In this document: positions 1-64,000 of the stretch, one piece after another | How the letters are laid out: every line of letters begins with the position of its first letter | Position numbering within the stretch: the stretch's first letter is position 1 | Assembly (NCBI GenBank): GCA_934182465.1 | Contig: CAKPRG010000001.1 | Location: forward strand, 273,549 to 337,548 | Reading direction: 5' to 3' | Origin: an uncultured Clostridia bacterium | GTDB taxonomy: Bacteria > Bacillota > Clostridia > TANB77 > CAG-508 | DNA: 64,000 bases | Made by a program: the position numbers and the translations under genes | The notes under the pieces: generated by a model | Told to the model about the DNA's origin: nothing | Databases searched by the model: none | The model's input: the letters and a program-made list of their open reading frames with translations, nothing else

Positions 1-9970: not shown

Positions 9971-9999
9971 ATTATAGTATATTAAATTTATTTTGTCAA
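9971..9999 (-). promoter_or_regulatory. Consensus sigma-A promoter for tRNA-Lys(CUU)
   Basis: Minus strand: TTGACA, 17 nt, TATAAT. It lies 15 nt upstream of the tRNA 5' end. Confidence 0.65.
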
Positions 10000-10035
10000 T
10001 AGATAAAAATAGAATTAGAAAGGAAAGAAAATTTA

Positions 10036-10740
10036 ATGATAGATTTACATAGTCATATATTATTTGAAACAGATGATGGCTCAAAAACAATTGAAGAAAG
10101 TGTTAAAATGGCAAAAGAAGCAGAAAGTGCTGGTTTTACAACAATATGTTGTACACCACATTATTTAGAACCAAGATATATTAAAACAAAAGAAGAAAAT
10201 AAACAAACTTTAGAAAGATTGCAAAAAGAATTATCTGATTCTGAAATTAATATAGAATTGGTACTAGGAAATGAAATTTTTATAACTAATAATATTGAGG
10301 AATTAGTAAATAATGAAAAAGTAAGTAATTTAGGAGATTCAGAATATATTTTATTTGAACTTCCTTTATTTCAAAAATTACCAAATGCGATAGATATTTT
10401 AAGAAATTTACCATATTCAAAAATGATATTAGCACACCCAGAAAGATATGAATATGTACAAAAAGATCTGTCTTATTTAGATGATTTTATTGAAATGGGA
10501 ATATTATTACAAGGTAACTATGAGAGTATAATTGGCAAATATGGCAGAGGAGCTCAAAAAACAATAAAAAAATTATTAAAACAAAGAAAAATAGATTTAC
10601 TTTCAACAGATGCGCATAAACCATTATCTACATATAGTAGAATGGCAGAAATAGAGAAAAAACTTAGAAAAGTAATTAAGGAAGATTACTACCAATCCTT
10701 GACAGAGGAAACCCCTAGAGATATTTTAAAAAATATTTAA
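10036..10740 (+). CDS. CpsB/YwqE-type PHP-domain protein-tyrosine phosphatase
   Basis: MIDLHSHILFETDDGSKTIEES...ICCTPHY matches the Mn-dependent CpsB/Wzh phosphatase N-terminal signature. Length 234 aa. Confidence 0.8.
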   Translation: MIDLHSHILFETDDGSKTIEESVKMAKEAESAGFTTICCTPHYLEPRYIKTKEENKQTLERLQKELSDSEINIELVLGNEIFITNNIEELVNNEKVSNLGDSEYILFELPLFQKLPNAIDILRNLPYSKMILAHPERYEYVQKDLSYLDDFIEMGILLQGNYESIIGKYGRGAQKTIKKLLKQRKIDLLSTDAHKPLSTYSRMAEIEKKLRKVIKEDYYQSLTEETPRDILKNI

Positions 10741-10748
10741 ATAAGATG

Positions 10749-10777
10749 TTGATAAAAAAATTTTTTATAGGTATAAT
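10749..10777 (+). promoter_or_regulatory. Sigma-A promoter: TTGATA, 17 nt, TATAAT
   Basis: Seen directly between the phosphatase and the kinase gene. Confidence 0.5.
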
Positions 10778-10794
10778 ATTCTGGGTGGTAAATT

Positions 10795-12696
10795 ATGGAA
10801 GAATTTGATTTAAAAAGATTTGCTAAAACTGCATGGCAAAAAAAATGGCTTATTATAGCTATAATGATTGTATCTGTAATTGCGGGATACATTTATTCAT
10901 ACTATATGATAACTCCGAAATATCAGTCTGCAACAACAATAGTTTTAACAAAAGTTGAATCTGCAGAAAGTACAGATAATAAAGATTCAATTACGCAGTC
11001 AGATATTACAATGAATCAGAGTTTAATTGATACATATAGAGATATTGTGAAAAGTAAAAAAGTAGCAAAAGCTGTAAAGGAAAATCTTGGCTTAGAAAAT
11101 ATTTCAGAAGATGAAATTATAAATTCTATTACAGTAACAGCTAGTGAAACAACATCTTTATTAAAGATATCGGTTTCAAATGAAGATGCTGAACTTGCAA
11201 AAAATCTAGCTAACGAAATAGCTAAAGTATTTTCTGAACAAATAAAAGAATATTATAAAATAAATAACGTAAATATTGTAGATGAAGCTGAAATGGCTAC
11301 ATCACCATATAATATACATCATACTAAAGATTTAGCAATATTCTTTGTGTTAGGTTTATTTATATCAGGTGGTTTAGTATTGGTTCTTTATATGCTAGAT
11401 ACAACAATAAAACAAACAGAAGATATTGAAAGTTTAGGTTTACAAGTAGCAGGAATTGTTCCACTATACGAAAAAGATTGTGAAAATAAAATGACACAAG
11501 ATAATAAATCTGAAAACAAAAAAACAAGACGAGGAAAAGAATCAGAATTAATTGTTTTAGAAAATGCAAAATCGCCAATAACAGAAGCTTTTAGAAGTTT
11601 AAGAACAAATATAGTTTTTGGAAAAAGTGATGAATCATCAAGAAATATATTAATTTCAAGTTCAAATTCACAAGATGGTAAAAGTTATGTATCTGCTAAT
11701 TTAGCTACAATGTTTGCAAAAGCAAATAAAAAAGTAATAATTGTAGATGCTGATATGAGAAAAGGAAGACAAAACAAAATATTTAAAGTTTCTAATTCTC
11801 AAGGTTTATCTAATTGTTTAATCGATATGGGTGTAAGAGCAAGAATGGAGTTGAATCAATTAGCTAAATATATTAAAACTACTAAAGTACCAAATTTACA
11901 TATAATTACATCAGGAGATAGACCATCAAATCCAGCTGAATTATTATCTGCAGCAAGAATTGCAAAATTATTGGAATTATTAGATTCTATGTATGATGTT
12001 GTAATTATTGATGGAACACCATCAGCGATTGTTTCTGACAGTATTGCTGTTTCAAAATTTGTTGATACTGTATTAATTGTAGCTTCTTACAAAACAACAA
12101 AATTAGAAACATTAGGAAAAGTTAAAAAGAGTTTTGAAAATGTTGGTGGAAAAATAACTGGAGTTGTTTTAAATAAATATCCATTTTCAAAAAGTACTTA
12201 TACAGAAAGCTACTATTATGATGATAGCAAGAACAAAGAGAAAAACATTGAACAACAAGAACAAATAAAAAGTGTATCTGAAATGATTGAAGAAGCTTCT
12301 AAAAAACCAAGAGTAAATAGTATAACTACAAGTAACTATCAAGAAAGTATGGAAGTTTATGAATCAAATGTACCAAGTGAAATAAATCAAGAAAGTACAA
12401 AATATTTAGAATATAAAATAGATAATATTAATATGGAATTAGCTAATATCAAAAATTTATTTATACAAGCAATGATGGAAGATAAGGTAAATCCAAAGGA
12501 TATTGAAGATATAAAAATTGAATTAAGCAATATGAAGCAAATGATGGATTTAAGAAGTGAATTGGATGTTAGCAAAGAAATTAGAGACGAGATTGAAAGC
12601 GTAAAAGCAATTACAGAAAATCTATCAGATATTCAAAAAGAAAATAATGAAAAAGTAAGACGTTTTATAGAAGAATATAGAAAAAGACGTGGATAG
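10795..12696 (+). CDS. Fused Wzz chain-length-determinant (CpsC-like) and BY-kinase (CpsD-like, P-loop) protein with an approximately 140-aa coiled-coil C-terminal extension
   Basis: Two TM helices flank a Wzz-like periplasmic region. Walker A ISSSNSQDGKSYVSANLA, DxD (IIVDADMRKG) and a tyrosine cluster (YTESYYYDD) are present. An additional charged, heptad-rich tail occupies residues about 490-633. Confidence 0.75.
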   Translation: MEEFDLKRFAKTAWQKKWLIIAIMIVSVIAGYIYSYYMITPKYQSATTIVLTKVESAESTDNKDSITQSDITMNQSLIDTYRDIVKSKKVAKAVKENLGLENISEDEIINSITVTASETTSLLKISVSNEDAELAKNLANEIAKVFSEQIKEYYKINNVNIVDEAEMATSPYNIHHTKDLAIFFVLGLFISGGLVLVLYMLDTTIKQTEDIESLGLQVAGIVPLYEKDCENKMTQDNKSENKKTRRGKESELIVLENAKSPITEAFRSLRTNIVFGKSDESSRNILISSSNSQDGKSYVSANLATMFAKANKKVIIVDADMRKGRQNKIFKVSNSQGLSNCLIDMGVRARMELNQLAKYIKTTKVPNLHIITSGDRPSNPAELLSAARIAKLLELLDSMYDVVIIDGTPSAIVSDSIAVSKFVDTVLIVASYKTTKLETLGKVKKSFENVGGKITGVVLNKYPFSKSTYTESYYYDDSKNKEKNIEQQEQIKSVSEMIEEASKKPRVNSITTSNYQESMEVYESNVPSEINQESTKYLEYKIDNINMELANIKNLFIQAMMEDKVNPKDIEDIKIELSNMKQMMDLRSELDVSKEIRDEIESVKAITENLSDIQKENNEKVRRFIEEYRKRRG

Positions 12697-12702
12697 ATAA
12701 AA

Positions 12703-12745
12703 TACTGAATGCTGAGTAATAAAATTTACTCAGTATTTTTTTGTA
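12703..12745 (+). terminator. Rho-independent terminator
   Basis: ctgagtaa...ttactcag stem followed by T7. Confidence 0.65.
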
Positions 12746-12800
12746 TAAAAATGTATAATGTGCAAATAATAATAAAAACATAAATGAAAGGAAGAAAGTA

Positions 12801-12989
12801 ATGACAAATTTAACACAAATAGAATTAAGAAATGTTAAGCATTTAATTTGCATGGAAGAGACTGCATATAGAAAGCTAACTAATTATGCTGATTATGCAG
12901 TAGATCCACAAATAAAACAAGTTTTCAATAAAGCTGCTCAAGATGCTTTAAATACTAAAACAAAATTAGTTTCTTTTTTAAATAAGTAG
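12801..12989 (+). CDS. Small hypothetical protein (62 aa), possibly a Coat-F-like or ferritin-like helical protein
   Basis: RBS AGGAAG. Forms a pair with the next gene, 9 nt apart. The family assignment is a guess. Confidence 0.4.
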   Translation: MTNLTQIELRNVKHLICMEETAYRKLTNYADYAVDPQIKQVFNKAAQDALNTKTKLVSFLNK

Positions 12990-12998
12990 AGGTGGAAA

Positions 12999-13244
12999 AT
13001 GGAAGAAAAAAACATGGTTAATGATGTTCAAGAAAGTTGTACATCATTTTTAAAAGAGTATCAAAATTATATATTAGAATGTAATAATATGGAACTTAGA
13101 CAGTTATTACAGAATTTAAGAAATACGTATGAGAGTTTTCAATACGAAATATTGAAATTGGCTGAGTCAAAAGGGTATTCGATTCCAGAAGAAAAAGCAA
13201 CATTAGAAGAAGTGACGAAAGTAAGAAATGAATTTGCACAATAA
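12999..13244 (+). CDS. Small hypothetical protein (81 aa), possibly Coat-F-like
   Basis: RBS GAGGTGG. Predicted helical. Confidence 0.4.
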   Translation: MEEKNMVNDVQESCTSFLKEYQNYILECNNMELRQLLQNLRNTYESFQYEILKLAESKGYSIPEEKATLEEVTKVRNEFAQ

Positions 13245-13261
13245 AATATGTGTAGTAAATA

Positions 13262-13322
13262 GGCAAGTCTTAAAGTTTTTTGAATTTTTATTTGATAGAA
13301 AAACTTAGACTTGCTTTTTTAT
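13262..13322 (+). terminator. Long-stem rho-independent terminator
   Basis: ggcaagtcttaaagtttt...aaaacttagacttgc followed by T8. Confidence 0.65.
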
Positions 13323-13532
13323 GTGGCTAAGAATTTTACTAAGAATTATATATATATATTTTTTTTTTGATAAAAATTTAGCAAACATTAAATATAAAAT
13401 TTTCTATAAATTTTTTACATAACAACAAAAAATATTACGGAAATTAAAATTTAAGGATATACTTCCAAAAAAGAGAAAACACGAGAAAAACAAAATTAAA
13501 GCGTGAAAAAATCCAAATTTTACAAATTGCTA

Positions 13533-13560
13533 TTGAAAAGAAAAATATATAGAATATAAT
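13533..13560 (+). promoter_or_regulatory. Sigma-A promoter: TTGAAA, 16 nt, TATAAT
   Basis: Seen directly. An RBS GGAG lies 12 nt before the GTG start at 13597. Confidence 0.45.
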
Positions 13561-13596
13561 CAGCAAAAGAAAAAGGTAAAGGAGTGTAAATAAATA

Positions 13597-14592
13597 GTGA
13601 TAAAAAAGGTAATCATTCATTTGAAATTATGGACAAAGTTGGCTGTAATAATAATGGTTGCTTTAGCAATTATAGGCTTTTTGATTTTTTTTGTATATAA
13701 GCCGACTTACAGTGTAACTCTAAATGGAGAATTTATTGGTTATACAGAAGATAAAAGAAAGTTACAAGATAAGATATATGAATATCGAAAATCTGGAGAT
13801 AATAATCTTATAGCTTTTGTTGAAATTGAAACTTTACCCGAATATAAAATGTGTTTATTAAAAAAAGGAATAACAACTAATAGTGACGAAATATTTTCAA
13901 AAGTTATTAGTTCTGGAATTCCATACTATAAATATTATGCTATATTAGACAATAATGAAGAAAAATATTATGTACAGACATTTGAAGAAGCAGAAAATGT
14001 GTTAAATGAACTAAAAGAAAAAGATAGTAATAATAAAGATAATATTACATATGCATTAAAATATAATACAGAACTAAAAACTTTTACAGATACAACAACA
14101 GCAGTAGCATCACTTTATGTAGAAAAACCAAAAGTTGTTACAAAACCAAAAATTAAAACTTCAAATGGAAAAATAAATACATCAGCAAATGTTGACTTTA
14201 GTAATACAGCTTTAGGAGTAGCACTTATAAAACCAATTAATGGTATTATTTCATCTAGATTTGGTGCTAGAAGTAGCATAAGAAGTAGTATACATACAGG
14301 ATTGGATATAGCAGCATCTAAAGGAACACCAATTAAGGCAGCAGCAGATGGAACAGTTATTTATTCAGGTAGAAAAGGTTCATACGGAAATTTACTTGTT
14401 ATAGACCATGGAAATGGGGTAGAAACATATTATGGACATTGTAACAGTTTAGTTGCTTCTACTGGTGAAAAAGTTTCGCAAGGACAAGTAGTTGCTTATG
14501 TTGGTTCTACAGGTAATTCAACAGGACCTCATTTGCATTTAGAGATTAGAGTTAATGGAGTCGCAAAAAATCCACAAAACTATTTATATTAA
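13597..14592 (+). CDS. M23-family peptidoglycan DD-metalloendopeptidase with an N-terminal TM anchor
   Basis: HTGLDIAASKGTPIKAAADGTV...GHCNSL...GSTGNSTGPHLHLEIRVNG is the LytM/M23 signature. GTG start. Confidence 0.8.
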   Translation: MIKKVIIHLKLWTKLAVIIMVALAIIGFLIFFVYKPTYSVTLNGEFIGYTEDKRKLQDKIYEYRKSGDNNLIAFVEIETLPEYKMCLLKKGITTNSDEIFSKVISSGIPYYKYYAILDNNEEKYYVQTFEEAENVLNELKEKDSNNKDNITYALKYNTELKTFTDTTTAVASLYVEKPKVVTKPKIKTSNGKINTSANVDFSNTALGVALIKPINGIISSRFGARSSIRSSIHTGLDIAASKGTPIKAAADGTVIYSGRKGSYGNLLVIDHGNGVETYYGHCNSLVASTGEKVSQGQVVAYVGSTGNSTGPHLHLEIRVNGVAKNPQNYLY

Positions 14593-14612
14593 AATTTAAT
14601 ATTAAAAATAAT

Positions 14613-14656
14613 AAGCCTCAATTGTTAATTTATTAGTAATTGAGGCTTTTGTTTTG
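14613..14656. terminator. Bidirectional terminator between the M23 gene and mecA
   Basis: aagcctcaattg...caattgaggctt 12-bp stem with T-runs on both strands. Confidence 0.7.
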
Positions 14657-14680
14657 TGAAAAAACAGTGTATAAAAACTT

Positions 14681-15298
14681 TCAAATATAATGAATAACAG
14701 AATTTATAGCATTATTATCTAAAAAACAAGTTGTGTTTTCTTTAAGTTTAGCTAAAAAAGTTTTTGAATTTGTAATAAATTTTGCAAATTCTGTTATACA
14801 AGAAAATAAAAATTCTTTTTGTTTAATATTCATAGTAGTTGTTGAAATGGCAAAAAAGTATTGAGAATTATATTTAAATAAAGAGTTATTATTTTCTAGA
14901 ACTTTTAATAAATTAACATCAGAATTTTGTACTATAAATTGACAAAAACTAATAAAGTTATCAAAAGAGTTAAATTTGTAAATAGAAAATGTTGGATTAT
15001 TTATGTTGGATTTGCGTTTTGTATGTACATGTACAACTTTTTTCTTAGTTTCTTTTTGCAATCTTGTAACAATTAAAATAAAGATTCCATTTGATAAAGC
15101 AAGAGTGTTTATTTCTAATTTATATTGGTCTGTATTAAAACCCAAAGATTCTTCAGCTTGGTCTAAGATTTTTAAAAATAAAGCTTGAGTTTGAGTTGAA
15201 TTTGCCATAAAAGAATGAAAATCTATATTGTTTTCTTGTAAATCAATATAGTCAAAGGTTATTTTTATTTTATCATCATTAATTTTTTCTATTTTCAA
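14681..15298 (-). CDS. mecA: Adaptor protein MecA (ClpC adaptor / negative regulator of competence)
   Basis: N-terminus MKIEKINDDKIKITFDYIDL and the overall 205-aa layout match MecA. Confidence 0.7.
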   Translation of the reverse strand: MKIEKINDDKIKITFDYIDLQENNIDFHSFMANSTQTQALFLKILDQAEESLGFNTDQYKLEINTLALSNGIFILIVTRLQKETKKKVVHVHTKRKSNINNPTFSIYKFNSFDNFISFCQFIVQNSDVNLLKVLENNNSLFKYNSQYFFAISTTTMNIKQKEFLFSCITEFAKFITNSKTFLAKLKENTTCFLDNNAINSVIHYI

Positions 15299-15448
15299 AA
15301 AAGTATACCTCCAATGTTTATATAAGTTAATTATACTATCTTTGTGTCAAAAGTAAATGTAAAAAAATGGTATATATAGTTAATATATGCTCTGAAAAAT
15401 TTTTAATGAATAAATTTTGTATAAAAGCAAAAAACTTTATATATTTAC

Positions 15449-15477
15449 TTGAAAAAAATCCCTTATCAATATATAAT
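15449..15477 (+). promoter_or_regulatory. Sigma-A promoter (TTGAAA, 17 nt, TATAAT) for the DUF4321-radC-mreBCD operon
   Basis: Seen directly. Confidence 0.5.
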
Positions 15478-15524
15478 AATTAGGACAAAATCAAAATTCC
15501 GTAAGAAAAAATGGAGGAACAAAT

Positions 15525-15782
15525 ATGGCAACAAAAGATAAAAATATATGGATATTATTAATTTTTATTTTATCAGGAATTGTAATAGGAGGATTACTTG
15601 GAGAAATAGCATCAAAAGTAGATGTGCTATGGTGGTTAAACTATGGACAAGAATTTGGTATGTCAGAGCCATTTACATTAGATTTAAGCATAATGAAAAT
15701 TAGTTTTAGCTTAATGTTTAAAATTACAGTCGCAAGTATAATCGGAATTGCAATTTCAATATTTGTATATCGAAAAGTATAG
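15525..15782 (+). CDS. DUF4321-family small membrane protein
   Basis: 85 aa with two TM helices. The motif WILLIFILSGIVIGGLLGEI is typical of the small protein commonly found upstream of radC/mreB. Confidence 0.6.
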   Translation: MATKDKNIWILLIFILSGIVIGGLLGEIASKVDVLWWLNYGQEFGMSEPFTLDLSIMKISFSLMFKITVASIIGIAISIFVYRKV

Positions 15783-15819
15783 TTAAAAATATGGGGCATA
15801 AATAGACAGAAAGGATTAA

Positions 15820-16485
15820 ATGCAAGAAAAAATATTAATAGATGCACCTTATGAAAAATGTGAATTATATGGAATTGAAAGTTTAAGTGAAATTGAATTA
15901 CTTTCAATAATATTAAGAACAGGTACAAAAGAATTCAATGTGCTTGAACTTTCAAGGAAAATACTGAATGATTTTGAATCAATTGGTAGTTTTAGGTTCT
16001 TACAAGAAATTAGTTTAAATGAGTTAAGAAAAATTAAAGGTATTGGCAGAGTTAAAGCAATAGAGCTAAAGGCAGTTGGAGAAATTGCTAAAAGAATTAA
16101 TAAACCACTAGCATCAAAGAATATAAAAATTATATCAACTTCAGATGTTATAAATTTAGTTGGTGAAATTAGATTTGAAAAAAGAGAATACTCAAACTAA
16201 TTATTTTAAACACTAAAAATATAGTTATTAAAATAAAAACAATAGCAACAGGAAATATAAATGCAATATTAATAGATCCAAAACAAATATTTTCAGAAGT
16301 AATAAAAATGGAAGCACCAAAAATGATTCTAGTACATAATCATCCGAGTGGAGATCCTACACCAAGTAGGCAAGATATACAAATAAATGAAAAATTAAAA
16401 CAATGTGCCAAAATGTTTGAAATAGAATTATTAGACCATATTATTATTGGAGATGGAGACTATGTTAGTATAACTAGGAGATGAA
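15820..16485 (+). pseudogene. radC: radC (JAB/MPN-domain RadC-like protein) interrupted by a 1-nt frameshift near 16188
   Basis: The N-terminal HhH part (GIGRVKAIEL) ends at TAA 16198. The JAB part (ILVHNHPSGDPTPSRQDI) continues in the -1 frame to TGA 16485. Could be a genuine pseudogene or an assembly error. Confidence 0.65.
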
Positions 16486-17500
16486 AATGAGTTTTTTAAG
16501 TAATTTAGATAATAGAGAAATAGGAATAGATTTAGGAACAGCAAACATTTTAGTAGCTTTAAAAAAGAAAGGAATAGTATATAGAGAACCATCAGTAGTA
16601 GCTTTAGATAAAGAAACAAAAGAAGTATTAGCTTTTGGAAATCAAGCAAAATTAATGCTTGGAAGAACACCACAAAAAATCGAAGCAATAAAACCTATGA
16701 AAGATGGAGTTATAGCAGATTTTACAGCAACAAAATTAATGCTAAGATCTATAGTAACAAAAGTATGCAGAAAATACAAAATATATAAACCAAGAGTAGT
16801 TGTTGGTGTACCATCTGGAATTACAGAAGTAGAAAGAAGAGCAGTAGAAGAAGCAATATTATCAAGTGGGGCTGGAAACGTTTACTTAGTAGATGAACCA
16901 ATGGCAGCAGCTATTGGTAGTGGATTAAATACATCAGAGCCAACAGGAAACATTATAGTTGATATAGGTGGTGGAACAACTGAAGTAGCAGTAATTTCAT
17001 TAGGTGGAATTGTAGTTAGCGAATCCCTAAAAGTTGCTGGTGATGAAATAACAGATGATATAATTAATTATGCTAAAAAGAATTTAGGAATAGTTATAGG
17101 TGAAGTTACAGGAGAAAATATAAAAAAACAACTTGCATGTGCAAAACCTCTAGTAACAGAAGAAAGTATGGAAATTAGAGGAAGAGATATAGTAACAGGA
17201 TTGCCAGTTATTAAAAAAATAACCTCAACAGATGTAGGCCTTGCAATACATGATTCACTTTTAAAAATTGTAGAAGCAATAAGAAATTGTTTAGAACAAA
17301 CTCCACCTGAATTACTTTCAGATATTGCAATAAAAGGAATAATGGTAGCTGGAGGAGGAGCATTAATTAAAAACTTAGACGAATTAATTTCTGAAAAAAC
17401 AGAAACACCTGTATATATAGCAACAGAGCCACTAGAATGTGTTGTAAAAGGAACACAAAAAATTGTAGAGGATATACACTTGAAAAAAGTATTAGGATAA
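16481..17500 (+). CDS. mreB: Rod shape-determining protein MreB
   Basis: Actin-fold signatures: IGIDLGTANILV, DIGGGTTEVAV. Confidence 0.9.
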   Translation: MKMSFLSNLDNREIGIDLGTANILVALKKKGIVYREPSVVALDKETKEVLAFGNQAKLMLGRTPQKIEAIKPMKDGVIADFTATKLMLRSIVTKVCRKYKIYKPRVVVGVPSGITEVERRAVEEAILSSGAGNVYLVDEPMAAAIGSGLNTSEPTGNIIVDIGGGTTEVAVISLGGIVVSESLKVAGDEITDDIINYAKKNLGIVIGEVTGENIKKQLACAKPLVTEESMEIRGRDIVTGLPVIKKITSTDVGLAIHDSLLKIVEAIRNCLEQTPPELLSDIAIKGIMVAGGGALIKNLDELISEKTETPVYIATEPLECVVKGTQKIVEDIHLKKVLG

Positions 17501-17542
17501 AAATGAAAGGAAAAGTATAAATTTTTTATACAAGGAATTAGA

Positions 17543-18361
17543 ATGAATAGAAATAAACAAACTGAATTCTTAGGAGGAATTATTACTCTTGTTATTTTAA
17601 TATTATTAATATTTCTTTCAAATGTTCAATTGAATAAATTATCTTATTTAGAAAGTGTAGTAAGTGCAATAACTACACCAGTTCAAAGAGTTTTTACTGA
17701 TTTGAAAAATAAAGCTCAAGGAAATCAATCATATTTTTCAAATATGGAAGCCTTAAAAACAGAAAATGAAGAATTGAGAAAAACAAATAGTGAATTGGAA
17801 ACTAAACTAAGAGAATTAGAAGTTATAAAAGCAGATAATGCTACTTTACAAGAATATATGAATTTAACACAAAAATATGCAGAATATCAAACAATACCAG
17901 CTTATGTAATAAACAAAGATGTAAGTAATTATAGTAGCAATTTAGTAATAAATGTGGGAACAAATGATGGTGTTCAAACTAATATGACTGTAATCGCAGA
18001 TAAAGGACTTGTAGGTCATATAATATCGGTTACAGAGAAAACTGCAAAAGTACAAGTTATTATTGATGCAGCAAGTACAGTAAGTGCTAAGATTACAACA
18101 ACAGAAGAAAGTATTATATGTAAAGGAACATTAGAAAATAATCAAGTATTAAGAGCAAGCTATATACCAACAGGAGCAGAACTAATACAAGGAGATAATG
18201 TTACAACATCAGGACTTGGAGGAATTTATCCACAAGGCATACATATTGGAACAATCAAAGAAATTATAACAACAAGTAATATTATAGATAGATATGCAAT
18301 TATCGAACCAGCAGTTGACTTTGCTAAAGTTACAAATGTTCTAGTAGTAAAAAATCAATAG
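17543..18361 (+). CDS. mreC: Rod shape-determining protein MreC
   Basis: N-terminal TM helix, coiled coil and a beta-domain, in the conserved position after mreB. Confidence 0.8.
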   Translation: MNRNKQTEFLGGIITLVILILLIFLSNVQLNKLSYLESVVSAITTPVQRVFTDLKNKAQGNQSYFSNMEALKTENEELRKTNSELETKLRELEVIKADNATLQEYMNLTQKYAEYQTIPAYVINKDVSNYSSNLVINVGTNDGVQTNMTVIADKGLVGHIISVTEKTAKVQVIIDAASTVSAKITTTEESIICKGTLENNQVLRASYIPTGAELIQGDNVTTSGLGGIYPQGIHIGTIKEIITTSNIIDRYAIIEPAVDFAKVTNVLVVKNQ

Positions 18362-18409
18362 CAGAAAGGAGAGTATGAATATCAAAATTAGATAATCATA
18401 CAAGTAAAA

Positions 18410-18943
18410 ATGAAAAAAATTGGAATAGGAATTTTATTTTTTATAGTATTCTTAATTTTATACTTTTTAGAAGCAAATTTATTTCCTTTAATTACTATAA
18501 AAGGTGTTTTACCAAATCTAATTGTTATATTTATACTTTTTATAGGTCTATTTGCTAATACAACTTATGGTATTTTATTTGGTGCTATATGTGGACTAAT
18601 ATTAGACTTGATTTATGGCAAATGCGTAGGAATCTCAGCAGTTATGTTATGTGTGGTTGGATATTTAGGATCATATTTTGATAAAAATTTTTCAAAAGAA
18701 AACAAAATAACAATTATATTAATGGTTGTAGGAATAACTATAATATACGAAGCAGGATATTATCTACTAAATTCTATAATTTTAGGATTTGATACAGAAT
18801 GGTTTTATTTCGCAAAAATATTAATTATTGAAGTTGTATATAATGTATTACTTTCAATATTGTTGTATCCTGTTATTCAAAAAGCAGGATATGCAGTAGA
18901 TAGAATTTTTAAAAGAAACAATGTACTTACAAGGTATTTTTAA
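18410..18943 (+). CDS. mreD: Rod shape-determining protein MreD
   Basis: 177-aa polytopic membrane protein following mreC. Confidence 0.7.
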   Translation: MKKIGIGILFFIVFLILYFLEANLFPLITIKGVLPNLIVIFILFIGLFANTTYGILFGAICGLILDLIYGKCVGISAVMLCVVGYLGSYFDKNFSKENKITIILMVVGITIIYEAGYYLLNSIILGFDTEWFYFAKILIIEVVYNVLLSILLYPVIQKAGYAVDRIFKRNNVLTRYF

Positions 18944-18982
18944 AATTAATAAAATACTTAAAGAGTTTTAGAAAGTAAGAAG

Positions 18983-21112
18983 GTGATGATGCTGAGACAA
19001 AAGAGTGAAATTGAAAAATCAAATTTTAGATATAATGTAATAACAACAATTATATATGTTTTAGGAATTATAATATTAATGCAATTATTTAATTTACAGA
19101 TTGTAAATGGTAATGAATATAGGGAAACATCAAATACAAAATTATCTAGAGAGGGAAAGATAGAAGCAGCAAGAGGAAATATTTCAGATAGAACAGGTAT
19201 AGTACTTGCATCCACAGATTCTGGATTTTCTGTGGAAATGTATAAGACAAATGTAGAAAATAGTGTATTAAATCATTCTATTTTAACAATGACATCTATA
19301 TTAGAACAAAATGGAGATTCATACATAAATCCTTTTCCAATAAGCATAAACCCATTTAACTATAATTTTAATTCTGATGAAGAACTAAATGCTTGGAAAA
19401 AGAAATATAAAATTCCAGAAACAGCCTCAGCAGAAGAAGCATTCTATTTATTTAGAGATAAATACCAAATAGATTCAGAAGATATATCTGAAATAGCAAA
19501 AATATTAGCTATAAGATATGCAATTACAACACAGGGGTATTCAAATACAAAGTCAATTCAAATTTCAAGTGAAATCAGTAGAAATAGTGCAGTTCAACTT
19601 CAAGAAAGAAGTTCAGAACTTACTGGTGTAAGTATAGTTCAACAACCAATTAGAAAATATACAAGAGGAACACTAGCATCACATATTATAGGATATGTAA
19701 GTAGAATAACAGATAATAATAAAAAAGATTTTGAAAGTAGAAATGATACGCATAAATATGAAGCAGATGACAAAGTAGGACAAACAGGTATAGAAAAAGT
19801 TTTTGAAGAATATCTTAGAGGAGATGATGGAACAAAACAAATTGATATGTCTGTTGATGGTACAATCACTGGTGAATATACATCACAAGAAGCTGTTGGA
19901 GGTGCAAACATAGTATTAACAATAGATGCTAATTTACAATCTGTTGCGGAAAATGCTTTAAAAAATAACATTGAGAAAATTAGAAATGGTGGATTTGGTA
20001 AAGTTTATGATGCAAATGGTGGTTGTGTAGTAGTAACAAATGTAAAAACAGGAGAAATACTTGCTATGGCAAGTTATCCAGATTACAATCCAGAATATTT
20101 TTATAATGGAATTTCAAATGATAAATGGCAAGAATATAACAATTCTACAACAACACCTTTAAGAAATAGAGCAATTCAGAATGCTTATGCACCAGGTTCT
20201 ATATTTAAAATGATTACAGCAATAGCTGGATTACAAGAAGAAAAAATAAAAATCAATGATTACATAAATGATGTTGGACAATACTATGTTGATGGAACAG
20301 ATAAACCATATAAGTGTTGGATTTTTACAGATTATGGACATGGACATGGCAGAGTAAATGTAATTTCAGCAATTCAAAAATCATGTAACTATTATTTCTA
20401 TGAAGTTGGAAATAGATTAGGAATAGACTTAATAAAAAAATATGCTAAATATTTTGGATTAGGACAAAAAACAGGAATAGAATTACCAAGTGAAGTAAGC
20501 GGAACTGTACCAAGCCAAGAATTGGTAAAAGAAAATGAAAAAAGAAATTGGTCATCAGCAGATACAATTATTTCTGCTATTGGACAAAGTTACAACAACT
20601 ATACACCAATTCAAATGTCGAAATACATTGCAATGCTTGCAAATGGTGGTAAAAAAATAGATTTATCAATAATCAAAAATGTTGTACTTTCTAATGGTAC
20701 ACAAGTTGCCAAATCAGAAATAGATGAATTTGTAAAGAATAAATTAAATTTACAAGATGATGATTCAGAAAATATAGAAATTAGTCAAGAAAACTTAAAT
20801 GCAGTATTAGAAGGAATGAGATCTGTTGCGGAAGATGGAGGAACAGCATATTCTGTGTTTAAAGATTTTGATGTAAGTGTTGGTGGAAAAACCGGTTCTG
20901 CTGAAGCTGGAAAGTATGTAAATGCATGGTTTACAGGATTTGCACCATTTGAAGATCCAGAAATCTCTATAGTAGTTATGGTAGAAAATGGTGGTCATGG
21001 AAATTATACTGCAGAAGTTGTAAGAGAAATTATGTCAGAATATTTTGGTATGAATGTAGCAAATGTAACAGAAGATATGAGTGCAAAATTAGAAACAGAA
21101 AGTTTCAGATAA
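18983..21112 (+). CDS. mrdA: Penicillin-binding protein 2 (class B transpeptidase)
   Basis: Transpeptidase motifs SIFK (SxxK), SCN (SxN) and KTGS (KTG) follow the PBP dimerisation region. Conserved position after mreD. Confidence 0.85.
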   Translation: MMMLRQKSEIEKSNFRYNVITTIIYVLGIIILMQLFNLQIVNGNEYRETSNTKLSREGKIEAARGNISDRTGIVLASTDSGFSVEMYKTNVENSVLNHSILTMTSILEQNGDSYINPFPISINPFNYNFNSDEELNAWKKKYKIPETASAEEAFYLFRDKYQIDSEDISEIAKILAIRYAITTQGYSNTKSIQISSEISRNSAVQLQERSSELTGVSIVQQPIRKYTRGTLASHIIGYVSRITDNNKKDFESRNDTHKYEADDKVGQTGIEKVFEEYLRGDDGTKQIDMSVDGTITGEYTSQEAVGGANIVLTIDANLQSVAENALKNNIEKIRNGGFGKVYDANGGCVVVTNVKTGEILAMASYPDYNPEYFYNGISNDKWQEYNNSTTTPLRNRAIQNAYAPGSIFKMITAIAGLQEEKIKINDYINDVGQYYVDGTDKPYKCWIFTDYGHGHGRVNVISAIQKSCNYYFYEVGNRLGIDLIKKYAKYFGLGQKTGIELPSEVSGTVPSQELVKENEKRNWSSADTIISAIGQSYNNYTPIQMSKYIAMLANGGKKIDLSIIKNVVLSNGTQVAKSEIDEFVKNKLNLQDDDSENIEISQENLNAVLEGMRSVAEDGGTAYSVFKDFDVSVGGKTGSAEAGKYVNAWFTGFAPFEDPEISIVVMVENGGHGNYTAEVVREIMSEYFGMNVANVTEDMSAKLETESFR

Positions 21113-21120
21113 AAGAAAGG

Positions 21121-21735
21121 ATGTGCAATATGCTAAACAATATTAAAATTAGTCAAACTACAGAAGAAATTATTTTAAATGTTAATGTAATTGCAGAAAT
21201 ACAAGAAGTTTTGGAAGAATTACAAACAAAAATACCAAAACTTAGAGATTTTTATCAATCATCAAAAATACCAATAAGAGTTACAGGAAAACTTTTTTCT
21301 GAAACTGAAATAGAGATGATTAAAAAAATTATAAATGATGAAATAGAGGTAGATGTCAAATTTGATGACGTATCAGACCTTTTAGGACTTCATGCTATAA
21401 AGAAAACTTTTGAAACAAAAACAGAAATATCTGAAACAAAATATATACAAAATTGCATTCGTTCTGGTCAAAAAGAGGAATATTCTGGAAGCTTAGTAAT
21501 ATTTGGAGATGTTAATGCAGGTGCTGAAATAATAGCAGGTGGAAATATAGCAATACTAGGATCTCTAAGGGGATTAGCTCATGCAGGTGCTAATGGTAAT
21601 ACAATGGCTGTTATTTCTGCAAATTCAATTGATGTTACACAAGTCAGAATTGCTAATCTAGTAAGAGAAATTGAACTAAAAATAGATAAATGTCCAGTTT
21701 GCAAAATTAAAGATAATAATATTGTGATAGAATAG
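21121..21735 (+). CDS. minC: Septum site-determining protein MinC
   Basis: C-terminal beta-helix VIFGDVNAGAEIIAGGNIAILGSLRGLAHAGANGN. Confidence 0.8.
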   Translation: MCNMLNNIKISQTTEEIILNVNVIAEIQEVLEELQTKIPKLRDFYQSSKIPIRVTGKLFSETEIEMIKKIINDEIEVDVKFDDVSDLLGLHAIKKTFETKTEISETKYIQNCIRSGQKEEYSGSLVIFGDVNAGAEIIAGGNIAILGSLRGLAHAGANGNTMAVISANSIDVTQVRIANLVREIELKIDKCPVCKIKDNNIVIE

Positions 21736-21971
21736 AGAAATAACTAACGATAGATGATAATATATCTAATATTTAAATAATGAAAATCATATATTTAAAG
21801 ATATAAGTTTAATTGAAAATCAGTAATAGACAAATTAGAGGAATAGTAAAGTCAGTTGAGTTTTCGTTTAACAATATAATAGCAAGTACAATTAATAAAA
21901 TATCATCAATATACAAAGATGTACCATTTAAGTTTATAAGTGGTACATCTTTACTTATATGAGTAAAATTT

Positions 21972-22418
21972 TCAATTATCTGATTTATGGTCATTTGAAA
22001 AAGCTCCTCCATTTGAATTGAAAAGTTCTAATATATTTAGTAGATTAGCATATTTGATGTATTCATCAAGTTTTTCTTGTTTTTCTTTACGCAAAAAAGG
22101 TTTTAAAGAATTTAATAAGTTGTTTCTAGGCACATTTTTTGAGTTCATTTGTTGCATTATATTTTTAATTTTTAATATAGTTTCGATATCTAAATTGAAG
22201 TCATTTGAAGTGTTTGAAGCTGTATCTACTGTATTGAATGATGTTTGAGCATTAGTTGTATTAGCATTACTATTAGATGTTGGAGAATCTGCAACTTTGT
22301 TTAGTATTTGATTTATATCTATATTTTTCTCTTTTAAAATATTAGAAAATTGATTCATAACATTAGACATATCTTCATTCACTTTAATTCTCATTCCTTT
22401 CTTTTTTATGTTTGGCAT
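21972..22418 (-). CDS. Hypothetical protein (148 aa), S/N/T-rich centre
   Basis: Convergent with minC. No recognisable domain. Confidence 0.45.
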   Translation of the reverse strand: MPNIKKKGMRIKVNEDMSNVMNQFSNILKEKNIDINQILNKVADSPTSNSNANTTNAQTSFNTVDTASNTSNDFNLDIETILKIKNIMQQMNSKNVPRNNLLNSLKPFLRKEKQEKLDEYIKYANLLNILELFNSNGGAFSNDHKSDN

Positions 22419-22518
22419 ATACGGTTAAAACAGTATTTGTAGTTAAATAGTTAAAACTATATAATACTTCAATATATAATAATTTAATAAATTTTTGCTA
22501 TAACACATATAAAATCAT

Positions 22519-22653
22519 ATTTAATTATTATTTGTTTTGGTTATTCTTTCCAATATTACTGTTATTTAATATTTGTTGTGCTTTATTTATGTTCTTTTCT
22601 AATTCTTCTTTATCCATTTTAGAAATCATTGCTAGTAATTGATTAATATCTAA
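22519..22653 (-). CDS. Small hypothetical protein (44 aa, MNNLDINQLLAMISKMDKEELEKNINKAQQILNN...)
   Basis: Absent from the ORF track (<60 aa). Strong RBS GGAGGT 7 nt upstream and a double TAA stop. Resembles segments of the neighbouring 148-aa protein. Confidence 0.4.
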
Positions 22654-22983
22654 ATTATTCATAGATAGTACCTCCTTAATATTCTAATATAATATATGCA
22701 AAAGATAAAAAAAGTTGAATAAATTGATAAAATTTCATAAAATTACTAAATTTTGAAAAAGTAATAAAAATTTAATATTGAAAAAATGTTATTCAAAACC
22801 TTAAAGTTCCGTAATAAAAAAATTAATGAAAGCTTGTAATAATTGAAAAAAGGCAATTTTTGGCTATGTACAAAATAAAAAAATTGATTTAGTATAAATA
22901 TATATATTAAATAAAGTTAGGTAAAAAAGTGCTATAAATAGTGCTAATAAAGATAACTAAAGAAAAAGGAAAGGGATTTGAAT

Positions 22984-25900
22984 ATGAAGAAAACTTTGAA
23001 AAAAAGCATTGTTTTAGTAATATTATTCGTACTTACAGTTGCAAATTATGGTTTTGCAATTGAAGCTATTGCTACTGAGAGTGCTTCTGTTTTTGAAACA
23101 GGAATATTCAAAAAAAGCTATGTTGATCTAAAAGCATATTTTGATGACAACGAGAAAACGAAAGAAAAACAAGCAAATGTAAACGATAAAGTTACTATAA
23201 CAACAGTATTAAGTCCAAAGGTAGATGGACTTTTGAAAGATGGAACTTTGAAATTAAATCTAGAAGATAGTGATAATGTAAATTTCAAAATAACATCAGT
23301 AACTAAAGATGGTGAAGAAAACACTGAAAATAGCGAAGCAAATAATTCATCTAATACATCAAATTCAGTAATAGATAGCAAAGGAAATGTAGATGATATT
23401 AGTGCAGCATTAAAAGGTGTAGTTGATTTGCAAAAGTCAGAAGAAAGTACTGAAAACAAAACAGTAGATTTACAAAAAGATACAGAAAATACAGCTGCAA
23501 CAGAAACAACTAAAAATGAAACAGAAAATAATGTAGTTGAAAATACCAATAATGCTACAGAAAATGTAGTAAAAGAAACAAATACTACTGATGAAAATAC
23601 TACTAATACAGAAGGAACAATAGATAATTCAACTTCAGAAAATACTACAACTGAAGAAGTAAATGATGAAGCAAAAGTTATTGAACAAGTAACACAAGAA
23701 GCAATAGAAGCTAAAAAAGAAAATTCAAATAGCGAGTTTTCTATCGCATCTGAAAATGAAATTGCTATAAAAAATATGTTAAAAGAAACAAAAATTAAAA
23801 TAACAATTCAATATAAACAAGGAGATACTGTAGATATATCTAATTTATATAAGAAACTAAAATTAGATTTAACAGGAACTTTTGTAAATACAGACTTAGA
23901 AGAAATAGCAATATCAGAAGAAAGCAAATTAACTTTAGAATGGAATTATAGTAAAGATATTGAAGTATCTTCAGAATATACAAAAGTATCTCCATTTAGT
24001 ATCAGTGATGTAAATGGTACTATAGTAAAAAACGAAATATCTGTAAAAAGAGAAATTACAGATGAAAATTATCTACCAATCAAAGAAACAAGTATAAAAA
24101 TACAAGTCCCAGAATTAAAAGGAAAATATCCAACAACAGTAAGTGTAAATGCAAATAAGTTGATGGCTACAAAAGGAGAAGAATTTGGAGCTGTAACTTT
24201 TGATGAAAATAATTGGAATTATGATGAAAAGACACATACATTAAATATATCTGTAAAAAATGAAAATGATGGAAAAGCAATAAATACACAAGGTGAAGAT
24301 ATATATGTAGTGTCTTATAGATATGAAGATTATATAAGTGATGCAAATGTACAACTTGGAAAAGACATTACAGTTAAAGTAGAAGAATATAGTGGAAAAC
24401 AGAATAATATTCAAGAGAAAAAAATAAAAACAGAACAAGAAAAAGAAATTGATGTAGGTGAGTTAATTACATATTCAGTTGGAACAACAGAAGAACCTAT
24501 AAATAAAGGAAAAATAAATGCTAACTATTATTCAGAAACACAATATGAAACAGAATTAAAAACAATTGTAAATGTAAATGTACTAACAAGTGATATGTTA
24601 GACATGATCTTATTAAAAGGAACAAATGACAGTTATATTGATGTAAATGGAAATGTATTTAATGCAGAAGAAGATATTAAATACAAAGGAGTTAATTTTA
24701 ATTATTCAGAAATAAAAAGTATTTTAGAAAATAATGGAACAATAGATTTATTAGATAAAGATGGAAACATTATTTATACAATGAATAGTTCAAATACAAC
24801 ATCAGATGAAGAAGCAAAAATAGAATTAGCAGAATACACATCAAACTTACAAATAAGAATTAATTCAGTAAAAACAAATGGAAACTTAACAGTTGAATTC
24901 GTAAAAGTAATTCAAAAAAGTAATTTTGAACCAACTGCATTTAGTACTTTTAAATCTATAAAAAGTAAAGTAGTTGCAGAAATTAAATATGTTGGAAAAG
25001 ATGATGTATATACTTTAAAAGAAATCGAAACAGAAAAAGCTCTTTCAGAGAGTTACACAAAAGCAAAATTAAGTATAAATAAAGATTACTTAACAACAAC
25101 ACAATCAAATGAAAATGTTGAATTAAAAGTAGAATTAAACAACAATGAAGAAACTAGTGATTTATATAAAAATCCATATTTTGAAATAGTATTTCCTAAA
25201 TATGTAAAATCAGTTGAAGTTCAGAGTATGAACTTAGTTTATGAAAATGGATTGAAAGTAAGTGATTTCCAAACAGAAACTAAAGGAGAAAATGTTAAAC
25301 TAAGAGTTGAATTAACAGGTACACAAGAAGGATTTGGAGAAGGAAACATAGGAAATAGTACAAGTGTTGTAATTAACTGCAAAATTGATGTAGATGAAGC
25401 AACACCAAGAAAAGAAGATCAAATTAAATTATATTATTGCAATGAAGCAGTTACAAATTATGAATCACAAACTAAATGGACAATTGGAAAACAAATACCA
25501 AGTAGCATAATAAAATCTACAAACGGATTTGATGCAGAAGTAATAGAATATCAAGCACCAACAGGATTAATTGCAGTAAATACAATCAAAAATTATGATG
25601 GAAATGCAAGTGAAATTAAATCTGTAAAACAAGGAACTGTTACAAAACAAATTGATAGAGAAAAAGGTTCTCAAATAGCTCAAATGCAAATTACTGCATT
25701 GAACAATACAGGAAATGATTGTACAGATATTGTTTTAGTAGGAAGAATACCATTCCAAGGAAACAAAAATGTAATAACAAATGAAGATTTAGGAACAACA
25801 ACAGATACAACAATAAAAGAAAGAATAAAAGCAGATGGACAAAATACATTAAATGCTGCAATATATTATTCAACAAATCCAGATGCAAATAAAAATTTAA

Positions 25901-28731
25901 CAGATAATGGAAATGGATGGACACAAGAAATTACTAATATTAGCGAAATGAAATCTTACTTAATTGTAGTTGATGGAACTATGAAAGCAGGAGATGTATT
26001 AAAATATACTTATGATTTTGAAATTCCAGAGAATTTACCATATGAAGCAGGAATTTATGGTACATTTTCAGCATACTACAACAACAACTCAGATGTAGCA
26101 GTTGTTTATGAAAGTACATCAGCAGATAAAGTTGGTTTAACTACAGAATCTGGACCAAAAGTAGAAGCTAATTTAAGTGTAGACTTAGGAGATGGAGCAG
26201 AAGTATTAGAAGGTAAAAGATTAAAATACAATTTAAATATTACTAATACAGGAAGTATAGATATAAAAGATGCAGTAGCAAAAGTGAATATACCTAAATA
26301 TACAGAATATACAGAACAAAGAAGTACATCAGGTAATAATGGAGATTATGGATTTGTTAGCTATGTAAATTATGAAAATGCAGAAGATGAAGAAAAAGAT
26401 CAATTAAACCGTTTTAACAAAAATGGAGTAATTGAAATACCAGTAGGAGAAATAAAAGCTGGAGAAAGTTTCGATAGTAGTTTTTATTTAACAGCAAAAA
26501 CTATACCAACATTAGAAGAATACGTATCAGATTTAGGTGTTACATCTGGAAATGACGATTCAGGATATTATTATGAAGATGAATCTGGTAATAAAACTTA
26601 TGTTGATAAAGTTCCAGATTTATGGATTGAAACAAAAGCAACATTAGAAAGCTCAACTTTTGCAAATAGTGTTGAAAGTAATATGATAAGAAATAAAATT
26701 AAAAAAGCTAATTTCTTATCAACAATTTCTATTAAATATGATAATGAATTACAAATTGGATATGAAAGTGATTTAAGTTTAGAATTAGAAAATATTTCAG
26801 GACAGGAATTACATAATGTTAAAGCAATATTACATACAAATCAATATATGCCATATTCTTCAGGAGAATGTGAAAAAGATGGAACACAAATAACATATGA
26901 TGAAAAACAGCATACTGTAATATATAACATTGGTACTTTAGAAATTGATGAAGGTATAAGCTTAAAAACAATTTTAACAACTCTTAATATTCCAAAAGGT
27001 GAAGAAAATTATGATTGTTATTTTGAATTAAAAGCAGATGGTATTGATACAGAACAGAGTACATCAATACCAAGAAAAATTGTAAAATCATATATAACAG
27101 CAACTCAATCAAATACAATTCTAAATAAGCAAATAAAAGAAGAAGAAAGTTTTACATTAACAATAAAAGTAAAAAATGAAGGCAAAATATCTGCAACGAA
27201 TGCAAATTTAAAATTAGAATTTCCAGAAGTATTAAAAATACAAAGTGTAAAATATGATGGTGATTTAAGTGGAATATTACAAGATGGTAATGGAACAAAT
27301 ACTATAGATGCTAAACTTCCTATATTACCAGCCAATAACACAATAAATATTAATATTACTTTTGTAACTAAGAATAATGATGGAAGTGAAAATACAAATG
27401 TAACTTTACAACCAATATTATCAAATGAAAATCAAGATAATATAACTTTAGAAAAAACTGAATTTATAGTAGTAAATGATAAACTAACTGAAAAAGAGGA
27501 AGAAGAAATAAGACAAAAAGAATCTGAAGCTGAGCAAGAAAAACAAAGACAAGAAGATAAAGCTAATGCAGATAAAGAAAGCATGTCAAACAATAATAAT
27601 AATAATAATAATAATTCAAACTCTAGCAATAATAATAATTTATCAAATTCTTCAGATAATTCTAATAGCAATACAAATCAAAATACAAATAATGCAATTA
27701 TAAATAATTCTAATAATAATTCTAATAATTCAAATAACTCAACAACAGTACAAGACGAAAAGTATACTATTGGAGGAATTGCTTGGATTGATGAAAATAA
27801 AGATGGTATTAGAGATGAAAATGAAACTAAATTAAAAGGAGTAAAAGCAAATTTAATTAGTGTTTCAGATAGTAAAGTTATTCAAACAATAGAAACAGCA
27901 GAAGATGGTGCTTATGTATTTAGAAATGTAAGTAAAGGAAAGTATGTAATAACTTTTGAATATGATCAAGAAGTATATGAATTAACAGTATATAGAAAAA
28001 ATGGAGCAGCTGAAAACGTAAATTCAGATGTAACAATGAATAAAAATTCAAAAATTGCAATTACAGATCAAATAACAGTTGAATCAGATGTTACTAATAT
28101 AGATATAGGTTTAATTAGTAGTAAAATATTTGATTTAAAAATAAATAAATATTTAACACATGCAAAAGTATCTGTAAAAGATAAAACAAAAGATTATGAT
28201 TTTGATAATAAAGAAATTGCCAAAGTAGAAATAAAAGCAAAAGATTTAAAGAAAGCTAAAGTAGAATTAGAATATACGATTGTTGTAGAAAATATAGGAA
28301 ATATAGAAGGCTATGTAGAAAAATTAGTTGATTATCTAGGAAATGATTTAGCTTTTGAAGAAAGCGATAATTCAATTTGGTACTTAGGAAATGATGGTAA
28401 ACTATATACAAAAAATTTAGACAATACAAGTTTAAAACCAGGTGAAAAAAGAGAATTAAAATTAAAATTAACAAAACAAATGACAGAAGATAATACAGGT
28501 TTTGTTAGTAATAAAGCAGAAATCGTAAGTAGTTATAGTAACACAAACTTAAATGAAAATACAAAAAATAATTCAAGTGTTCAAAATACAGCAATTTCTG
28601 TAGCAACAGGTAATACAGTTCAAATATTAAGTGGAATTACAATATTAGCAATAACTGCAACAGCGGTATATATGATATACATTGGAAAAATAAAAATTCC
28701 AAAAATAAACGGAAAGAAATTTTATAAGTAA
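22984..28731 (+). CDS. Giant surface protein A1 (about 1915 aa): signal peptide, DUF11-like repeats, poly-N linker, SdrD-B-like domain, C-terminal sorting-signal-like tail
   Basis: Signal peptide KKSIVLVILFVLTVANYGFAIEA. DUF11-like LKYNLNITNTGSIDIKDAVAKVNIP. SdrD-B motif GGIAWIDENKDGIRDENE...DGAYVFRNVSKGKYVITFEY. Tail SVATGN, hydrophobic segment, KIKIPK. ATG 22984 with an RBS. Confidence 0.8.
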   Translation: MKKTLKKSIVLVILFVLTVANYGFAIEAIATESASVFETGIFKKSYVDLKAYFDDNEKTKEKQANVNDKVTITTVLSPKVDGLLKDGTLKLNLEDSDNVNFKITSVTKDGEENTENSEANNSSNTSNSVIDSKGNVDDISAALKGVVDLQKSEESTENKTVDLQKDTENTAATETTKNETENNVVENTNNATENVVKETNTTDENTTNTEGTIDNSTSENTTTEEVNDEAKVIEQVTQEAIEAKKENSNSEFSIASENEIAIKNMLKETKIKITIQYKQGDTVDISNLYKKLKLDLTGTFVNTDLEEIAISEESKLTLEWNYSKDIEVSSEYTKVSPFSISDVNGTIVKNEISVKREITDENYLPIKETSIKIQVPELKGKYPTTVSVNANKLMATKGEEFGAVTFDENNWNYDEKTHTLNISVKNENDGKAINTQGEDIYVVSYRYEDYISDANVQLGKDITVKVEEYSGKQNNIQEKKIKTEQEKEIDVGELITYSVGTTEEPINKGKINANYYSETQYETELKTIVNVNVLTSDMLDMILLKGTNDSYIDVNGNVFNAEEDIKYKGVNFNYSEIKSILENNGTIDLLDKDGNIIYTMNSSNTTSDEEAKIELAEYTSNLQIRINSVKTNGNLTVEFVKVIQKSNFEPTAFSTFKSIKSKVVAEIKYVGKDDVYTLKEIETEKALSESYTKAKLSINKDYLTTTQSNENVELKVELNNNEETSDLYKNPYFEIVFPKYVKSVEVQSMNLVYENGLKVSDFQTETKGENVKLRVELTGTQEGFGEGNIGNSTSVVINCKIDVDEATPRKEDQIKLYYCNEAVTNYESQTKWTIGKQIPSSIIKSTNGFDAEVIEYQAPTGLIAVNTIKNYDGNASEIKSVKQGTVTKQIDREKGSQIAQMQITALNNTGNDCTDIVLVGRIPFQGNKNVITNEDLGTTTDTTIKERIKADGQNTLNAAIYYSTNPDANKNLTDNGNGWTQEITNISEMKSYLIVVDGTMKAGDVLKYTYDFEIPENLPYEAGIYGTFSAYYNNNSDVAVVYESTSADKVGLTTESGPKVEANLSVDLGDGAEVLEGKRLKYNLNITNTGSIDIKDAVAKVNIPKYTEYTEQRSTSGNNGDYGFVSYVNYENAEDEEKDQLNRFNKNGVIEIPVGEIKAGESFDSSFYLTAKTIPTLEEYVSDLGVTSGNDDSGYYYEDESGNKTYVDKVPDLWIETKATLESSTFANSVESNMIRNKIKKANFLSTISIKYDNELQIGYESDLSLELENISGQELHNVKAILHTNQYMPYSSGECEKDGTQITYDEKQHTVIYNIGTLEIDEGISLKTILTTLNIPKGEENYDCYFELKADGIDTEQSTSIPRKIVKSYITATQSNTILNKQIKEEESFTLTIKVKNEGKISATNANLKLEFPEVLKIQSVKYDGDLSGILQDGNGTNTIDAKLPILPANNTININITFVTKNNDGSENTNVTLQPILSNENQDNITLEKTEFIVVNDKLTEKEEEEIRQKESEAEQEKQRQEDKANADKESMSNNNNNNNNNSNSSNNNNLSNSSDNSNSNTNQNTNNAIINNSNNNSNNSNNSTTVQDEKYTIGGIAWIDENKDGIRDENETKLKGVKANLISVSDSKVIQTIETAEDGAYVFRNVSKGKYVITFEYDQEVYELTVYRKNGAAENVNSDVTMNKNSKIAITDQITVESDVTNIDIGLISSKIFDLKINKYLTHAKVSVKDKTKDYDFDNKEIAKVEIKAKDLKKAKVELEYTIVVENIGNIEGYVEKLVDYLGNDLAFEESDNSIWYLGNDGKLYTKNLDNTSLKPGEKRELKLKLTKQMTEDNTGFVSNKAEIVSSYSNTNLNENTKNNSSVQNTAISVATGNTVQILSGITILAITATAVYMIYIGKIKIPKINGKKFYK
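27592..27615 (+). repeat. (AAT)8 trinucleotide microsatellite inside A1, part of a poly-Asn/Ser linker
   Basis: aataataataataataataataat read directly. It encodes N8 within SNNNNNNNNNSNSSNNNN. Confidence 0.8.
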
Positions 28732-28743
28732 GGAGGTGAAATT

Positions 28744-31700
28744 ATGAAAAATAAAAAAATATTGAAATTATTAATAGTATTTTTAATAATATTAAGTCTT
28801 TGTACTGTACTATTGAGAAATACATGGGTATATGCAGAAGATGAAGAAAATATTGATGAAAATTACGTCCAAGAAGAACCAACTAATGAAGAATCAACAT
28901 CAAACGAAGATGAAAATAATGCTATAGCAAGTTTAGATGCAGAACAAGAAAGTAAAATAAACGAAGAATTACAGCAAATGCTAACAGGAATTCCATGGAG
29001 TTATCCAAGTAATCCAATAACAAATAAAACGTTTAATAGTAATCCAAATTATTTCTGTTATCAACATGGTACACCATATGCAACTTCATCAAATATAGAT
29101 GGATTTCAAGGAAATTATAATTATATGAATGCAAGTGGATTAGCATATGTATATAATAACTTAACATTAAAGAAGCCAAGCATAGGTACAAAAATAAGTA
29201 CTGATTATAAGCAAAAAGGAACAAATCCAGGTACAAGAGTTAGCTATTCTAATTTCCATTATAGAAAAGTAAGTCAAAGTTATAGTGGTGGTTTTGCTTT
29301 TGTTTTAGCAAAATATAAACAAACTGCAGCACAGAGAGCTAGTACTGGTTATACAAATGATCCATTACAACATGCTGTATGGGCTCATGCGAGACAATTA
29401 GGAAGTGGAGAAAGTAATCCATTAGCACCTGCTATGCAAGCATTTGATGACTATTATAGTGCTGCAATGAATAATCCAAATATAAATGTAACACCAGGCC
29501 AAAATGTAGGTACAGTAAAAAGTGGTAATAATTATGTTGTTGGACCATTCAAGATGAGTAATTATGTAAGAGCAGTAGATTATAAATACTATGAACCAAC
29601 AGGATACTCAGGTGGACAAAGTTCAGGCAGTGAAAATGAAAAAGATAAAAATAATAATCCTAAATGGAATACAGGAAATACAAATTTACAAGCTAAATTT
29701 GGAACAGCTGCTAATATGCAAGGAACGATTATTAAAGCTGTTGCTGTATTAAATAATGGTAATGAAATAGAATTTCCTGTTCCAGATCCAGGAGCAACAT
29801 TTAATATATCAATTCCTATTTCAAAAGTAGGTAGTGCAGACGAATTAAAAAGTATAAAATTCACATATCAAAGAATTTATGCAACAGGAAATGGTACTTG
29901 GTATGAAGGAAAACAAATTGAACTTACATGGAGTCAAACAAATGTAGATAAAGGATGTTCAACATATTATTGTCAAAATCAAACACCAGGATATGCAACA
30001 CACCATTCATCATCTGTAGGTGGTACCCATAGTTGTACATATACATGGACTTGTTATGATCATTACTCAGGACATGGATGTGGTGGTCATACTAGATATT
30101 GTGGTGGTTGTAAAACAAGAAGTTGGACAGATTCTGAAGGAAAAAAACATAGTGAAAGCTATTGTCCAGGTCATACATATACAATATCAGGTTGTCATTG
30201 CTCTTGTCCAGGACATTCTGCAACACATACATCAACATTTAAATGCTCTCATGGTTACACAAATTGTAGATCTTTTTCTTGGAAAGTTACTAGTATAAAT
30301 GAGGATCATTGCCAAGATGGATTAGAAGCATATGGTAGTTTAGGATCTACAAGAAAAATATATAAAATAAATGTAAATGTGCCACTTACAACAAATGTAT
30401 CAATTTACAAATATATTGTGAAAGTAAATCATCAAAATAATGATTACATTTATGGTAGACAAGATGCAGATGATACAAGTAGAAAAACAAAGACAGATAA
30501 AAATACTAATACAGTAAAAGTTGAAAGAGGAGATAGAATAACATATAGAATAGATATTGTTAATAGTTCAAGATTTGATATTAGACTAAAAGTTAAAGAC
30601 TATTTCCCTTCAAATGTAGAACAAGTTACAGTACCAGGCTCTTTCTATACAGAGAATCAACCAGGAGGAAATCAAAATGGAGCATGGATACAAGTAAACG
30701 CTAGAAAGACAAAAACATTTTATGTTACTGTAGTAGCAAATGCTTTAGAAAGTAGTTATACTAATACGGTTCAAATAATTACAAGAAATGATACAAATCC
30801 ACATATGGAATATGTAAAATATGGTGGACATGGTCCTGGACCAATAGTAAATTTAAGCAATAGATTAAGTGATTCAGATACATATACAATAAAAGAATAT
30901 CAAGTAAACATTAATAAACATATTACGAGTGTAGAACATACAACAAATAGTGAAAAAACTTATGATTCAACAGCACCTAATGAAAGTAACTTAAAAACAA
31001 ATCAAACTGCTGGAACAAGAGTAAATAGAACAGATGAACAAAATCAGAGTGATCCAGTATATGTAGAATATGGTGATAGGGTTTATTATGAAATAGATGT
31101 ATATAATACAAATAATAAAGATTATAGACAAACTAATAATTCGGCTAAACCATATTGGAAGCCAGATATGATACACGTAAATGTAGAAGATACATTGCCA
31201 GCAAAATATAGTGATTTGAAAATAACAATAGAAAATGCAATGAATTCACCTTCTATAACAAAACCAGGTACAAGTAGCACATCAGGTGGAACAATAAAAA
31301 TTAGTGATCTACAAATTGCTGCTAATACACATGCAACAATAAAAATATCATTAGTTGTTGAAGAAGTAAAAGCAGATACTGTTTGTGGAAATACTGCTAA
31401 AATAGTAGGAAAAATAAATAATATAAATAATCGTTATATTAAGAATAATGAAACAGCTTCTCGTTTAACATCAACAGATTATTATAAATTGAATGATTAT
31501 TACATCAATATAGACAAATATGTAAGTTCTTATGATGGATTAATAATGAATCAAAATAATCAAAATCAATTAACAAATGAAACAAGTACAATCAATACAG
31601 ACGAATCTGTTGAAAGACGTGGAAAGAGTGATACAGAAAAAGAAAATTCACCATTTAAGGTTGAAAAAACAGAAACTGTAACATACTCAATTAGATTAGA

Positions 31701-34700
31701 TAATAAATCAACAAATAATGCTACAAAACCAGCAACAAAAGTCAGAACAACAGATATTACTGAAACATTACAACAAGGCTTAGAATTCCAAAATGATGTA
31801 ACAGCAAAAATATTTAAGTCAGATGGTTCAGTAAGAGTAGATAATATAAAAGTAAATATTACAGATAAAGGAAATAATGTATATAACTTAAATATTGGTA
31901 ATAAACAAGGAGAAGAATATACAACATTAAATCCTGGAGAATATATTATTTACTATGTAAAAGTAAAAGTAACAGAAAGCAACATGTATTTATACAACTT
32001 AGAAAATAAAGCAGAAATTACAACTTTAACAAACATAAACAATACTGAAAAAAATCCACAAAGAGTTGTAACTGAGCAAAATAAATATCCAATCAAAAAA
32101 TCTAGCGAATATGTAAAACAAAAAGATTTAGTAATAGCTGGTAAGGTTTGGTTAGATAAAAATCAAGATGGTTATATGACAGAAGATGAAACAAAATTCA
32201 AAGATATTGTAGTACATTTATATGATGCAAAAACAGACAAAATAGTAAATACAGTAAGAACAAATGAAAATGGACTATATACTTTTGGAAGAGTTTATAA
32301 AGCATCAACAAAATATGATGGAAGTTCTGTAATAGGAACTATAGATGAAGAAGGCAACAAGAAAAATTATAAACAAGGTACAGATTTAAATAGTTATTAT
32401 GTAGAATTTGAATATGATGGCTTAATGTATAAATCAACAGAAATTTATTCAAATGATAAACATATATCTGAAAGTTGGTTACAACCAACAGATAGTGGAA
32501 ACTACATTAATGATTCAAATGCTTACGAATTTAAAGATGTAAGAGAACAATTTAACACAAATTATGAAACAATAGGATATAATGTAGGATACAAAGTTGG
32601 AGAAGATAAAAATTCAAATTCTGGAACAACTACATTAGAATATAGCAAAGATAATCATAATAGTACATTATTAGAAGACAGAAACAGATTAATGACAGCA
32701 AGAAGTTTCATAATTTCAAAAGATAAAAACAAATCAGATGGAACAGCTAACAATACAAAATCATTATGGTTATATCCATTAAATAGTTCAAATTATAAAT
32801 TAGCTGAAACAGAATATTTAAAATATATAAACTTAGGACTTGAAGAAAGAGAAGATATAGATATTTCTTTAAAGAAAGATGTATATCAAGTAAAAACAAC
32901 AATTAATGGTGAAGAAGTAATATATGATTACAATCAAGAAAATACAAATAGTGAATATACAAATGATTATGTAATTAAAAAAGCTTATGGAATAGATTTC
33001 TATGAATCTGATTACAAATACAGATATGAACAATACAAAAATGAAAAAGTACAAAATTACAAAGGAAAAGAAAGTGAATTAAATGTTGAGGTAACATTTA
33101 AGATAGCTATTACAAATGAAAACATAAGAGAAAATGAACCATATAGAGAAAATAAAGATGTACCAGTAGATGTTACAATAGATGAACTTGCAGATTACTA
33201 TGATACAAACTTTATGAAATATACTGGTGAAGAGAACAATACAATAAAAGTAAAAACTAAAGATGGTGATTACTTAAAAGATAAAGATATTAAAATTGCA
33301 GAAGCTTGGTATAAATCAAGTGAAGATTCAACTGAATCTAGACAATTAACTTTGTCAAATACTTCAAATTACAATAACGAAAGAAACTTTACTGCAGATG
33401 GATATAATACATTATATATTAGAGGTTTTGATGATATTAAGATTAAAGAAGGCGAAACAGGATATGTATTTGTAAAATATGTATTAGATAAAGAAGAAGG
33501 TACTAGAAACTTAAAGATAACAGATTCAAAAGCAAATAATTTAGGGATTGAAGGAATTGCCGAAATAAATGCTTACTCAACATGGTATGGTGCCGTATCT
33601 GAAGAATATAAGAAAGAAAATCCAGCATACGAAGAAAACTATCCAGCAGGATTAGTTGATAAAGATTCAAATCCAGGAAATATCGGTGATGACAATGGAG
33701 TTTCAACATCAGCAACTGGAAATAAGAGTGCAGATGATACAGGATTATATGAAGATGATACATATAAAACAGGAATACAAATGAATGTAAAAACTATAAC
33801 AAATCCACCAGAAAATGGTGATCCACCAAGTATTGAACAATACAGAGTTTTATCAGGATTTGTATGGGATGATTCAAGATCAGAAAGTATAAATGATAGC
33901 GAAGATAATGTTCAATATGCTGGTAATGGTTTATACAATACAAGTGATACAAAACTTGGAGAAGCAAAATCAAATAAAAATGTATTAGAATTATTAGATA
34001 AATCAAGCGACTATAAAAATATAGTAAATAGATTTAATAGTCCAACAGCAGAACAAAATGACTTCGTAGTAAAAGACGCAAAAGCACAATTAATTGAAAT
34101 TGTAAAAATACCAGAAAATGAAGTTGATCCTTCAAGTGGAGGAACAAAATATTACGAAGAAATAGTAGATGCTAATTGGGCAAGAGTTCAAGAAACAAGA
34201 ACAAACAGCAATGGTAAATATGTATTAAGTGGATTTATTCCAGGTTACTATACAGTAAGATTTACTTATGGTGATACAACTTCAGATGAAATGATGACAT
34301 TTAACGGACAAGATTACAAAACAACAAAATATACAACAGGTGTAGAAAATTATACATATAAACCAGAAGCTGGTGAAACAGAATTAAATACAGAAAAAAT
34401 AAAAGAATATGATAAAATAATGGAAGCATTAGAGGCAGAAAATAAATCTGATGCAAGAGATGACGAAATTGATAGACTAAATGCTATTTCATATTCAGAA
34501 ATAATGACAAATGAAAAAGCTGATACTTTAAAAGGTATAAGTATACCAGAAGGAACAGATAAAGAAGCAAGAAAAGAAACTCTAGCAGAAAAAACTAAGA
34601 TGAATGCAGAAACTGTAACATTCTATGTAAAACCAGAAAAACTAGATTCTTATGAATCAAATGTAACTTATGCAACTTGTACAAATATACCATATGATAA

Positions 34701-36117
34701 AATTAAGACAAGAACATATAATGTAAAAAATATAGATATGGGTATAGAATATAGACCAGAAGCAGAAATTTCTTTAAATAAAGAAATTAAGACAATTGAA
34801 TTAGTTACTTCAGATTCAGAAAAAATTATGAAAGTTGCATTTAAAGATGTAGTAGATTCAGACGGAAAGAAGAAATTAAATGATGCAACAGGTAGAATTG
34901 AAAGAGAAGTTGATTTCGATAATTCAGTCGGATTAGAAAATATACAATTTATTTGCAACAATAACAGACTACAAGGTTTTGCATATATAAATGTAGATGA
35001 CGAAATTTTACAAGGAAGTAAAATCAGTGTAGAATATGAATTTACAGTAACTAACATTAGTGAAGTAGATAGAATCAGTAAAAACTTAGATGTGTTAAGA
35101 TACAAAGAAAATAGTGAAAATGCAATATCAAGTAATAGTACTGATAGAGCAAAATATGTTGAAGAGAATAATTATTTAGGATCTGAAACAGCTGAAAAAT
35201 ATTTACACGATATAGTTTATGAAAAAGATAATAGATATGCATCAGATGATGAATATAGAACTATTGAAAAGACAATGACAACAGGAGATGACAATTATTA
35301 TGGTAGATATTTAGGAAGCACATACTTTACAAGCAATGTTACAGAAAAAGATACAGTAGTAGACTTAAAGATAGATAAGATTTTAGACTACATAGATACA
35401 GACTTATCATTCAAATCATCAAGTAACCAAGATACAGATCATTTCTGGGAAACAACAACTTCAGAAGCTTTAAGAACTGGTGATGGAATAAATGGAAGCT
35501 TAGTAGATCGTAACTTATTCGTAAATGTAAACAAAGATACTACAAATAATACAGAAGACTTAAAATTAGTAAACTTAAAAGGTGTAGCATTTGATTCAGA
35601 CTTAATGAGTAACTTAGCTGTAAGTATGGATGATAGAAACAATGATGATCAAACAGATAATGTAATAAATAAACAATTATCAAAATTCTTAGAACCAAAA
35701 ACAGTAAAAACTACAGCAGAAGAATATTCAGGATATGTAGCATTAACAACAGAAAAATTAATTTCATCAGAAACAGATACTGATAATCTAAGATTTGAAA
35801 ATATAGCAGAGATAATTCAATATACATGTACATCAGGTAGAAGAACAAACTTTGCAACAACAATAGGAAATGTAAATGTAAAAGCAAGTACAGGTGAATA
35901 TATCGAATCATTAAATGAAAAAGATACATCTGCAACAGAGGTAATTACATTATCACCACCAACAGGTTTAGAAAGATATCACAACATAATCTTAAATACA
36001 GTACAAGAAAATTCAAAGACAATAATTATATCAGTAATTGCAATAATAGTAGCCGTAAGCGCTACGGGAGCAATACCTGTATTGATCAAGAAGTATAAAA
36101 ATAGACCAATTAAGTAG
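28744..36117 (+). CDS. Giant surface protein B1 (2457 aa): signal peptide, N-terminal Cys...Gln module (possibly a thioester domain), Cys/His-rich insert, SdrD-B-like domains, SPPTG sorting signal
   Basis: RBS AAGGAGGTG 13 nt after the A1 stop. Two GxxWxDxNxDGxxxxxE prealbumin-like motifs. C-terminal LSPPTG, hydrophobic segment, KKYKNR. Confidence 0.8.
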   Translation: MKNKKILKLLIVFLIILSLCTVLLRNTWVYAEDEENIDENYVQEEPTNEESTSNEDENNAIASLDAEQESKINEELQQMLTGIPWSYPSNPITNKTFNSNPNYFCYQHGTPYATSSNIDGFQGNYNYMNASGLAYVYNNLTLKKPSIGTKISTDYKQKGTNPGTRVSYSNFHYRKVSQSYSGGFAFVLAKYKQTAAQRASTGYTNDPLQHAVWAHARQLGSGESNPLAPAMQAFDDYYSAAMNNPNINVTPGQNVGTVKSGNNYVVGPFKMSNYVRAVDYKYYEPTGYSGGQSSGSENEKDKNNNPKWNTGNTNLQAKFGTAANMQGTIIKAVAVLNNGNEIEFPVPDPGATFNISIPISKVGSADELKSIKFTYQRIYATGNGTWYEGKQIELTWSQTNVDKGCSTYYCQNQTPGYATHHSSSVGGTHSCTYTWTCYDHYSGHGCGGHTRYCGGCKTRSWTDSEGKKHSESYCPGHTYTISGCHCSCPGHSATHTSTFKCSHGYTNCRSFSWKVTSINEDHCQDGLEAYGSLGSTRKIYKINVNVPLTTNVSIYKYIVKVNHQNNDYIYGRQDADDTSRKTKTDKNTNTVKVERGDRITYRIDIVNSSRFDIRLKVKDYFPSNVEQVTVPGSFYTENQPGGNQNGAWIQVNARKTKTFYVTVVANALESSYTNTVQIITRNDTNPHMEYVKYGGHGPGPIVNLSNRLSDSDTYTIKEYQVNINKHITSVEHTTNSEKTYDSTAPNESNLKTNQTAGTRVNRTDEQNQSDPVYVEYGDRVYYEIDVYNTNNKDYRQTNNSAKPYWKPDMIHVNVEDTLPAKYSDLKITIENAMNSPSITKPGTSSTSGGTIKISDLQIAANTHATIKISLVVEEVKADTVCGNTAKIVGKINNINNRYIKNNETASRLTSTDYYKLNDYYINIDKYVSSYDGLIMNQNNQNQLTNETSTINTDESVERRGKSDTEKENSPFKVEKTETVTYSIRLDNKSTNNATKPATKVRTTDITETLQQGLEFQNDVTAKIFKSDGSVRVDNIKVNITDKGNNVYNLNIGNKQGEEYTTLNPGEYIIYYVKVKVTESNMYLYNLENKAEITTLTNINNTEKNPQRVVTEQNKYPIKKSSEYVKQKDLVIAGKVWLDKNQDGYMTEDETKFKDIVVHLYDAKTDKIVNTVRTNENGLYTFGRVYKASTKYDGSSVIGTIDEEGNKKNYKQGTDLNSYYVEFEYDGLMYKSTEIYSNDKHISESWLQPTDSGNYINDSNAYEFKDVREQFNTNYETIGYNVGYKVGEDKNSNSGTTTLEYSKDNHNSTLLEDRNRLMTARSFIISKDKNKSDGTANNTKSLWLYPLNSSNYKLAETEYLKYINLGLEEREDIDISLKKDVYQVKTTINGEEVIYDYNQENTNSEYTNDYVIKKAYGIDFYESDYKYRYEQYKNEKVQNYKGKESELNVEVTFKIAITNENIRENEPYRENKDVPVDVTIDELADYYDTNFMKYTGEENNTIKVKTKDGDYLKDKDIKIAEAWYKSSEDSTESRQLTLSNTSNYNNERNFTADGYNTLYIRGFDDIKIKEGETGYVFVKYVLDKEEGTRNLKITDSKANNLGIEGIAEINAYSTWYGAVSEEYKKENPAYEENYPAGLVDKDSNPGNIGDDNGVSTSATGNKSADDTGLYEDDTYKTGIQMNVKTITNPPENGDPPSIEQYRVLSGFVWDDSRSESINDSEDNVQYAGNGLYNTSDTKLGEAKSNKNVLELLDKSSDYKNIVNRFNSPTAEQNDFVVKDAKAQLIEIVKIPENEVDPSSGGTKYYEEIVDANWARVQETRTNSNGKYVLSGFIPGYYTVRFTYGDTTSDEMMTFNGQDYKTTKYTTGVENYTYKPEAGETELNTEKIKEYDKIMEALEAENKSDARDDEIDRLNAISYSEIMTNEKADTLKGISIPEGTDKEARKETLAEKTKMNAETVTFYVKPEKLDSYESNVTYATCTNIPYDKIKTRTYNVKNIDMGIEYRPEAEISLNKEIKTIELVTSDSEKIMKVAFKDVVDSDGKKKLNDATGRIEREVDFDNSVGLENIQFICNNNRLQGFAYINVDDEILQGSKISVEYEFTVTNISEVDRISKNLDVLRYKENSENAISSNSTDRAKYVEENNYLGSETAEKYLHDIVYEKDNRYASDDEYRTIEKTMTTGDDNYYGRYLGSTYFTSNVTEKDTVVDLKIDKILDYIDTDLSFKSSSNQDTDHFWETTTSEALRTGDGINGSLVDRNLFVNVNKDTTNNTEDLKLVNLKGVAFDSDLMSNLAVSMDDRNNDDQTDNVINKQLSKFLEPKTVKTTAEEYSGYVALTTEKLISSETDTDNLRFENIAEIIQYTCTSGRRTNFATTIGNVNVKASTGEYIESLNEKDTSATEVITLSPPTGLERYHNIILNTVQENSKTIIISVIAIIVAVSATGAIPVLIKKYKNRPIK

Positions 36118-36129
36118 TCAATAATAAAA

Positions 36130-36162
36130 AAATCCACAAAATAAAATTTGTGGATTTTTTCT
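36130..36162 (+). terminator. Strong rho-independent terminator after B1
   Basis: atccacaaa-ataaaa-tttgtggat perfect stem followed by T6. Confidence 0.8.
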
Positions 36163-36241
36163 TTGGGACAATAAAAATTTTGTAGCCTTTTAAAATAAAG
36201 AAAAAAATTCCTAAAAAATTTGAAAAAAAGTCAAAAAAAGG

Positions 36242-36270
36242 TTGAAAAAGTTTACATAACGGTATATAAT
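36242..36270 (+). promoter_or_regulatory. Sigma-A promoter (TTGAAA, 17 nt, TATAAT) for the A2-B2 operon
   Basis: Seen directly. A second candidate (TTGACT, 16 nt, TAAAAT) is at 36426-36453. Confidence 0.5.
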
Positions 36271-36490
36271 AAGAAGTGTATATTTGGGTATTTTGAACGA
36301 TTTGAGGATTTTACATTTGTAATTAAAATTTTATATTTTTTGATAAAAAAATACAAAAAATGTGAATCCGTAAATACATTGAATTATATTTATTAAAATT
36401 CTTCAAATATAGCAATATACAAGTATTGACTACTTTAAGTATTGTAGTAAAATAAATATTAGTAAAAGTTTAAGTAAATGGAGGTAAGTT

Positions 36491-39400
36491 ATGCATAGCA
36501 AAATGTTTAAAAGAATTTTGGCCGGAATTCTAATTTTTACATTAACATTTGCTAATCCAGCTTTGGTTACAAAGTCTTTTGCAACAAGTATTTTCGACAA
36601 AGTAAGTAATCAAACAGGAACAGGAAACAAAAACATTGAATTTAATGCAGGTTTTGATGCTGAAAATGCAGAAAGCTTTTCAGCTATTTCTGATGTAAAC
36701 AATGATAATTTAGCAATTAACTTAAATGTGAATGTAAAAAATAAGGGTTACTTAAAAAACGGAAAAGTTCAAATATTAGAAGGTACAGAAGGAGCTGGAC
36801 TTAATTTTGAACTAAAAAATCAAACAAAAGAAAGTGTTCAAAGTGAAGAAGTTTCAGAAGAAGCAAATGAGGCAGAACAAGTAACAGAAAATTTACCTGA
36901 TATGGTAGAAAAAATTGAAGATAATGTAGTTACTTTAAAACAAATTACTGCTGGTTCTGATATTTCAATTTCTTTACCAATTGAATACAAAAATGAAGAG
37001 TTTGTAAATTTAAGTAAATTAGTCGGTAATAGCAAAATATTATTTACAGGTGTTTATGTTGATGAAAAAGGAAATGAAATAGAAGTTGCAAAAGAAGTTG
37101 ATCTTACTCTTTCTTGGAAAGATGAAAGAACAGCAAAAATATCTTCAGAAATTGCAAAATATATTCCATATTCAACATCAAATGGAAATGGTATTATATT
37201 GCAAACTATTGTTGATTTAGATAATACTACTACAAATAAAACTTTACCAGTAAATAAAACAGAATTAAATATATCTGTTCCTACAATAGGAGATGCTAAG
37301 CCTAGTAAAATTACAGTAGTTGCAAATTCAACTATAGGTACAAATGGAAAAAATAATGAAAATGTTATTTTTACAGAAGATAATTGGACTTATGATCAAG
37401 AAACTGGAATTTTAAATATCAAAATGCAAAATGATAAACAATTAGTAAGAATAGACAATAGCAAAAATGATATATTAAAAAATGCAGAACAAGAAAATGT
37501 TGAAGAAGAAAGATATTATAGTTTGTCTGGAAAAGATGAATATGTTGTTACTTATTCATTTGAAAATGTAACAATGCAAGATGAATTAAAAACTTCTTAT
37601 AATATAAAAGGAAATTTAGAAACTTTTAGTGGTGTTGAAGCAGAAGGAAATATATATTCAAGTCAAACTGAGCAAAATTATGAATATACATTAACAGGAC
37701 AAAAAGGTGATATTGTTTCTTTACAAACTAACAATGAAACAGAAAGTATCTCAAAAGCATATACTTACTTAAATTATAATAATAAAGAAAACTATGAAAT
37801 TAAATACAATTCAAAAAATATAATAAACGTATCTTACAAAGATATTGTAGAAGAATTAAAAATAGAAGATAAAGATGTTTATTATATTGCAAAAGATGGA
37901 AATAAATATTTAACAAACGATATTAAATATAATAAAATTTCTATTTTAAAAGAAAATATTAATTCAATCTTAGGTGAAGATGGAGTTATTAAATTAGTAG
38001 ATTCAAACGGAAATGAAATTACTACTATTAATAAAGATACACAAGCAGATGAAAATGGAAATATTGTAATAGATTTATCAGAAAAAGGACTAACAAAAAT
38101 TACATTAATTACAAGTAAGCCAGTTCAAGAAGGAAACTTAATAGTAAATACAGAAAGAACTTCTAAAAAATCTGATTTTTCAAAAGAACAATACAAAAAC
38201 TTCTCTGCAATAGCTTTTGAAAATGAATTAAAAGCAAAATATACTTATGTATCAAGTGAAACATCTATAGCAACAAACACAATTCAAACAAATTTAAAAG
38301 ATACAAAAACAAAAGCTAACATTGTTTTAGATAGAGATAGCTTATCTACTATAGCAATGAACAATGATGTTGAAATAAGAGTAGAATTAAATAACAATAC
38401 TGATGAATCAGATGTTTATGGAGAATCAGTATTTGAAGTAGAAATGCCAGCATATATTCAAAATATGGAAATAACAAATACAAATATAGTATATGGTGAC
38501 GGATTAAACATTAAAAGTGTAGAGCCATACGAAAAAGATGGAAAAATATTTATTAGAATAACATTAGATGGTAAACAAGAATATCTAAACTCAGGTGTTT
38601 TAACAAATGGTTGTAACATAGTAATTAATGCAAACATAAAAGTTGATTTATTTACACCAGCAATGGAACAACAAGTAAAATTGACTTATACAAATAGTGA
38701 AGCAACAAATTATGAAAATGAACAAAGTAGTGGATTAGCAACAAGCAATATTTACTATTCTGCTCCAACAGGAGTAATTACAGTTAATACAACAAGTGAT
38801 TACAATGGTGCAGGAACAATGGTAACTTCTGTAAGACAAGGTTCAAAAGAAGATACAATTGAAATTTATTCAGGTGCTAAAACAGCTAATATGGAAGTTG
38901 TAGTTATGAACAACAATAAAAATACAATTTCTAATTTATCAATTTTAGGTAGAATACCTTTTAAAGGTGTAAAAGATATTCAAACAGGTGAAGACCTAGG
39001 AACAACAATAGATACAAAAATGGTAAGTGGATTAGTTGCAGATGCAAATAACAGAGGAAGCTTTGCAGTTTATTATTCTGCAAATCCAGAAGCAACTAAT
39101 GATTTATCAAATCAAGAAAATGGTTGGACACAAAATATAGAAGATTTATCAACAGTAAAATCATATTTAATAGTACCAACAGATGAAAATTATGAAATGG
39201 AACAAGCTGAAACATTAAGATTTACATATCAATACGAAATACCAGCTAATCTAGAACATAATGCAGATATATTTGGAACATTTTTAGCATACTATACAAA
39301 TCATACAGAAATTGCAACAGTTAAAGAAACATCAACAGCAGATAAAGTTGGTTTAACAACAGGTGAAGGACCACAAGTTGATATATCTTTAAAATCTGAT

Positions 39401-41665
39401 ACAAATTCAATAAAAGAATTTGAGGAATTGAAATTTACAACAACAGTAAAAAATACTGGAAAATCAGAAGCAAATAATATAGTTGTAAAAATGCCAATTC
39501 CAAGTTACACAAAATATATTACATCAAATTCAACAAAAGATAACACTACCGTAAATGTAGAAAATAATGTAGCAATATTTAATGTAAGTAGTTTAGCAGT
39601 AAACGAAAGTGTAGATTTAGAAATAGTAGTACAAGTTCTAGATACTCCAGAAGAACAAACACAGATTAAAGAAACATCAAGTATTACAGTTAAAGACTTA
39701 CAAAAAGAATTATCAACAAACGAAGTTACAATAGATTTAAAACAAGCTGAATTTTCAGTAAAAGTTTCAACTGTTGAAGATAATGCTGATGGAATGAAAA
39801 TTATTTATAGAGAAAATGATGAGTATTATTTTAAAGTACAATTAGAAAACTTAACATCAGAAGCTAAAAACAATGTAATATTAAAAACTCAATTACCTGA
39901 TTCATTTACATTTACAGAAGCTTATACAGTAGGATATGAAGCAGATGGTATAACAGAAAACAAAATAGACAATGCAGTATATGACGAACAAGCAAGAACA
40001 ATAACTTGGAAATTAGATAAAATAAGCGAATATGGTGCAAATCAATTTAATTTAATTGTAAAAGCAAATGAACTACCAGAAGGAACAACTCAAAAAGATG
40101 CTTCAGTAAAATTTGAAGCAACAGCAGATGGAACAGATACATATACATCAAATGAAGTTGTTTGCACAATAGCAAAACCAAGTTTGGTTGTATCACAAAA
40201 AACTTTAACAACAAATACATATGTAAAAGAAGGCGAAACTATCGAATATGTATTTAATGTAAAAAATGAAGGAATTGTTGCAGCTGAAAAATTAGTATTA
40301 AATGATCAAATCCCAGATGGATTAATCGTAAAAAATATTGATTATGTATCAAATGGAGTACATGCAACAAAAACAGTTTCTGAAAAAGATTCTGTAGAAA
40401 TAAATACAGTTATTATGCCAGGACAAGAACTAACAGTTAATGTAAAAGCATTAGCAGTAGACTTAAATGGTATGCAAGAAAAAACAGTAACAAATGCAGC
40501 TACAGTTTCAGCACAAAATGTAGATACAGTAAAAACAAATTCTATTACTCATATAGTTGAAGCAACAGATAAATCTGAACTATATGATACAGCTGGTGAA
40601 ACAGCAAATACAGCAACATCTCAATTACATTCATCAAACAGTAATTTATCAAAAACTTATAAGTTAACAGGTATTGCTTGGTTAGATGAAAACGGAAATG
40701 GTAAAAGAGATGATGATGAACCAAAAATGAGTAATATTACAGCAAGACTTGTAAATTCAGATACAGGTACAATTATAAAAACAGCTACTACAGATAGTAG
40801 AGGTGAATATAGCTTCTCAGGAATATCAAATGGAAACTATTTAGTAATATTTGATTATGATACAGTAAAATACACAGTAACAAGTTATAGACAAGCAGGA
40901 GTTGAAACAAATGTTAACTCAGATGCAATTACAACAAAAATAGAACAAGATGGAAAACAAAGAAATGGAGCTGTAACAGATGTTATTTCAATACAAGATT
41001 TAAGTGTATCTAATATAGATATAGGTTTTGTATTAGCAGATACATTTGATTTAAAATTAGATAAATCAGTAACAAAAATTACAGCACAAAACAAAGTTGG
41101 AACAAGTAAATCAGAATTTGATAAAACAAAACTTGCTAAGAAAGATATAGCAGGAAAATATATAGCAAGTACAACAGTTTACATCGAATACAACATTTCA
41201 GTTTCAAATGTTGGAGATGTAGCAGGATATGCTAAGAAAATAGTAGATTATATTCCAGAAGGAATGACATTTAATTCAAGCTTAAATAAAGACTGGTATA
41301 CAGGTACAGATGGAAATCTATACACATCAAGCTTAGCAGATGTAGAATTAAAACCAGGGGAAACAAAAGAATTAAAATTAGTTCTTACAAAACAAATGAC
41401 AGAAGAAAATACTGGTGTAGTAAATAACAATGCAGAAATTTATGAAGATTTCAATATTTATGGAATTTCAGATACAAATTCAACACCAGCAAATGGAGTT
41501 CAAAGTGAAAATGATATGAGCTCAGCAGATGCAATCTTAACAATTAAAACAGGTGAGAGCCTAATCTATGTATCAGTTATAATAACAAGTGCAATCTTAG
41601 GAGCAATAGTAATATTTATTTCATATAATAAGATTGTAGTTTCAAAAAGAAAGAGAGGTGTTTAA
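36491..41665 (+). CDS. Giant surface protein A2 (1724 aa), paralog of A1: DUF11-like repeats, SdrD-B-like domain, sorting-signal-like tail
   Basis: Collinear similarity to A1 across most of its length, for example YSAPTGVITVNT vs YQAPTGLIAVNT. GIAWLDENGNGKRDDDE. Tail LTIKTGE, hydrophobic segment, KRKRGV. Confidence 0.8.
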   Translation: MHSKMFKRILAGILIFTLTFANPALVTKSFATSIFDKVSNQTGTGNKNIEFNAGFDAENAESFSAISDVNNDNLAINLNVNVKNKGYLKNGKVQILEGTEGAGLNFELKNQTKESVQSEEVSEEANEAEQVTENLPDMVEKIEDNVVTLKQITAGSDISISLPIEYKNEEFVNLSKLVGNSKILFTGVYVDEKGNEIEVAKEVDLTLSWKDERTAKISSEIAKYIPYSTSNGNGIILQTIVDLDNTTTNKTLPVNKTELNISVPTIGDAKPSKITVVANSTIGTNGKNNENVIFTEDNWTYDQETGILNIKMQNDKQLVRIDNSKNDILKNAEQENVEEERYYSLSGKDEYVVTYSFENVTMQDELKTSYNIKGNLETFSGVEAEGNIYSSQTEQNYEYTLTGQKGDIVSLQTNNETESISKAYTYLNYNNKENYEIKYNSKNIINVSYKDIVEELKIEDKDVYYIAKDGNKYLTNDIKYNKISILKENINSILGEDGVIKLVDSNGNEITTINKDTQADENGNIVIDLSEKGLTKITLITSKPVQEGNLIVNTERTSKKSDFSKEQYKNFSAIAFENELKAKYTYVSSETSIATNTIQTNLKDTKTKANIVLDRDSLSTIAMNNDVEIRVELNNNTDESDVYGESVFEVEMPAYIQNMEITNTNIVYGDGLNIKSVEPYEKDGKIFIRITLDGKQEYLNSGVLTNGCNIVINANIKVDLFTPAMEQQVKLTYTNSEATNYENEQSSGLATSNIYYSAPTGVITVNTTSDYNGAGTMVTSVRQGSKEDTIEIYSGAKTANMEVVVMNNNKNTISNLSILGRIPFKGVKDIQTGEDLGTTIDTKMVSGLVADANNRGSFAVYYSANPEATNDLSNQENGWTQNIEDLSTVKSYLIVPTDENYEMEQAETLRFTYQYEIPANLEHNADIFGTFLAYYTNHTEIATVKETSTADKVGLTTGEGPQVDISLKSDTNSIKEFEELKFTTTVKNTGKSEANNIVVKMPIPSYTKYITSNSTKDNTTVNVENNVAIFNVSSLAVNESVDLEIVVQVLDTPEEQTQIKETSSITVKDLQKELSTNEVTIDLKQAEFSVKVSTVEDNADGMKIIYRENDEYYFKVQLENLTSEAKNNVILKTQLPDSFTFTEAYTVGYEADGITENKIDNAVYDEQARTITWKLDKISEYGANQFNLIVKANELPEGTTQKDASVKFEATADGTDTYTSNEVVCTIAKPSLVVSQKTLTTNTYVKEGETIEYVFNVKNEGIVAAEKLVLNDQIPDGLIVKNIDYVSNGVHATKTVSEKDSVEINTVIMPGQELTVNVKALAVDLNGMQEKTVTNAATVSAQNVDTVKTNSITHIVEATDKSELYDTAGETANTATSQLHSSNSNLSKTYKLTGIAWLDENGNGKRDDDEPKMSNITARLVNSDTGTIIKTATTDSRGEYSFSGISNGNYLVIFDYDTVKYTVTSYRQAGVETNVNSDAITTKIEQDGKQRNGAVTDVISIQDLSVSNIDIGFVLADTFDLKLDKSVTKITAQNKVGTSKSEFDKTKLAKKDIAGKYIASTTVYIEYNISVSNVGDVAGYAKKIVDYIPEGMTFNSSLNKDWYTGTDGNLYTSSLADVELKPGETKELKLVLTKQMTEENTGVVNNNAEIYEDFNIYGISDTNSTPANGVQSENDMSSADAILTIKTGESLIYVSVIITSAILGAIVIFISYNKIVVSKRKRGV

Positions 41666-41666
41666 T

Positions 41667-44600
41667 ATGAAAAATAAAAAAAGTAGATTAGTTATATGTT
41701 TTATACTAACATGCATAATTGTATTAAGCACCATAATTGGTTTAGCAACTTATGTAAGTGCTAAAGTTGATACAAGTAAATCACAATCTTATTCACAAGG
41801 AAATGGAAATCCTGCACCAGGATATATTACAGTAAGTGATTTGTGGACAAGATATGACATATTATGTTGTGCACACGGAGTTCATTTACCAAGTGCAAAT
41901 CAAACTGTACTTAATTCAGAAAAAGGTAGTGTTACAGAAGCTTATTTAACACAAAACGATATTGGTAAAAAGAATTTTGAACATACTGTTGATTCAACAA
42001 GTAGTTCAGCAAATTCACCATTTAAGTCAGCATCATATACAAATGAGACTTTTGGATATTACAAAGTAAATAATACTTATGTAGCAAAACCAATGGAAGC
42101 ATATATCTTAGCTGAAATGGCAAAAGAACAAATAGTTAGAGGACATGATAGTAATGTTCAAATTGCTTGGTGGAACACAGAAGCTGGTATGAAAGGTGTA
42201 ACAGCTTCTGCTCCAGAAGCATTAACATTAGAAGCACAAGATTTTGAAGCATATATTAAAAAAATTGCAAAATCTACAGATCCAAGCACATATACAACTC
42301 AACAATATGAATTTGAAGTAGATGGAACAAAATATACTGGTCAAGTACAAGCACCAGAATTAAATTACGAACCAAAATATAACAAAGATGCAAACCAAGA
42401 TGGTAAAGAAGACAGATATGATAATATAACAGTTTCTTGGAATGGAGAAAAATATAAAATAGGTCCATTCTCTGTAAATTATGTTGAAAGCAAAGTAAAA
42501 CATGAAGGTAGAGATGAAGTAATGTTTGCAGGTATTACAGATGCTAAAATCTATACAGATTTAGGTGAAGTACCAGCAGACAAATGGAAATTTGTATGGC
42601 TAGAAGGACAAAGAGACGCAAACGATACACAAGAATATCCTCATACAAATGAAGTATTTTATATAGAAATGGATTTTATAGAAAATGCAAAATATTTCAA
42701 AAACTTACATTTCGATTTTAAATATATGAATGCTGGTGGACAATATGATGAACTAGCAGGAACATATTTTAAAGCAACATGGAAACCAATGTCAAAAGCA
42801 CAATATTGTGCAGGTGGATATACAGATAGTGATGGTGATGATCATCCATGTTCACATGGATTCATGAGCAGACATGTTAAATCTTGGACATATTGGTTAC
42901 AATTAACAAGCTTAACATCTGATGAATCACAATTATTAGCTTATGGTATTGTTGGTGCTAGATGGTACAATCCAGCACAATTAGATTTAGACAACAGTAC
43001 AGACTTACCAAAAGATCATAAAGGAAAAGTAGAAATCAAAAAAGTCGTAGTTGATGAAAATGGAAATGAGCTTACATCACTAGATGATTCAAAATTCACA
43101 TTTAAGCTTTATATAAATGATAAATTATACGATACAATTAGAGTAAAAGCTAACGAATCAGTTACAGAAACAATTAAATGGAAAGATGGAGAAGAAACTC
43201 CAACATATAGAATTGAAGAAGTAAATCTTCCAGATGAATATACAGTAAAAGAAATAGAAAATGCTTCTGGTACAATGGCAGAAGAAGCAACAGTTAAAAT
43301 AAAAGCTATTAACAAAGTTAAACCACATAAAGGATACTTAAAAATAGAGAAAAAAGTAACAGAAGTTGCAGAACAAGATGAAACATATAAATTTAATATT
43401 TATATAGATAGTGTTTTAAAAGATCAAATTGCAATAACAATTCCAGCAGGTCAAACAGGAAATAGTGTTACAGTAGGACCTTATGAATGGAATGGAAGTG
43501 ATGCTCCAGTATATAGAGTAGAAGAAACAGAAATTCCAGAAAATGTAACACAATTCAACATGATAAATGAAAAAGGAAAGTTAGTTGCAGGAGATGAAGC
43601 TACACCAGTTACAGTAACAGCAATAAATGATAATAGTGATAATAAAGATCATGAAGGAACAATAGAAATTACAAAACAAGTTACAGAATTAGCTAAAGAA
43701 GACGAAATATATAAATTTAATGTTTATATAAATGGTGAATTAAAAGACCAAGTACAAATTACTGTTCCAGCAGGTCAAACATCAAATACAGTAACAGTTG
43801 GACCATTCAAATGGAAAGGTGATAAAGCACCAAGCTATGAAGTAAAAGAAGTTGAAATTCCATCAGGTGTTAAACAAGTTAATATTGTTAACTCAACAGG
43901 AACTTTAATAGATGGAAAAAATGGACAAAAAGTTATTGTAACAGCTATAAATAATAATGGTGGAGATAAACCAGAAGAAAATGAAGCAAAATTAGTTATT
44001 ACTAAAAAGGTTGACGGAAATGCATCAACAGATAAACAATTTAAATTTAAAATTACTATTGATGGAACAGTTTATTATGCACAAATAACAAAAGATTCAA
44101 GTTGGTCACAAACAGTAAAATGGAAAGAAGGAGAACAAGCTCCAACTTATAGTGTAGAAGAAATTGATATTCCAGATGGATATGAAAAAGTAAGTATTAC
44201 AAATGCATCTGGAACATTAGAAGCTGATAAAGATGTATATGTAGAAGCTTTAAATAAAGGTGATGATAAAGAATATTCTGGAACAATTCGTGTTACTAAA
44301 AAAGTAGAAAATTCAACAGATACAAATAAGAAATTCAAATTTAAAATTACTATTGGAGATACAACTTATACAAAAGAATTAGCAAATGGTGAAAGTTGGA
44401 CTGAAAATGTAAAATGGATTGGAAAAGATAATGCACCTAAGTATAAAGTAGAAGAAGTTGAAGTACCAGATGGATATAGCATTGTAAGTGTAGAAAATGC
44501 CGAAGGTACAATGGAAGAAAATAAAACAGTTATAGTAAAGGCAATAAATAGAGACAATGATGATAAAGAACATCAAGGTCAAATAACAGTAAAAAAAGAA

Positions 44601-47600
44601 GTACAAATTGATGATAAAGTAAAAGATGAAGCAATAGATGGAACATTCGATTTTGAAGTTACTATAATGGGAACATTCGAAATGAATGGAGAGAGCGTTG
44701 TAAATGGAAGTAGAACAATAAAACAAAGTGTAAAAGCTGGTGGAAGTTTTACAACTCCAACAATAAAATGGAAAGGCAAAAATGCTCCAACATATAAAGT
44801 AACAGAAACAAATTTACCAGATGGTTGGAAATTAGTTGATATTACAAATGCTTCTGGATTAGTAGAAGATAATACAAATATTGAAGCAGTTTGTACAAAC
44901 GAATATAAAATAACAGTAGAATATGAATTAACAATGCAAATGGGTGGTATGGTATGGCATGATGTAGCATTAAACCCAGATGACAAAAATACAGAAAATT
45001 CAAAACCAAATGGAAAATATGATGCAGGTGTAGAAGAAGGAATTGAAAAAGCACAAGTTACAATAAAAAGATACTTATGTGATGACAATGGAAATGTAAT
45101 TTCATGTACAGGAAATGCTAAAGCTTGGGATAAAGATGGAAATGAAATTTCATGGCCAATTTATACAGACATAGATGGTACATGGGATGTAGCAAAAGTT
45201 GAAATAACAGTAGCTAAAAATGGAGAACAAGGAAGAGTAAGATATGGAGTTGAATTTGGATATGATGGACAAACTTATGAACCAACTACATTCTTAGTTA
45301 CAGGTAATGGAGATGCAAATAGCTACAAAAAAGCATCAAGAGTTGATAGAGGAAACTTCTTCTATGATTCAATGGCAATTGATAATGAAAATGATAGAAA
45401 AGAATTTAATGCAAAATTCACAAATATAACAGGTGATGAAGCAATTAACTCAAACGGAGAAACAACTGGATACAGTACAGATGCAAATGGAAATAAAACA
45501 GCAACATTAGATTATGTATCAACAGATTCATTAAATACAATGGGAACAACAAGAAAAGAATCAACATTAGTTACAACAACAGATGACCACTATATTAAAG
45601 ATGACTTCTTAATGAAAGCAGAAACAACAACAGGTGGATTAACATTCCCATTTGATACAGCAATTCACTTAGAGAGTATAGATAAGAAAATTAATGAATT
45701 AGGAGCAACACATATTTACAAATATTCAGCAACATATCCATACTTACTAAGTATAAACTTAGGATTAGTTACAAGAAAAGAAGCTGAACTTGCAACTACA
45801 AAAGATGTATATTCAGCAGCAGTAGTAATTAATCAAAAAATGTTAAATTATCAATATAATCAAGCAATTGATTTTGAAAATGTAAAATATCAAGACTACT
45901 TAAACTTACAAGTTGAAGTAGCAGATGCAGATATAGAATATACATTAGATTTATATAAAACAGATTACTATTACAGAGCTAAAATATATGAAGAAAATGC
46001 AGAAGTAGCTGGAGCATTAAAGAGATTTTATAAATCTTTAGGATATACAGCAGAAAACGCATTAGATTCAGAATTAGATCTAGATGTTTATGTAACATAT
46101 AAAGTAAGTGTATATAATGATTCACAAACATATTTTGCAACAGTAAATGAAATAACAGATTACTTTGATGAAGATTATGAATTAGTTGAAGTTGAAAAGA
46201 GCAGATATTTACAAGAAGCAAATGGTGTTGCAGTAAATCAAGTAACAAAAATTGCTGATAGTCCATACTATAAAGTTTTAAGACAACAAGTAAATGGAGA
46301 TAATGTAGCTTGGGAAACAACTAACGATAATCAAAACCCAGTAAAATGGGAAAATGCAGGAACAGTTAAAGGTTCAGATGGAGTTACTTATAATAAAATA
46401 AAAACAAGTTCTATAAAAGATGAAATATTAGCATCTGGTGAAAGAATTGATTTATACTTAACATTTAGAGTAAAAACAGATGAAACTTCAGCTGATGGAG
46501 TATTAAATTGTGTAAGATTAGGAAGTAAAGCAAATGTGGCTGAAATTTCAAATTACACAACATATAACTCAAATAATAAATCAGATATAGCAGGTAAAGT
46601 TGATAAAGATTCAGCTCCAAACAATGTTAATATCGAAGAATTTAATGAAAAAACATGGTATGAAGATGATACAGATTCAGCACCAGTAATCACATTATCT
46701 TTATATGACACATCAAGAGAAGTAAATGGTATTGCTTGGGAAGATAAAGAAGACACAAAAATAGACAATGGATATGGACAAATAGTAGGTAATGGAGTAT
46801 ATGATCCAGGCGAAGAATTAATAGCAAATTTAACTACAGAATTATGGGAGAAAGTTAGAGTTAAGAAAATTGACGATAGCGGAAATGAAGTTAAAGATGC
46901 AAATGGAAACTTAGTATATACAGAATATGATTTCTTATGGCCAGAAGATTATGAAATCCAAGCTGGTAAAACATTAAAAGAATTAACAGGATTTGATTCA
47001 ACAACTAAGACAGGTGTTGATCAAGGAAATAAAGGACAATATGGATTTACAGGAGTTCCAACAGGTAACTATGTAGTAAGATTTGTATATGGTGATAGTG
47101 ATGAAACTTCAGCACCAGCAAACTATGATAAAGATGGTATTCCAGCAGTTTACAATGGACAAGATTTCAAGACAGTAGCTTATGAAACTGGATTTAATGG
47201 AATAACAGATACAAACTCAGACGGATATGTAGATAATGAATGGCATAACTTAGAAAATGAAGATTTAGCAAATGCTAGAGTTTCAGATGCTAGAGATAGT
47301 GAAGCAAGAAGACTTGAAATTACATCAAAATCTAGAATTTTAACAAACTCAAATACAACAATTTTAAATACAGCAAATGATAGAAATGCAGACCATACAA
47401 AATTATATGAAGAATACTATATGACAGCAGATACAGCAAAAATCAATTTGAATATTGAAAATATGGTAAGCTTAAAGAAACAAAAAGTTAATGTTACAAA
47501 TCCAACAACAGGAGCAGTAGAAGAAATAGCAGCTGGTGAAGAAAAACAAGTTGGTGGAATTACAGTAAACTATGTAAAAGGTAAAGTAAACTTAGCAAAT

Positions 47601-48911
47601 GGTGGCAATACATCATTAGATAGATTAGACTTTACTTACAAAGTAAATAACATAGATGTTGGTCTTGAAGAAAGAGCAAGTACAGAAATTAAATTAGATA
47701 AACAAATTGAAAATATAACATTAACAGACAATACTGGAGCAGTTATTTTAAAAGCAGATTATGATTTAATCTATACTCCAAAATTTGATGAAAAAACAGG
47801 AAAAACATCTATAAAAGTAGATGCAAAATTAAATCCTGAAACATCAATTGGAACAGATAATTTACAAGCATTAAATAGAGATGAAGCAGCAGGATTACAA
47901 AACTTTAGATATATTTACTACGATAACTCAATTGCTCAATCATTAACATTAAATGTAACTTATAGATTTACAGCATTAAACTTAGGTGAAGTTGATAGAA
48001 TTGGATTATTAGGAAATAGTAAATTTGATGAACCACAAACTATATTAGAAGAAGTTAAGAAATTATCTGAATCTGATTATTCATACAATACAAGAGAAAA
48101 GACATTTAGTAAAACTGCAAATGCAGATGGAAAAGTTTATGCAGATTCATTTGGTAAATATTTAGGAAGTATTTACTATGAAGGCTCTTATGCAAAAGCA
48201 GAATTAGATGATATAGTAACAACAAGAATAGATACTTTAATCGATTATGTTGATAATAATGCAATCTTTAAGGCAGAAGAAAATAATGGATTAAATAATA
48301 GTTGGAGAGTAATTACAGTTGATGAGTTAGCAGCAGATGATTCTGATATAATAGACAAAAATATAATTACAACTTATGAAGATGGAACAAAGAATATAGA
48401 AGATTCAAAAGGTGCAACTTATGAAACAGCTGAAAGATATAATATCATCTTAAGTATAGAAAATAACGATAGTTCTGCAACAGAAATGTCAAATAAAGAC
48501 TTCAATGTAAAATTAATTCCATATAGTGCTACAAAAGCATTTGATGTAAATAGTGATTTAGATTACAACTATACAACAGCAATGAAGATGAATATGACTA
48601 GATCAATTGATGCAGAAGTTAATGATGAAGACTTATCATTTGATAATATGGCAGAAATAGTTAAATTAGACAATACAGCAGGTAGAAGAGATGTTACAAC
48701 AATTGCAGGTAATGCAAACCCTAAAGAAGGTGAATTTGCAACATCATTAAAAGAGAGAGACGCAAGTGCAACAGAATTAATTACATTCTCTCCACCAACT
48801 GGTATGAATGCAAAAACAATTTTAGCAATCCAAATTGCATTAGTTACAATTTTAGGATTAGGAATTGTATCAGCTGGTATAATTGTTATTAAGAAAAAAG
48901 TTCTTAAATAA
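41667..48911 (+). CDS. Giant surface protein B2 (2414 aa), paralog of B1: N-terminal Cys...Gln module, about five tandem Cna-B/E-box-like domains, SdrD-B-like domains, SPPTG sorting signal
   Basis: ATG 41667 lies 2 nt after the A2 stop, with RBS AGAGAGGTG. Repeats carry YxVEExxxPxGY. C-terminal FSPPTG, hydrophobic segment, KKKVLK. Confidence 0.8.
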   Translation: MKNKKSRLVICFILTCIIVLSTIIGLATYVSAKVDTSKSQSYSQGNGNPAPGYITVSDLWTRYDILCCAHGVHLPSANQTVLNSEKGSVTEAYLTQNDIGKKNFEHTVDSTSSSANSPFKSASYTNETFGYYKVNNTYVAKPMEAYILAEMAKEQIVRGHDSNVQIAWWNTEAGMKGVTASAPEALTLEAQDFEAYIKKIAKSTDPSTYTTQQYEFEVDGTKYTGQVQAPELNYEPKYNKDANQDGKEDRYDNITVSWNGEKYKIGPFSVNYVESKVKHEGRDEVMFAGITDAKIYTDLGEVPADKWKFVWLEGQRDANDTQEYPHTNEVFYIEMDFIENAKYFKNLHFDFKYMNAGGQYDELAGTYFKATWKPMSKAQYCAGGYTDSDGDDHPCSHGFMSRHVKSWTYWLQLTSLTSDESQLLAYGIVGARWYNPAQLDLDNSTDLPKDHKGKVEIKKVVVDENGNELTSLDDSKFTFKLYINDKLYDTIRVKANESVTETIKWKDGEETPTYRIEEVNLPDEYTVKEIENASGTMAEEATVKIKAINKVKPHKGYLKIEKKVTEVAEQDETYKFNIYIDSVLKDQIAITIPAGQTGNSVTVGPYEWNGSDAPVYRVEETEIPENVTQFNMINEKGKLVAGDEATPVTVTAINDNSDNKDHEGTIEITKQVTELAKEDEIYKFNVYINGELKDQVQITVPAGQTSNTVTVGPFKWKGDKAPSYEVKEVEIPSGVKQVNIVNSTGTLIDGKNGQKVIVTAINNNGGDKPEENEAKLVITKKVDGNASTDKQFKFKITIDGTVYYAQITKDSSWSQTVKWKEGEQAPTYSVEEIDIPDGYEKVSITNASGTLEADKDVYVEALNKGDDKEYSGTIRVTKKVENSTDTNKKFKFKITIGDTTYTKELANGESWTENVKWIGKDNAPKYKVEEVEVPDGYSIVSVENAEGTMEENKTVIVKAINRDNDDKEHQGQITVKKEVQIDDKVKDEAIDGTFDFEVTIMGTFEMNGESVVNGSRTIKQSVKAGGSFTTPTIKWKGKNAPTYKVTETNLPDGWKLVDITNASGLVEDNTNIEAVCTNEYKITVEYELTMQMGGMVWHDVALNPDDKNTENSKPNGKYDAGVEEGIEKAQVTIKRYLCDDNGNVISCTGNAKAWDKDGNEISWPIYTDIDGTWDVAKVEITVAKNGEQGRVRYGVEFGYDGQTYEPTTFLVTGNGDANSYKKASRVDRGNFFYDSMAIDNENDRKEFNAKFTNITGDEAINSNGETTGYSTDANGNKTATLDYVSTDSLNTMGTTRKESTLVTTTDDHYIKDDFLMKAETTTGGLTFPFDTAIHLESIDKKINELGATHIYKYSATYPYLLSINLGLVTRKEAELATTKDVYSAAVVINQKMLNYQYNQAIDFENVKYQDYLNLQVEVADADIEYTLDLYKTDYYYRAKIYEENAEVAGALKRFYKSLGYTAENALDSELDLDVYVTYKVSVYNDSQTYFATVNEITDYFDEDYELVEVEKSRYLQEANGVAVNQVTKIADSPYYKVLRQQVNGDNVAWETTNDNQNPVKWENAGTVKGSDGVTYNKIKTSSIKDEILASGERIDLYLTFRVKTDETSADGVLNCVRLGSKANVAEISNYTTYNSNNKSDIAGKVDKDSAPNNVNIEEFNEKTWYEDDTDSAPVITLSLYDTSREVNGIAWEDKEDTKIDNGYGQIVGNGVYDPGEELIANLTTELWEKVRVKKIDDSGNEVKDANGNLVYTEYDFLWPEDYEIQAGKTLKELTGFDSTTKTGVDQGNKGQYGFTGVPTGNYVVRFVYGDSDETSAPANYDKDGIPAVYNGQDFKTVAYETGFNGITDTNSDGYVDNEWHNLENEDLANARVSDARDSEARRLEITSKSRILTNSNTTILNTANDRNADHTKLYEEYYMTADTAKINLNIENMVSLKKQKVNVTNPTTGAVEEIAAGEEKQVGGITVNYVKGKVNLANGGNTSLDRLDFTYKVNNIDVGLEERASTEIKLDKQIENITLTDNTGAVILKADYDLIYTPKFDEKTGKTSIKVDAKLNPETSIGTDNLQALNRDEAAGLQNFRYIYYDNSIAQSLTLNVTYRFTALNLGEVDRIGLLGNSKFDEPQTILEEVKKLSESDYSYNTREKTFSKTANADGKVYADSFGKYLGSIYYEGSYAKAELDDIVTTRIDTLIDYVDNNAIFKAEENNGLNNSWRVITVDELAADDSDIIDKNIITTYEDGTKNIEDSKGATYETAERYNIILSIENNDSSATEMSNKDFNVKLIPYSATKAFDVNSDLDYNYTTAMKMNMTRSIDAEVNDEDLSFDNMAEIVKLDNTAGRRDVTTIAGNANPKEGEFATSLKERDASATELITFSPPTGMNAKTILAIQIALVTILGLGIVSAGIIVIKKKVLK

Positions 48912-48926
48912 ACAATAAAATAATAA

Positions 48927-48958
48927 AAAAATGGAAGTGTAAAAGCTTCCATTTTTTT
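48927..48958 (+). terminator. Rho-independent terminator after B2
   Basis: atggaag...cttccat stem followed by T7. Confidence 0.7.
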
Positions 48959-49189
48959 GTTCTTGTGAATAAAATGAAAAAAATTTGTTAAATATTGTGT
49001 AGGTGTTTCAGCAATTTTTTATTGCGAATTTTGTATAATCTCTTGTCTTTTTAGATAAAGTATAATAAAATAAATTAAAATTATCACAAAATGTAGAAAA
49101 CTTTTTTTATTTATTTATTAAATATGACAAAAAATCAAAAAAATTAGATGTTTAATATAATTAAATAAAAAAGTAAGAGGTGGTTAAGG

Positions 49190-51601
49190 ATGTTTCAAAA
49201 TATTGTAGATGAAGTACAAGAAAAAGAAAGTAGCGAGCAAAATACAATAAAATTAAAAGAAAATTTAAAAGAGATTTTTAAATATCAAAATATTATAGTT
49301 TATATATTAGCTTTTTTGCTATCAACAATTAGCATAAAAAACGATTTTGCACCATTTGGACTGGCTATTTTAGCAGCTTGTTTAAGTAGTACAATTCCAG
49401 TAATTGGAGTATTTATAGTATCTATTTTAGGCGTTATAGTAGGACAAGGTACAAGCATTGCTTTAAACTATTTTGTAACAGCAGTATTATACTTTTTTCT
49501 TGTTTTAGTATTTAAACCTAAAAGTGCAATAGATGAAAGAAATGAAGTTTTAAAAACTGGTGGAAGATTATATATGGCATACCTACTTGTAAGTATTATA
49601 AAAGATTATAATACAACAAGTTTAATATATAATATTTTTATATCAGGAATATATGCTGGTATAACATATGTATTTTATAAAATTTTTGTAAATGGATTAA
49701 TTGCTATAAAAGACTTTAATATAAAAAATGCTTTTACAATTGAAGAAGTTGTTGGAGCTAGTATCATAATAACAATATCTGCTACGGCTTTAAGTAATTT
49801 CAAATTTTATGATTTTAATATATCTTATATAGTAGCATCATTTATGGTTATGTTAATAGCACAAAAAAATGGTTCACTAGCTGGAATGGCAACTGGAATT
49901 TCTTTAGGATTAATTCTTGCAATTGTTGATAGTGGGAATATGATGTTGCTAGGGATTTTTGCATTAGCAGGATTTTTAGCAGGATTCTTAAATAGATTTG
50001 GAAAATTAGGAAGTATATTAGGTTTTGTTTTAGGGACAGTTATAGTTACATATTTATGCAAAGGTCAATACTTTGAAATTTTAAATTATCAAAATTTAAT
50101 AGTTTCAGCTATACTAATTTTATTTGTGCCAAGAAATATTAAAATTCCAATTGAAGATTTAATTGGTAGAAATAAATTATTAACAAACATAGGTGAGAAT
50201 AGATTAAATGAAAATAGAGAAATGGCAGAAAAATTAAACACTCTTTCAAATACTATTCTAGAAAATATAGAAAAAGAAGAACCAAAATTACAAAATATTG
50301 AAGAAGAATTTGTACAAACATTTTTAGATAATATGGAAGAATATGAAAACAATATTTTATATGATGATCTTTCAAAAAATGAAGATATAATAAAAGAAAT
50401 ATATAAACAAATACAAGAAAAAGAAATAATAATAGAAAAAGATTTAATTTCTATCTTAGAAGAACATAATAGTTACATATTCATGCAAGATGATTTAGTA
50501 AAACATGATTTACAAGAAATTATAAAAATTGTAAATCGTACATATAAAATGATTCAGTTAGAATTAACAAAACAGACAGAAAAAATAAAACAACAAAAAG
50601 TTATGAAACAAAGTTTGAAAAATGTTTCAAAAGCAATTGATGATTGTGCAAAAGAAATGTTAGAAAACAATAACAATAAATTTAGTGATTTAGAAAAAGA
50701 GATTCAAAAAATATTTGAAACTAAAAACTTATTAATAAAAGATGTTTTGATAAAACAACCTAAAAATGGTAAATATATAGTACTATTAAATTTAGATATA
50801 AAAATGGCTGATAGCTTAAGGGAAAAAGGCAGAATAAACAATATATCAGATATATTATCTAAAATATTAAAAAGTAAAATAGCTTTTCAAAAAGACTATA
50901 AAAGTACAGAAAAACAAGAATATATACAAACTTATTCATCTGAAGATAAATATATAATGCAAGTAGGATCTTCTAAAATATCAGAAGACAATAGCAAAAT
51001 GTCAGGAGACTGCAATTTACAAATAAGAATTAATGATGGAAAATATGTACTAGCAATTAGTGATGGAATGGGAACAGGACAATCTGCTAGGGAAAAAAGC
51101 AAAATGGCAATTAATACACTAAAAGAACTTTTAGAAAAAGGATTTGAAAAACAAGAATCAGTTGCTTTAATAAATAGTATGTTAAATCAAAAAGATGCAA
51201 ATGATTCATACACAAGTATGGATATTACAGTTTTAGACTTATTTACGGGAAAAGCTGAATTTATGAAAAATGGTTCTTGTAGTACATATATAAAAAATAA
51301 AAAGAATATTCAGGTGATAAAATCTAATCAAAATCCAATTGGTATTTTAGAAAATGTTGAATTAAAAACAACGGAACTGGACGTTTCAGATGGAGACATT
51401 ATATTAATGTGCAGTGATGGTGTACTAGAATCTAAAGAAAACTATAACAAAGATTGGATTGAAGAATATTTACGAAACATAAGTACAAATAATGTTCAAA
51501 AAATGGCAGATATGATATTAGCAGAAGCAATAGACAATAGCTATGGCATTGCAAATGATGACATGACAGTTATTGTTGCAAAGATAATGAAAAAGAAATA
51601 A
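49190..51601 (+). CDS. spoIIE: Stage II sporulation protein E (SpoIIE, PP2C phosphatase with a polytopic N-terminal membrane domain)
   Basis: About 10 N-terminal TM helices. C-terminal PP2C signature: AISDGMGTGQSAREKS...CSDGVLE. RBS GAGGTGG. Confidence 0.85.
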   Translation: MFQNIVDEVQEKESSEQNTIKLKENLKEIFKYQNIIVYILAFLLSTISIKNDFAPFGLAILAACLSSTIPVIGVFIVSILGVIVGQGTSIALNYFVTAVLYFFLVLVFKPKSAIDERNEVLKTGGRLYMAYLLVSIIKDYNTTSLIYNIFISGIYAGITYVFYKIFVNGLIAIKDFNIKNAFTIEEVVGASIIITISATALSNFKFYDFNISYIVASFMVMLIAQKNGSLAGMATGISLGLILAIVDSGNMMLLGIFALAGFLAGFLNRFGKLGSILGFVLGTVIVTYLCKGQYFEILNYQNLIVSAILILFVPRNIKIPIEDLIGRNKLLTNIGENRLNENREMAEKLNTLSNTILENIEKEEPKLQNIEEEFVQTFLDNMEEYENNILYDDLSKNEDIIKEIYKQIQEKEIIIEKDLISILEEHNSYIFMQDDLVKHDLQEIIKIVNRTYKMIQLELTKQTEKIKQQKVMKQSLKNVSKAIDDCAKEMLENNNNKFSDLEKEIQKIFETKNLLIKDVLIKQPKNGKYIVLLNLDIKMADSLREKGRINNISDILSKILKSKIAFQKDYKSTEKQEYIQTYSSEDKYIMQVGSSKISEDNSKMSGDCNLQIRINDGKYVLAISDGMGTGQSAREKSKMAINTLKELLEKGFEKQESVALINSMLNQKDANDSYTSMDITVLDLFTGKAEFMKNGSCSTYIKNKKNIQVIKSNQNPIGILENVELKTTELDVSDGDIILMCSDGVLESKENYNKDWIEEYLRNISTNNVQKMADMILAEAIDNSYGIANDDMTVIVAKIMKKK

Positions 51602-51755
51602 AATTAAAGAAAAAATGGAAAAGGTAAAAGTATGAAGTTACTTTTTTAGTAGCTTCTAAAATATCTTTTCCTTTTTTGTTCTAATAGGTTGTATTTTTAT
51701 ACTATGATGTGATATAGTATAGATGGAATATTAGCAAATTATATGGAGGTTTTTA

Positions 51756-53276
51756 ATGAGCAGAAGTAGAGGAAGAAGATATGACAATGAACCAAAATTA
51801 AACATAAAAAAAGTAATTGCTACTATTGTTGCAATTATTGTGTTTATTATGTTTGTATTATCTTTAAAAAATCTATTAACAAAAGAAGAAAAACCAAAAG
51901 AAGTAGTTAATGTAGAAACATATTTTTCATCAATGCAAGATGGAAAATGGGGAGTTATAAACAATAAAGGAAACAATGTAATTCCGTTAGACTACAATGA
52001 AATGATTATTATACCAAATAAAACAAAAGATATATTTATATGTCAAACAGATACAAATTATGAAAATGGAACATATAAAACAAAAGTATTAAATAAAGAA
52101 GGAAAAGAAATCTTAACAAACTATAATCAAGTTGAAGCTATTCAAAATTCAGAAAATTCTCAAGTATGGTATGAAGATGATGTACTAACATATTTGGAAA
52201 ATGAAAAATATGGACTTATAGATTTTTCTGGAAAAAAATTGACAGAAGCAATATACGATAAAATATATGCATTACCTGGAATAGAAAAAAGCATAATAGT
52301 AGAAAAAGATGGTAAAGTTGGTTTAGTTAGTATAGGTCAAGTGATTTTAGAACCAGAATATGCAGAAATAAAAAGCTTAAATAAAAGTAATTCTTCTGCA
52401 GGATATATAGTAAAAAACTCAGACAATAAATATGGTATTATTGATGGCACTAAAAAACAATTATTAGATTTTAAATATGATGAAATAAAACAAGTTTCAG
52501 GAAACAATTTATATGTTGTAAAAGAAAATGGAACTTTAAAAGTAATAGACAAAGATGATAACACAAAATTAGAAAACAAATTTGATGATGTATTAGCAAT
52601 AAACGGAGAAAATGTAATAATAAAAAAAGATGGTAAATGTGGCATTATAAACATAAATGGCGAAACAAAAATACCAACAGAATATGATTCTTTAACAATA
52701 GCTTTTGATAAAAATTATATAGCTTCAAAAGACGGAAAATTTGGAATGATAAATTTAGATAATAACCAAGTTGTAGAATTCAAATATACAGCAATGTCTT
52801 ATAGAACAGAAGCAAATTTTGTAGAAGCCGAAAAAGAAAACTACAAAACAGATATTATAGATAGTACATGTACACCAGTACTTGAAGACGTTATTATTTC
52901 AGATGTTGATAATGAAAAAGGTTATGTTAGAGTTAGAAAAAATGATCAATACAAATATTACAACTTTAAATTTGAAGAGAAAAATGCACAAGATATATTA
53001 ACAGCAAATACTTTATTTTTAGTTAAACAAAATGGAAAATATGGATATCAAAATAAAAATGGTCAATTAGTTGTAGATTGCATATATGATGATGCGAAAG
53101 AACAAAATGAATTTGGATATTGTGCAGTAAAAAAAGATGGAGTATGGGGATCTTTAAAATCTGATGGAACTGTAGTATTAAAACCAAGTGTAAATTTAGA
53201 TAATAACCTACAAATAGATTTTATAAATGACTGGCATTTATTTGAAGATAGTACATTAAATACATATACAAAATAA
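51756..53276 (+). CDS. WG-repeat (KWG) containing protein with an N-terminal TM anchor
   Basis: Repeated DGKWGVIN / NEKYGLID / DGKVGLVS / DNKYGIID motifs. Confidence 0.7.
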   Translation: MSRSRGRRYDNEPKLNIKKVIATIVAIIVFIMFVLSLKNLLTKEEKPKEVVNVETYFSSMQDGKWGVINNKGNNVIPLDYNEMIIIPNKTKDIFICQTDTNYENGTYKTKVLNKEGKEILTNYNQVEAIQNSENSQVWYEDDVLTYLENEKYGLIDFSGKKLTEAIYDKIYALPGIEKSIIVEKDGKVGLVSIGQVILEPEYAEIKSLNKSNSSAGYIVKNSDNKYGIIDGTKKQLLDFKYDEIKQVSGNNLYVVKENGTLKVIDKDDNTKLENKFDDVLAINGENVIIKKDGKCGIININGETKIPTEYDSLTIAFDKNYIASKDGKFGMINLDNNQVVEFKYTAMSYRTEANFVEAEKENYKTDIIDSTCTPVLEDVIISDVDNEKGYVRVRKNDQYKYYNFKFEEKNAQDILTANTLFLVKQNGKYGYQNKNGQLVVDCIYDDAKEQNEFGYCAVKKDGVWGSLKSDGTVVLKPSVNLDNNLQIDFINDWHLFEDSTLNTYTK

Positions 53277-53303
53277 CAGAAGAAAAAAGGAAGGTAATTC
53301 AAA

Positions 53304-54563
53304 TTGGAACTAAAGACAAAATATCAATATACTAATTTTATTTATCCGTATATGGTAGATGAAACTAAATACGATAAATATATTTTAAAACTATTGAAAG
53401 ATAAAAATTGTAAATTTAAACTATTTGAAAAAGAAAAAGATTTAGATATATATAATTTCTTTTTACCATATATTAGAAATTATTTGTTTCCAACATTTGA
53501 ATTCCGTAATGAAAAACTAAAGGATTTTAAGGAATTATCTATAGAAACAAAAAGCAAAATAATATCAAAACACAATATGACTTGTTTTGAATATTATTTA
53601 GATGAAGATGTTCAAGGAAAAATGGGAGAAGAAAATGGTATATTTTTTGATGTTGAAAAAATAGAAATTATATGCTTTAAAACTGGAATTTGTTTTCTTT
53701 CCCTAAAAACACATATAGATGGTACAGAATCTTTTTCAGATATATTAGATTTTAATTATAGATTTAAAACTTTATGTTCAGAATTCTCAAACCTTAAAGA
53801 TTATGAAAATATAAAAATACAAACTAATTCTTTTAAGGATATAAAAGATATAAAAGAATTTACTCAAATGATTACAGGCGTAAATAAAAAGAAGACATTA
53901 CTTGAAGAAGAGCAATTAGACGATTCACAATTTTACAATTATTCATATATGTGTATAGAAAGTGATAAATGGAATGAAAAAAATGATTTTTCAGGAATTG
54001 AAAATGAATTTTTAAAGTATGCAAATGTGTTACCAAGTAATTATGCTTCAGATTTTGATAAACAAAATATTGAACAAAATTTGCATATAATAGAAAAAAT
54101 GAAATATTCCAAAACAGGGATTACAAAAACAAATTGTAATGTAATGTGTTCTGGAATAGATACTTACAATTATACTAAGTTACCATTCGAATATGAAAAT
54201 CAATATTTTTATACATATATATTAGTTTTATATAAAAAACTTTTTTTGAAAAAAACCAATGCACAATTTAAAAATTACGATAAAATTGGAAAAATGAGAA
54301 TTAATTTTATTAATTTTACAAAAGCACTTTGGGAAAAAGAAATTACAATAGATGATACAGGAACTTTGTATTATAAAACATTAGAAAAAACACTAGAATT
54401 AGAAGATTTATATGAAGAAATTAAAACAAAATACGAAATAATATACAAAGACTTAAATATTGAAAAAAATAATGTATATTACTCAGTAATAGTAATACTA
54501 CTTATTTTTTCATTAATATTTAATACAATTAATATATTATTTTTAATGTATTTGCTGGGGTAG
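53304..54563 (+). CDS. Hypothetical protein (419 aa) with a C-terminal TM helix
   Basis: TTG start with RBS AGGAAGG. No recognisable domain. Confidence 0.5.
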   Translation: MELKTKYQYTNFIYPYMVDETKYDKYILKLLKDKNCKFKLFEKEKDLDIYNFFLPYIRNYLFPTFEFRNEKLKDFKELSIETKSKIISKHNMTCFEYYLDEDVQGKMGEENGIFFDVEKIEIICFKTGICFLSLKTHIDGTESFSDILDFNYRFKTLCSEFSNLKDYENIKIQTNSFKDIKDIKEFTQMITGVNKKKTLLEEEQLDDSQFYNYSYMCIESDKWNEKNDFSGIENEFLKYANVLPSNYASDFDKQNIEQNLHIIEKMKYSKTGITKTNCNVMCSGIDTYNYTKLPFEYENQYFYTYILVLYKKLFLKKTNAQFKNYDKIGKMRINFINFTKALWEKEITIDDTGTLYYKTLEKTLELEDLYEEIKTKYEIIYKDLNIEKNNVYYSVIVILLIFSLIFNTINILFLMYLLG

Positions 54564-54573
54564 TACAATAGAA

Positions 54574-54939
54574 ATGAAAATTACATGTGGTACAGATATT
54601 ATAGAAATAGAAAGAATAAAAAAAGCGATTGAACGCTTGCAAGATAAATTTGTAAATAAAATTTTTACTAAAAAAGAGATTGAATATTGTGAAAAACACG
54701 GAAATCAAAAATATGAACATTATGCAGCAAGATTTGCTGCAAAAGAAGCAATATTTAAAGCTATTAGTAATCAAGTTACAAATGTAAATTGGACTAAGAT
54801 AGAAATTATAAATTTGGAAAACGGTAAACCCGTAGTAAATTTAAAAGAAACAGTAGAAAATTTGGAAAGTATAGAAATAAGTATTTCACATTGCAGATCA
54901 TACGCTTGTGCAAATGCAATTGCTATTTATAAAGACTAA
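54574..54939 (+). CDS. acpS: Holo-[acyl-carrier-protein] synthase
   Basis: GTDIIEIERI...FAAKEAIFKA...ISISH: 4'-phosphopantetheinyl transferase AcpS signature. Length 121 aa. Confidence 0.85.
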   Translation: MKITCGTDIIEIERIKKAIERLQDKFVNKIFTKKEIEYCEKHGNQKYEHYAARFAAKEAIFKAISNQVTNVNWTKIEIINLENGKPVVNLKETVENLESIEISISHCRSYACANAIAIYKD

Positions 54940-54995
54940 TTGGAAGGAGAACATAATTATCATATATATTATATGATTAATTTATAATAATAAAA

Positions 54996-55754
54996 ATGCA
55001 ATTTTTTGATTCACATGCACATTATAATGATGAAAAATTTAATCAAGATAAAGATAATGTGCTAAAAGAAATATACAATCAAGATATAACAAGATTAGTG
55101 TGTGCAGGATATAATTATCAATCTAGTGTATCAGCAATTGAAATATCTAAAGAAAATGATTGGATATATACAACAATAGGTATTTCTCCAAATGATGTCG
55201 AAGATTTAGCAAAAATTGATAGTTTAGATGAACTATTAAAGGAGAAAAAAATAGTTGCTATAGGAGAGATAGGACTAGACTATTACTGGAATAAAGAAAA
55301 TAAAGATATTCAAAAAGAAATGTTTATAAAACAAATAGAATTAGCAAATAAATATAATTTACCAATAGTGATACATACAAGAGATGCTGCTATTGATACA
55401 ATAGATATCTTAAAAAATCATCCATGTAATAAAAAAGGTGTATTTCACTGTTGCCCTTTAAATCAAGAATTAATTAAAGAAGGATTAAAGTTAGGCTTTT
55501 ATATATCATTTAGTGGAAATATAACTTTTAAAAATGCAAAATCAGATGCATGTATAGGATTAGTTCCATTAGATAGAATATTAATAGAAACAGATAGTCC
55601 ATATTTAGCACCAGAGCCTCTTAGAGGTACGAGAAATGATTCTAGAAATGTAAAATTAGTAGCACAAAAAATTGCAAGTGTAAAAAATTTATCACTAGAA
55701 GAAGTTGCTAAAATTACTTATGATAATGCTAATAGAATTTTTAATTTACCATAG
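54996..55754 (+). CDS. tatD: TatD-family metal-dependent hydrolase (DNase)
   Basis: FDSHAHY, GEIGLDYYW, HTRDA and ETDSPYL motifs. Confidence 0.85.
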   Translation: MQFFDSHAHYNDEKFNQDKDNVLKEIYNQDITRLVCAGYNYQSSVSAIEISKENDWIYTTIGISPNDVEDLAKIDSLDELLKEKKIVAIGEIGLDYYWNKENKDIQKEMFIKQIELANKYNLPIVIHTRDAAIDTIDILKNHPCNKKGVFHCCPLNQELIKEGLKLGFYISFSGNITFKNAKSDACIGLVPLDRILIETDSPYLAPEPLRGTRNDSRNVKLVAQKIASVKNLSLEEVAKITYDNANRIFNLP

Positions 55755-55777
55755 AGATTTAATATAGAAATTTACTG

Positions 55778-55818
55778 AAAACATATATTGATTTTAAATC
55801 AGTATATGTTTTTTTTAC
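55778..55818 (+). terminator. Rho-independent terminator
   Basis: 13-bp stem aacatatattgat/atcagtatatgtt (one G-U) followed by T8. Confidence 0.75.
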
Positions 55819-56197
55819 AATTATTATAATATTTACTTTTGTATTTTGTAATTATCATAATGTCTACTTTTGTTCTATAATAAGAAAGTGCTTTTTATTT
55901 CTTTTTATATAAAGGCTTACTCTAACTTTGTAAATAAGAAGGTTTATACTCAAATTTACTAAAAATTTTAACTAGAAAAATTTTGAAAAAAATGGCAAAC
56001 TCTTGATTTTCGTAAGAAAAGTGCAAAAAATGAGTAAAAATGTAATTAAAACTTAATAAAAAAGGAGTGAAACGGCTGAAAAGCGCATCCGTAAAGAAAA
56101 AGAAGATGTTTTGAAAAACTGGAAAAAATAACATATTGCAAAAAAAATCAAAGATGCTATCATATATCTAACGAAAAATATCAGGAGGGACTAAATT

Positions 56198-59100
56198 ATG
56201 AATAAAAAAATGTTAATCTCAATAGCATTAATTTTCGTTATGTTATTGAACTATGTCGTACCTTTTTCATTAGCATATGATGAAGCAACAAGCGATATAG
56301 AAATTACATTTAATGGCAATTTGTATGCAGCAATTAAAAAGAATTTAGTTGATGCAGGTATAGATGCTTCAGAATATAATGATGCACAACGTACTATGAA
56401 AATTAGCCAATCTGCTATAGATAGTGTAACAAGTTTCAACTTATCTAATAGTGGTATATCTGATTTAACAGGATTAGATACATTTAAGAATGTAACTTCT
56501 TTAGACTTGTCAGCTAATGAATTAGATTCAGACAGCAATCTAGAAGTATTAAATTCATTAAATTTAAAATTTCTAGATTTATCATCTAACAAACTTTCAG
56601 ATGTTAGTATGATAACAAACATTTCTACAATTCAAACATTAAACTTACATAACCAAAAGTTTAATATAATTCAAATTGTAGAAATTGATGAAGAAACTGA
56701 ATCAGACCAATTAGTAGAAGCAACATACGATTTACCTCAAATTTTAAGCTATGGTGGTTTATTAAAACCAGAATGGTTACCAGAAACAAAATATCAAAAT
56801 GGTTCAAATCCAGCACCATATGTTAATTGGACAAAATTTGATGGTAAAAAAATTACAATAACAACTGGTTCAAAATCAGAATCAAATTATACACCATATT
56901 ATGGAATGACAAAAGTAGGAGTAGAAGTAACTGATTCTACAAATACATTATACAATTCAAAAATTAATTTATACTATATAACAGTAAGTTCTGATGAAAG
57001 AGGAATTATCTTTAAAGATGAAAATCTTTATAAAGCTGTTAAAGAACAATTAACAAAAGCTCAAACTGTAAATACAGATTTAAGCAAATATACTGATAAA
57101 GGAAATTTATATGCAAGAGCATATGATGAACCATTAGTATTAGTTGTTAGTATAAACGATTTAATTAACAAAATTCCAAGTTTAAAATTAGTAGACAGAA
57201 AAATTAAAGATCTAACAGGATTAGAAATGTTTGTTGGACTTGAAAAAGAATTAAACTTAGAAGGAAACTATATTGAAGATATAGAAAAAATAATTGAACT
57301 AAAGAGAAAGAAACTTGAAGAACAAGAAAAATTAAGAGCTAAAGTTCAAAAACAAATAGCATATATTAAAGAAAGTGTAGATGCTATTGAAGAAGCAAAG
57401 AAAAATGTGGAAAGTGAAACTAAAAAAGTTACTACATTAGTAACAGAAGAGCAAACTTTAAAAACAGAAATTTCAAAATTAGAAGATGAAATTAATACTT
57501 TAAATGCAGAAACAACAACATTAAATAATAATTTACCAACATACAAAACAACATTAGAAAATGCAAAAGATAATTTAGCACAAAAACAAAATGAATTAAC
57601 ATTATTAAATAATGAGTTGGTAACATTAAATAATAATTTATCAAAAGCATCAACAACTGATGAAAAAGACAAAATAAAAGCTCAAATTGAAGCTAAAAAA
57701 GCAGAAAAAGAAGCAAAACAAATTGAAGTTGATCAAGCAAAAGATGCTGTAACAACAGCAGAAAAACAAGTAACTGATACAGAAGCAAAAATAAAATCAA
57801 ACACAGAAGCAGTTACATCAAAAACAAAAGACTTAAATAGTAAAAAAACAGATTTATCTAAAAAATCAAATTCTATTAGTGAATCTTACCAAGTAATTGC
57901 TAACAACAATAATACAGCTGATTTACATAGAGAATATTTAAAAGCAAAATTAGCAAGATTATATGAAATATATAAAAAATCTTATAAATTAGCTAGACTT
58001 GCAACAGTACAATTAAGTACATTAACAGATGAAGAATTTGAAAATTTAACTTATGAAAATGCAAAAAGTATTTTTGAAGCACAAACATCAAGATTAGCTG
58101 ATATAGAAAATAATTTAGCAGCTTATGAATCTTCATATGTTATTAAAGAATTTAATATACCAACACTATCAAATGTAACAGTAAATGGTGATACAGAAGG
58201 AACATCATCAACAAAAACAGTTGCAATTGAAAATCCAATAGCTACATATTTTAAAGAATATGCAAAAAATCATGAAGATTGGAAATTATCTGACATAAAA
58301 GGATTCTTATTAAAAGTAAGATATATGTCAACAGTATTAGAAATGATGAATTATTGTACAATTGAAAGATTATACAATGGAACAACAACATGTTATGCAG
58401 AAGAATACTTAAATAGTGAAATTGCAACAAAAACATGGAATGGTGAAAGTACAAGTGATTTAACAAAAATTAAATCAAATTTAAATACAATTAAATCAAC
58501 TTTTGCAGACACATATGGACATCAATGTACAGGAGCTGTATCTTATGATGGAAATAATGATATTTACGCATTAGCTAAAAAATATAGTACAGCAACTTCA
58601 GAAGAAATAAATGCTTATGTAACAATACCAATGTTAAAAGTTTTAAATGTTAGAAGAAATCTAATTGAATCAATTGATGGAATTGAAGAATTAGATGAAT
58701 TACAAGAATTATATGCAGGAAATAATGAACTTGTAAATATTGAAAGTGTTGACTGGACAAAAATGGTAAATTTAAAGAAATTAGATTTATCATATAACAG
58801 TATAAGCGAAATTAAATGCTTAGAAGTTTTAGCAAAATTAGAAGAATTAGATTTATCTAAAAACTTAATTGCAGGTGCATTTAACTTTACTATCTCTGGA
58901 ATGCCAAAATTGAAAAAATTAAATATGTCATACAATGCAATTAATGATATTGAATATTTAAGAACACAATTAACATTCGTAGCAAGAGGTGAAGGATTTG
59001 ATGATATAGCATCATACTTAAATGCAGGAAAATTTGATGTAAGATTTTACGGTCAAATATTATCAATGAACTTAGATTTAGTTCAAATGGGTAGAGCTAC

Positions 59101-59956
59101 ATATGTTGATTTACCTATGATATTTAGACAAGCTGAAGAATTAGATAATGTTAGAACATCATTTGGTATAAACAGTATTTTTGGAAATGTTACAAATGAT
59201 GGTAAACAAGCATTATTAGATACAAGTAAAATTGGAGAACAAACAGCTCAAGTATCTATAGTAGATACAAATGCTTTAAATCCTGGAATTTGTAGTGGTA
59301 CATTCTGTACAATTAAATATACAGTTACAGAAAAACCAGTAATTCCAGATGATAACAATAACACAGTAGACAACAATGTAACAAACAACACAATTGATAA
59401 TGATATTACAAATAACACAGTAAATAATGATACAACAAATAATACAGTAAATAATGATATAACAAACAATACTGTGGATAATAATGTAACAAATAACACA
59501 GTAGATAACAATGTTACAAATAATACAGTTGATCCAAGCACTTTAGGATATACTGTAAAAGGTGAAAGCGTAATAGGGGTTTCACCAAAAACAACAGTTA
59601 AAAACTTTAGTACAAAATTAACAGAAGACTTCAAAGTAGTAGTTGTAGTTGAAAATGATGATGGAACTACAACAGTAGTTGATAATTATGTAGGAACAGG
59701 AATGATTGCTGTACTATATAATTCAGAAGACAAACCTGTTGCTGCATATGAAATTGTAGTAAAAGGTGATGTAAATGGTGATGGACTTGCAAATGCATTA
59801 GACTCTAATTTAATAAAAGCTTATAGAGCTGAAATAACAGACTTGTCAGGTGCATATAAAGAAGCAGCAGATATTAACCAAGATGGAAAAGTAGATGCGA
59901 TAGATTCAAGATTGTTGTTATATCATAGAGCAGAAATAAGTGGATACATACTATAA
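56198..59956 (+). CDS. Secreted LRR (internalin-like) and long coiled-coil protein with a C-terminal type-I dockerin domain
   Basis: Signal peptide. LRR units LDLSANEL/LDLSSNKLSDVS. About 200-aa heptad coiled coil. Second LRR block. NNTVDNNVT repeats. Dockerin duplicated loops DVNGDGLANALD...AYRAEI and DINQDGKVDAIDSRLLLYHRAEI. Confidence 0.8.
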   Translation: MNKKMLISIALIFVMLLNYVVPFSLAYDEATSDIEITFNGNLYAAIKKNLVDAGIDASEYNDAQRTMKISQSAIDSVTSFNLSNSGISDLTGLDTFKNVTSLDLSANELDSDSNLEVLNSLNLKFLDLSSNKLSDVSMITNISTIQTLNLHNQKFNIIQIVEIDEETESDQLVEATYDLPQILSYGGLLKPEWLPETKYQNGSNPAPYVNWTKFDGKKITITTGSKSESNYTPYYGMTKVGVEVTDSTNTLYNSKINLYYITVSSDERGIIFKDENLYKAVKEQLTKAQTVNTDLSKYTDKGNLYARAYDEPLVLVVSINDLINKIPSLKLVDRKIKDLTGLEMFVGLEKELNLEGNYIEDIEKIIELKRKKLEEQEKLRAKVQKQIAYIKESVDAIEEAKKNVESETKKVTTLVTEEQTLKTEISKLEDEINTLNAETTTLNNNLPTYKTTLENAKDNLAQKQNELTLLNNELVTLNNNLSKASTTDEKDKIKAQIEAKKAEKEAKQIEVDQAKDAVTTAEKQVTDTEAKIKSNTEAVTSKTKDLNSKKTDLSKKSNSISESYQVIANNNNTADLHREYLKAKLARLYEIYKKSYKLARLATVQLSTLTDEEFENLTYENAKSIFEAQTSRLADIENNLAAYESSYVIKEFNIPTLSNVTVNGDTEGTSSTKTVAIENPIATYFKEYAKNHEDWKLSDIKGFLLKVRYMSTVLEMMNYCTIERLYNGTTTCYAEEYLNSEIATKTWNGESTSDLTKIKSNLNTIKSTFADTYGHQCTGAVSYDGNNDIYALAKKYSTATSEEINAYVTIPMLKVLNVRRNLIESIDGIEELDELQELYAGNNELVNIESVDWTKMVNLKKLDLSYNSISEIKCLEVLAKLEELDLSKNLIAGAFNFTISGMPKLKKLNMSYNAINDIEYLRTQLTFVARGEGFDDIASYLNAGKFDVRFYGQILSMNLDLVQMGRATYVDLPMIFRQAEELDNVRTSFGINSIFGNVTNDGKQALLDTSKIGEQTAQVSIVDTNALNPGICSGTFCTIKYTVTEKPVIPDDNNNTVDNNVTNNTIDNDITNNTVNNDTTNNTVNNDITNNTVDNNVTNNTVDNNVTNNTVDPSTLGYTVKGESVIGVSPKTTVKNFSTKLTEDFKVVVVVENDDGTTTVVDNYVGTGMIAVLYNSEDKPVAAYEIVVKGDVNGDGLANALDSNLIKAYRAEITDLSGAYKEAADINQDGKVDAIDSRLLLYHRAEISGYIL
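59354..59533 (+). repeat. Imperfect 27-bp tandem repeat (about 6.7 copies) encoding NNTVDNNVT units
   Basis: Read directly in the nucleotide sequence and the translation. Confidence 0.8.
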
Positions 59957-59971
59957 TTTATAACAAATATA

Positions 59972-60007
59972 CTAATGAGGAGTAAGAAAAAACTTACTTC
60001 TCATTAG
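59972..60007 (+). terminator. 15-bp stem-loop after the dockerin gene; no T-tract
   Basis: ctaatgaggagtaag-aaaaaa-cttacttctcattag. No downstream U-run, so terminator function is uncertain. Confidence 0.4.
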
Positions 60008-60071
60008 AAAAAAATAGCACAAAAGATAAATTTTACAATAAAAATGTAAAAAATAAGTATTGCATTTTATA

Positions 60072-60101
60072 TTGAAAAATGATATTCTTATTATGTAGAA
60101 T
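60072..60101 (+). promoter_or_regulatory. Candidate sigma-A promoter: TTGAAA, 18 nt, TAGAAT
   Basis: Seen directly upstream of the cohesin-like gene. Confidence 0.35.
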
Positions 60102-60122
60102 GTACAAAATAAGGAGAATACT

Positions 60123-64000: not shown

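What the first reader, a model, noticed from the sequence alone, without database searches (positions are those of the whole stretch)
22984..48911. A 26-kb locus of four giant secreted proteins arranged as a tandemly duplicated two-gene module (A1-B1 / A2-B2)
Four consecutive ORFs of 1915, 2457, 1724 and 2414 aa fill 40% of the window. A1 and A2 are collinear paralogs carrying DUF11-like repeats and one SdrD-B-like domain. B1 and B2 are collinear paralogs sharing an N-terminal module, SdrD-B-like domains and near-identical C-terminal regions (RRTNFATTIGN...SATEVITLSPPTG vs RRDVTTIAGN...SATELITFSPPTG). Each A gene is translationally coupled to its B gene, with gaps of 13 and 2 nt. A strong terminator and a new consensus promoter separate the two pairs. 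So the locus looks like an operon-level duplication followed by divergence, for example the Cys/His insert in B1 versus the Cna-B array in B2. This architecture suggests a paired adhesin, or stalk plus tip, surface system that I do not recognise as a described family.
Basis: partly seen in the sequence, partly recalled or inferred. Interest (0 to 1): 0.85.

Follow-up and report, generated by a model that had tools for sequence, protein, structure and literature searches.

The report
Duplicated pair of giant adhesin genes
An uncultured gut Clostridia bacterium carries two diverged copies of a two-gene unit encoding giant cell-surface fibre proteins, and one partner of each pair probably has a previously unrecognised kind of "chemical harpoon" (thioester) tip domain; this is a new variant of known Gram-positive adhesins, not a new kind of system.

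Summary
Four co-directional ORFs of 1915, 2457, 1724 and 2414 aa fill 22984-48911. A1/A2 are collinear paralogs (29% identity over about 1750 aa). B1/B2 are paralogs over their C-terminal 1250 aa (25%) and share an N-terminal domain. A and B are tightly coupled (12-nt and 1-nt gaps), and a hairpin terminator plus a near-consensus promoter separate the pairs.

Relatives settle the history. Closer uncultured gut Clostridia MAGs keep mreD-PBP2-minC-A1-B1-A2-B2-spoIIE, while more distant ones have one A-B pair at the same site. So the whole pair was duplicated in tandem.

A is an all-beta rod of CnaA/CLIPPER/SdrD-B-type Ig-like domains.

All four proteins end in xTG + transmembrane helix + basic tail; B's SPPTG fits the C. 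difficile sortase motif. No sortase lies nearby.

Verdict: an uncharacterised, lineage-restricted family of paired fibrillar adhesins, with B probably a divergent Class-II-like thioester adhesin. This is a new variant of a known kind, of moderate interest.

The parts
22984..28731 (+). A1, 1915 aa: signal peptide, N/T/E-rich low-complexity stretch, beta-sandwich array homologous to A2, E/K- and poly-Asn linker, SdrD_B, terminal CLIPPER-like domain, 'SVATG' + TM + basic tail
27766..28110 (+). SdrD_B domain of A1 (Pfam 60.3 bits, cutoff 29.7)
28744..36117 (+). B1, 2457 aa: signal peptide, thioester-like head with Cys/His-rich insert, divergent Ig-like middle, conserved B core, 'SPPTG' + TM + basic tail
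28921..30378 (+). B1 thioester-like N-terminal domain (about residues 60-545): Cys105 in FCYQHG, Gln209 in LQHAVW, distal Gln524 in HCQDGLEAYG
29956..30312 (+). Cys/His-rich insert of B1 (14 Cys, residues 405-523), inside the head domain just before the strand that carries the distal Gln
32362..36093 (+). B1 C-terminal core shared with B2 (residues 1207-2450): SdrD_B-like and prealbumin-like modules with long inserts, ending in a CLIPPER-like domain
36127..36164 (+). Terminator-like hairpin (14-bp stem, dG -15.2 kcal/mol, z -5.9) plus U-run, after B1
36242..36270 (+). Promoter-like site TTGAAA-17-TATAAT (11/12) upstream of A2
36491..41665 (+). A2, 1724 aa: the best conserved of the four (orthologs 47-52% identical, uniform length of about 1700 aa)
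36587..39370 (+). [not shown]
39383..39721 (+). Best-scoring DUF11/CLIPPER domain of A2 (family score 58 bits, cutoff 24.6; three stretches)
40673..40939 (+). SdrD_B domain of A2 (56.7 bits). A profile of the A family hits S. aureus SdrD B domains in the PDB (E 1.7e-20)
41537..41662 (+). A2 C-terminal signal: TIKTG-E + TM + KRKRGV. x[VI][KR]TG is kept in 118 of 119 listed orthologs
41667..48911 (+). B2, 2414 aa: signal peptide, thioester-like head, six CnaB-like repeats, conserved B core, 'SPPTG' + TM + KKKVLK
41766..42986 (+). [not shown]
42984..44915 (+). Six tandem ~105-aa CnaB/DUF7601-like repeats of B2 (residues 440-1083), each keeping a Lys / Glu / Asn isopeptide-type triad
45216..48896 (+). 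B2 C-terminal core homologous to B1 (residues 1184-2410)
48789..48803 (+). SPPTG motif of B2 (Pro and Gly invariant, Thr at least 90% in 35 family members), followed by TM helix and KKKVLK
48925..48958 (.). Terminator-like hairpin flanked by A- and T-runs, after B2 (end of the locus)
21972..22418 (-). 148-aa ORF between minC and A1, conserved next to the A gene in all relatives; function unknown, so whether it belongs to the system is uncertain

Best explanation
The locus encodes two diverged copies of a two-gene unit for giant, cell-surface fibrillar adhesins. It belongs to an uncultured, low-GC, spore-forming gut Clostridia lineage.

Export and anchoring. Each protein is exported by a Sec signal peptide. 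Each is held at the cell surface by a C-terminal tripartite signal: an xTG motif, a hydrophobic helix and a basic tail. For B this is most likely a sortase substrate of the clostridial (S/P)PxTG type.

A protein. A is a rod built entirely of Ig-like stalk domains of the isopeptide-forming families (CnaA-like/CLIPPER, SdrD-B).

B protein. B is a longer rod with an N-terminal head that is a divergent, Class-II-like thioester domain. The head has a beta-barrel/helix lobe carrying the reactive Cys, a large inserted beta-sandwich, and a long hairpin that brings a conserved Gln back to the Cys. If the Cys-Gln thioester forms, B would attach covalently to an amine on a host or environmental ligand, as SfbI, Cpa and other TIE proteins do.

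Co-expression. A and B are co-transcribed and translationally coupled, so they are made together. The pair behaves as one evolutionary unit.

History. The unit was duplicated in tandem in the ancestor of this clade. Copy 1 (A1-B1) then evolved faster; B1 gained a Cys/His-rich insert and B2 a CnaB array, which suggests two ligand specificities.

Shown: ORFs, paralogy, coupling, synteny, single-copy relatives, fold models, conserved residues.
Inferred: thioester chemistry, sortase anchoring, adhesion, and any A-B cooperation.
For: - ORFs and paralogy.
- Coupling and the separate second transcription unit. The same spacing is seen in relatives.
- One pair at the same minC-proximal site in L010-L016, against four genes in L001-L009. 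The A and B trees are congruent.
- B head, conserved residues: Cys is kept in 90 of 93 non-redundant family members and the Q of QxxΦW in 92 of 93, sitting at the start of a helix. The distal Gln is at least 90% conserved and lies at the tip of a long hairpin after a beta-sandwich.
- This order matches the three TED motifs and the Class II topology described in PMC6194298.
- The six B2 repeats keep a K/E/N triad, and orthologs hit DUF7601/SpaA.
- Tails: SPPTG fits the C. difficile SrtB motif (S/P)PXTG, which is cleaved T|G (PMC4155245). Tail motifs are conserved across families.
- A canonical Pfam-TED protein in relative L016 carries the same xKTGE tail as A.
Against: - Foldseek against the PDB found no TED.
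- Pfam TED PF08341 hits none of the proteins or the tail hits. The PDB profile search was empty. hhalign against a canonical TED gave only 44% probability on a 19-residue motif.
- I could not read model coordinates, so Cys-Gln proximity is unverified.
- Sortase anchoring is uncertain. No sortase gene or TLxTC signature lies in the window or in any fetched locus.
- A's motif lacks Pro. The similar NVQTG motif was not cleaved by C. difficile SrtB in vitro.
- In single-pair relatives, B ends in LPP[FY]G rather than xPPTG.
- There is no direct evidence of adhesion or of any A-B interaction.
Confidence: 0.6

Rival explanations
1. The B head is not a thioester domain. The conserved Cys, Gln and Trp would then serve another role, such as fold packing, metal binding together with the adjacent C...CSHG...H cluster, or a non-covalent ligand site. 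On this reading all four proteins are simply large, non-covalent, membrane- or wall-anchored surface fibres or structural envelope proteins.
Confidence: 0.27
2. The two pairs are sortase-assembled pili: A is the polymerised shaft pilin and B is the tip adhesin, as Cpa is for Spy0128 in S. pyogenes.
Confidence: 0.05
3. A and B form an obligate heteromeric surface structure. B's reactive head might lock covalently onto A (self-assembly without sortase), or A's cohesin-like sandwiches might act as a scaffold for other proteins, such as the nearby dockerin-bearing LRR protein.
Against: There is no evidence of interaction. The cohesin hits rank below the adhesin/pilin Ig-like hits, and Pfam Cohesin is not matched. 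Both proteins have independent anchors. Known TEDs target host proteins (PMC4450167, listed).
Confidence: 0.08

Closest known systems
TIE proteins (thioester-isopeptide-ester domain adhesins), especially Class II thioester-domain proteins such as BaTIE, SaTIE and EfmTIE86 (PMC6194298; PMC4450167)
   Different: B is not detected by Pfam TED, by PDB profiles or by Foldseek. The inserted sandwich is about 200 aa rather than about 75. There is a Cys/His cluster, expanded to 14 Cys in B1. B is 4-5 times longer than BaTIE, and its roughly 1250-aa C-terminal core has no described counterpart. B always sits downstream of a partner gene A. The thioester itself is unproven.
CLIPPER (DUF11, PF01345) fibrillar adhesins (PMC12617251)
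   Same: A2 has bona fide CLIPPER domains. All four proteins end in a CLIPPER-like domain, and their size and all-beta stalk architecture are typical of fibrillar adhesins.
   Different: A has no recognisable adhesive tip domain, and most of its N-terminal 950 aa escape Pfam. The anchor motif is x[VI][KR]TG rather than LPxTG or OmpA-like.
S. aureus Sdr proteins / MSCRAMMs (SdrD B domains)
   Same: SdrD_B domains are present in A1, A2 and (borderline) B1. The A-family profile hits SdrD structures at E 1.7e-20.
   Different: There is only one B-type domain per A protein, no SD repeats, and no A-region 'dock, lock and latch' domains were detected.
Clostridioides difficile SrtB substrates with (S/P)PxTG signals (PMC4155245)
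   Same: B1 and B2 end in SPPTG followed by a hydrophobic helix and a Lys/Arg tail. Relatives use TPPTG or SEPTG.
   Different: No sortase gene was seen. The A proteins lack the Pro residues, and distant B relatives have LPP[FY]G.
Sortase-assembled Gram-positive pili with TED tip adhesins (S. pyogenes Cpa/Spy0128)
   Same: A stalk-like protein gene and a TED-like protein gene lie adjacent.
   Different: There is no pilin-specific sortase, the proteins are several-fold larger, and each has a full anchor.

Membership tests
Bacterial thioester domain (TED) / TIE proteins | Bond-forming Cys in a [YFL]CΦζ motif | tested here: met
   B1 has F-C105-Y-Q and B2 has L-C67-C-A. The Cys is kept in 90 of 93 non-redundant family members and is invariant in alignments A2, A4 and A5. 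The motif definition is from PMC6194298.
Bacterial thioester domain (TED) / TIE proteins | TQxxΦW motif on helix alpha2 next to the thioester | tested here: met
   B1 has LQ209HAVW and B2 has VQ165IAWW. Q, A and W are invariant, and the motif lies at the start of model helix 130-136. The leading Thr is not conserved.
Bacterial thioester domain (TED) / TIE proteins | Bond-forming Gln on a C-terminal beta-strand, placed next to the Cys | tested here: inconclusive
   A candidate Gln (B2 Q422, B1 Q524) is at least 90% conserved and sits at the tip of a long hairpin after the inserted sandwich. The Cys-Gln distance could not be read because no coordinates are available.
Bacterial thioester domain (TED) / TIE proteins | TED fold (beta-barrel plus three-helix bundle) | tested here: inconclusive
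   [not shown]
Bacterial thioester domain (TED) / TIE proteins | Match to the Pfam TED model PF08341 | tested here: not met
   There is no hit in A1, B1, A2 or B2 at E<=0.01. None of the homologs carry it in their precomputed Pfam, and nine remote hits lack it too. A different protein in relative L016 does match (33 bits).
Bacterial thioester domain (TED) / TIE proteins | An actual Cys-Gln thioester (17-Da mass loss, amine reactivity) | not testable with these tools
   This needs mass spectrometry or a structure of the recombinant domain.
Sortase substrates (cell-wall sorting signal) | LPxTG-like motif near the C-terminus | tested here: inconclusive
   B1 and B2 have SPPTG, which fits (S/P)PXTG. 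A1 has SVATG and A2 has TIKTG, which are non-canonical. Distant B relatives have LPP[FY]G.
Sortase substrates (cell-wall sorting signal) | Hydrophobic helix and positively charged tail after the motif, and an N-terminal signal peptide | tested here: met
   All four sequences show these features by direct reading. No signal-peptide predictor was run.
Sortase substrates (cell-wall sorting signal) | A cognate sortase encoded in the genome | not testable with these tools
   None is found in the 64-kb window or in loci L001-L019. The rest of the genome was not available.
CLIPPER / DUF11 (PF01345) | Pfam match above the gathering score | tested here: met
   A2 scores 58.1 bits against a cutoff of 24.6, with three stretches, and TIGR01451 scores 42 bits. 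A1 scores only 18.6 bits and B1 has only a 16-bit TIGR01451 match; both are sub-threshold.
SdrD_B (PF17210) | Pfam match above the gathering score | tested here: met
   A1 scores 60.3 and A2 scores 56.7 against a cutoff of 29.7. B1 scores 28.9, just below. B2 has no hit, although the region is homologous to B1.
CnaB-type isopeptide domains (B2 repeats) | Lys (first strand), catalytic Glu and Asn (last strand) triad | tested here: met
   All six repeats keep K, E (in Y.V.E..P) and N (in V.A.N). Orthologs hit DUF7601/SpaA. Bond formation itself is not testable here.
Sortase-assembled pilus locus | Pilin-specific (class C) sortase gene within the locus | tested here: not met
   There is no sortase Pfam hit or TLxTC signature in the window or in related loci.

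The most novel reading that the evidence does not exclude
The A-B unit is an obligate two-component surface fibre. B's reactive thioester-like head, a new TED class with a giant sandwich insert and a Cys/His metal cluster, would lock covalently onto the partner A or onto the neighbouring cell. This would build a sortase-independent, covalently cross-linked fibre or cell-cell tether. It would be a core, vertically inherited feature of this uncultured gut lineage, which would explain its fixed position beside the cell-shape and division genes.
Probability: 0.08. Interest if true: 0.75.

Novelty: new variant of a known kind. Interest (0 to 1): 0.45.

Why it matters
If the B head is a working thioester domain, it defines a TED class that current models (Pfam PF08341) miss. 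The profile found only 120 clusters at 50% identity among 1.84 billion representatives. That would extend covalent 'chemical harpoon' adhesion to abundant but uncultured human and animal gut Clostridia.

The exact proteins recur in many human gut metagenomes. They are therefore plausible colonisation factors and possible markers or antigens for this lineage.

The clean single-pair versus duplicated-pair comparison offers a natural case of adhesin sub- or neo-functionalisation.

The Cys/His-rich insert next to the putative reactive site could be a new regulatory or metal-dependent element of TED chemistry.

Isopeptide and thioester domains are also raw material for protein-ligation tools.

Tried and rejected
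- PDB sequence searches. Single-sequence searches with B1 and B2 found nothing meaningful. A profile of the B head also found nothing.
- Foldseek against the PDB with the B head model gave no significant hit.
- The afdb50 fold library was not available.
- hhalign of the B-head alignment against a canonical TED from relative L016 gave only 44% probability on a YxxGPF-type motif. phmmer of that canonical TED against the PDB also failed. So sequence methods are uninformative for TEDs in either direction.
- Scanning remote profile hits for Pfam TED found none. They carry VWA, SdrD_B, DUF11 and DUF5979 instead.
- The full-length B alignment (A5) is too wide for a PDB profile search.
- Invertible-element idea for the small ORF upstream of A1: only weak AT-rich inverted repeats were found. 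Dropped.
- DNA tandem repeats or phase-variation tracts in the locus: nothing notable.
- Sortase search by Pfam and by the TLxTC signature in the window and 19 loci: none found.
Full report
**1. The observation**

The window has 23-31% GC and a uniformly positive GC skew. Four co-directional ORFs occupy 22978/22984-28731, 28744-36117, 36491-41665 and 41658/41667-48911. The ATG-start versions (1915, 2457, 1724 and 2414 aa) are exactly the proteins on record in NCBI, ENA and Logan assemblies. Each belongs to a 90%-identity cluster of 85-98 members.

A1 and A2 align collinearly at 29% identity, E 1e-178. B1 and B2 align over their C-terminal ~1250 aa at 25% identity, E 4e-63. A and B share only a short SdrD_B-like stretch.

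The A1 stop and the B1 ATG are 12 nt apart, with GGAGG overlapping the stop. The A2 stop and the B2 ATG are 1 nt apart.

Between B1 and A2 lie 373 nt. They contain a 14-bp hairpin with a U-run (dG -15.2 kcal/mol, z -5.9 against shuffles) and a TTGAAA-17-TATAAT site. A second hairpin closes the locus at 48925-48958.

**2. Context and distribution**

Upstream are mreB, mreC, mreD, a PBP2-type transpeptidase and minC. Downstream are spoIIE, a WG-repeat protein, an unassigned 419-aa ORF and tatD. Further out lie capsule, VanW/G5 and M23 genes and an LRR-dockerin protein. This is core chromosome, not an island.

All homologs come from uncultured Clostridia or Clostridiaceae MAGs and gut metagenomes of humans (including Hadza), mice, deer and rabbits. 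None has an informative name.

In relatives at 36-83% identity the order mreD-PBP2-minC-(small ORF)-A1-B1-A2-B2-spoIIE-WG-ORF-tatD is kept. So are the short A-B gaps and the ~420-nt B1-A2 spacer.

In more distant MAGs (L010-L016) there is a single A-B pair at the same place after minC. There B is shorter, at 1590-2160 aa.

Neighbour-joining trees of A and of the B core are congruent. Each shows three clades: single-copy, copy 2, and a faster-evolving copy 1. These trees are only midpoint-rooted, so the timing is approximate.

**3. What A is**

Pfam finds SdrD_B in both A proteins and DUF11 in A2; DUF11 is now called CLIPPER. CLIPPER is a CnaA-like isopeptide stalk domain of fibrillar adhesins (PMC12617251). 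A profile of 62 A-family sequences hits only SdrD/UafA B-type domains in the PDB.

No distinct ligand-binding head was found. A2 orthologs are 47-52% identical over their full length and are remarkably uniform at about 1700 aa.

**4. What B is**

Pfam gives only borderline SdrD_B/CarboxypepD_reg hits for B1 and nothing for B2. PDB sequence searches are empty.

B2 residues 440-1083 are six ~105-aa repeats. Each keeps a Lys/Glu/Asn triad typical of CnaB isopeptide domains, and orthologs hit DUF7601/SpaA.

The C-terminal ~1250 aa form a family-specific core with many invariant residues. It includes two SdrD_B/prealbumin-like modules with long inserts and a final CLIPPER-like domain.

The most informative part is the N-terminal domain.

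- Conserved residues. Across 93 non-redundant B1- and B2-type sequences a Cys is kept in 90 (B1 C105 in FCYQHG; B2 C67 in LCCAHG). A Gln-x-x-Φ-Trp motif is kept in 92 (B1 LQ209HAVW; B2 VQ165IAWW). A third Gln, about 350-420 residues after the Cys (B2 Q422, B1 Q524), is at least 90% conserved.
- Model. An AF2 model of B2 34-440 is confident (pLDDT 88.6, pTM 0.80). It shows a mixed alpha/beta lobe with the QxxΦW motif at the start of a helix, then a large beta-sandwich, then a long beta-hairpin with Q422 at its tip.
- Match to the literature. TEDs have a bond-forming Cys in [YFL]CΦζ, a TQxxΦW motif on helix alpha2 next to the bond, and a bond-forming Gln on a late beta-strand. In Class II TEDs a beta-sandwich is inserted before a hairpin that loops back to the Cys lobe (PMC6194298). 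The B head fits this pattern, with a much larger insert of about 200 aa.
- Cys/His cluster. A cluster of the form C...CSHG...H sits just before the Gln hairpin. B1 expands it to 14 Cys (residues 405-523).

**5. Caveats on the thioester reading**

- Foldseek finds no TED.
- Pfam TED, a PDB profile search and hhalign against a canonical TED all fail.
- I could not inspect coordinates to confirm that Cys67 and Gln422 touch.

On the other side, TEDs are notoriously divergent. A Pfam-positive TED from relative L016 likewise finds no PDB TED by phmmer.

An exhaustive profile search found only 120 clusters at 50% identity with this head among 1.84 billion representatives. Most are giant proteins. A few are joined to VWA, DUF11 or DUF5979 domains, which are typical adhesin partners.

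I rate 'divergent Class-II-like TED' at roughly 0.6.

**6. Anchoring**

All four proteins begin with typical signal peptides. All end in a motif ending in TG, followed by a hydrophobic helix and a Lys/Arg tail.

B1 and B2 have SPPTG. Family members have TPPTG, SEPTG or SPPTG, with Pro and Gly invariant. This fits the (S/P)PXTG signal cleaved between T and G by C. difficile SrtB (PMC4155245).

A2-type proteins have x[VI][KR]TG-E (118 of 119 listed orthologs), and A1 has I[ST][VI][AS]TG. The same STKTGE tail ends a canonical TED-DUF11 protein in L016, which suggests a lineage-wide sorting module.

Against a sortase reading:
- No sortase gene is present in the window or in 19 related loci.
- Pro-less motifs such as NVQTG were not cleaved in vitro.
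- Distant B proteins end in LPP[FY]G.

Anchoring by sortase is therefore plausible for B and open for A. A plain transmembrane anchor is the fallback.

**7. Mechanism proposed**

Two co-expressed surface fibres are made per unit. A is a pure isopeptide-type rod. B is a longer rod presenting a reactive, probably thioester, head for covalent capture of a ligand. After duplication the two units diverged, most visibly in the B stalk and in the insert near the reactive site. That is consistent with two specificities. Whether A and B interact is unknown.

**8. Rival readings**

- B head is not a thioester domain: 0.27.
- Heteromeric or covalently self-assembling fibre, or a scaffoldin-like role: 0.08.
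- Sortase-assembled pilus: 0.05.

**9. Novelty and interest**

The components are known kinds: TIE/fibrillar adhesins, CLIPPER, SdrD-B, CnaB and clostridial sorting signals.

New here are:
- a TED-like head class invisible to current models, with a giant sandwich insert and a Cys/His cluster;
- a roughly 1250-aa B core without a described counterpart;
- the strict A-B gene pairing, its fixed core-genome position, and its tandem duplication.

I classify the locus as a new variant of a known kind, with interest 0.45. It is useful for the adhesin/TED field and for understanding uncultured gut Clostridia, but it is not categorically new and currently has no experimental handle.

Noticed in passing
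L016:17140-22299: A relative with a single A-B pair carries a third giant gene of 1720 aa just upstream of spoIIE. It has a canonical Pfam TED (33 bits), DUF11 repeats and the same STKTGE + TM + basic tail as A2 (38% identity over the last 210 aa). So classical TIE adhesins coexist with the B-type head in this lineage and share A's anchor module.
   Followed up: partly
window 21972-22418 (- strand): A 148-aa Asn-rich ORF with a weak DUF7339 match lies between minC and A1. It is conserved beside the A gene in every relative. It sits on the opposite strand in L001/L003, and only weak AT-rich inverted repeats flank it.
   Followed up: partly
window 21121-21735: minC directly follows mreBCD-PBP2 but is not followed by minD/minE. 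The adhesin locus sits where minDE would usually be, and this arrangement is conserved in all relatives.
   Followed up: no
[not shown]
   Followed up: partly
window 29956-30312 (B1 residues 405-523) and protein P0066: The Cys/His-rich insert varies greatly in length among B1 orthologs. P0066 carries a much longer array of C/H motifs, while B2 keeps only a minimal C381...C395-S-H-G...H403. This looks like an expandable metal-binding or disulfide module next to the putative reactive site.
   Followed up: partly
window 51756-54563: A WG-repeat protein (506 aa) and a 419-aa ORF with no Pfam hit follow spoIIE. They are conserved in that order in all four-gene relatives.
   Followed up: no
window 27400-27760 (A1 residues ~1490-1590): A1 has a Glu/Lys-rich stretch followed by a poly-Asn/Ser linker that A2 lacks. 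The DNA shows only a short 12-nt repeat (27703-27729), so there is no obvious slippage tract.
   Followed up: partly
window 4721-6910 and 10036-12696: A VanW/PG_binding_4/G5 protein lies upstream, along with a CpsB phosphatase and a Wzz-tyrosine-kinase fusion (capsule-type regulators). These are further cell-envelope genes in the neighbourhood.
   Followed up: no

What the first reader, a model, noticed from the sequence alone, without database searches (positions are those of the whole stretch)
29926..30320. Extraordinarily Cys/His-rich 130-aa insert in a secreted protein of an anaerobe
B1 residues about 395-525 (DKGCSTYYCQNQ...HSCTYTWTCYDHYSGHGCGGHTRYCGGCKTRSW...CPGHTYTISGCHCSCPGHSATHTSTFKCSHGYTNCRSF...DHCQ) contain about 17 Cys and 13 His with recurring CPGH, CxC and GCGGH elements. 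This composition is highly atypical for Gram-positive surface proteins, which are usually Cys-poor. It suggests a metal-binding (Zn/Cu/Ni) or disulfide-knot module inserted into the adhesin stalk. It is absent from the paralog B2.
Basis: seen in the sequence. Interest (0 to 1): 0.7.

Follow-up and report, generated by a model that had tools for sequence, protein, structure and literature searches.

The report
Hypervariable Cys/His-rich knob in adhesin head
A giant cell-wall-anchored surface protein of an uncultured human-gut Clostridia bacterium carries, at the tip of its outermost domain, a roughly 100-residue stretch that is one quarter cysteine and histidine, matches no described domain family, is probably held together by zinc, and is exchanged between strains like a cassette.

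Summary
That is about 17 times the background frequency, and 14 of the protein's 20 Cys lie here.

It is not an artefact. The exact protein occurs on 34 independent contigs, and codon usage is native.

The segment lies in the N-terminal head domain, not the stalk. It expands a hairpin tip between two conserved motifs (GC-S/T-x-Y-x-C and C-x-H-G-H/Y-x-x-C). That tip is 0 aa long in one homolog, 15 aa in paralog B2 and up to about 250 aa in others.

The family comprises about 25 giant [ST]PPTG-anchored proteins from metagenomes. Almost all have a Cys/His-rich module at this site. No Pfam, NCBIfam, PDB-sequence or fold match was found.

Within near-identical proteins the module is replaced wholesale by unrelated Cys/His-rich versions, while the Cys and His themselves are invariant within an allele group.

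Four features favour a chain of zinc-knuckle-like units forming a variable, core-less knob:
- the ligand spacing;
- 5% aliphatic or Phe residues;
- odd Cys counts;
- a confidently predicted CxxC-hairpin-CxxH unit.

Metal binding is inferred, not shown. The head also carries thioester-domain-like motifs, but profile and fold tests did not confirm that assignment.

The parts
28744..36117 (+). ORF B1, 2457 aa: a giant surface protein with signal peptide, head domain, long Ig-like stalk and C-terminal sorting signal
   Evidence: Weak SdrD_B and CarboxypepD_reg hits in the stalk. The exact protein is found on 34 contigs.
28744..28836 (+). Sec-type signal peptide (aa 1-31, MKNKKILKLLIVFLIILSLCTVLLRNTWVYA); no twin-arginine motif
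   Evidence: Read directly from the translation.
29053..29067 (+). Conserved F-C105-Y-Q-H108 motif. It fits the thioester-domain [YFL]-C-hydrophobic-hydrophilic motif and is the candidate bond-forming Cys.
   Evidence: C105 and H108 are conserved in at least 90% of alignment A1. The motif definition is from PMC6194298.
29368..29382 (+). Q209-H-A-V-W213, invariant Q and W on a predicted helix. It resembles the TQxx-hydrophobic-W motif of thioester domains.
   Evidence: Invariant columns in A1. Helix 134-142 of the model.
29494..29955 (+). Beta-sandwich (FN3/Ig-like) subdomain of the head, aa about 251-404. Its last strands lead into the Cys/His module.
29956..30267 (+). Cys/His-rich hypervariable module, aa 405-508 (13 Cys, 12 His; 4.8% aliphatic or Phe residues; 53% G/S/T/Y)
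30100..30174 (+). Zinc-ribbon-like unit C453-G-G-C456, beta-hairpin (KTRSWT/KHSESY), C474-P-G-H477
   Evidence: It is predicted as a hairpin with pLDDT 73-81 in context. It is the only confident part (pLDDT 74-91) of the isolated module. The same CxxC-hairpin-C(P)G(H) layout is seen in P0005, P0003, P0012 and P0024.
30244..30267 (+). Family-wide closing motif C501-S-H503-G-Y-T-N-C508
   Evidence: H503 is invariant, and C501 and C508 are conserved in at least 90% of alignment A2. C501 and H503 are also present in B2.
30313..30315 (+). Q524, a conserved Gln 16 residues after the module. It is the candidate thioester partner of C105.
   Evidence: Present in every aligned sequence that reaches this column (19 of 20; P0011 is truncated before it), including P0014, which has no Cys/His module, and B2. 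Its role is inferred only.
35953..36114 (+). Cell-wall sorting signal: S-P-P-T-G (aa 2404-2408), hydrophobic segment, KKYKNRPIK tail
   Evidence: Homologs carry [ST]PPTG, VPPQG or APPTG.
42807..42875 (+). Vestigial counterpart in paralog B2: C384-AGGYTDSDGDDHP-C398-S-H400-GFMSR-H406

Best explanation
The segment is a hypervariable, Cys/His-rich knob at the distal tip of a sortase-type anchored giant adhesin of an uncultured gut Clostridia bacterium. It expands the tip of a beta-hairpin in the N-terminal head domain. The proposed mechanism is inferred. After Sec export, the polypeptide has almost no hydrophobic residues, so it folds around several Zn(II) ions, or another soft divalent metal. 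The ions are held by short-spaced Cys/His pairs (CxxC, CxC, CxxH, HxH, C-x-H-x-H-xx-C). This gives a chain of small knuckle or ribbon units closed at the base by the conserved C437/C501/H503/C508 set. Because stability rests in the ligands, the residues between them are free to change. Strains exchange whole versions of the module by recombination. The result is a compact, probably protease-resistant and highly variable surface. This surface determines what the adhesin tip binds or what host antibodies and phages see. It sits next to conserved Cys and Gln residues that may form a thioester 'warhead'. Shown here: the composition, position, family-wide occurrence, cassette-like replacement, conservation of Cys and His, non-random spacing, and absence from all described families. 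Inferred: metal binding, the identity of the metal, the role in ligand or antigen specificity, and the thioester.
For: Enrichment is far beyond chance. The module sits between conserved anchors at one site in about 25 homologous giant proteins. Its length runs from 0 aa (P0014) and 15 aa (B2) to about 250 aa (P0002).

Composition across 24 variants is 65% G/C/S/T/H/Y and only 8.9% A/V/I/L/M/F (4.8% in B1). Adjacent Cys/His pairs are depleted (z = -7.9), while i+2 pairs (z = +5.4) and i+3 to i+5 pairs are enriched against shuffles.

In 15 alleles of B1, 12 of 119 columns vary but none of the 27 Cys/His positions does.

Cys counts in homologs are often odd and range from 5 to 29. His is enriched as strongly as Cys, and H503 is the only invariant residue of the module.

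The unit C453xxC456-hairpin-C474xxH477 is predicted confidently both in context and in isolation.

P0002 and P0011 carry 8-10 tandem C-x3-4-H-x-H-x3-6-C units that repeat the closing motif.

The signal peptide is Sec-type, which disfavours a pre-assembled Fe-S cofactor.

Cassette behaviour:
- Three unrelated Cys/His versions occur between identical flanks inside one cluster of at least 90% identity.
- B1 against P0024 shows 74% and 66% identity in the flanks but 32% in the module.
- B1 against P0005 shows 22% and 35% in the flanks but 45% in the module.
- dS is 0.23 in the module against 0.048 in the stalk between two close alleles.
Against:
- The isolated module is modelled poorly (mean pLDDT 54).
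- No zinc-finger or zinc-ribbon family matches by sequence or fold.
- dN/dS in the module is 0.17, so that one pairwise comparison gives no direct signal of positive selection.
- The invariance of Cys and His within alleles would equally fit disulfides or another chemical role.
- The spacing statistics come from related, though highly diverged, sequences.
Confidence: 0.5

Rival explanations
1. The module is a disulfide-knotted mini-domain with no metal. The Cys residues pair oxidatively outside the cell, and the His residues are incidental or serve binding.
For: The location is extracellular. The Cys positions C405, C437, C501 and C508 are conserved. All Cys are invariant within alleles. The low hydrophobic content needs some form of cross-link.
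Against: Cys numbers are frequently odd (7, 9, 11, 13, 15, 21) and range from 5 to 29 between homologs, unlike knottin or EGF families. His is enriched to the same degree, and one His is the only invariant residue. The spacing is dominated by i+2 and i+3 pairs, which is typical of chelating pairs. The host is a spore-forming gut Clostridia lineage living anaerobically. There is no match to any disulfide-rich family.
Confidence: 0.17
2. The module is a metal-capture or metal-buffering device whose purpose is the metal itself, such as Zn, Ni, Co or Cu acquisition, storage or detoxification at the cell surface. It would work in the manner of metallothioneins, Hpn or streptococcal histidine-triad proteins.
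For: The ligand density is about 1 per 4 residues. GCxCxGH strings are reminiscent of bacterial metallothionein (from my own knowledge, not tested). The module is exposed on the surface.
Against: There is only one module per 2457-aa protein, at the far end of a long stalk, which is a costly way to hold a few ions. The sequence and length are replaced wholesale between strains, which is unexpected for a housekeeping metal function. Paralog B2 and homolog P0014 do without it. No metal transporter genes lie in the 64-kb window. There is no metallothionein hit in Pfam.
Confidence: 0.12
3. The module is a functionless low-complexity expansion of a loop. It would be tolerated because it is on the surface, and its composition would be a by-product of slippage or duplication.
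For: Length varies strongly, and tandem unit amplification occurs in P0002 and P0011. A 17-nt direct repeat encodes the two CPGH motifs. Parts of the module are modelled with low confidence.
Against: The Cys/His-rich character is retained at the same site in nearly all family members and in all three swapped versions. None of 27 Cys/His positions varies where 12 of 92 other positions do. The spacing is non-random. dN/dS is 0.17, which indicates constraint. No DNA-level tandem array is present in B1.
Confidence: 0.08
4. The segment is an assembly or frameshift artefact, or a recently acquired foreign insert.
For: The local G+C is higher than in the rest of the window (36% against about 27%). 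An alternative-frame ORF is open at 30020-30298.
Against: The identical protein is on 34 contigs from three sources. GC3 equals that of the gene, and the higher G+C is explained by Cys, His, Gly, Thr and Ser codons. Both flanks are in frame with all homologs. The alternative-frame product is a nonsense hydrophobic string.
Confidence: 0.01

Closest known systems
Class II thioester-domain (TED) adhesins of Gram-positive bacteria (BaTIE 6FWV, SaTIE, EfmTIE86, TIE of pLS20)
   Same: The architecture is shared: signal peptide, distal head, Ig-like stalk and sortase-type anchor. The head has a [FY]-C-hydrophobic-hydrophilic motif, an invariant Q-x-x-hydrophobic-W on a helix within a helical bundle, an inserted beta-sandwich, and then a hairpin carrying a conserved Gln.
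   Different: The Pfam TED and TED_2 models do not match, although they do match the pLS20 control. hhalign against pLS20 is negative. Fold searches gave only a non-significant hit to BaTIE (E = 0.14, TM 0.15) and FN3 domains. The head is about twice as large. From the TED papers consulted here, no described TED carries a Cys/His-rich module in that hairpin.
Zinc ribbons and zinc knuckles (rubredoxin-like CxxC...CxxC/H hairpin pairs)
   Same: C453xxC456, a two-stranded hairpin, then C474xxH477. Short-spaced ligand pairs occur throughout, and there is no hydrophobic core.
   Different: There is no sequence or fold match to any described family. From my own knowledge, zinc ribbons are mostly intracellular, whereas this module is extracellular and anchored to a Gram-positive wall. 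The units are irregular and hypervariable rather than a fixed domain.
Variant-specific surface proteins (VSPs) of Giardia (from my own knowledge, not tested here)
   Same: They are gut-lumen surface proteins with about 12% Cys and many CxxC motifs. They are reported to bind zinc, are highly variable between variants, and are thought to resist proteases. This is a functional analogy.
   Different: VSPs are eukaryotic and unrelated in sequence. The whole ectodomain is Cys-rich, they are not His-rich, and their variation comes from switching expression among a gene family rather than from allelic cassette exchange.
Bacterial metallothioneins (SmtA/BmtA) and His-rich metal binders (Hpn; Pht histidine-triad proteins) (from my own knowledge)
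   Same: There is a high density of Cys and His, and strings such as GCGCxGH.
   Different: There is no Pfam hit. The module is embedded in an adhesin head, is strain-variable, and is absent from the paralog.
Hypervariable ligand-binding regions of adhesins, including targets of diversity-generating retroelements (DGRs)
   Same: Variation is sharply localised at the distal binding end of a surface protein, between conserved flanks.
   Different: There is no template repeat for the region in the 64-kb window, and no reverse transcriptase appeared in the Pfam scans of 24 of the window's 30 ORFs of at least 150 aa. The variation consists of whole-segment replacement and indels, not adenine-directed point changes.

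Membership tests
Thioester domain (TED; Pfam PF08341 / PF20610; class II) | Bond-forming Cys in a [YFL]-C-hydrophobic-hydrophilic motif | tested here: met
   F-C105-Y-Q is present. The Cys is conserved in at least 90% of 20 aligned heads; the exceptions are an N-terminally truncated sequence and a misaligned one. The motif definition is from PMC6194298.
Thioester domain (TED; Pfam PF08341 / PF20610; class II) | TQxx-hydrophobic-W motif on helix alpha2 | tested here: inconclusive
   Q209-H-A-V-W213 has invariant Q and W and lies on predicted helix 134-142. The Thr is replaced by L, A, I, M, G, S, C or V.
Thioester domain (TED; Pfam PF08341 / PF20610; class II) | Conserved bond-forming Gln on a C-terminal strand after an inserted beta-sandwich | tested here: inconclusive
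   Q524 is present in every aligned sequence that reaches this column (19 of 20; P0011 is truncated before it) and follows the FN3-like subdomain.
Thioester domain (TED; Pfam PF08341 / PF20610; class II) | Match to the family profiles | tested here: not met
   None of the 20 heads hits TED or TED_2 at E <= 1. The pLS20 control hits both. hhalign of A1 against pLS20 gives probability 0.5%. TEDs are very divergent: the pLS20 TED itself finds no solved TED by phmmer.
Thioester domain (TED; Pfam PF08341 / PF20610; class II) | Fold similarity to solved TEDs | tested here: not met
Thioester domain (TED; Pfam PF08341 / PF20610; class II) | An actual Cys-Gln thioester (mass deficit of 17 Da, reactivity with amines) | not testable with these tools
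   This needs mass spectrometry of the expressed head.
Zinc ribbon / zinc knuckle | Two short-spaced ligand pairs flanking a beta-hairpin | tested here: met
   C453xxC456, strands 457-462 and 468-473, then C474xxH477. The pLDDT is 73-91 in two independent models. The same layout occurs in several homologs.
Zinc ribbon / zinc knuckle | Match to a described zinc-finger or zinc-ribbon family by sequence or fold | tested here: not met
Zinc ribbon / zinc knuckle | Bound metal in tetrahedral Cys/His coordination | not testable with these tools
   This needs ICP-MS, EXAFS or a solved structure.
Disulfide-rich repeats (knottin, EGF-like and similar) | A fixed, even number of Cys with conserved spacing, and a family profile match | tested here: not met
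   Cys counts run from 5 to 29 and are often odd, and only four Cys columns are conserved. There is no Pfam or PDB match.
Bacterial metallothionein | Match to the family profile, in a small stand-alone protein | tested here: not met
   There is no Pfam hit. The module is an internal part of a 2457-aa protein.
DGR variable region | A nearby template repeat and a reverse transcriptase | tested here: not met
   blastn of the segment against the window with word size 7 finds only chance matches of 30 nt or less. The Pfam scans of 24 of the window's 30 ORFs of at least 150 aa found no RT.
Sortase-anchored Gram-positive surface protein | N-terminal signal peptide together with a C-terminal xPxTG motif, hydrophobic segment and basic tail | tested here: met
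   The signal peptide ends in VYA at aa 31. S-P-P-T-G lies at aa 2404-2408, followed by a hydrophobic stretch and KKYKNRPIK. Homologs carry the same motif. No sortase gene lies in the window.

The most novel reading that the evidence does not exclude
The Cys/His cassette is not just a decorated loop. It may be a metal-dependent gate or specificity module for a covalent (thioester) adhesion site. It sits at the tip of the hairpin that carries the conserved Gln524, so in the folded head it would lie against the conserved Cys105. By swapping cassettes, strains would retarget or re-tune a covalent warhead. Zinc availability or redox state in the gut lumen could then switch adhesion on or off. A related possibility is that its thiolates directly capture Cys-rich host mucin domains.
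Probability: 0.1. Interest if true: 0.85.

Novelty: new variant of a known kind. Interest (0 to 1): 0.58.

Why it matters
Gram-positive wall-anchored proteins are typically almost free of cysteine. A module that is one quarter Cys and His would therefore be a new structural solution for building a surface-exposed, core-less and freely variable binding or antigenic knob in an anaerobic habitat. This one lies at the business end of a 2457-aa adhesin. It recurs across a whole family of uncharacterised giant proteins of uncultured human-gut Clostridia and is exchanged between strains as a cassette.

It also points to an unclassified head-domain family with thioester-like motifs. Strain-level cassette types could serve as markers of host or niche specificity. 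The module is small enough (about 100 aa) for direct biochemical testing.

Tried and rejected
**Searches on the module and head that found nothing**
- A word-indexed homolog search with the module plus short flanks found nothing.
- The profile search with the head alignment found only 3 fragments.
- Pfam and NCBIfam searches on the module, the head, all 20 aligned heads and four other module variants found no family.
- PDB sequence searches with the single sequence and with both profiles found nothing.

**Fold searches**
- Foldseek against the PDB with the head model gave no hit at E <= 0.001.
- The afdb50 library was not available.

**Testing the thioester-domain idea**
- hhalign of the head profile against the pLS20 TED was negative.
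- An attempt to build a TED profile failed, because the word-indexed search returned one homolog.
- phmmer of the pLS20 TED against the PDB found no TED.

**Genome-collection scans**
- The scan for relatives of the head failed with the alignment, which has no conserved stretch.
- The same scan with the single protein found no relative.
- The second scan, with MreB, only identified the lineage as uncultured human-gut Clostridia MAGs at 90-92% identity.

**Hypotheses rejected**
- DGR or template-repeat origin: rejected.
- Frameshift or assembly artefact: rejected.
- Positive selection by dN/dS: not supported (0.17). The elevated dS points instead to old, recombining alleles.

**Literature**
- Four full-text literature searches were run. 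The first returned the thioester-domain papers used here; none turned up a description of such a module.
Full report
**The observation**

The coordinates 29926-30320 lie inside a 2457-aa ORF (28744-36117, +), in frame, and cover residues 395-526.
- The segment holds 14 Cys and 13 His.
- Residues 405-523 contain 14 of the protein's 20 Cys and 13 of its 30 His (hypergeometric P = 6e-15 and 3e-10).
- Cys is 11.8% and His 10.9% of the segment, against 0.70% and 0.68% in the other long ORFs of the window.
- The richest 119-aa stretch elsewhere has 8 Cys+His, against 27 here.

**It is not an artefact**

- The identical protein is on record from 34 contigs (NCBI, ENA, Logan), within a cluster of 85 members at 90% identity or more.
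- Third-position G+C is 10.1% in the segment against 10.7% in the gene. The locally higher G+C (36%) simply reflects Cys, His, Gly, Thr and Ser codons.
- The flanks on both sides align in frame to the paralog and to all homologs.
- No second copy or template of the segment exists in the window.

**Context**

- The window is chromosomal DNA of about 26% G+C. It carries mreBCD, a PBP2-type gene and minC upstream, and spoIIE downstream.
- MreB is 90-92% identical to that of uncultured Clostridia MAGs from human gut metagenomes.
- Two tandem gene pairs encode giant proteins: A1/B1 (22978-28731 and 28744-36117) and A2/B2 (36491-41665 and 41658-48911).
- A1, B1 and A2 give SdrD_B-type hits, and A1 and A2 also DUF11 hits; B2 matched no Pfam family.
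- B1 has a Sec-type signal peptide. At its C-terminus it has SPPTG, a hydrophobic segment and a basic tail, which together form a sortase-type sorting signal.
- B1 and B2 align over their C-terminal 1250 residues at 25% identity. One further short match pairs B1 C501-S-H-G-Y with B2 C398-S-H-G-F.

**Where the segment sits**

An exhaustive search of 1.8 billion representative proteins with residues 309-569 gave 22 relatives. Most are 2400-3300 aa long. A profile search added three fragments.

Aligning the head regions (alignment A1) shows that the Cys/His segment is not a private insert. Almost every family member has a Cys/His-rich stretch at exactly this site. The stretch lies between a conserved opening (G-C-S/T-x-Y-x-C) and a conserved closing motif ([FY]-x-C-x-H-G-H/Y-x-x-C-x-x-F-x-W).

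Its length varies widely:

| Protein | Length of the Cys/His stretch |
|---|---|
| P0014 | 0 aa (a tight hairpin) |
| B2 | 15 aa |
| Most family members | 70-150 aa |
| P0011 and P0002 | about 190 and 240 aa |

In P0011 and P0002, 8-10 tandem C-x3-4-H-x-H-x3-6-C units repeat the closing motif.

- Within the module, H503 is invariant.
- Y408, C437, C501 and C508 are conserved in at least 90% of sequences.

An AlphaFold2 model of residues 74-565 was built with 20 homologs (mean pLDDT 79.9). It shows:
- an N-terminal lobe of strands and helices;
- the module, drawn as a series of short hairpins of mixed confidence (pLDDT 44-87), emerging from the end of the sandwich;
- long, confident strands that return after the module.

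The module is therefore in the head domain, not in the stalk.

**What the module looks like**

- Across 24 variants, 65% of residues are G, C, S, T, H or Y. Only 8.9% are A, V, I, L, M or F (4.8% in B1). No ordinary hydrophobic core is possible.
- Cys and His are spaced non-randomly. Adjacent pairs are depleted (z = -7.9). Pairs at i+2 are enriched (z = +5.4), and pairs at i+3 to i+5 are also enriched, compared with composition-preserving shuffles.
- One unit, C453-G-G-C456, a beta-hairpin, then C474-P-G-H477, has the layout of a zinc ribbon or knuckle pair.
  - It is predicted with pLDDT 73-81 in context.
  - It is the only confident part (pLDDT 74-91) when the module is modelled alone.
  - The same CxxC-hairpin-CxG(H) layout recurs in P0005, P0003, P0012 and P0024, flanked by GCGCxGH and GCHCxCPGH strings.
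- Cys counts are often odd and range from 5 to 29.
- B2's minimal loop still offers four ligands (C384, C398, H400, H406).

Together with the Sec signal peptide and the anaerobic habitat, these features favour zinc, or another soft metal, over disulfides or Fe-S clusters. No metal could be measured here, so this remains an inference.

**No known family matches**

- Pfam and NCBIfam gave no hit for the module, the head, every aligned head or four other module variants.
- PDB sequences gave no hit to the single sequence or to either profile.
- Fold searches gave no significant hit.
- The fold search with the isolated module rests on a poor model (mean pLDDT 54), so that negative result is weak.

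**Variation**

The module is the most variable part of a variable head.
- In 15 alleles of B1 (98-100% identical), 8-10% of columns vary in the head against 2.5% in the stalk. Within the module 12 of 119 columns vary, yet none of the 27 Cys/His positions does.
- Between two of these alleles:

| Region | dS | dN/dS |
|---|---|---|
| Cys/His module | 0.23 | 0.17 |
| Rest of the head | 0.12 | 0.32 |
| Stalk | 0.048 | 0.10 |

  These values point to older, recombining allele segments rather than to a simple positive-selection signal.
- Inside the cluster of P0005 (at least 90% identical), about 95 residues between identical flanks occur in three unrelated versions, all Cys/His-rich.
- B1 against P0024 shows 74% and 66% identity in the flanks but 32% in the module. 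B1 against P0005 shows 22% and 35% in the flanks but 45% in the module. Modules therefore move between otherwise dissimilar heads.
- On a larger scale, a strain carrying allele P0001 has the same gene order and 91-96% DNA identity. The exception is a block of 67% identity or less that covers the 3' third of A1 and the 5' part of B1.

**A possible thioester head**

The head carries three conserved features that fit the motifs of thioester domains as defined in PMC6194298:
- F-C105-Y-Q;
- an invariant Q209-x-x-V-W213 on a helix;
- a Gln (Q524) 16 residues after the module, present in every aligned sequence that reaches this column (19 of 20; P0011 is truncated before it).

The domain order (lobe with helices, inserted beta-sandwich, returning hairpin with the Gln) resembles class II TEDs. 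In P0014 the Gln follows the hairpin turn directly, so in B1 the module would sit at the tip of that hairpin, next to the putative bond.

Membership is not established:
- The Pfam TED models miss all 20 heads, although they detect the pLS20 control.
- hhalign against pLS20 is negative.
- Foldseek gives BaTIE only at E = 0.14 and TM 0.15.
- TEDs are notoriously divergent. The pLS20 TED itself finds no solved TED by phmmer.

I treat the thioester as an open lead, not a finding.

**Verdict**

- The composition is real and far beyond chance.
- The module belongs to a family-wide, undescribed feature: a cassette-like hypervariable Cys/His-rich module at the tip of the head of giant wall-anchored proteins of gut Clostridia.
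- The most likely mechanism is a chain of zinc-knuckle-like units that gives a core-less, variable and probably protease-resistant knob, which shapes binding specificity or antigenicity.
  - I put the metal-stabilised reading at about 0.5-0.6.
  - I put the specificity or antigenic role lower.
- Rival readings are listed with their tests: a disulfide knot, a metal-scavenging device, or a functionless low-complexity expansion.
- The most novel reading not excluded is a metal-dependent, swappable gate for a covalent adhesion site.

Noticed in passing
window 26304-30263 compared with locus L084: A strain carrying allele P0001 has the same A-B-A-B gene order and 91-96% DNA identity to the window. 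The exception is a block of 67% identity or less that covers the 3' third of A1 and the 5' part of B1. The tail of one giant protein and the head of the next are exchanged together.
   Followed up: partly
Proteins P0005, P0054, P0060 and P0062 (one cluster at 90% identity or more), residues about 455-555: About 95 residues between identical flanks (TGCT... and ...CEHDHTEC) exist in three unrelated versions, all Cys/His-rich. Of the 155 variable columns in the first 1000 aa, 87 fall within this 110-aa region.
   Followed up: yes
Protein P0021, residues 914-1268: One homolog has a second Cys-rich array of about 360 aa (43 Cys) in its stalk. It is built of CxxCxGxG units and gives a weak, sub-threshold hit to the DnaJ zinc-finger repeat (E = 0.0016). 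This would be another zinc-finger-like module in an extracellular protein of this family.
   Followed up: partly
window 28744-30312 compared with locus L085: Between two alleles with 98% protein identity, synonymous divergence is 0.12-0.23 in the head and 0.048 in the stalk. This suggests that head segments are older alleles maintained or imported by recombination.
   Followed up: partly
window 22978-48911: There are two tandem pairs of giant genes (A1/B1 and A2/B2), totalling about 8500 codons. The start of B2 overlaps the end of A2 by 8 nt. A1 contains a long Asn/Ser low-complexity linker (NNNNNNNNSNSSNNNN...). No sortase gene lies in the window.
   Followed up: no
window 30020-30298 (+): A 92-aa ORF is open in another frame inside the Cys/His region. 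Its product is a nonsense hydrophobic string. It is most likely a by-product of the locally stop-poor composition, not a gene.
   Followed up: partly
window 56198-59956 (+): This ORF encodes a 1252-aa protein with leucine-rich repeats and a C-terminal type I dockerin domain. That hints at a cohesin-dockerin surface assembly system in this organism.
   Followed up: no
window 51756-53276 (+) and 53304-54563 (+): A protein with WG-containing beta repeats is followed by a 419-aa ORF with no Pfam match. Both lie directly downstream of spoIIE.
   Followed up: no

What the first reader, a model, noticed from the sequence alone, without database searches (positions are those of the whole stretch)
41830..42180. 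B2 N-terminus: the same Cys-x-x-His-Gly ... Gln-x-Ala-x-Trp module (second copy of the putative thioester-like domain)
B2 has ILCCAHG (Cys70/71; tgt tgt at 41865-41870) and NVQIAWW (Gln168; caa at 42159-42161). These align with B1 YFCYQHG...LQHAVW at the same Cys-Gln spacing of 98 vs 104 aa, and share the preceding phi-phi-LA...K helix (AYILAEMAKEQ vs FAFVLAKYKQ). Conservation of exactly these residues, while the rest of the N-termini has diverged, argues that they are functional.
Basis: seen in the sequence. Interest (0 to 1): 0.65.

Follow-up and report, generated by a model that had tools for sequence, protein, structure and literature searches.

The report
Thioester-like tip of giant adhesins
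The Cys and Gln motifs are real and conserved in the tip domain of a large, unannotated family of giant wall-anchored surface proteins from uncultured gut Clostridia; they resemble the covalent "thioester" adhesin domain of Gram-positive pathogens, but no profile or fold search confirmed that relationship.

Summary
B1 has FCYQHG (Cys105) and LQHAVW (Gln209). Gapped alignments pair Cys with Cys and Gln with Gln.

A profile search found 224 cluster representatives, nearly all proteins of 2000-3900 aa. Across them Cys67 is kept in 101/105, Gln165 in 128/135 and Trp169 in 122/134. Cys68 is not conserved.

B2 has the build of a TIE-type adhesin: signal peptide, N-terminal tip, six DUF7601 (CnaB-like) repeats with invariant Lys/Glu/Asn, and an SPPTG sorting signal.

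Two motifs and the order of predicted secondary structure match thioester domains (TEDs). In TEDs, however, the Q-x-x-Φ-W glutamine is a helper on helix α2, not the bond partner. A third conserved glutamine, Gln422 at a long hairpin tip, exists in the PPTG subfamily but not in the EPTG subfamily.

Pfam TED models, hhalign against a class II TED profile, and Foldseek of two AlphaFold models against the PDB all found nothing.

Best reading, at confidence 0.4: a divergent, TED-like covalent-adhesion tip whose glutamine partner is unresolved.

The parts
41667..48911 (+). B2 gene (2414 aa): giant secreted, wall-anchored surface protein
   Evidence: ORF and translation. The exact protein is present in NCBI/ENA/Logan assemblies, in a 98-member cluster at 90% identity. 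It is paralogous to B1 over about 1250 C-terminal residues, E 8e-62.
41667..41762 (+). Signal peptide (residues 1-32, ...YVSA|KVD)
   Evidence: Read from the sequence: basic N-region, hydrophobic core, VSA cleavage-type site. The cleavage site is inferred, not computed.
41799..42374 (+). Predicted as strands, then three helices, then a β-hairpin.
   Evidence: AlphaFold models. Family alignment A5. No Pfam or NCBIfam family matches.
41862..41879 (+). Motif 1, LCCAHG. Cys67 (codon 41865-41867) is the conserved Cys; Cys68 is not conserved; Gly71 is conserved.
   Evidence: Cys67 101/105, position 68 Ser 37/Cys 28, Gly71 96/106. In full-length members Cys is kept in 31/31 of the PPTG subfamily and 13/13 of the EPTG subfamily.
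42090..42125 (+). Helix α1, PMEAYILAEMAK (residues 142-153), with conserved Pro142, Glu144, Ala145, Tyr146 and Leu148
   Evidence: Conservation counts. Predicted helix H110-121 in model 1. Aligns with B1 FAFVLAKYKQ.
42156..42173 (+). Motif 2, VQIAWW (residues 164-169; Gln165 codon 42159-42161), on the short middle helix. It matches the TED TQxxΦW helper motif.
   Evidence: Gln 128/135, Ala 128/135, Trp169 122/134. Predicted helix. Motif definition and role taken from PMC4450167 and PMC6194298.
42375..42782 (+). β-sandwich module (residues 237-372) with conserved GPF, Y, F-x-G-I, P...E-x-F-Y-I and a terminal W
   Evidence: Conserved columns. All-β in model 1 with pLDDT 85-95. The same module also occurs alone at internal positions of other giant proteins.
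42807..42875 (+). Cys/His loop, C381-x13-C395-S-H-G-x3-x-H403. In B1 it is expanded to a roughly 110-aa Cys-rich insert.
   Evidence: Column counts. B1 Cys positions. Function not tested.
42876..43004 (+). Long β-hairpin (residues 404-446) with motif 3, S-Q422-L-L-A-Y-G...A-R-W-Y, at its tip (Gln422 codon 42930-42932). Candidate TED-type bond-forming Gln.
   Evidence: Model 1 has strands at model residues 372-388 and 392-414, with pLDDT 87-94. Gln is kept in 58/70 aligned members, 38/40 and 29/31 in the PPTG subfamily, and has no counterpart in the EPTG subfamily.
43023..44909 (+). Stalk: six tandem repeats of about 95-110 aa (residues 453-1081), CnaB-like DUF7601 isopeptide-type domains
   Evidence: Pfam DUF7601 at 36.4 and 31.4 bits (cut-off 27) for two repeats, plus weak SpaA and DUF5979 hits. 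Invariant Lys7, Glu66 and Asn97 across the six repeats. DUF7601 is listed as a Lys/Glu/Asn isopeptide family in PMC12617251.
48789..48908 (+). C-terminal sorting signal: SPPTG, then a hydrophobic segment, then a KKKVLK tail
   Evidence: Sequence. The [ST][FL][ST]PPTG or FSEPTG motif, followed by a membrane segment and a basic tail, is conserved across long family members. The (S/P)PxTG motif is the C. difficile sortase motif (PMC8610288).
29053..29070 (+). B1 counterpart of motif 1, FCYQHG. Cys105 (codon 29056-29058) is the only Cys in the mature B1 N-lobe.
29365..29382 (+). B1 counterpart of motif 2, LQHAVW (Gln209)
30310..30336 (+). B1 counterpart of motif 3, C-Q524-D-G-L-E-A-Y-G
   Evidence: The full-length BLASTP segment aligns it with B2 SQLLAYG. 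The PPTG subfamily alignment agrees.

Best explanation
B2, and its paralogue B1, is a giant surface adhesin built like a TIE protein. It is exported by a signal peptide and attached to the cell wall by a sortase through SPPTG. A stalk of isopeptide-type β-domains holds it away from the cell. At the far end is a tip of about 400 aa made of an α/β lobe, a β-sandwich and a long hairpin.

I propose that the tip is a very divergent, thioester-domain-like covalent warhead. In this reading the lone conserved Cys67 forms an internal thioester with a glutamine side chain, releasing ammonia. The bond is then attacked by an amine, such as a lysine, on a target surface, which locks the bacterium on covalently.

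By analogy with characterised TEDs, the Q-x-A-W-W helix (Gln165/Trp169) packs against the Cys and is a helper. The bonding Gln would then be Gln422 at the tip of the long hairpin that follows the inserted sandwich, which is a class II-like layout. Because the EPTG subfamily keeps Cys and Gln165 but has no Gln422 equivalent, Gln165 itself remains a live alternative partner.

Shown here: the motifs, their conservation, the domain order, the stalk and anchor features, and the predicted secondary structure.

Inferred only: the TED-like fold, the proximity of Cys to either Gln, the existence of a thioester, and the target.
For: 1. Residue conservation. Cys67 is kept in 101/105, Gln165 in 128/135 and Trp169 in 122/134 of a family with 224 representatives. 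Both are invariant in strain variants.

2. Cysteine is otherwise rare. The roughly 2380-aa mature B2 has 8 Cys. Cys105 is the only Cys in the mature B1 N-lobe, so it has no disulfide partner there.

3. Motif matches. B1 FCYQ fits [YFL]CΦζ. VQIAWW and LQHAVW fit TQxxΦW apart from the Thr. [SA]Q-x-L-A resembles the weak ΦQζΦΦ motif. The three motifs occur in the TED order (PMC4450167, PMC6194298).

4. Predicted secondary structure. Both AlphaFold models place several strands, then three helices with the Gln motif on the middle helix, then a hairpin, then a sandwich, then an extended hairpin. This parallels the class II description of a three-helix bundle, an inserted β-sandwich and an extended P-Q hairpin carrying the Gln (PMC6194298).

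5. Dependence on the downstream part. The β-region of the N-lobe drops from pLDDT about 90 to about 60 when the sandwich and hairpin are left out. This is consistent with the downstream hairpin completing the lobe, but the two alignments also differ, so the inference is weak.

6. Architecture typical of TED proteins. N-terminal position, signal peptide, tandem isopeptide-type repeats with invariant Lys/Glu/Asn and a conserved sortase-type signal.

7. Partial co-loss. The Cys-less members P0142, P0144 and P0102 keep motif 2 but lack motif 3, or have Glu at that position.

8. A repeated but non-significant hint. The single best local hhalign match of three family profiles to a class II TED profile is always Cys on Cys: lC~~hG~~LP against fCid~~k~~P.
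Against: - No TED or TED_2 Pfam hit for B1, B2 or 14 family members, even at E<=10. The control TIEpLS20 does pass both models.
- No NCBIfam hit, although the control also fails there, so this test is uninformative.
- hhalign probability below 1% against a class II TED profile.
- Foldseek of the 440-residue model (pLDDT 82) and the 192-residue model (pLDDT 78) against the PDB, which should hold the TED crystal structures named in PMC6194298, gave nothing better than E 0.035 and 1.3, with TM-scores near 0.1.
- The hairpin directly after α3, where class I TEDs carry the bonding Gln, is variable or absent and has no conserved Gln.
- Gln422 is not universal. The EPTG subfamily has none.
- B2's LCCA is a poor [YFL]CΦζ match.
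- The few Cys substitutions are to Ala or Ser, which also fits a small buried core residue.
Confidence: 0.4

Rival explanations
1. This is a non-covalent adhesin tip or structural cap. The Cys, the P-x-E-A-Y-x-L helix and the Q-x-A-W-W helix are simply the buried core of a new α/β fold, or line a non-covalent ligand pocket. No thioester forms, and Cys67 is a free, buried thiol.
For: - Every homology and fold test against TEDs was negative.
- The rare Cys replacements are the small residues Ala and Ser, as expected for a packed core position.
- Cys-less members keep the Gln motif, so that motif has a role independent of the Cys.
- The conserved residues around the motifs are mostly hydrophobic or aromatic: Leu, Tyr, Ala, Trp, Phe.
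Against: - Cys is otherwise very rare in these exported proteins, 8 in about 2380 residues of B2 and a median of 0.27% beyond residue 500 across long members. Yet this one is kept in 96% of a family whose members fall to about 20% identity.
- Three TED-like motifs in TED order, at the tip of a TIE-type architecture, would be a large coincidence.
Confidence: 0.33
2. Cys67 forms the thioester directly with Gln165 of the Q-x-A-W-W helix, in a new arrangement in which the helix glutamine is the bond partner.
For: - Cys and this Gln are the only Cys/Gln columns conserved at 80% or more in the first ~700 residues of both subfamilies: PPTG 31/31 and 30/31, EPTG 13/13 and 13/13.
- In TEDs the only universally conserved residues are the bonding pair (PMC6194298).
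- In TED structures the equivalent helix Gln already touches the Cys backbone (PMC4450167), so the geometry would be close.
Against: - In every characterised TED this Gln is a helper and dispensable for bond formation (PMC4450167, PMC6194298).
- Five Cys-less members all retain the Gln.
Confidence: 0.17
3. The N-lobe is a cysteine-dependent enzyme, such as a peptidase, transglutaminase or amidase, displayed at the tip, with Cys67 as the catalytic nucleophile.
For: - A lone, highly conserved Cys followed by x-x-[HKR]-G.
- A conserved acidic residue, Glu144, and a conserved Gln that could in principle form an oxyanion hole.
Against: - There is no conserved His or Asp to complete a dyad or triad. 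Position 70 is His in only 44/106, otherwise Lys or Arg.
- The Cys is predicted in a strand or coil, not at a helix N-terminus.
- No peptidase or transglutaminase family or fold was hit.
Confidence: 0.07
4. The B1/B2 resemblance is a chance match of short motifs in two diverged, low-complexity N-termini.
For: The pairwise BLASTP E-value for the N-termini alone is weak, 0.058.
Against: - Family-wide conservation.
- Robust gapped alignments, 0 of 4000 shuffles, and the motif pair occurring only in B1 and B2 within the window.
- A profile built from B2-like sequences plus B1 recovers 224 representatives.
Confidence: 0.01

Closest known systems
Class II thioester domains of TIE proteins (BaTIE PDB 6FWV, SaTIE, EfmTIE86, TIEpLS20)
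   Same: - N-terminal position in a secreted, sortase-signal protein with tandem isopeptide-type stalk domains.
- A Cys motif, then a three-helix region with a Q-x-x-Φ-W helix, then an inserted β-sandwich, then an extended hairpin carrying a conserved Gln.
- Cys followed eight residues later by a conserved Pro in both families.
   Different: - No significant HMM, profile-profile or Foldseek similarity.
- Cys-to-candidate-Gln spacing is about 355 aa, against 171-204 aa in class II TEDs.
- The candidate Gln sits at a hairpin turn rather than in a strand, and is missing from one subfamily.
- The YYGYGG-type motif of the pLS20 group is absent.
- The proteins are 3-5 times longer.
Class I thioester domains (SfbI, FbaB, Cpa, CpTIE; Pfam TED PF08341)
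   Same: - [YFL]CΦζ-like motif (B1 FCYQ) and TQxxΦW-like motif (VQIAWW, LQHAVW), separated by about 100 aa.
- A hairpin after the third helix in B2.
   Different: - The post-helix hairpin carries no conserved Gln and is absent in B1 and other members.
- No Pfam match.
- The Thr of TQxxΦW is replaced by Val, Ile or Leu.
Clostridioides difficile sortase substrates with (S/P)PxTG, for example CD3246, which has a class II TED-like middle domain (PMC8610288)
   Same: - A Clostridia-type SPxTG sorting motif followed by a membrane segment and a basic tail.
- The adhesin context.
   Different: - B proteins are much larger.
- No sortase gene and no c-di-GMP riboswitch were found in the window.
- The tip is not recognisably a TED.
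DUF7601, SpaA and CnaB-like intramolecular isopeptide domains (PMC12617251)
   Same: The six B2 stalk repeats match DUF7601 above the Pfam threshold and keep the Lys/Glu/Asn triad.
   Different: This concerns the stalk only, not the Cys/Gln module. Isopeptide bonds are predicted, not shown.

Membership tests
Thioester domain (TED; Pfam PF08341/PF20610) | [YFL]CΦζ motif with the bonding Cys in a β-strand context | tested here: inconclusive
   B1 FCYQ fits. B2 LCCA fits only at the Leu and the Cys. The family consensus is [LF]-C-[SC]-[QAE]-[HKR]-G. The Cys lies in a short bridge or coil in the models.
Thioester domain (TED; Pfam PF08341/PF20610) | TQxxΦW motif on the middle helix of a three-helix region | tested here: met
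   VQIAWW and LQHAVW. Gln 128/135, Trp 122/134. It lies on the second of three predicted helices. The Thr is replaced by Val, Ile or Leu.
Thioester domain (TED; Pfam PF08341/PF20610) | Universally conserved bonding Gln (weak ΦQζΦΦ) on a β-strand C-terminal to the helices | tested here: inconclusive
   No conserved Gln in the hairpin after α3. Gln422 ([SA]Q-x-L-A) is conserved in the PPTG subfamily at 29/31 and 38/40 but has no counterpart in the EPTG subfamily.
Thioester domain (TED; Pfam PF08341/PF20610) | Significant match to the curated TED HMMs | tested here: not met
   No TED or TED_2 hit for B1 or B2 at E<=0.1, nor for 14 members at E<=10. The positive control TIEpLS20 scores 28.8 and 23.6 bits, above both cut-offs.
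Thioester domain (TED; Pfam PF08341/PF20610) | Profile-profile similarity to known TEDs | tested here: not met
   hhalign against a 9-sequence class II TED alignment gives probability 0.3-0.6%. Only a 10-15 column Cys...Pro segment aligns. The TED profile is narrow (pLS20 group only), and class I was not tested.
Thioester domain (TED; Pfam PF08341/PF20610) | TED fold (β-barrel plus three-helix bundle) by structure comparison | tested here: not met
Thioester domain (TED; Pfam PF08341/PF20610) | Cys-Gln thioester: 17 Da mass deficit, reactivity with amines, continuous density | not testable with these tools
   This needs protein chemistry or coordinates.
TIE-type adhesin architecture | Signal peptide, N-terminal tip domain, tandem isopeptide or ester domains, C-terminal sortase signal | tested here: met
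   Signal peptide read from the sequence. Six DUF7601 repeats with invariant Lys/Glu/Asn. SdrD_B-like segments. SPPTG, then a membrane segment, then KKK, conserved family-wide.
Papain-like / transglutaminase-like cysteine enzymes | Conserved Cys-His(-Asp/Asn) catalytic residues, with the Cys at a helix N-terminus | tested here: not met
   There is no conserved His or Asp in the lobe. His70 is present in 44/106. The Cys is not at a helix start. No family or fold hit.
Complement C3 / α2-macroglobulin-type thioester | Contiguous C-G-E-Q motif, with Cys and Gln three residues apart | tested here: not met
   B2 has C-C-A-H and B1 has C-Y-Q-H. Position +2 is Gln in only 27/105. No A2M or TED-type Pfam hit.

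The most novel reading that the evidence does not exclude
This family is a third, previously unrecognised structural class of bacterial thioester domain, or an independent invention of Cys-Gln chemistry. Either the helix glutamine of the Q-x-A-W-W motif is itself the bond partner, or a distant hairpin-tip Gln is delivered across a large inserted sandwich. It would arm the tips of 2000-3900-residue adhesins in uncultured gut Clostridia of humans, mice and ruminants, and is invisible to current TED models.
Probability: 0.3. Interest if true: 0.75.

Novelty: new variant of a known kind. Interest (0 to 1): 0.5.

Why it matters
Covalent, thioester-mediated adhesion has so far been documented mainly in pathogens and in one conjugative plasmid. 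All known cases are recognised through two Pfam models.

If this unannotated family of at least 224 clusters at 50% identity, drawn from gut-commensal Clostridia, really carries a thioester, three things follow. Covalent host, mucus or cell-cell attachment would be a feature of abundant uncultured gut anaerobes. The structural definition of TEDs would widen. A new reactive Cys-Gln scaffold would become available for protein-ligation tools.

The claim is directly testable with one recombinant fragment and a mass spectrometer.

If it is not a thioester, the result is still useful. It would be a new, well-delimited tip domain with a lone conserved Cys, for which current annotation offers nothing.

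Tried and rejected
- **Pfam and NCBIfam** scans of B1, B2, A1 and A2, and of 14 and 27 family N-domains. No TED or TQXA hit. NCBIfam also misses the TIEpLS20 control, so it is uninformative.
- **phmmer and hmmsearch against PDB sequences** with B1 and B2 N-termini, the family profile and the stalk. Nothing found. The TED control also finds no PDB TED by phmmer.
- **Foldseek against the PDB** with both AlphaFold models. Only noise.
- **The search for homologous proteins with the TIEpLS20 TED**, intended to build a broad TED profile. It returned nothing. I built a narrower class II profile from plasmid tblastn hits instead.
- **The search for homologous proteins with the N-lobe profile**, looking for bridging sequences. 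Only 4 hits, none with TED annotation.
- **tblastn of the B2 tip against plasmids.** No match.
- **Source names.** None of the sources gives any name for B1, B2 or eight relatives.
- **Sortase gene or c-di-GMP riboswitch near the locus.** None found.
- **Rejected readings:** a C3/α2M-type CGEQ thioester, a papain-like enzyme, a disulfide (B1's N-lobe has a single Cys) and lipidation (the Cys lies 35 residues past the signal peptide).
- **Contact prediction by coevolution.** Not attempted; about 100 effective sequences is too few.
Full report
**Observation.** The tgt tgt codons lie at 41865-41870 and the caa codon at 42159-42161. They encode ILCCAHG and NVQIAWW in the long ORF that I call B2.

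That GTG sits inside the AGAGGTG ribosome-binding site, and homologues start MKN... at the ATG at 41667. The correct numbers are therefore Cys67/Cys68 and Gln165.

B1 (28744-36117) has YFCYQHG (Cys105) and LQHAVW (Gln209). The spacings are 98 and 104 aa.

Global and local BLOSUM62 alignments at three ordinary gap settings pair Cys105 with Cys67 and Gln209 with Gln165. BLASTP aligns the helix plus Gln block. MAFFT of the trimmed domains makes Cys, Gly+4, Gln, Ala and Trp invariant columns. The strict motif pair occurs nowhere else in the six frames of the window, and in 0 of 4000 shuffles.

**Context and architecture.** The locus lies on a Clostridia-type chromosome between mreBCD/PBP2/minC and spoIIE. 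It holds four giant genes on the + strand:
- A1, 1917 aa
- B1, 2457 aa
- A2, 1724 aa
- B2, 2414 aa

A and B are nearly abutting: the A2 stop is at 41665 and the B2 ATG at 41667. B1 and B2 are paralogues over about 1250 C-terminal residues, E 8e-62.

B2 reads as follows:
- a signal peptide;
- a tip of about 400 aa;
- six tandem repeats, two of which match Pfam DUF7601 above threshold, and all of which keep an invariant Lys, Glu and Asn. DUF7601 is a CnaB-like family predicted to form Lys-Asn isopeptide bonds (PMC12617251);
- a long C-terminal region with SdrD_B-like segments;
- SPPTG, then a hydrophobic segment, then KKK.

That C-terminal signal is conserved across the family as ...PPTG or ...FSEPTG. 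It matches the (S/P)PxTG sortase motif of C. difficile (PMC8610288). No sortase gene lies in the window.

This is the layout described for TED-bearing TIE proteins: an N-terminal reactive domain on a stalk of cross-linked domains, anchored by sortase (PMC4450167).

**The family.** A word-indexed search found only six relatives. An exhaustive profile search found 224 representatives at E<=1e-3, almost all 2000-3900 aa.

Six genome loci come from uncultured Clostridia MAGs sampled from Hadza humans, mice and a water deer cecum, among other sources. Two that I examined keep the A-B-spoIIE synteny. No source gives these proteins a name. No Pfam or NCBIfam model covers the tip.

Conservation across the family:

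| Position | Conserved in |
|---|---|
| Cys67 | 101/105 |
| Gly71 | 96/106 |
| Gln165 | 128/135 |
| Ala167 | 128/135 |
| Trp169 | 122/134 |

The helix P-x-E-A-Y-[IV]-L is also conserved. Cys68 is not: that position is Ser in 37 and Cys in 28.

Cys is otherwise rare in these proteins. Cys105 is the only Cys in the mature B1 N-lobe.

**Comparison with thioester domains.** The TED literature defines three motifs (PMC4450167, PMC6194298):
- [YFL]CΦζ, which carries the bonding Cys on a strand;
- TQxxΦW on helix α2, whose Gln and Trp hydrogen-bond the Cys backbone but are not needed for bond formation;
- a weak ΦQζΦΦ on a later strand, which carries the bonding Gln.

AlphaFold models of B2 33-472 (pLDDT 82, pTM 0.75) and B2 45-236 (pLDDT 78) place the Gln motif on the middle of three helices. 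Strands precede the helices and a hairpin follows them. That hairpin is variable, is missing in B1 and others, and has no conserved Gln.

After the inserted β-sandwich and a Cys/His loop comes a long, confidently predicted hairpin. Its tip carries S-Q422-L-L-A-Y-G...ARWY. This Gln is kept in 58/70 aligned members, and in 38/40 and 29/31 of the PPTG subfamily, which includes B1.

That order is the class II TED order: helices, then an inserted sandwich, then an extended hairpin with the Gln (PMC6194298). However, the EPTG subfamily keeps Cys (13/13) and Gln165 (13/13) and has no counterpart of Gln422.

**Membership tests.** All tests of membership were negative.
- Pfam TED and TED_2 do not hit, whereas the bona fide class II TED of pLS20 passes both.
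- hhalign of three versions of the family profile against a nine-sequence class II TED alignment built from plasmid homologues gives probabilities below 1%. The single best local match is always the Cys motif on the Cys motif.
- Foldseek of both models against the PDB gives nothing better than E 0.035 and 1.3.

**Mechanism and rivals.** My best reading, at confidence 0.4, is a divergent TED-like covalent warhead at the tip of a sortase-anchored, isopeptide-stiffened fibre. Cys67 would be the thioester Cys and the Q-x-A-W-W helix would pack against it.

The main rival, at 0.33, is a non-covalent tip whose conserved residues are core or pocket residues. The rare Cys replacements are Ala or Ser, and Cys-less members keep the Gln motif.

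A cysteine enzyme is unlikely because there is no conserved His or Asp. Chance is excluded.

**Novelty.** The family is unannotated, and no paper describing it turned up in two literature searches. It fits the known kind "TIE-type adhesin", but its tip fails every TED membership test that could be run. I file it as a new variant of a known kind, not as a TED member.

A single recombinant fragment with a C67A control and intact-mass MS would settle the central question.

Noticed in passing
window 29956-30282 (B1 residues 405-513) and 42807-42875 (B2 residues 381-403): B1 carries a Cys/His-rich insert of about 110 aa with 16 Cys. At the same place B2 has only C-x13-C-S-H-G-x3-x-H. In the family the two Cys, the Gly and the His are moderately conserved (45/72, 35/76, 60/78, 36/73). 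This could be a metal site or a disulfide knot between the sandwich and the long hairpin.
   Followed up: partly
B1 residues 1-500 (window 28744-30243): Among 15 strain-level variants, 43 of the 95 variable sites of B1 fall in the first 500 residues, 5-12 per 100 aa against about 2.6 elsewhere. The B2 tip is almost invariant. The Cys and Gln motifs are invariant in both. This suggests diversifying pressure on the B1 tip.
   Followed up: partly
window 28731/28744 and 41665/41667; L001, L003: A and B genes are nearly abutting pairs. The order A-like, B-like, spoIIE is kept in the two distant MAG loci examined. A1 and A2 end in VATGN and IKTGE followed by a membrane segment and a basic tail. They may also be sortase substrates and partners of B in one fibre.
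   Followed up: partly
window 21736-22977: The 1.2 kb between minC and A1 holds no minD or minE and no Rfam match, including no c-di-GMP riboswitch. It contains only small minus-strand ORFs, the largest 148 aa at 21972-22418.
   Followed up: partly
B2 residues 237-372 (window 42375-42782); P0086 1202-1333, P0104 1381-1534: The GPF...FYI β-sandwich module of the tip also occurs alone at internal positions of other giant proteins. It is therefore an independent domain, not part of a single indivisible tip fold.
   Followed up: no
family members P0142, P0144, P0102, P0117, P0039: Five members replace the Cys with Ala, Ser or Arg and all keep the Q-x-A helix. P0142 and P0144 lack a recognisable motif 3, and P0102 has Glu at the Gln422 column. 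This is possible co-loss of Cys and the third-motif Gln.
   Followed up: partly
window 56198-59956: A 1252-aa protein with leucine-rich repeats and a C-terminal type I dockerin suggests the organism has a cellulosome-like surface assembly system.
   Followed up: no
A1, the stretch MSNNNNNNNNNSNSSNNNN... just upstream of its SdrD_B-like domain (Pfam match at residues 1597-1711): A long poly-Asn/Ser low-complexity tract lies just before the SdrD_B-like domain of A1.
   Followed up: no

What the first reader, a model, noticed from the sequence alone, without database searches (positions are those of the whole stretch)
43330..44810. Array of about five 105-aa tandem domains in B2 with pilin E-box-like motifs (Cna-B type, candidate isopeptide domains)
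Repeats such as HEGTIEITKQVTELAKEDEIYKFNVYINGELKDQVQITVPAGQTSNTVTVGPFKWKGDKAPSYEVKEVEIPSGV recur with 50-70% identity. Each ends in Y-x-V-x-E-x-x-x-P-x-G-Y/V (YSVEEIDIPDGY, YKVEEVEVPDGY, YRIEEVNLPDEY, YEVKEVEIPSGV, YKVTETNLPDGW). This is the E-box signature of Cna-B or SpaA-type pilin domains that form intramolecular Lys-Asn/Asp isopeptide bonds. The repeats begin with conserved Lys (KFKITI, KFNVYI) and carry internal Asn/Asp (AINNNG, ALNKGDD). High inter-repeat identity also makes this a recombination-prone, length-variable stalk.
Basis: partly seen in the sequence, partly recalled or inferred. Interest (0 to 1): 0.6.

Follow-up and report, generated by a model that had tools for sequence, protein, structure and literature searches.

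The report
Six cross-link-type stalk domains in a surface protein
A 2,414-residue surface protein of an uncultured gut Clostridia bacterium carries six tandem CnaB-like domains (Pfam DUF7601), each with the Lys-Glu-Asn triad that forms a self-made internal cross-link in Gram-positive pilins and adhesins; this is a new member of a known kind of rigid stalk, not a new mechanism.

Summary
ORF B2 (window 41667-48911, +) holds six, not five, tandem domains of 97-117 aa. They cover aa 454-1088 (window 43017-44921), which extends beyond the flagged range on both sides. Pairwise identity is 27-54 %, not 50-70 %.

Every repeat keeps a Lys in the first strand, the E-box Glu (YxVxE) and an Asn ending the last strand. 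Across 426 related domains these are the best-conserved positions: K 98 %, E 100 %, N 92 %.

An AlphaFold model of repeat 4 is confident (pLDDT 93). Its closest solved structures are isopeptide-bonded domains of Spy0128, PitA and Cpa. Repeats 4 and 5 pass the Pfam threshold for DUF7601. This is a CnaB-like family of the transthyretin clan, already predicted to carry Lys-Glu-Asn isopeptide bonds (PMC12617251).

The core interpretation holds. Four details do not:
- Nothing marks the protein as a pilin: no YPK motif was found, and no sortase among the window ORFs tested.
- The DNA copies share at most 19 identical bases.
- Protein length is constant within each of three ≥90 %-identity clusters, so a recombination-prone, strain-variable stalk is not supported.

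Copy number does differ between species, with 4, 6, 8 and 10 most common. Bond formation itself is inferred, not shown.

The parts
41667..48911 (+). Gene B2: 2,414-aa surface protein. The true start is most likely ATG 41667; the ORF listing extends the ORF to GTG 41658.
   Evidence: ORF. ATG at 41667 is preceded by AGAGAGG and lies 1 nt after the A2 stop. Length 2414 aa equals the 99 %-identical P0152.
41667..41762 (+). Predicted Sec signal peptide (MKNKKSRLVICFILTCIIVLSTIIGLATYVSA | KVD)
   Evidence: Sequence read directly: basic N-terminus, hydrophobic core, VSA cleavage-type site. This is an inference; no predictor was run.
41763..43016 (+). N-terminal domain of about 420 aa and unknown family, with invariant Cys (YDILCC) and Gln (VQIAWW)
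   Evidence: No Pfam, NCBIfam or PDB sequence match. Cys and Q.AWW motifs occur in 79 of 92 homologues. C67 and Q165 are invariant in alignment A3.
43017..43331 (+). Repeat R1 (aa 454-558). Triad codons: K462 at 43041, E521 at 43218, N552 at 43311.
   Evidence: DUF7601 is sub-threshold (16.5 bits).
43326..43649 (+). Repeat R2 (aa 557-664). Triad codons: K565 at 43350, E623 at 43524, N657 at 43626.
   Evidence: No Pfam hit on its own. 54 % identical to R3.
43650..43973 (+). Repeat R3 (aa 665-772). Triad codons: K673 at 43674, E731 at 43848, N765 at 43950. This is the repeat quoted in the finding.
43980..44273 (+). Repeat R4 (aa 775-872). Triad codons: K783 at 44004, E835 at 44160, N866 at 44253. 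This is the repeat that was modelled.
   Evidence: DUF7601 at 35.8 bits against a cut-off of 27. AlphaFold2 pLDDT 93.3, with K in the first strand, E in strand 59-66 and N at the end of the last strand.
44274..44570 (+). Repeat R5 (aa 873-971). Triad codons: K881 at 44298, E933 at 44454, N964 at 44547.
   Evidence: DUF7601 at 30.7 bits against a cut-off of 27.
44571..44921 (+). Repeat R6 (aa 972-1088), a distinct terminal subtype with a 12-aa insertion (FEMNGESVVNGS). Triad codons: K980 at 44595, E1050 at 44805, N1081 at 44898.
   Evidence: The R6 type is the last repeat in all 10 homologues examined.
44922..48788 (+). C-terminal region of about 1,290 aa, conserved in the B family (25.6 % identical to paralogue B1). 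Only weak SpaA/SdrD_B-like signals near aa 1730-1830.
48789..48908 (+). Cell-wall sorting signal: SPPTG, then a hydrophobic segment, then a KKKVLK tail
   Evidence: [FL][ST]PPTG dominates the C-termini of homologues. It matches the (S/P)PxTG type recognised by C. difficile SrtB (PMC4155245, PMC5118464).
36491..41665 (+). Gene A2 (1,724 aa), directly upstream of B2 and translationally adjacent to it. It carries DUF11/CLIPPER and SdrD_B domains.
   Evidence: The same A-B-spoIIE order is seen in L001 and L009.

Best explanation
The six repeats are CnaB-like (transthyretin-clan) beta-sandwich domains of the Pfam DUF7601 type. Together they form the stalk of a giant surface protein that probably depends on a sortase for anchoring. 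In each domain the Lys of the first strand (K462, 565, 673, 783, 881, 980) lies next to the Asn that ends the last strand (N552, 657, 765, 866, 964, 1081). The buried E-box Glu (E521, 623, 731, 835, 933, 1050) catalyses attack of the Lys amine on the Asn amide. Ammonia is lost and a Lys-Asn isopeptide bond forms spontaneously. This staples the first and last strands together, so the domain cannot be unfolded by pulling on its ends and it resists proteases and heat. Six stapled domains in series would make a rod of roughly 25-30 nm between the unknown N-terminal domain of about 420 aa and the C-terminal region of about 1,290 aa that ends in an SPPTG sorting signal.

Shown here: the repeats, the conserved triad, the fold and the family. 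Inferred: that the bonds form, the mechanical role, the rod length and the sortase anchoring.
For: - Triad conservation. K, E and N are invariant in all six repeats. They are the best-conserved positions in 426 related domain instances (K 98 %, E 100 %, N 92 % plus 6 % alignment gaps) and in the 149-row alignment A2 (K12 and E64 invariant, N95 >=90 %).
- Fold. The AlphaFold2 model of R4 built with A2 has pLDDT 93.3 and pTM 0.83. It is all-beta, with K12 in the first strand, N95 at the end of the last strand and E64 in an inner strand. This is the CnaB arrangement (definition of the arrangement in PMC12617251).
- Structural neighbours. Foldseek top hits in the PDB are isopeptide-bonded Gram-positive domains: Spy0128, PitA, Cpa, the Mobiluncus adhesin, a CnaB2 domain, GBS52, the Cna B repeats and SpaA.
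- Profile against PDB sequences. PitA gives E = 8e-12 over two tandem domains. Cpa (4BUG) aligns the family Lys and Glu with chain positions 344 and 414. With a single offset of 266 these are Lys610 and Glu680, the published bond residues.
- Pfam. R4 (35.8 bits) and R5 (30.7 bits) exceed the DUF7601 cut-off of 27. 63 of 149 family members hit DUF7601 and 22 hit DUF5979. The two PitA domains are themselves DUF7601 (51 and 85 bits).
- Literature. DUF7601 is listed as a CnaB-like isopeptide family (Lys190/Glu263/Asn305), with 668 of 818 AlphaFold-database domains predicted to be bonded.
- Local environment. Conserved Phe residues in strand B (85-87 %) fit the Phe-rich surroundings reported for CnaB-like bonds.
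- E-box equivalence. hhalign places E835 on Glu77 of the SpyCatcher CnaB2 E-box.
Against: - No experiment and no atomic coordinates were available. The Lys-Asn distance in the model could not be measured and Isopeptor could not be run.
- R1, R2, R3 and R6 do not reach any Pfam threshold on their own, and the full-length protein gives no DUF7601 hit.
- About 18 % of DUF7601 domains in the survey were not predicted to be bonded.
- I could not read the PitA paper, so I have no text confirming that the PitA DUF7601 domains show the bond.
Confidence: 0.8

Rival explanations
1. The fold is the same but there is no covalent bond. The repeats would be plain transthyretin-like spacer domains, with the Lys, Glu and Asn conserved for packing or hydrogen bonding only.
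For: In the published survey 150 of 818 DUF7601 domains, and nearly all SdrD_B domains, were not predicted to be bonded. No bond was observed here.
Against: The three triad residues are the most conserved positions of the family, above the hydrophobic core residues. They sit on the first strand, the last strand and an inner strand, exactly as in bonded CnaB domains.
Confidence: 0.13
2. B2 is a pilin subunit. The E-box domains would belong to a protein that a pilus-specific sortase polymerises into a fibre.
For: The best structural and sequence neighbours are pilins (Spy0128, PitA, PitB, SpaA, GBS52). A sorting signal is present.
Against: There is no YPK pilin motif. No sortase was found among the window ORFs tested. 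The protein is 2,414 aa with large non-pilin N- and C-terminal regions. The locus is a chromosomal mre/minC...spoIIE neighbourhood, conserved in relatives and without a sortase.
Confidence: 0.04
3. The array is a contingency locus. Its repeats would recombine often, so that stalk length differs between strains.
For: Copy number differs between related species, with 4, 6, 8 and 10 most common. Some homologues have a duplicated whole array.
Against: Nucleotide identity between copies is 55-69 %, the longest shared exact word is 19 nt and Tandem Repeats Finder detects no array. Orthologues at 99, 83 and 76 % identity all have six copies. Lengths are constant within each of three >=90 % clusters, based on the 15 members listed per cluster.
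Confidence: 0.05
4. The domains are cross-linked by a different chemistry, such as the Thr-Gln ester bonds of Cpe0147-type stalk domains.
For: The Mobiluncus adhesin, which carries both ester and isopeptide bonds, is among the structural neighbours.
Against: No Thr, Gln, His or Asp position is invariant in the repeats. The invariant polar residues are K, E and N. There is no hit to the Pfam ester-bond (TQ) domain.
Confidence: 0.01

Closest known systems
Pfam DUF7601 (PF24547), a CnaB-like isopeptide-domain family of the Transthyretin clan CL0287 (PMC12617251)
   Same: R4 and R5 pass the gathering threshold. The Lys-Glu-Asn triad sits at the same profile positions: Lys near position 7 and Asn near the end of the domain. 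The model fold is CnaB-like.
   Different: R1, R2, R3 and R6 are too divergent to be detected singly, and the full-length protein gives no hit. As a result most family members carry no Pfam annotation in the database.
PitA, the tip pilin of the Streptococcus oralis PI-2 pilus (PDB 7W6B, 7VCN, 7VCR)
   Same: Its two C-terminal domains are DUF7601. They match the profile of this family at E = 8e-12, with the Lys and the YxVEE box aligned.
   Different: PitA is 793 aa, has a von Willebrand factor A adhesive domain, has only two such domains and is built into a pilus by dedicated sortases. B2 has six domains, different end regions and no pilus genes nearby.
Spy0128 and Cpa (Spy0125) of Streptococcus pyogenes
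   Same: They are the top structural neighbours. The Cpa DUF5979 domain aligns its bond residues Lys610 and Glu680 with the family Lys and Glu.
   Different: Sequence similarity is marginal (E about 0.09). Both are pilus subunits. The thioester domain of Cpa has no detectable counterpart here by sequence.
Cna B repeats (Pfam Cna_B, PF05738) and SpaA-type domains (PF17802)
   Same: Same clan, same strand arrangement, same E-box logic (Y-x-x-x-E-x-x-x-P-x-G-Y).
   Different: Neither model is matched above threshold by any of the six repeats. The best SpaA score is 15.2 bits against a cut-off of 23.1, and Cna_B is not hit.
Fibrillar adhesins with stapled stalks, such as Cpe0147 of C. perfringens or FbaB/SfbI (own knowledge)
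   Same: The overall plan is the same: signal peptide, distal domain, tandem internally cross-linked stalk domains, C-terminal sorting signal.
   Different: Here a further region of about 1,290 aa and unknown fold lies between the stalk and the anchor. The distal domain has no recognised family.

Membership tests
Pfam DUF7601 (PF24547) | Score at or above the curated gathering threshold (27 bits) | tested here: met
   R4 scores 35.8 bits and R5 30.7 bits. R1 scores 16.5 bits, and R2, R3 and R6 give no hit. Those four are tied to R4 and R5 by the array profile (E 1e-36 to 1e-40) and by blastp.
CnaB-like intramolecular isopeptide domain | Lys in the first strand, Asn or Asp in the adjacent last strand, and a catalytic Glu | tested here: met
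   The triad is invariant in all six repeats and 92-100 % conserved in 426 instances. Strand positions come from the pLDDT-93 model.
CnaB-like intramolecular isopeptide domain | Transthyretin-like beta-sandwich fold resembling solved bonded domains | tested here: met
CnaB-like intramolecular isopeptide domain | The covalent Lys-Asn bond actually forms (minus 17 Da, continuous density) | not testable with these tools
   No coordinates were returned by the prediction tool, and no experiment was possible.
Pfam Cna_B (PF05738) | Match to the model above threshold | tested here: not met
   None of the six repeats hits it. Only 1 of 149 family members hits it, at E = 1.7e-4.
Pfam SpaA prealbumin-like domain (PF17802) | Match to the model above threshold (23.1 bits) | tested here: not met
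   R4 scores 15.2 bits and R5 13.0 bits. 6 of 149 members match at E <= 0.01.
Sortase-assembled pilin | Pilin motif with the linking Lys (YPKN-type) | tested here: not met
   There is no YPK in B2. This is a regex only, and divergent pilin motifs would be missed.
Sortase-assembled pilin | A pilus-specific (class C) sortase encoded next to the pilin gene | tested here: not met
   No sortase domain was found in the 20 window ORFs scanned or in the called genes of L009. Not every window ORF was scanned.
Sortase substrate (cell-wall-anchored protein) | C-terminal sorting signal: motif, hydrophobic segment, basic tail | tested here: met
   B2 ends in SPPTG, then 26 mostly hydrophobic residues, then KKKVLK. 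[FL][ST]PPTG recurs in homologues. The motif type is known from C. difficile SrtB substrates. Cleavage and anchoring were not tested.
Thr-Gln ester-bond stalk domain | Conserved Thr, Gln, His and Asp residues | tested here: not met
   None of these is among the invariant columns.
Thioester domain (for the N-terminal region only) | Match to TED/TQXA models or structures, plus a Cys...TQxA[IV]W pair | tested here: inconclusive
   An invariant Cys67 and Q165-x-A-W-W are present. There is no Pfam, NCBIfam or PDB-sequence match.

The most novel reading that the evidence does not exclude
The stalk itself is conventional, but the protein around it may not be. The N-terminal domain of about 420 aa has no detectable relative in Pfam, NCBIfam or the PDB, yet it keeps an invariant Cys and an invariant Gln in a Q-x-A-W-W motif resembling the TQxA[IV]W signature of thioester adhesin domains. 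B2 could therefore carry a new class of covalent-binding (thioester-like) tip domain. It would be one part of a conserved pair of giant proteins (A with CLIPPER/DUF11 domains, B with DUF7601 domains) encoded just upstream of spoIIE in a clade of uncultured gut Clostridia.
Probability: 0.15. Interest if true: 0.55.

Novelty: new member of a known kind. Interest (0 to 1): 0.3.

Why it matters
Internally cross-linked CnaB-like domains are the standard way Gram-positive bacteria build thin stalks that resist force and proteases. They are also the source of SpyTag/SpyCatcher-type protein glues. This array adds six divergent DUF7601 domains from an uncultured, very AT-rich (26 % G+C) gut Clostridia lineage.

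It also shows that this family of proteins of about 2,400-3,200 aa is mostly unannotated because full-length Pfam scans miss the domains. The ordered subtype pattern, R1-(R2/3)n-(R4/5)m-R6, gives a simple picture of how stalk length changes between species.

The mechanism is not new, so the value is annotation and a possible source of new split-domain ligation pairs. The unexplained N- and C-terminal regions are the more interesting targets.

Tried and rejected
- Full-length Pfam and NCBIfam scans of B2 gave no relevant hit. A scan of the whole array gave only spurious hits. The domains became visible only when single repeats with correct boundaries were scanned.
- A single-sequence AlphaFold run on R2-R4 was poor (pLDDT 55) and cost one of the two prediction jobs.
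- A word-indexed homologue search with the array alone found only two proteins. The full-length query and the exhaustive profile search were needed.
- The six-repeat profile A1 against PDB sequences was insignificant (E 0.3). The 149-row profile A2 was needed.
- My first DNA identity matrix, with free end gaps, was meaningless. I replaced it with codon-aligned identities.
- The N-terminal thioester idea found no support from single sequences or a seven-sequence profile against Pfam and the PDB.
- The C-terminal region scanned in 250-aa pieces gave only sub-threshold SpaA/SdrD_B signals.
- The PitA structure paper (FEBS J 2022) is not in the held library, so the bond status of the PitA DUF7601 domains rests on my memory and is not used as evidence.
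- Considered and rejected: Thr-Gln ester domains, pilin subunit, contingency repeat (see rival explanations).


Full report
**1. What is in the sequence.**

The flagged interval lies inside one long ORF, 41658..48911 on the + strand.
- The likely true start is ATG 41667. It is preceded by AGAGAGG and lies one base after the stop codon of the upstream gene. It gives 2,414 aa, the length of the 99 %-identical database protein P0152.
- A regex for Y-x-[VIL]-x-E-x3-[PV] finds six sites, at aa 517, 619, 727, 831, 929 and 1046. It finds none in the three other giant ORFs of the window.
- Blastp of one repeat against the protein recovers the other five at E from 2e-37 to 3e-10.
- A profile built from the array delimits six domains at aa 454-558, 557-664, 665-772, 775-872, 873-971 and 972-1088, which is window 43017-44921.

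So the array is real and far beyond chance. It has six units rather than about five, and it extends beyond the given coordinates on both sides.

Pairwise protein identity is 27-54 %, and only R2/R3 exceeds 50 %. Codon-aligned nucleotide identity is 55-69 %. The longest exact DNA word shared by any two repeats is 19 nt. Tandem Repeats Finder reports no array in the region.

**2. The conserved residues.**

Eleven columns are invariant in the six repeats. Among them are a Lys in the first strand (I-x-[IV]-x-K-x-V), the Glu of the E-box and an Asn that closes the last strand (A-[IL]-N or C-T-N).

An exhaustive profile search of 1.84 billion representative proteins found 636 proteins at E <= 1e-3. 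Many are 2,400-3,200 aa long with 4-10 matched stretches. In 426 near-complete domain instances from the best 150 proteins, conservation is Lys 98 %, Glu 100 % and Asn 92 % (a further 6 % are alignment gaps). This is higher than the core Phe, Tyr and Gly positions at 84-87 %.

**3. Fold.**

A single-sequence AlphaFold run was poor (pLDDT 55). I then used a 149-row alignment of domain instances from proteins found with the full-length query. With it, repeat 4 (aa 770-873) gave pLDDT 93.3 and pTM 0.83.

The model is all-beta. Lys783 is in the first strand, Asn866 is at the end of the last strand and Glu835 is in the strand that carries the E-box. This is the arrangement that defines CnaB-like isopeptide domains: bond residues on adjacent first and last strands of one sheet, with a Glu as catalyst (PMC12617251).

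**4. Family.**

Full-length scans miss the domains. With proper boundaries, R4 (35.8 bits) and R5 (30.7 bits) pass the gathering threshold (27 bits) of Pfam DUF7601. R1 is sub-threshold, and R2, R3 and R6 give nothing on their own.

Of 149 family instances, 63 hit DUF7601, 22 DUF5979, 6 SpaA, 3 SpaA_4, 2 FctA and 1 Cna_B.

The 149-row profile matches the PDB sequence of PitA (S. oralis PI-2 tip pilin; 7VCN, 7VCR, 7W6B) at E = 8e-12 over two tandem domains. It matches Cpa (4BUG) weakly. There the family Lys and Glu fall on chain positions that, with a single offset of 266, are Lys610 and Glu680, the published bond residues. The two PitA domains are themselves DUF7601 (51 and 85 bits).

The 2025 survey of intramolecular isopeptide bonds lists DUF7601 as a new CnaB-like family in the Transthyretin clan, with Lys190, Glu263 and Asn305 in its reference protein. 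It predicts 668 of 818 AlphaFold-database domains to be bonded.

The correct filing is therefore 'CnaB-like, DUF7601' rather than 'Cna_B/SpaA'.

**5. Context.**

B2 has:
- a signal-peptide-like N-terminus;
- a domain of about 420 aa with no Pfam, NCBIfam or PDB relative;
- the six-domain stalk;
- a region of about 1,290 aa with only weak SpaA/SdrD_B-like signals;
- a C-terminal SPPTG followed by a hydrophobic segment and KKKVLK.

[FL][ST]PPTG recurs at the C-termini of homologues. It is of the (S/P)PxTG type recognised by the C. difficile sortase SrtB (PMC4155245, PMC5118464).

There is no YPK pilin motif. No sortase was found in the 20 window ORFs scanned. Together these argue against a pilin.

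The window holds two gene pairs, A1-B1 and A2-B2. The A proteins carry DUF11/CLIPPER and SdrD_B domains. The locus lies between mreBCD, a penicillin-binding protein gene and minC on one side and spoIIE on the other. The order A-B-spoIIE is kept in a 77 % orthologue (L001) and in a 42 % homologue (L009). All genome hits are MAGs of uncultured Clostridia or Clostridiaceae; from their record titles, several appear to be gut samples (human Hadza, mouse, rabbit). The window has 26 % G+C.

**6. Stalk length.**

Orthologues at 99, 83 and 76 % identity all have six repeats. Among the 15 members listed for each of the three >=90 % clusters, lengths are 2414 (one of 2416), 2416 (all) and 2403 (one of 2387).

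Across the family the copy number is mostly 4, 6, 8 or 10. The first repeat is always R1-like and the last R6-like, and the R2/3-like and R4/5-like units vary in between. Two homologues carry a duplicated whole array.

Length therefore changes between species by internal duplication. There is no sign of strain-level variation, and no DNA identity that would drive frequent recombination.

**7. Mechanism and confidence.**

The best-supported reading is a stalk of six CnaB-like domains, each stapled by a spontaneous Lys-Asn isopeptide bond catalysed by the E-box Glu. This would give an inextensible, protease-resistant spacer in a wall-anchored giant surface protein.
- Shown here: repeats, triad, fold, family.
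- Inferred: bond formation, mechanics, anchoring.

I put about 0.95 on the fold and family and about 0.8 on the bonds forming in most of the six domains.

**8. Novelty.**

This is a new member of a known kind. The stalk chemistry and the domain family are already described. The protein family around it is uncharacterised. Its N-terminal domain, with an invariant Cys and a Q-x-A-W-W motif, is the part that might hold something new, but nothing beyond the motif supports a thioester function.

Noticed in passing
window 41763-43016 (B2 aa 36-453): N-terminal domain with no Pfam, NCBIfam or PDB-sequence relative. It has an invariant Cys (YDILCC) and an invariant Gln in Q-x-A-W-W, which resembles the Cys...TQxA[IV]W pair of thioester adhesin domains. 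Both motifs occur in 79 of 92 homologues.
   Followed up: partly
window 22978-28731, 28744-36117, 36491-41665, 41667-48911: Four giant same-strand ORFs form two A-B pairs. A1 and A2 are 29 % identical, and B1 and B2 are 26 % identical over their C-terminal 1,240 aa. B1 has no DUF7601-type array. The A-B-spoIIE order is conserved in L001 and L009.
   Followed up: partly
window 36491-41665 (A2) and 22978-28731 (A1): The A proteins carry DUF11 (renamed CLIPPER, a CnaA-like isopeptide family in PMC12617251) and SdrD_B domains. They end in a hydrophobic segment and a basic tail preceded by IKTG (A2) or VATG (A1), possibly a divergent sorting motif.
   Followed up: no
window 48789-48908; C-termini of P0003-P0012 and others: The B family ends in [FL][ST]PPTG, a transmembrane segment and KKKVL.K. 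This is a C. difficile-type (S/P)PxTG sorting signal. No sortase gene was found among the window ORFs scanned.
   Followed up: partly
window 41658-41669: the ORF listing starts B2 at GTG 41658, overlapping the end of A2. ATG 41667, with an AGAGAGG ribosome-binding site and 1 nt after the A2 stop, is the more likely start. It gives the 2,414 aa seen in database members.
   Followed up: yes
B2 full length versus single repeats: hmmscan of the full-length protein reports no DUF7601, yet repeats R4 and R5 scanned alone pass the curated threshold. Most homologues carry no precomputed Pfam domain, so this family is systematically under-annotated.
   Followed up: partly
homologues P0003, P0004, P0155, P0156, P0157, P0160, P0183: The arrays have ordered subtypes, R1-(R2/3)n-(R4/5)m-R6. 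Copy numbers are mostly even (4, 6, 8, 10). P0004 and P0160 carry a tandem duplication of a whole four-unit array.
   Followed up: partly
P0006 (7,727 aa): A protein with 59 matched stretches to the repeat profile. This is a much longer array of related domains in another, unidentified organism.
   Followed up: no
window 56198-59956: A 1,252-aa ORF downstream of the locus was not examined. The gene at the corresponding position in L009 carries leucine-rich repeats and a dockerin domain.
   Followed up: no

What the first reader, a model, noticed from the sequence alone, without database searches (positions are those of the whole stretch)
48770..48911. Non-canonical sorting signals (SPPTG, SVATG, IKTGE, LPAAG) on five surface proteins, but no sortase gene in 64 kb
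B1 and B2 end in SPPTG, a hydrophobic helix and a K/R tail. A1 and A2 end in SVATGN and TIKTGE with the same tripartite tail. The cohesin protein ends in LPAAG. SPPTG fits the (S/P)PXTG motif known for the class-B-like sortase of Clostridioides difficile, which also accepts NVQTG-type variants. No ORF in the window has a sortase TLxTC signature, so anchoring would depend on a distant housekeeping sortase.
Basis: partly seen in the sequence, partly recalled or inferred. Interest (0 to 1): 0.55.

Follow-up and report, generated by a model that had tools for sequence, protein, structure and literature searches.

The report
Sortase-like tails on paired giant surface proteins
Two neighbouring pairs of giant secreted proteins from an uncultured gut Clostridia bacterium end in a conserved "…TG, membrane helix, basic tail" module that looks like a variant cell-wall sorting signal, but no sortase gene lies nearby and several features fit a plain membrane anchor almost as well.

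Summary
The tails are real. A1 ends in SVATG, B1 and B2 in SPPTG, and A2 in TIKTG. Each motif is followed by a hydrophobic helix and a Lys/Arg tail. LPAAG is also present, but on a 353-aa ORF (60123-61184). That ORF is not the LRR+dockerin protein, and its cohesin identity is unproven.

No sortase-like ORF occurs in the window, in its ±10 kb flanks, or in about 40 related loci. The whole genome could not be searched.

The four large genes are two diverged copies of an obligate A-B pair found only in uncultured gut Clostridia (relatives of Ca. Scatovivens, TANB77/CAG-508). The B family has 803 cluster representatives and no Pfam or PDB match. About 94% of its tails keep PPTG. The A family keeps [ST][VI][KRS]TG.

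PPTG matches known class-B sortase motifs: C. difficile (S/P)PxTG and S. pyogenes Cpa VPPTG. A folds like sortase-anchored pilins. B carries a thioester-domain-like Cys…QxAxW signature.

Four observations argue against a sortase signal:
- One B clade keeps PPTG but has no membrane helix.
- A few members replace the Thr.
- In A, the motif sits in a confidently predicted β-strand.
- LPXTG models do not match the tails.

Best reading: sorting signals for a distant sortase (about 0.5). Main rival: permanent membrane anchors (about 0.3).

The parts
22984..28731 (+). A1 gene, 1915 aa: signal peptide, DUF11-type repeats, poly-Asn linker, SdrD_B/CnaB domain, final Ig-like domain and tail.
   Evidence: ORF. 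Pfam SdrD_B E=2.6e-16. This exact protein is in public collections, unnamed. 28.6% identical to A2 over about 1700 aa.
28576..28728 (+). A1 tail: predicted β-strand SVQNTAISVA + TG (SVATG at 28597-28611), hydrophobic helix 28624-28686, basic tail KIKIPKINGKKFYK 28687-28728.
   Evidence: AlphaFold2 model with pLDDT 91.7: strand at residues 271-281 directly before T282-G283, helix from residue 285.
28744..36117 (+). B1 gene, 2457 aa. Starts 13 nt after the A1 stop. N-terminal Cys105 (29056-29058) and LQHAVW (29365-29382).
   Evidence: Only weak SdrD_B similarity in Pfam. No PDB relative.
35917..36114 (+). B1 tail: EKDTSATEVITLSPPTG (SPPTG at 35953-35967), 17-aa spacer LERYHNIILNTVQENSK, hydrophobic helix 36019-36087, KKYKNRPIK.
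   Evidence: This tail class (spacer + ..R[PR]IK) recurs in relatives.
36491..41665 (+). A2 gene, 1724 aa: DUF11 repeats, SdrD_B, final Ig-like domain and tail.
   Evidence: Pfam DUF11 E=1.4e-15 and SdrD_B E=3.3e-15. TIGR01451 repeat.
41504..41662 (+). A2 tail: SENDMSSADAILTIKTG (TIKTG at 41540-41554), hydrophobic helix 41558-41626, NKIVVSKRKRGV.
   Evidence: Family logo E-[ND]-D-x-[SG]-x-A-D-x-[IV]-[ILV]-[TS]-[VI]-[KSR]-T-G.
41667..48911 (+). B2 gene, 2414 aa. The start region overlaps or abuts the A2 stop. N-terminal Cys67 (41865-41867) and QIAWW (42159-42173).
   Evidence: No Pfam family at all. No PDB relative. N-terminal motifs.
48753..48908 (+). B2 tail (the flagged feature): ERDASATELITFSPPTG (SPPTG at 48789-48803), MNAK, hydrophobic helix 48816-48890, KKKVLK 48891-48908.
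   Evidence: The segment is invariant in homologues that are 31-82% identical and conserved across 803 cluster representatives.
48925..48958 (.). Terminator-like hairpin closing the A2-B2 unit.
   Evidence: 1 found against 0.0 expected in shuffles.
60123..61184 (+). 353-aa secreted protein ending LPAAG (61083-61097), ARR, hydrophobic stretch 61107-61154 and NKYMKYKGI. Cohesin identity is possible but unproven.
   Evidence: No Pfam hit. Weak PDB cohesin match at E=0.03.
56198..59956 (+). LRR protein with a C-terminal type I dockerin. It is the neighbour of the LPAAG protein and has no sorting-signal-like tail.
   Evidence: Pfam LRR_4 E=3.9e-24 and Dockerin_1 E=3.1e-11. C-terminus shown.

Best explanation
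A1-B1 and A2-B2 are two anciently duplicated copies of an obligate pair of giant secreted surface proteins. A is a stalk protein like a pilin or MSCRAMM (staphylococcal-type surface adhesin), built of DUF11 and CnaB-type Ig-like domains. B is an uncharacterised protein of about 2400 aa whose N-terminal domain has a thioester-domain-like Cys…QxAxW signature.

Each protein ends in a module of 60-70 aa: a short acidic β-strand (E-x-D…[DE]-x-[IV]), then x-x-x-T-G, then a membrane-spanning helix, then a Lys/Arg tail.

The most likely mechanism runs as follows. The proteins are exported through Sec using their N-terminal signal peptides (read from the sequence). They are held in the membrane by the C-terminal helix and basic tail (inferred). 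They are then cut between T and G by a sortase encoded elsewhere in the genome and joined to peptidoglycan, or possibly B is joined to A (inferred by analogy, not shown).

The B motif [ST]PPTG is of the class-B-sortase type, as in C. difficile SrtB (S/P)PxTG and S. pyogenes Spy0129 (V/P)PTG. The A motif [ST][VI][KRS]TG has no characterised counterpart. The LPAAG tail on ORF 60123-61184 is a third, LPXTG-like signal on an unrelated protein.
For: (1) All four proteins have a signal peptide plus motif + hydrophobic helix + basic tail.
(2) Motif conservation far exceeds that of the ectodomains. B1 and B2 are 25.6% identical overall, yet share SATE[VL]IT[LF]SPPTG. About 94% of about 172 true B tails have PPTG, and 77 of 80 A tails have TG just before the helix.
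(3) The motif matches experimentally defined class-B sortase sites: (S/P)PXTG cut between T and G (PMC4155245), and Spy0129 accepting EVPTG and Cpa VPPTG, consensus (E/Q/V)(V/P)PTG (PMC3019223).
(4) One A1-type orthologue (P0048 / L049) has canonical LPSTG at the position where A1 has SVATG.
(5) The A C-terminal model (pLDDT 91.7) resembles sortase-anchored SdrD B domains and the pilins SpaD, BcpA and SpaA.
(6) In the B N-terminal domain the only invariant residues are one Cys and Q-x-A-x-W about 100 aa later. This resembles thioester-domain signatures, and such domains are 'almost always' at the N-terminus of proteins with C-terminal LPXTG anchors (PMC4450167).
(7) In the one clade where B has lost its helix and tail, the A partner has TQG instead of TG. 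This is what a joint loss of sortase processing would look like.
(8) A separate LPAAG + helix + basic tail in the same window hints that the organism uses sortase-type signals.
Against: No sortase-like ORF is present in the 64-kb window, in the ±10 kb beyond it, or in 37 + 5 related loci. Dedicated class-B and pilus sortases are usually linked to their substrates.

None of the five tails hits Pfam PF00746 or any NCBIfam sorting-signal model, even at E<=10. A control LPMTG tail scores 23.8 bits.

Nine of 150 B representatives end 3-7 residues after PPTG, with no helix or tail. In that clade DDTDATExITISPPTGL is the best-conserved segment (77% identity against 58% over the last 340 aa). One such gene is followed by a TAA stop and a terminator-like hairpin, with no helix in any frame.

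The Thr at the scissile position is replaced by F, Q, S, N or Y in about 7 tails, while the Pro at -2 and the Gly were retained in every tail I judged correctly anchored.

In A, the residues just before TG are a confidently predicted β-strand and the helix starts two residues after G. The 17 residues upstream of the motif are similar between A and B (z=3.7). The motif is therefore part of a larger folded module, not a free linker.

B1's motif lies 49 residues from the C-terminus, outside the 17-45 window used for C. difficile substrates.
Confidence: 0.5

Rival explanations
1. The tails are permanent C-terminal membrane anchors and are not cleaved. The E-x-D…TG segment is the last β-strand and turn of the membrane-proximal domain, and PPxG / TG is a structural junction. 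A and B sit side by side in the membrane as a heteromeric giant adhesin, held by their helices and short conserved cytoplasmic tails.
For: PPTG and its upstream strand are kept, and are the most conserved segment, in a diversified B clade that has no helix or tail.

The Thr is replaceable (PPFG, PPQG, PPNG, PPSG, QPYG), whereas the Pro at -2 and the Gly were retained in every tail I judged correctly anchored.

In A, the strand is predicted at pLDDT about 95 right up to TG and the helix begins two residues later.

A and B tails share an upstream pattern.

The extreme C-termini are conserved and differ by pair type: KRKGGV with IKKKVLK; KKFYK with K[NR]R[PR]IK; [KR][KR][FI]Y[KR] on both partners in distant pairs.

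The A and B genes are always adjacent, and no third conserved gene and no sortase is nearby. No LPXTG model matches.
Against: A T-G dipeptide placed exactly before a helix plus basic tail in a Firmicute, with Pro at -3 in B, is the form of a sortase site. One orthologue has LPSTG. Folds like A, and thioester-type adhesins, are typically sortase-anchored. Conserved tail sequences also occur in true sorting signals, for example streptococcal M proteins (my own knowledge), so that argument is weak.
Confidence: 0.3
2. Sortase-built two-protein fibre. B, a tip adhesin with a thioester-like domain, is cut at PPT|G and joined to a lysine of A. A is cut at xKT|G and joined to the wall. This would be a minimal analogue of the S. 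pyogenes Cpa (VPPTG) / backbone pilin (EVPTG) system run by a class-B sortase.
For: The two partners carry two different motifs, and the B motif shares PPTG with Cpa. The genes are strictly adjacent and their start and stop regions nearly overlap, which suggests co-production. A has a pilin-like fold. B has a thioester-like signature.
Against: No sortase and no SipA-like gene lies in or near any locus, unlike the S. pyogenes pilus locus, where Spy0129 is the pilus-specific sortase. The A motif lacks the Pro found in (E/Q/V)(V/P)PTG. No acceptor-lysine motif was identified. The B clade without a helix cannot be a sortase substrate. The thioester-domain assignment failed both HMM tests.
Confidence: 0.1
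3. The 60-70-aa tail is a sorting signal for an unknown, non-sortase processing enzyme, acting in the way exosortase or rhombosortase systems do.
For: The conserved module is longer than a classical sorting signal and is shared by two otherwise unrelated families. The extreme C-terminal motifs are conserved. No known C-terminal sorting-domain model matches.
Against: No conserved candidate enzyme gene accompanies the pairs in 37 loci. Nothing in the sequence requires a new enzyme.
Confidence: 0.07

Closest known systems
C. difficile SrtB substrates with (S/P)PXTG sorting signals
   Same: Both are in low-GC Clostridia. Both have a tripartite tail. SPPTG in B1 and B2 fits (S/P)PXTG. SrtB acts as an unlinked housekeeping enzyme on diverse substrates, and cleavage between T and G has been shown for that motif.
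   Different: Family-wide, the B motif is mostly TPPTG. The -2 position is fixed as Pro here but is K, S or Q in C. difficile. The motif here directly abuts a conserved folded strand. B1's motif lies outside the 17-45-residue window. No SrtB homologue could be looked for in this genome.
S. pyogenes pilus proteins Cpa (VPPTG) and Spy0128 (EVPTG), processed by the class-B sortase Spy0129
   Same: The PPTG core is identical to Cpa's. In both systems two partner proteins carry two different motifs. In both, a thioester-type (here thioester-like) adhesin is paired with a protein built of pilin-fold domains.
   Different: Here no sortase or chaperone gene is in the locus. The proteins are 5-10 times larger. 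The A motif has no Pro. Thioester-domain membership is not confirmed.
Classical LPXTG cell-wall anchors (Pfam PF00746 / TIGR01167)
   Same: Signal peptide, a pentapeptide ending in TG, a hydrophobic stretch and a basic tail. One orthologue has LPSTG. The LPAAG protein is a near-canonical variant.
   Different: The HMMs do not match any of the window tails, while a control tail does. Leu-Pro is absent from the A and B motifs.
Giant C-terminally membrane-anchored Gram-positive surface proteins such as S. aureus Ebh (from my own knowledge)
   Same: Very large multi-domain secreted proteins held by a C-terminal transmembrane helix with a basic cytoplasmic end and no sortase step.
   Different: No sequence relationship was tested. 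Ebh is not known to have a conserved xxTG junction or an obligate partner gene.

Membership tests
LPXTG-type cell-wall sorting signal (sortase substrate) | N-terminal secretion signal | tested here: met
   All five proteins start with a basic stretch followed by a hydrophobic one. This was read from the translations; no dedicated predictor was run.
LPXTG-type cell-wall sorting signal (sortase substrate) | LPXTG pentapeptide | tested here: not met
   The motifs are SVATG, SPPTG, TIKTG and SPPTG. Only the LPAAG ORF is close, with Ala in place of Thr.
LPXTG-type cell-wall sorting signal (sortase substrate) | Hydrophobic segment followed by a positively charged tail at the C-terminus | tested here: met
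   Hydrophobic stretches of 16-25 aa are followed by tails of 6-14 aa with 3-6 Lys/Arg.
LPXTG-type cell-wall sorting signal (sortase substrate) | Match to curated anchor models (PF00746, TIGR01167 and other NCBIfam C-terminal sorting domains) | tested here: not met
   No hit at E<=10 for any window tail or for the LPSTG tail of P0048. The control tail of P0059 (LPMTG) scores 23.8 bits against a cutoff of 20.
LPXTG-type cell-wall sorting signal (sortase substrate) | A sortase encoded in the same genome | not testable with these tools
   None in the window, the ±10 kb flanks, or 42 related loci. The rest of the genome could not be read.
LPXTG-type cell-wall sorting signal (sortase substrate) | Cleavage after Thr and amide linkage to peptidoglycan | not testable with these tools
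   This needs biochemistry or proteomics.
C. difficile-type class-B sortase substrates, (S/P)PXTG | The (S/P)PXTG motif | tested here: met
   B1 and B2 have SPPTG. Family-wide, of 183 regex-anchored tails, only 32 are SPPTG and 107 are TPPTG. A1 and A2 do not fit.
C. difficile-type class-B sortase substrates, (S/P)PXTG | Motif 17-45 residues from the C-terminus (criterion of Donahue et al. 2014) | tested here: inconclusive
   B2 has 35 residues after the motif, which meets the criterion. B1 has 49, which does not.
S. pyogenes Spy0129-type pilus substrates, (E/Q/V)(V/P)PTG | The (V/P)PTG core | tested here: met
   B has PPTG. A ([VI][KRS]TG) lacks the Pro at -2.
S. pyogenes Spy0129-type pilus substrates, (E/Q/V)(V/P)PTG | Sortase and chaperone genes in the same locus as the substrates | tested here: not met
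   No sortase-like ORF and no third conserved gene in 37 loci.
CnaB / SdrD_B and DUF11 Ig-like stalk domains (A proteins) | Pfam match above the curated cutoff, and the fold | tested here: met
   SdrD_B scores 60.3 and 56.7 bits (cutoff 29.7). DUF11 scores 58.1 bits in A2. The model matches SdrD, SpaD and BcpA at Foldseek E=1e-8 to 1e-7.
Thioester domain (TED) adhesins (B proteins) | A [YFL]C-Φ-ζ Cys motif and a TQxA(I/V)W-type motif in an N-terminal domain | tested here: inconclusive
   The Cys and Q-x-A-x-W are the only invariant residues in 14 diverse members. The motif occurs in at least 62 of 106 N-termini and in 0 of 106 control regions. B1's FCYQ and LQHAVW fit well; B2's LCCA and VQIAWW fit partly.
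Thioester domain (TED) adhesins (B proteins) | Match to TED profile or to solved TED structures | tested here: not met
   0 of 14 members hit any Pfam TED model at E<=1. The profile finds no PDB chain at E<=10.
Cohesin-dockerin pair | Dockerin on one partner and cohesin on the other | tested here: inconclusive
   Dockerin_1 E=3.1e-11 on 56198-59956. For the LPAAG ORF there is no Pfam cohesin hit and only an E=0.03, out-of-register PDB match.

The most novel reading that the evidence does not exclude
The shared tail of 60-70 aa (acidic strand, xxTG, helix, K/R-Φ-Φ-K end) is not a sortase signal. It is a previously undescribed membrane-proximal anchoring and pairing module. Through it, two unrelated giant proteins, A and B, form an obligate heteromeric surface adhesin in TANB77-type gut Clostridia. 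PPTG is then a structural element, which is why it survives in the clade whose B proteins have no membrane helix.
Probability: 0.25. Interest if true: 0.6.

Novelty: new variant of a known kind. Interest (0 to 1): 0.45.

Why it matters
TANB77/CAG-508 Clostridia are common in human and animal guts but uncultured, and nothing is known about their cell surface. These paired genes account for about 26 kb of this 64-kb window. They are conserved across the lineage and are unnamed in public databases. They are therefore the obvious candidates for how these bacteria attach to mucus, fibre or other cells.

If the tails are sortase signals, they add a well-populated set of motifs ([ST]PPTG and [ST][VI]KTG) to the short list of non-LPXTG signals. 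They would also predict a class-B-like housekeeping sortase in this order.

If they are not, the near-invariant PPTG junction and the partner-specific tails define a new way of mounting giant adhesins on a Gram-positive membrane.

In either case, the B family (803 clusters at 50% identity, with no Pfam or PDB match) merits a domain definition.

Tried and rejected
- Word-indexed homologue searches for B gave only 3 and 6 hits. The exhaustive profile search was needed to see the family.
- AlphaFold2 on the B2 C-terminus with 9 sequences failed (pLDDT 35.5). The structural context of PPTG in B is therefore unknown.
- Sequence and profile searches of B against the PDB found nothing.
- NCBIfam and Pfam scans of the isolated tails found no known C-terminal sorting domain.
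- I tried to reach the rest of the genome. Contig look-ups accept only window proteins, so only ±10 kb could be added. The single genome-collection scan went on B relatives, which gave organism names and neighbourhoods but no whole genomes.
- Literature searches for SPPTG, TPPTG, LPAAG and TANB77+sortase returned nothing relevant.
- The logos were anchored on the motif itself, so their '100%' values for P(-2), T and G are by construction. I replaced them with counts not anchored on the motif residues themselves. For B the anchor still required the final Gly.
- I rejected the idea that conserved helix and tail sequences argue strongly against cleavage, because true sorting signals can also be highly conserved within a family.
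- I rejected contig truncation or a recoded stop codon as explanations for the helix-less B clade. All nine members stop 3-7 residues after G. One is followed by a TAA stop and a hairpin. ORFs of 2000-2900 aa without internal stops exclude recoding.
Full report
**1. What is in the sequence**

The window has 26% G+C. Between minC (21121-21735) and spoIIE (49190-51601) lie four very large genes on the + strand:
- A1, 22984-28731
- B1, 28744-36117
- A2, 36491-41665
- B2, 41667-48911

A1 and A2 are paralogues, 28.6% identical over about 1700 aa. B1 and B2 are paralogues, 25.6% identical over their C-terminal ~1300 aa. B1 starts 13 nt after the A1 stop, and the B2 start region abuts or overlaps the A2 stop. 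A terminator-like hairpin follows B2.

All four proteins begin with signal-peptide-like sequences. The flagged span 48770-48911 is the B2 tail.

**2. Corrections to the observation**

LPAAG is not on the large LRR protein at 56198-59956. That protein ends in a type I dockerin. LPAAG is on the next ORF (60123-61184, 353 aa), which ends LPAAG-ARR, 16 hydrophobic residues and NKYMKYKGI. This ORF has no Pfam hit. Its only similarity to cohesins is an E=0.03 match that is out of register. 'Cohesin' is therefore plausible, given the dockerin neighbour, but unproven.

A loose TLxTC-type search of all six frames found no sortase candidate.

That study found (S/P)PXTG peptides were cleaved between T and G, but NVQTG was not (PMC4155245).

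**3. Where it comes from**

Exact copies of the window proteins occur on many human-gut metagenome contigs (Hadza and others, up to 435-753 kb). They carry no informative name.

Relatives of B in the one-genome-per-species collection are all uncultured Clostridia MAGs from human, mouse, rabbit, ruminant and chicken guts, including several 'Candidatus Scatovivens'. A recent survey places that genus in GTDB order TANB77, family CAG-508 (PMC13106387).

**4. The families**

A is recognisable. It has DUF11/TIGR01451 repeats and an SdrD_B (CnaB-type) domain. An AlphaFold2 model of its last 322 residues, built with 45 homologues, has pLDDT 91.7. The model resembles SdrD B domains and the pilins SpaD, BcpA and SpaA.

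B has essentially no annotation. B2 has no Pfam family, B1 has only sub-threshold SdrD_B similarity, and neither has a PDB relative.

An exhaustive profile search with the B C-terminus found 803 cluster representatives (E<=1e-3), of which 202 had E<=1e-30. Most are 2000-4300 aa long.

In 37 related genomic loci an A gene always sits directly upstream of a B gene. Close relatives have the same A1-B1-A2-B2-spoIIE order. No third gene is conserved with them.

**5. The tails across the families**

B tails read E-x-D-[TSA]-S-A-T-E-x-[IV]-T-[FL]-[TS]-P-P-T-G. I then counted the four residues at positions -3 to 0 using an anchor on the upstream strand rather than on the Pro or Thr residues of the motif. 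The anchor still required the final Gly. It placed 183 tails. I judged eight of these 4-mers (one tail each) to be mis-anchored, which leaves about 172 true tails:
- 162 have PPTG.
- The Pro at -2 and the Gly were retained in every tail I judged correctly anchored.
- Thr is replaced in about seven: PPFG three times, and PPQG, PPSG, PPNG and QPYG once each.
- The -4 residue is T in 107, S in 32, I in 8 and A in 7.

A tails read E-[ND]-D-x-[SG]-x-A-D-x-[IV]-[ILV]-[TS]-[VI]-[KSR]-T-G. In a count anchored on the helix, 77 of 80 have TG just before it. Two of the three misses are windowing artefacts and one is a real TQG. One A1-type orthologue has canonical LPSTG where A1 has SVATG.

The 17 residues upstream of the motif are similar between A and B at a one-residue offset. 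The score is 8.2 against -9.5±4.8 for column shuffles (z=3.7, 0.1% of shuffles).

The extreme C-termini fall into classes that go with the pair type:
- A ..KRKGGV with B ..IKKKVLK
- A ..KKFYK with B ..K[NR]R[PR]IK
- [KR][KR][FI]Y[KR] on both partners in distant pairs

**6. Evidence for a sortase signal**

- The tails have the right form: a T-G dipeptide immediately before a helix and a basic tail, on secreted proteins of a Firmicute.
- The B motif coincides with two experimentally defined class-B sortase motifs. These are (S/P)PXTG of C. difficile SrtB and the (E/Q/V)(V/P)PTG consensus of S. pyogenes Spy0129, which processes Cpa's VPPTG.
- A has the fold of classical sortase-anchored stalk proteins.
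- In an alignment of 14 diverse B N-termini, the only invariant residues are one Cys and Q-x-A-x-W about 100 residues later.
- That motif occurs in at least 62 of 106 full-length N-termini and in none of 106 control regions.
- These match the [YFL]CΦζ and TQxA(I/V)W signatures of thioester adhesin domains. Such domains are described as almost always N-terminal in proteins with stalk repeats and a C-terminal LPXTG anchor (PMC4450167). This is a motif-level lead only: no Pfam thioester-domain model and no PDB chain is matched.

**7. Evidence against a sortase signal**

- No sortase-like ORF is in the window, its ±10 kb flanks, or any of 42 related loci. In all, about 985 kb of fetched loci plus the 64-kb window were scanned.
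- The curated LPXTG-anchor models do not match any tail, although a control tail does.
- Nine of the 150 listed B representatives end 3-7 residues after PPTG, with no helix or tail.
- In that clade the C-terminal DDTDATExITISPPTGL is the most conserved part: 77% identity against 58% over the last 340 aa.
- A metagenome contig from the clade shows TAA directly after …PPTGLTK, then a terminator-like hairpin, with no helix in any frame. PPTG is therefore under selection where it cannot be part of a complete sorting signal.
- In the two loci recovered from that clade, the A partners have TQG instead of TG. This fits a joint loss of sortase processing, so the clade's evidence cuts both ways.
- In the A model, the ten residues before TG form a β-strand (pLDDT about 95) and the helix starts two residues after G. 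The motif is part of a folded, membrane-proximal module.
- B1-type tails have a 17-aa spacer or longer before the helix.

**8. Verdict**

| Reading | Estimate |
|---|---|
| Variant sorting signals for an unlinked, probably class-B-like, sortase | about 0.5 |
| — of which a Cpa/pilin-like covalent B-to-A coupling | about 0.1 |
| Permanent membrane anchors with a structural PPxG/TG junction | about 0.3 |
| An unknown processing system | under 0.1 |

The decisive test is a sortase census of the MAGs that carry these genes. I could not run it.

Independent of that question, the A-B pair is a lineage-wide, unannotated family of giant surface proteins that would repay structural and proteomic work.

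Noticed in passing
window 41865-41867 and 42159-42173 (B2); 29056-29058 and 29365-29382 (B1): In the N-terminal domain of the B family the only invariant residues are one Cys and Q-x-A-x-W about 100 aa later. This resembles thioester-domain signatures ([YFL]CΦζ and TQxA(I/V)W). No Pfam or PDB match supports it.
   Followed up: partly
L052 (OFHM01000117.1) 7052-11101 and L053 1794-9395: One clade of B proteins ends …ISPPTGLTK, then a stop and a hairpin, with no membrane helix. Their A partners have TQG instead of TG but keep a helix and a KKVYK end.
   Followed up: partly
window 56198-59956 and 60123-61184: A 1252-aa LRR protein with a type I dockerin sits next to a small secreted Cys-rich protein with an LPAAG tail. 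This could be a wall-anchored cohesin-dockerin pair of the Ruminococcus ScaE type, but the cohesin is not demonstrated.
   Followed up: partly
window 22984-48911 and loci L012-L048: The A1-B1-A2-B2 block lies between minC and spoIIE in this genome and directly upstream of spoIIE in its closer relatives. A more distant relative (L049) has a single pair between ftsH and nrdD. The two pair types have distinct, co-inherited C-terminal ends.
   Followed up: partly
window ~27590-27760 (A1): A long poly-Asn/Ser low-complexity linker precedes the SdrD_B domain of A1. The equivalent region in a relative (L049) carries an apparent frameshift in an A-rich run that splits the gene call.
   Followed up: no
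window 21736-22977: minC is followed by 1.2 kb that holds only small reverse-strand ORFs, including a 148-aa Asn-rich protein (21972-22418) with a weak DUF7339 hit, rather than an ORF of minD size. The usual minCDE order is from my own knowledge.
   Followed up: no
window 53304-54563: A 419-aa protein with no Pfam match and a C-terminal hydrophobic end is conserved downstream of spoIIE and a WG-repeat protein in 8 related loci.
   Followed up: no
B family C-terminal domain, e.g. window ~48240-48260 (DYVDNN) and 48753-48780: The invariant residues of the last B domain are mostly Asp, Asn and Glu (DYVDND, N…, E-x-D, E), with no invariant Lys, Gln or His. This points to a Ca2+-stabilised domain rather than an isopeptide- or ester-bonded one. 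That is inference only.
   Followed up: no
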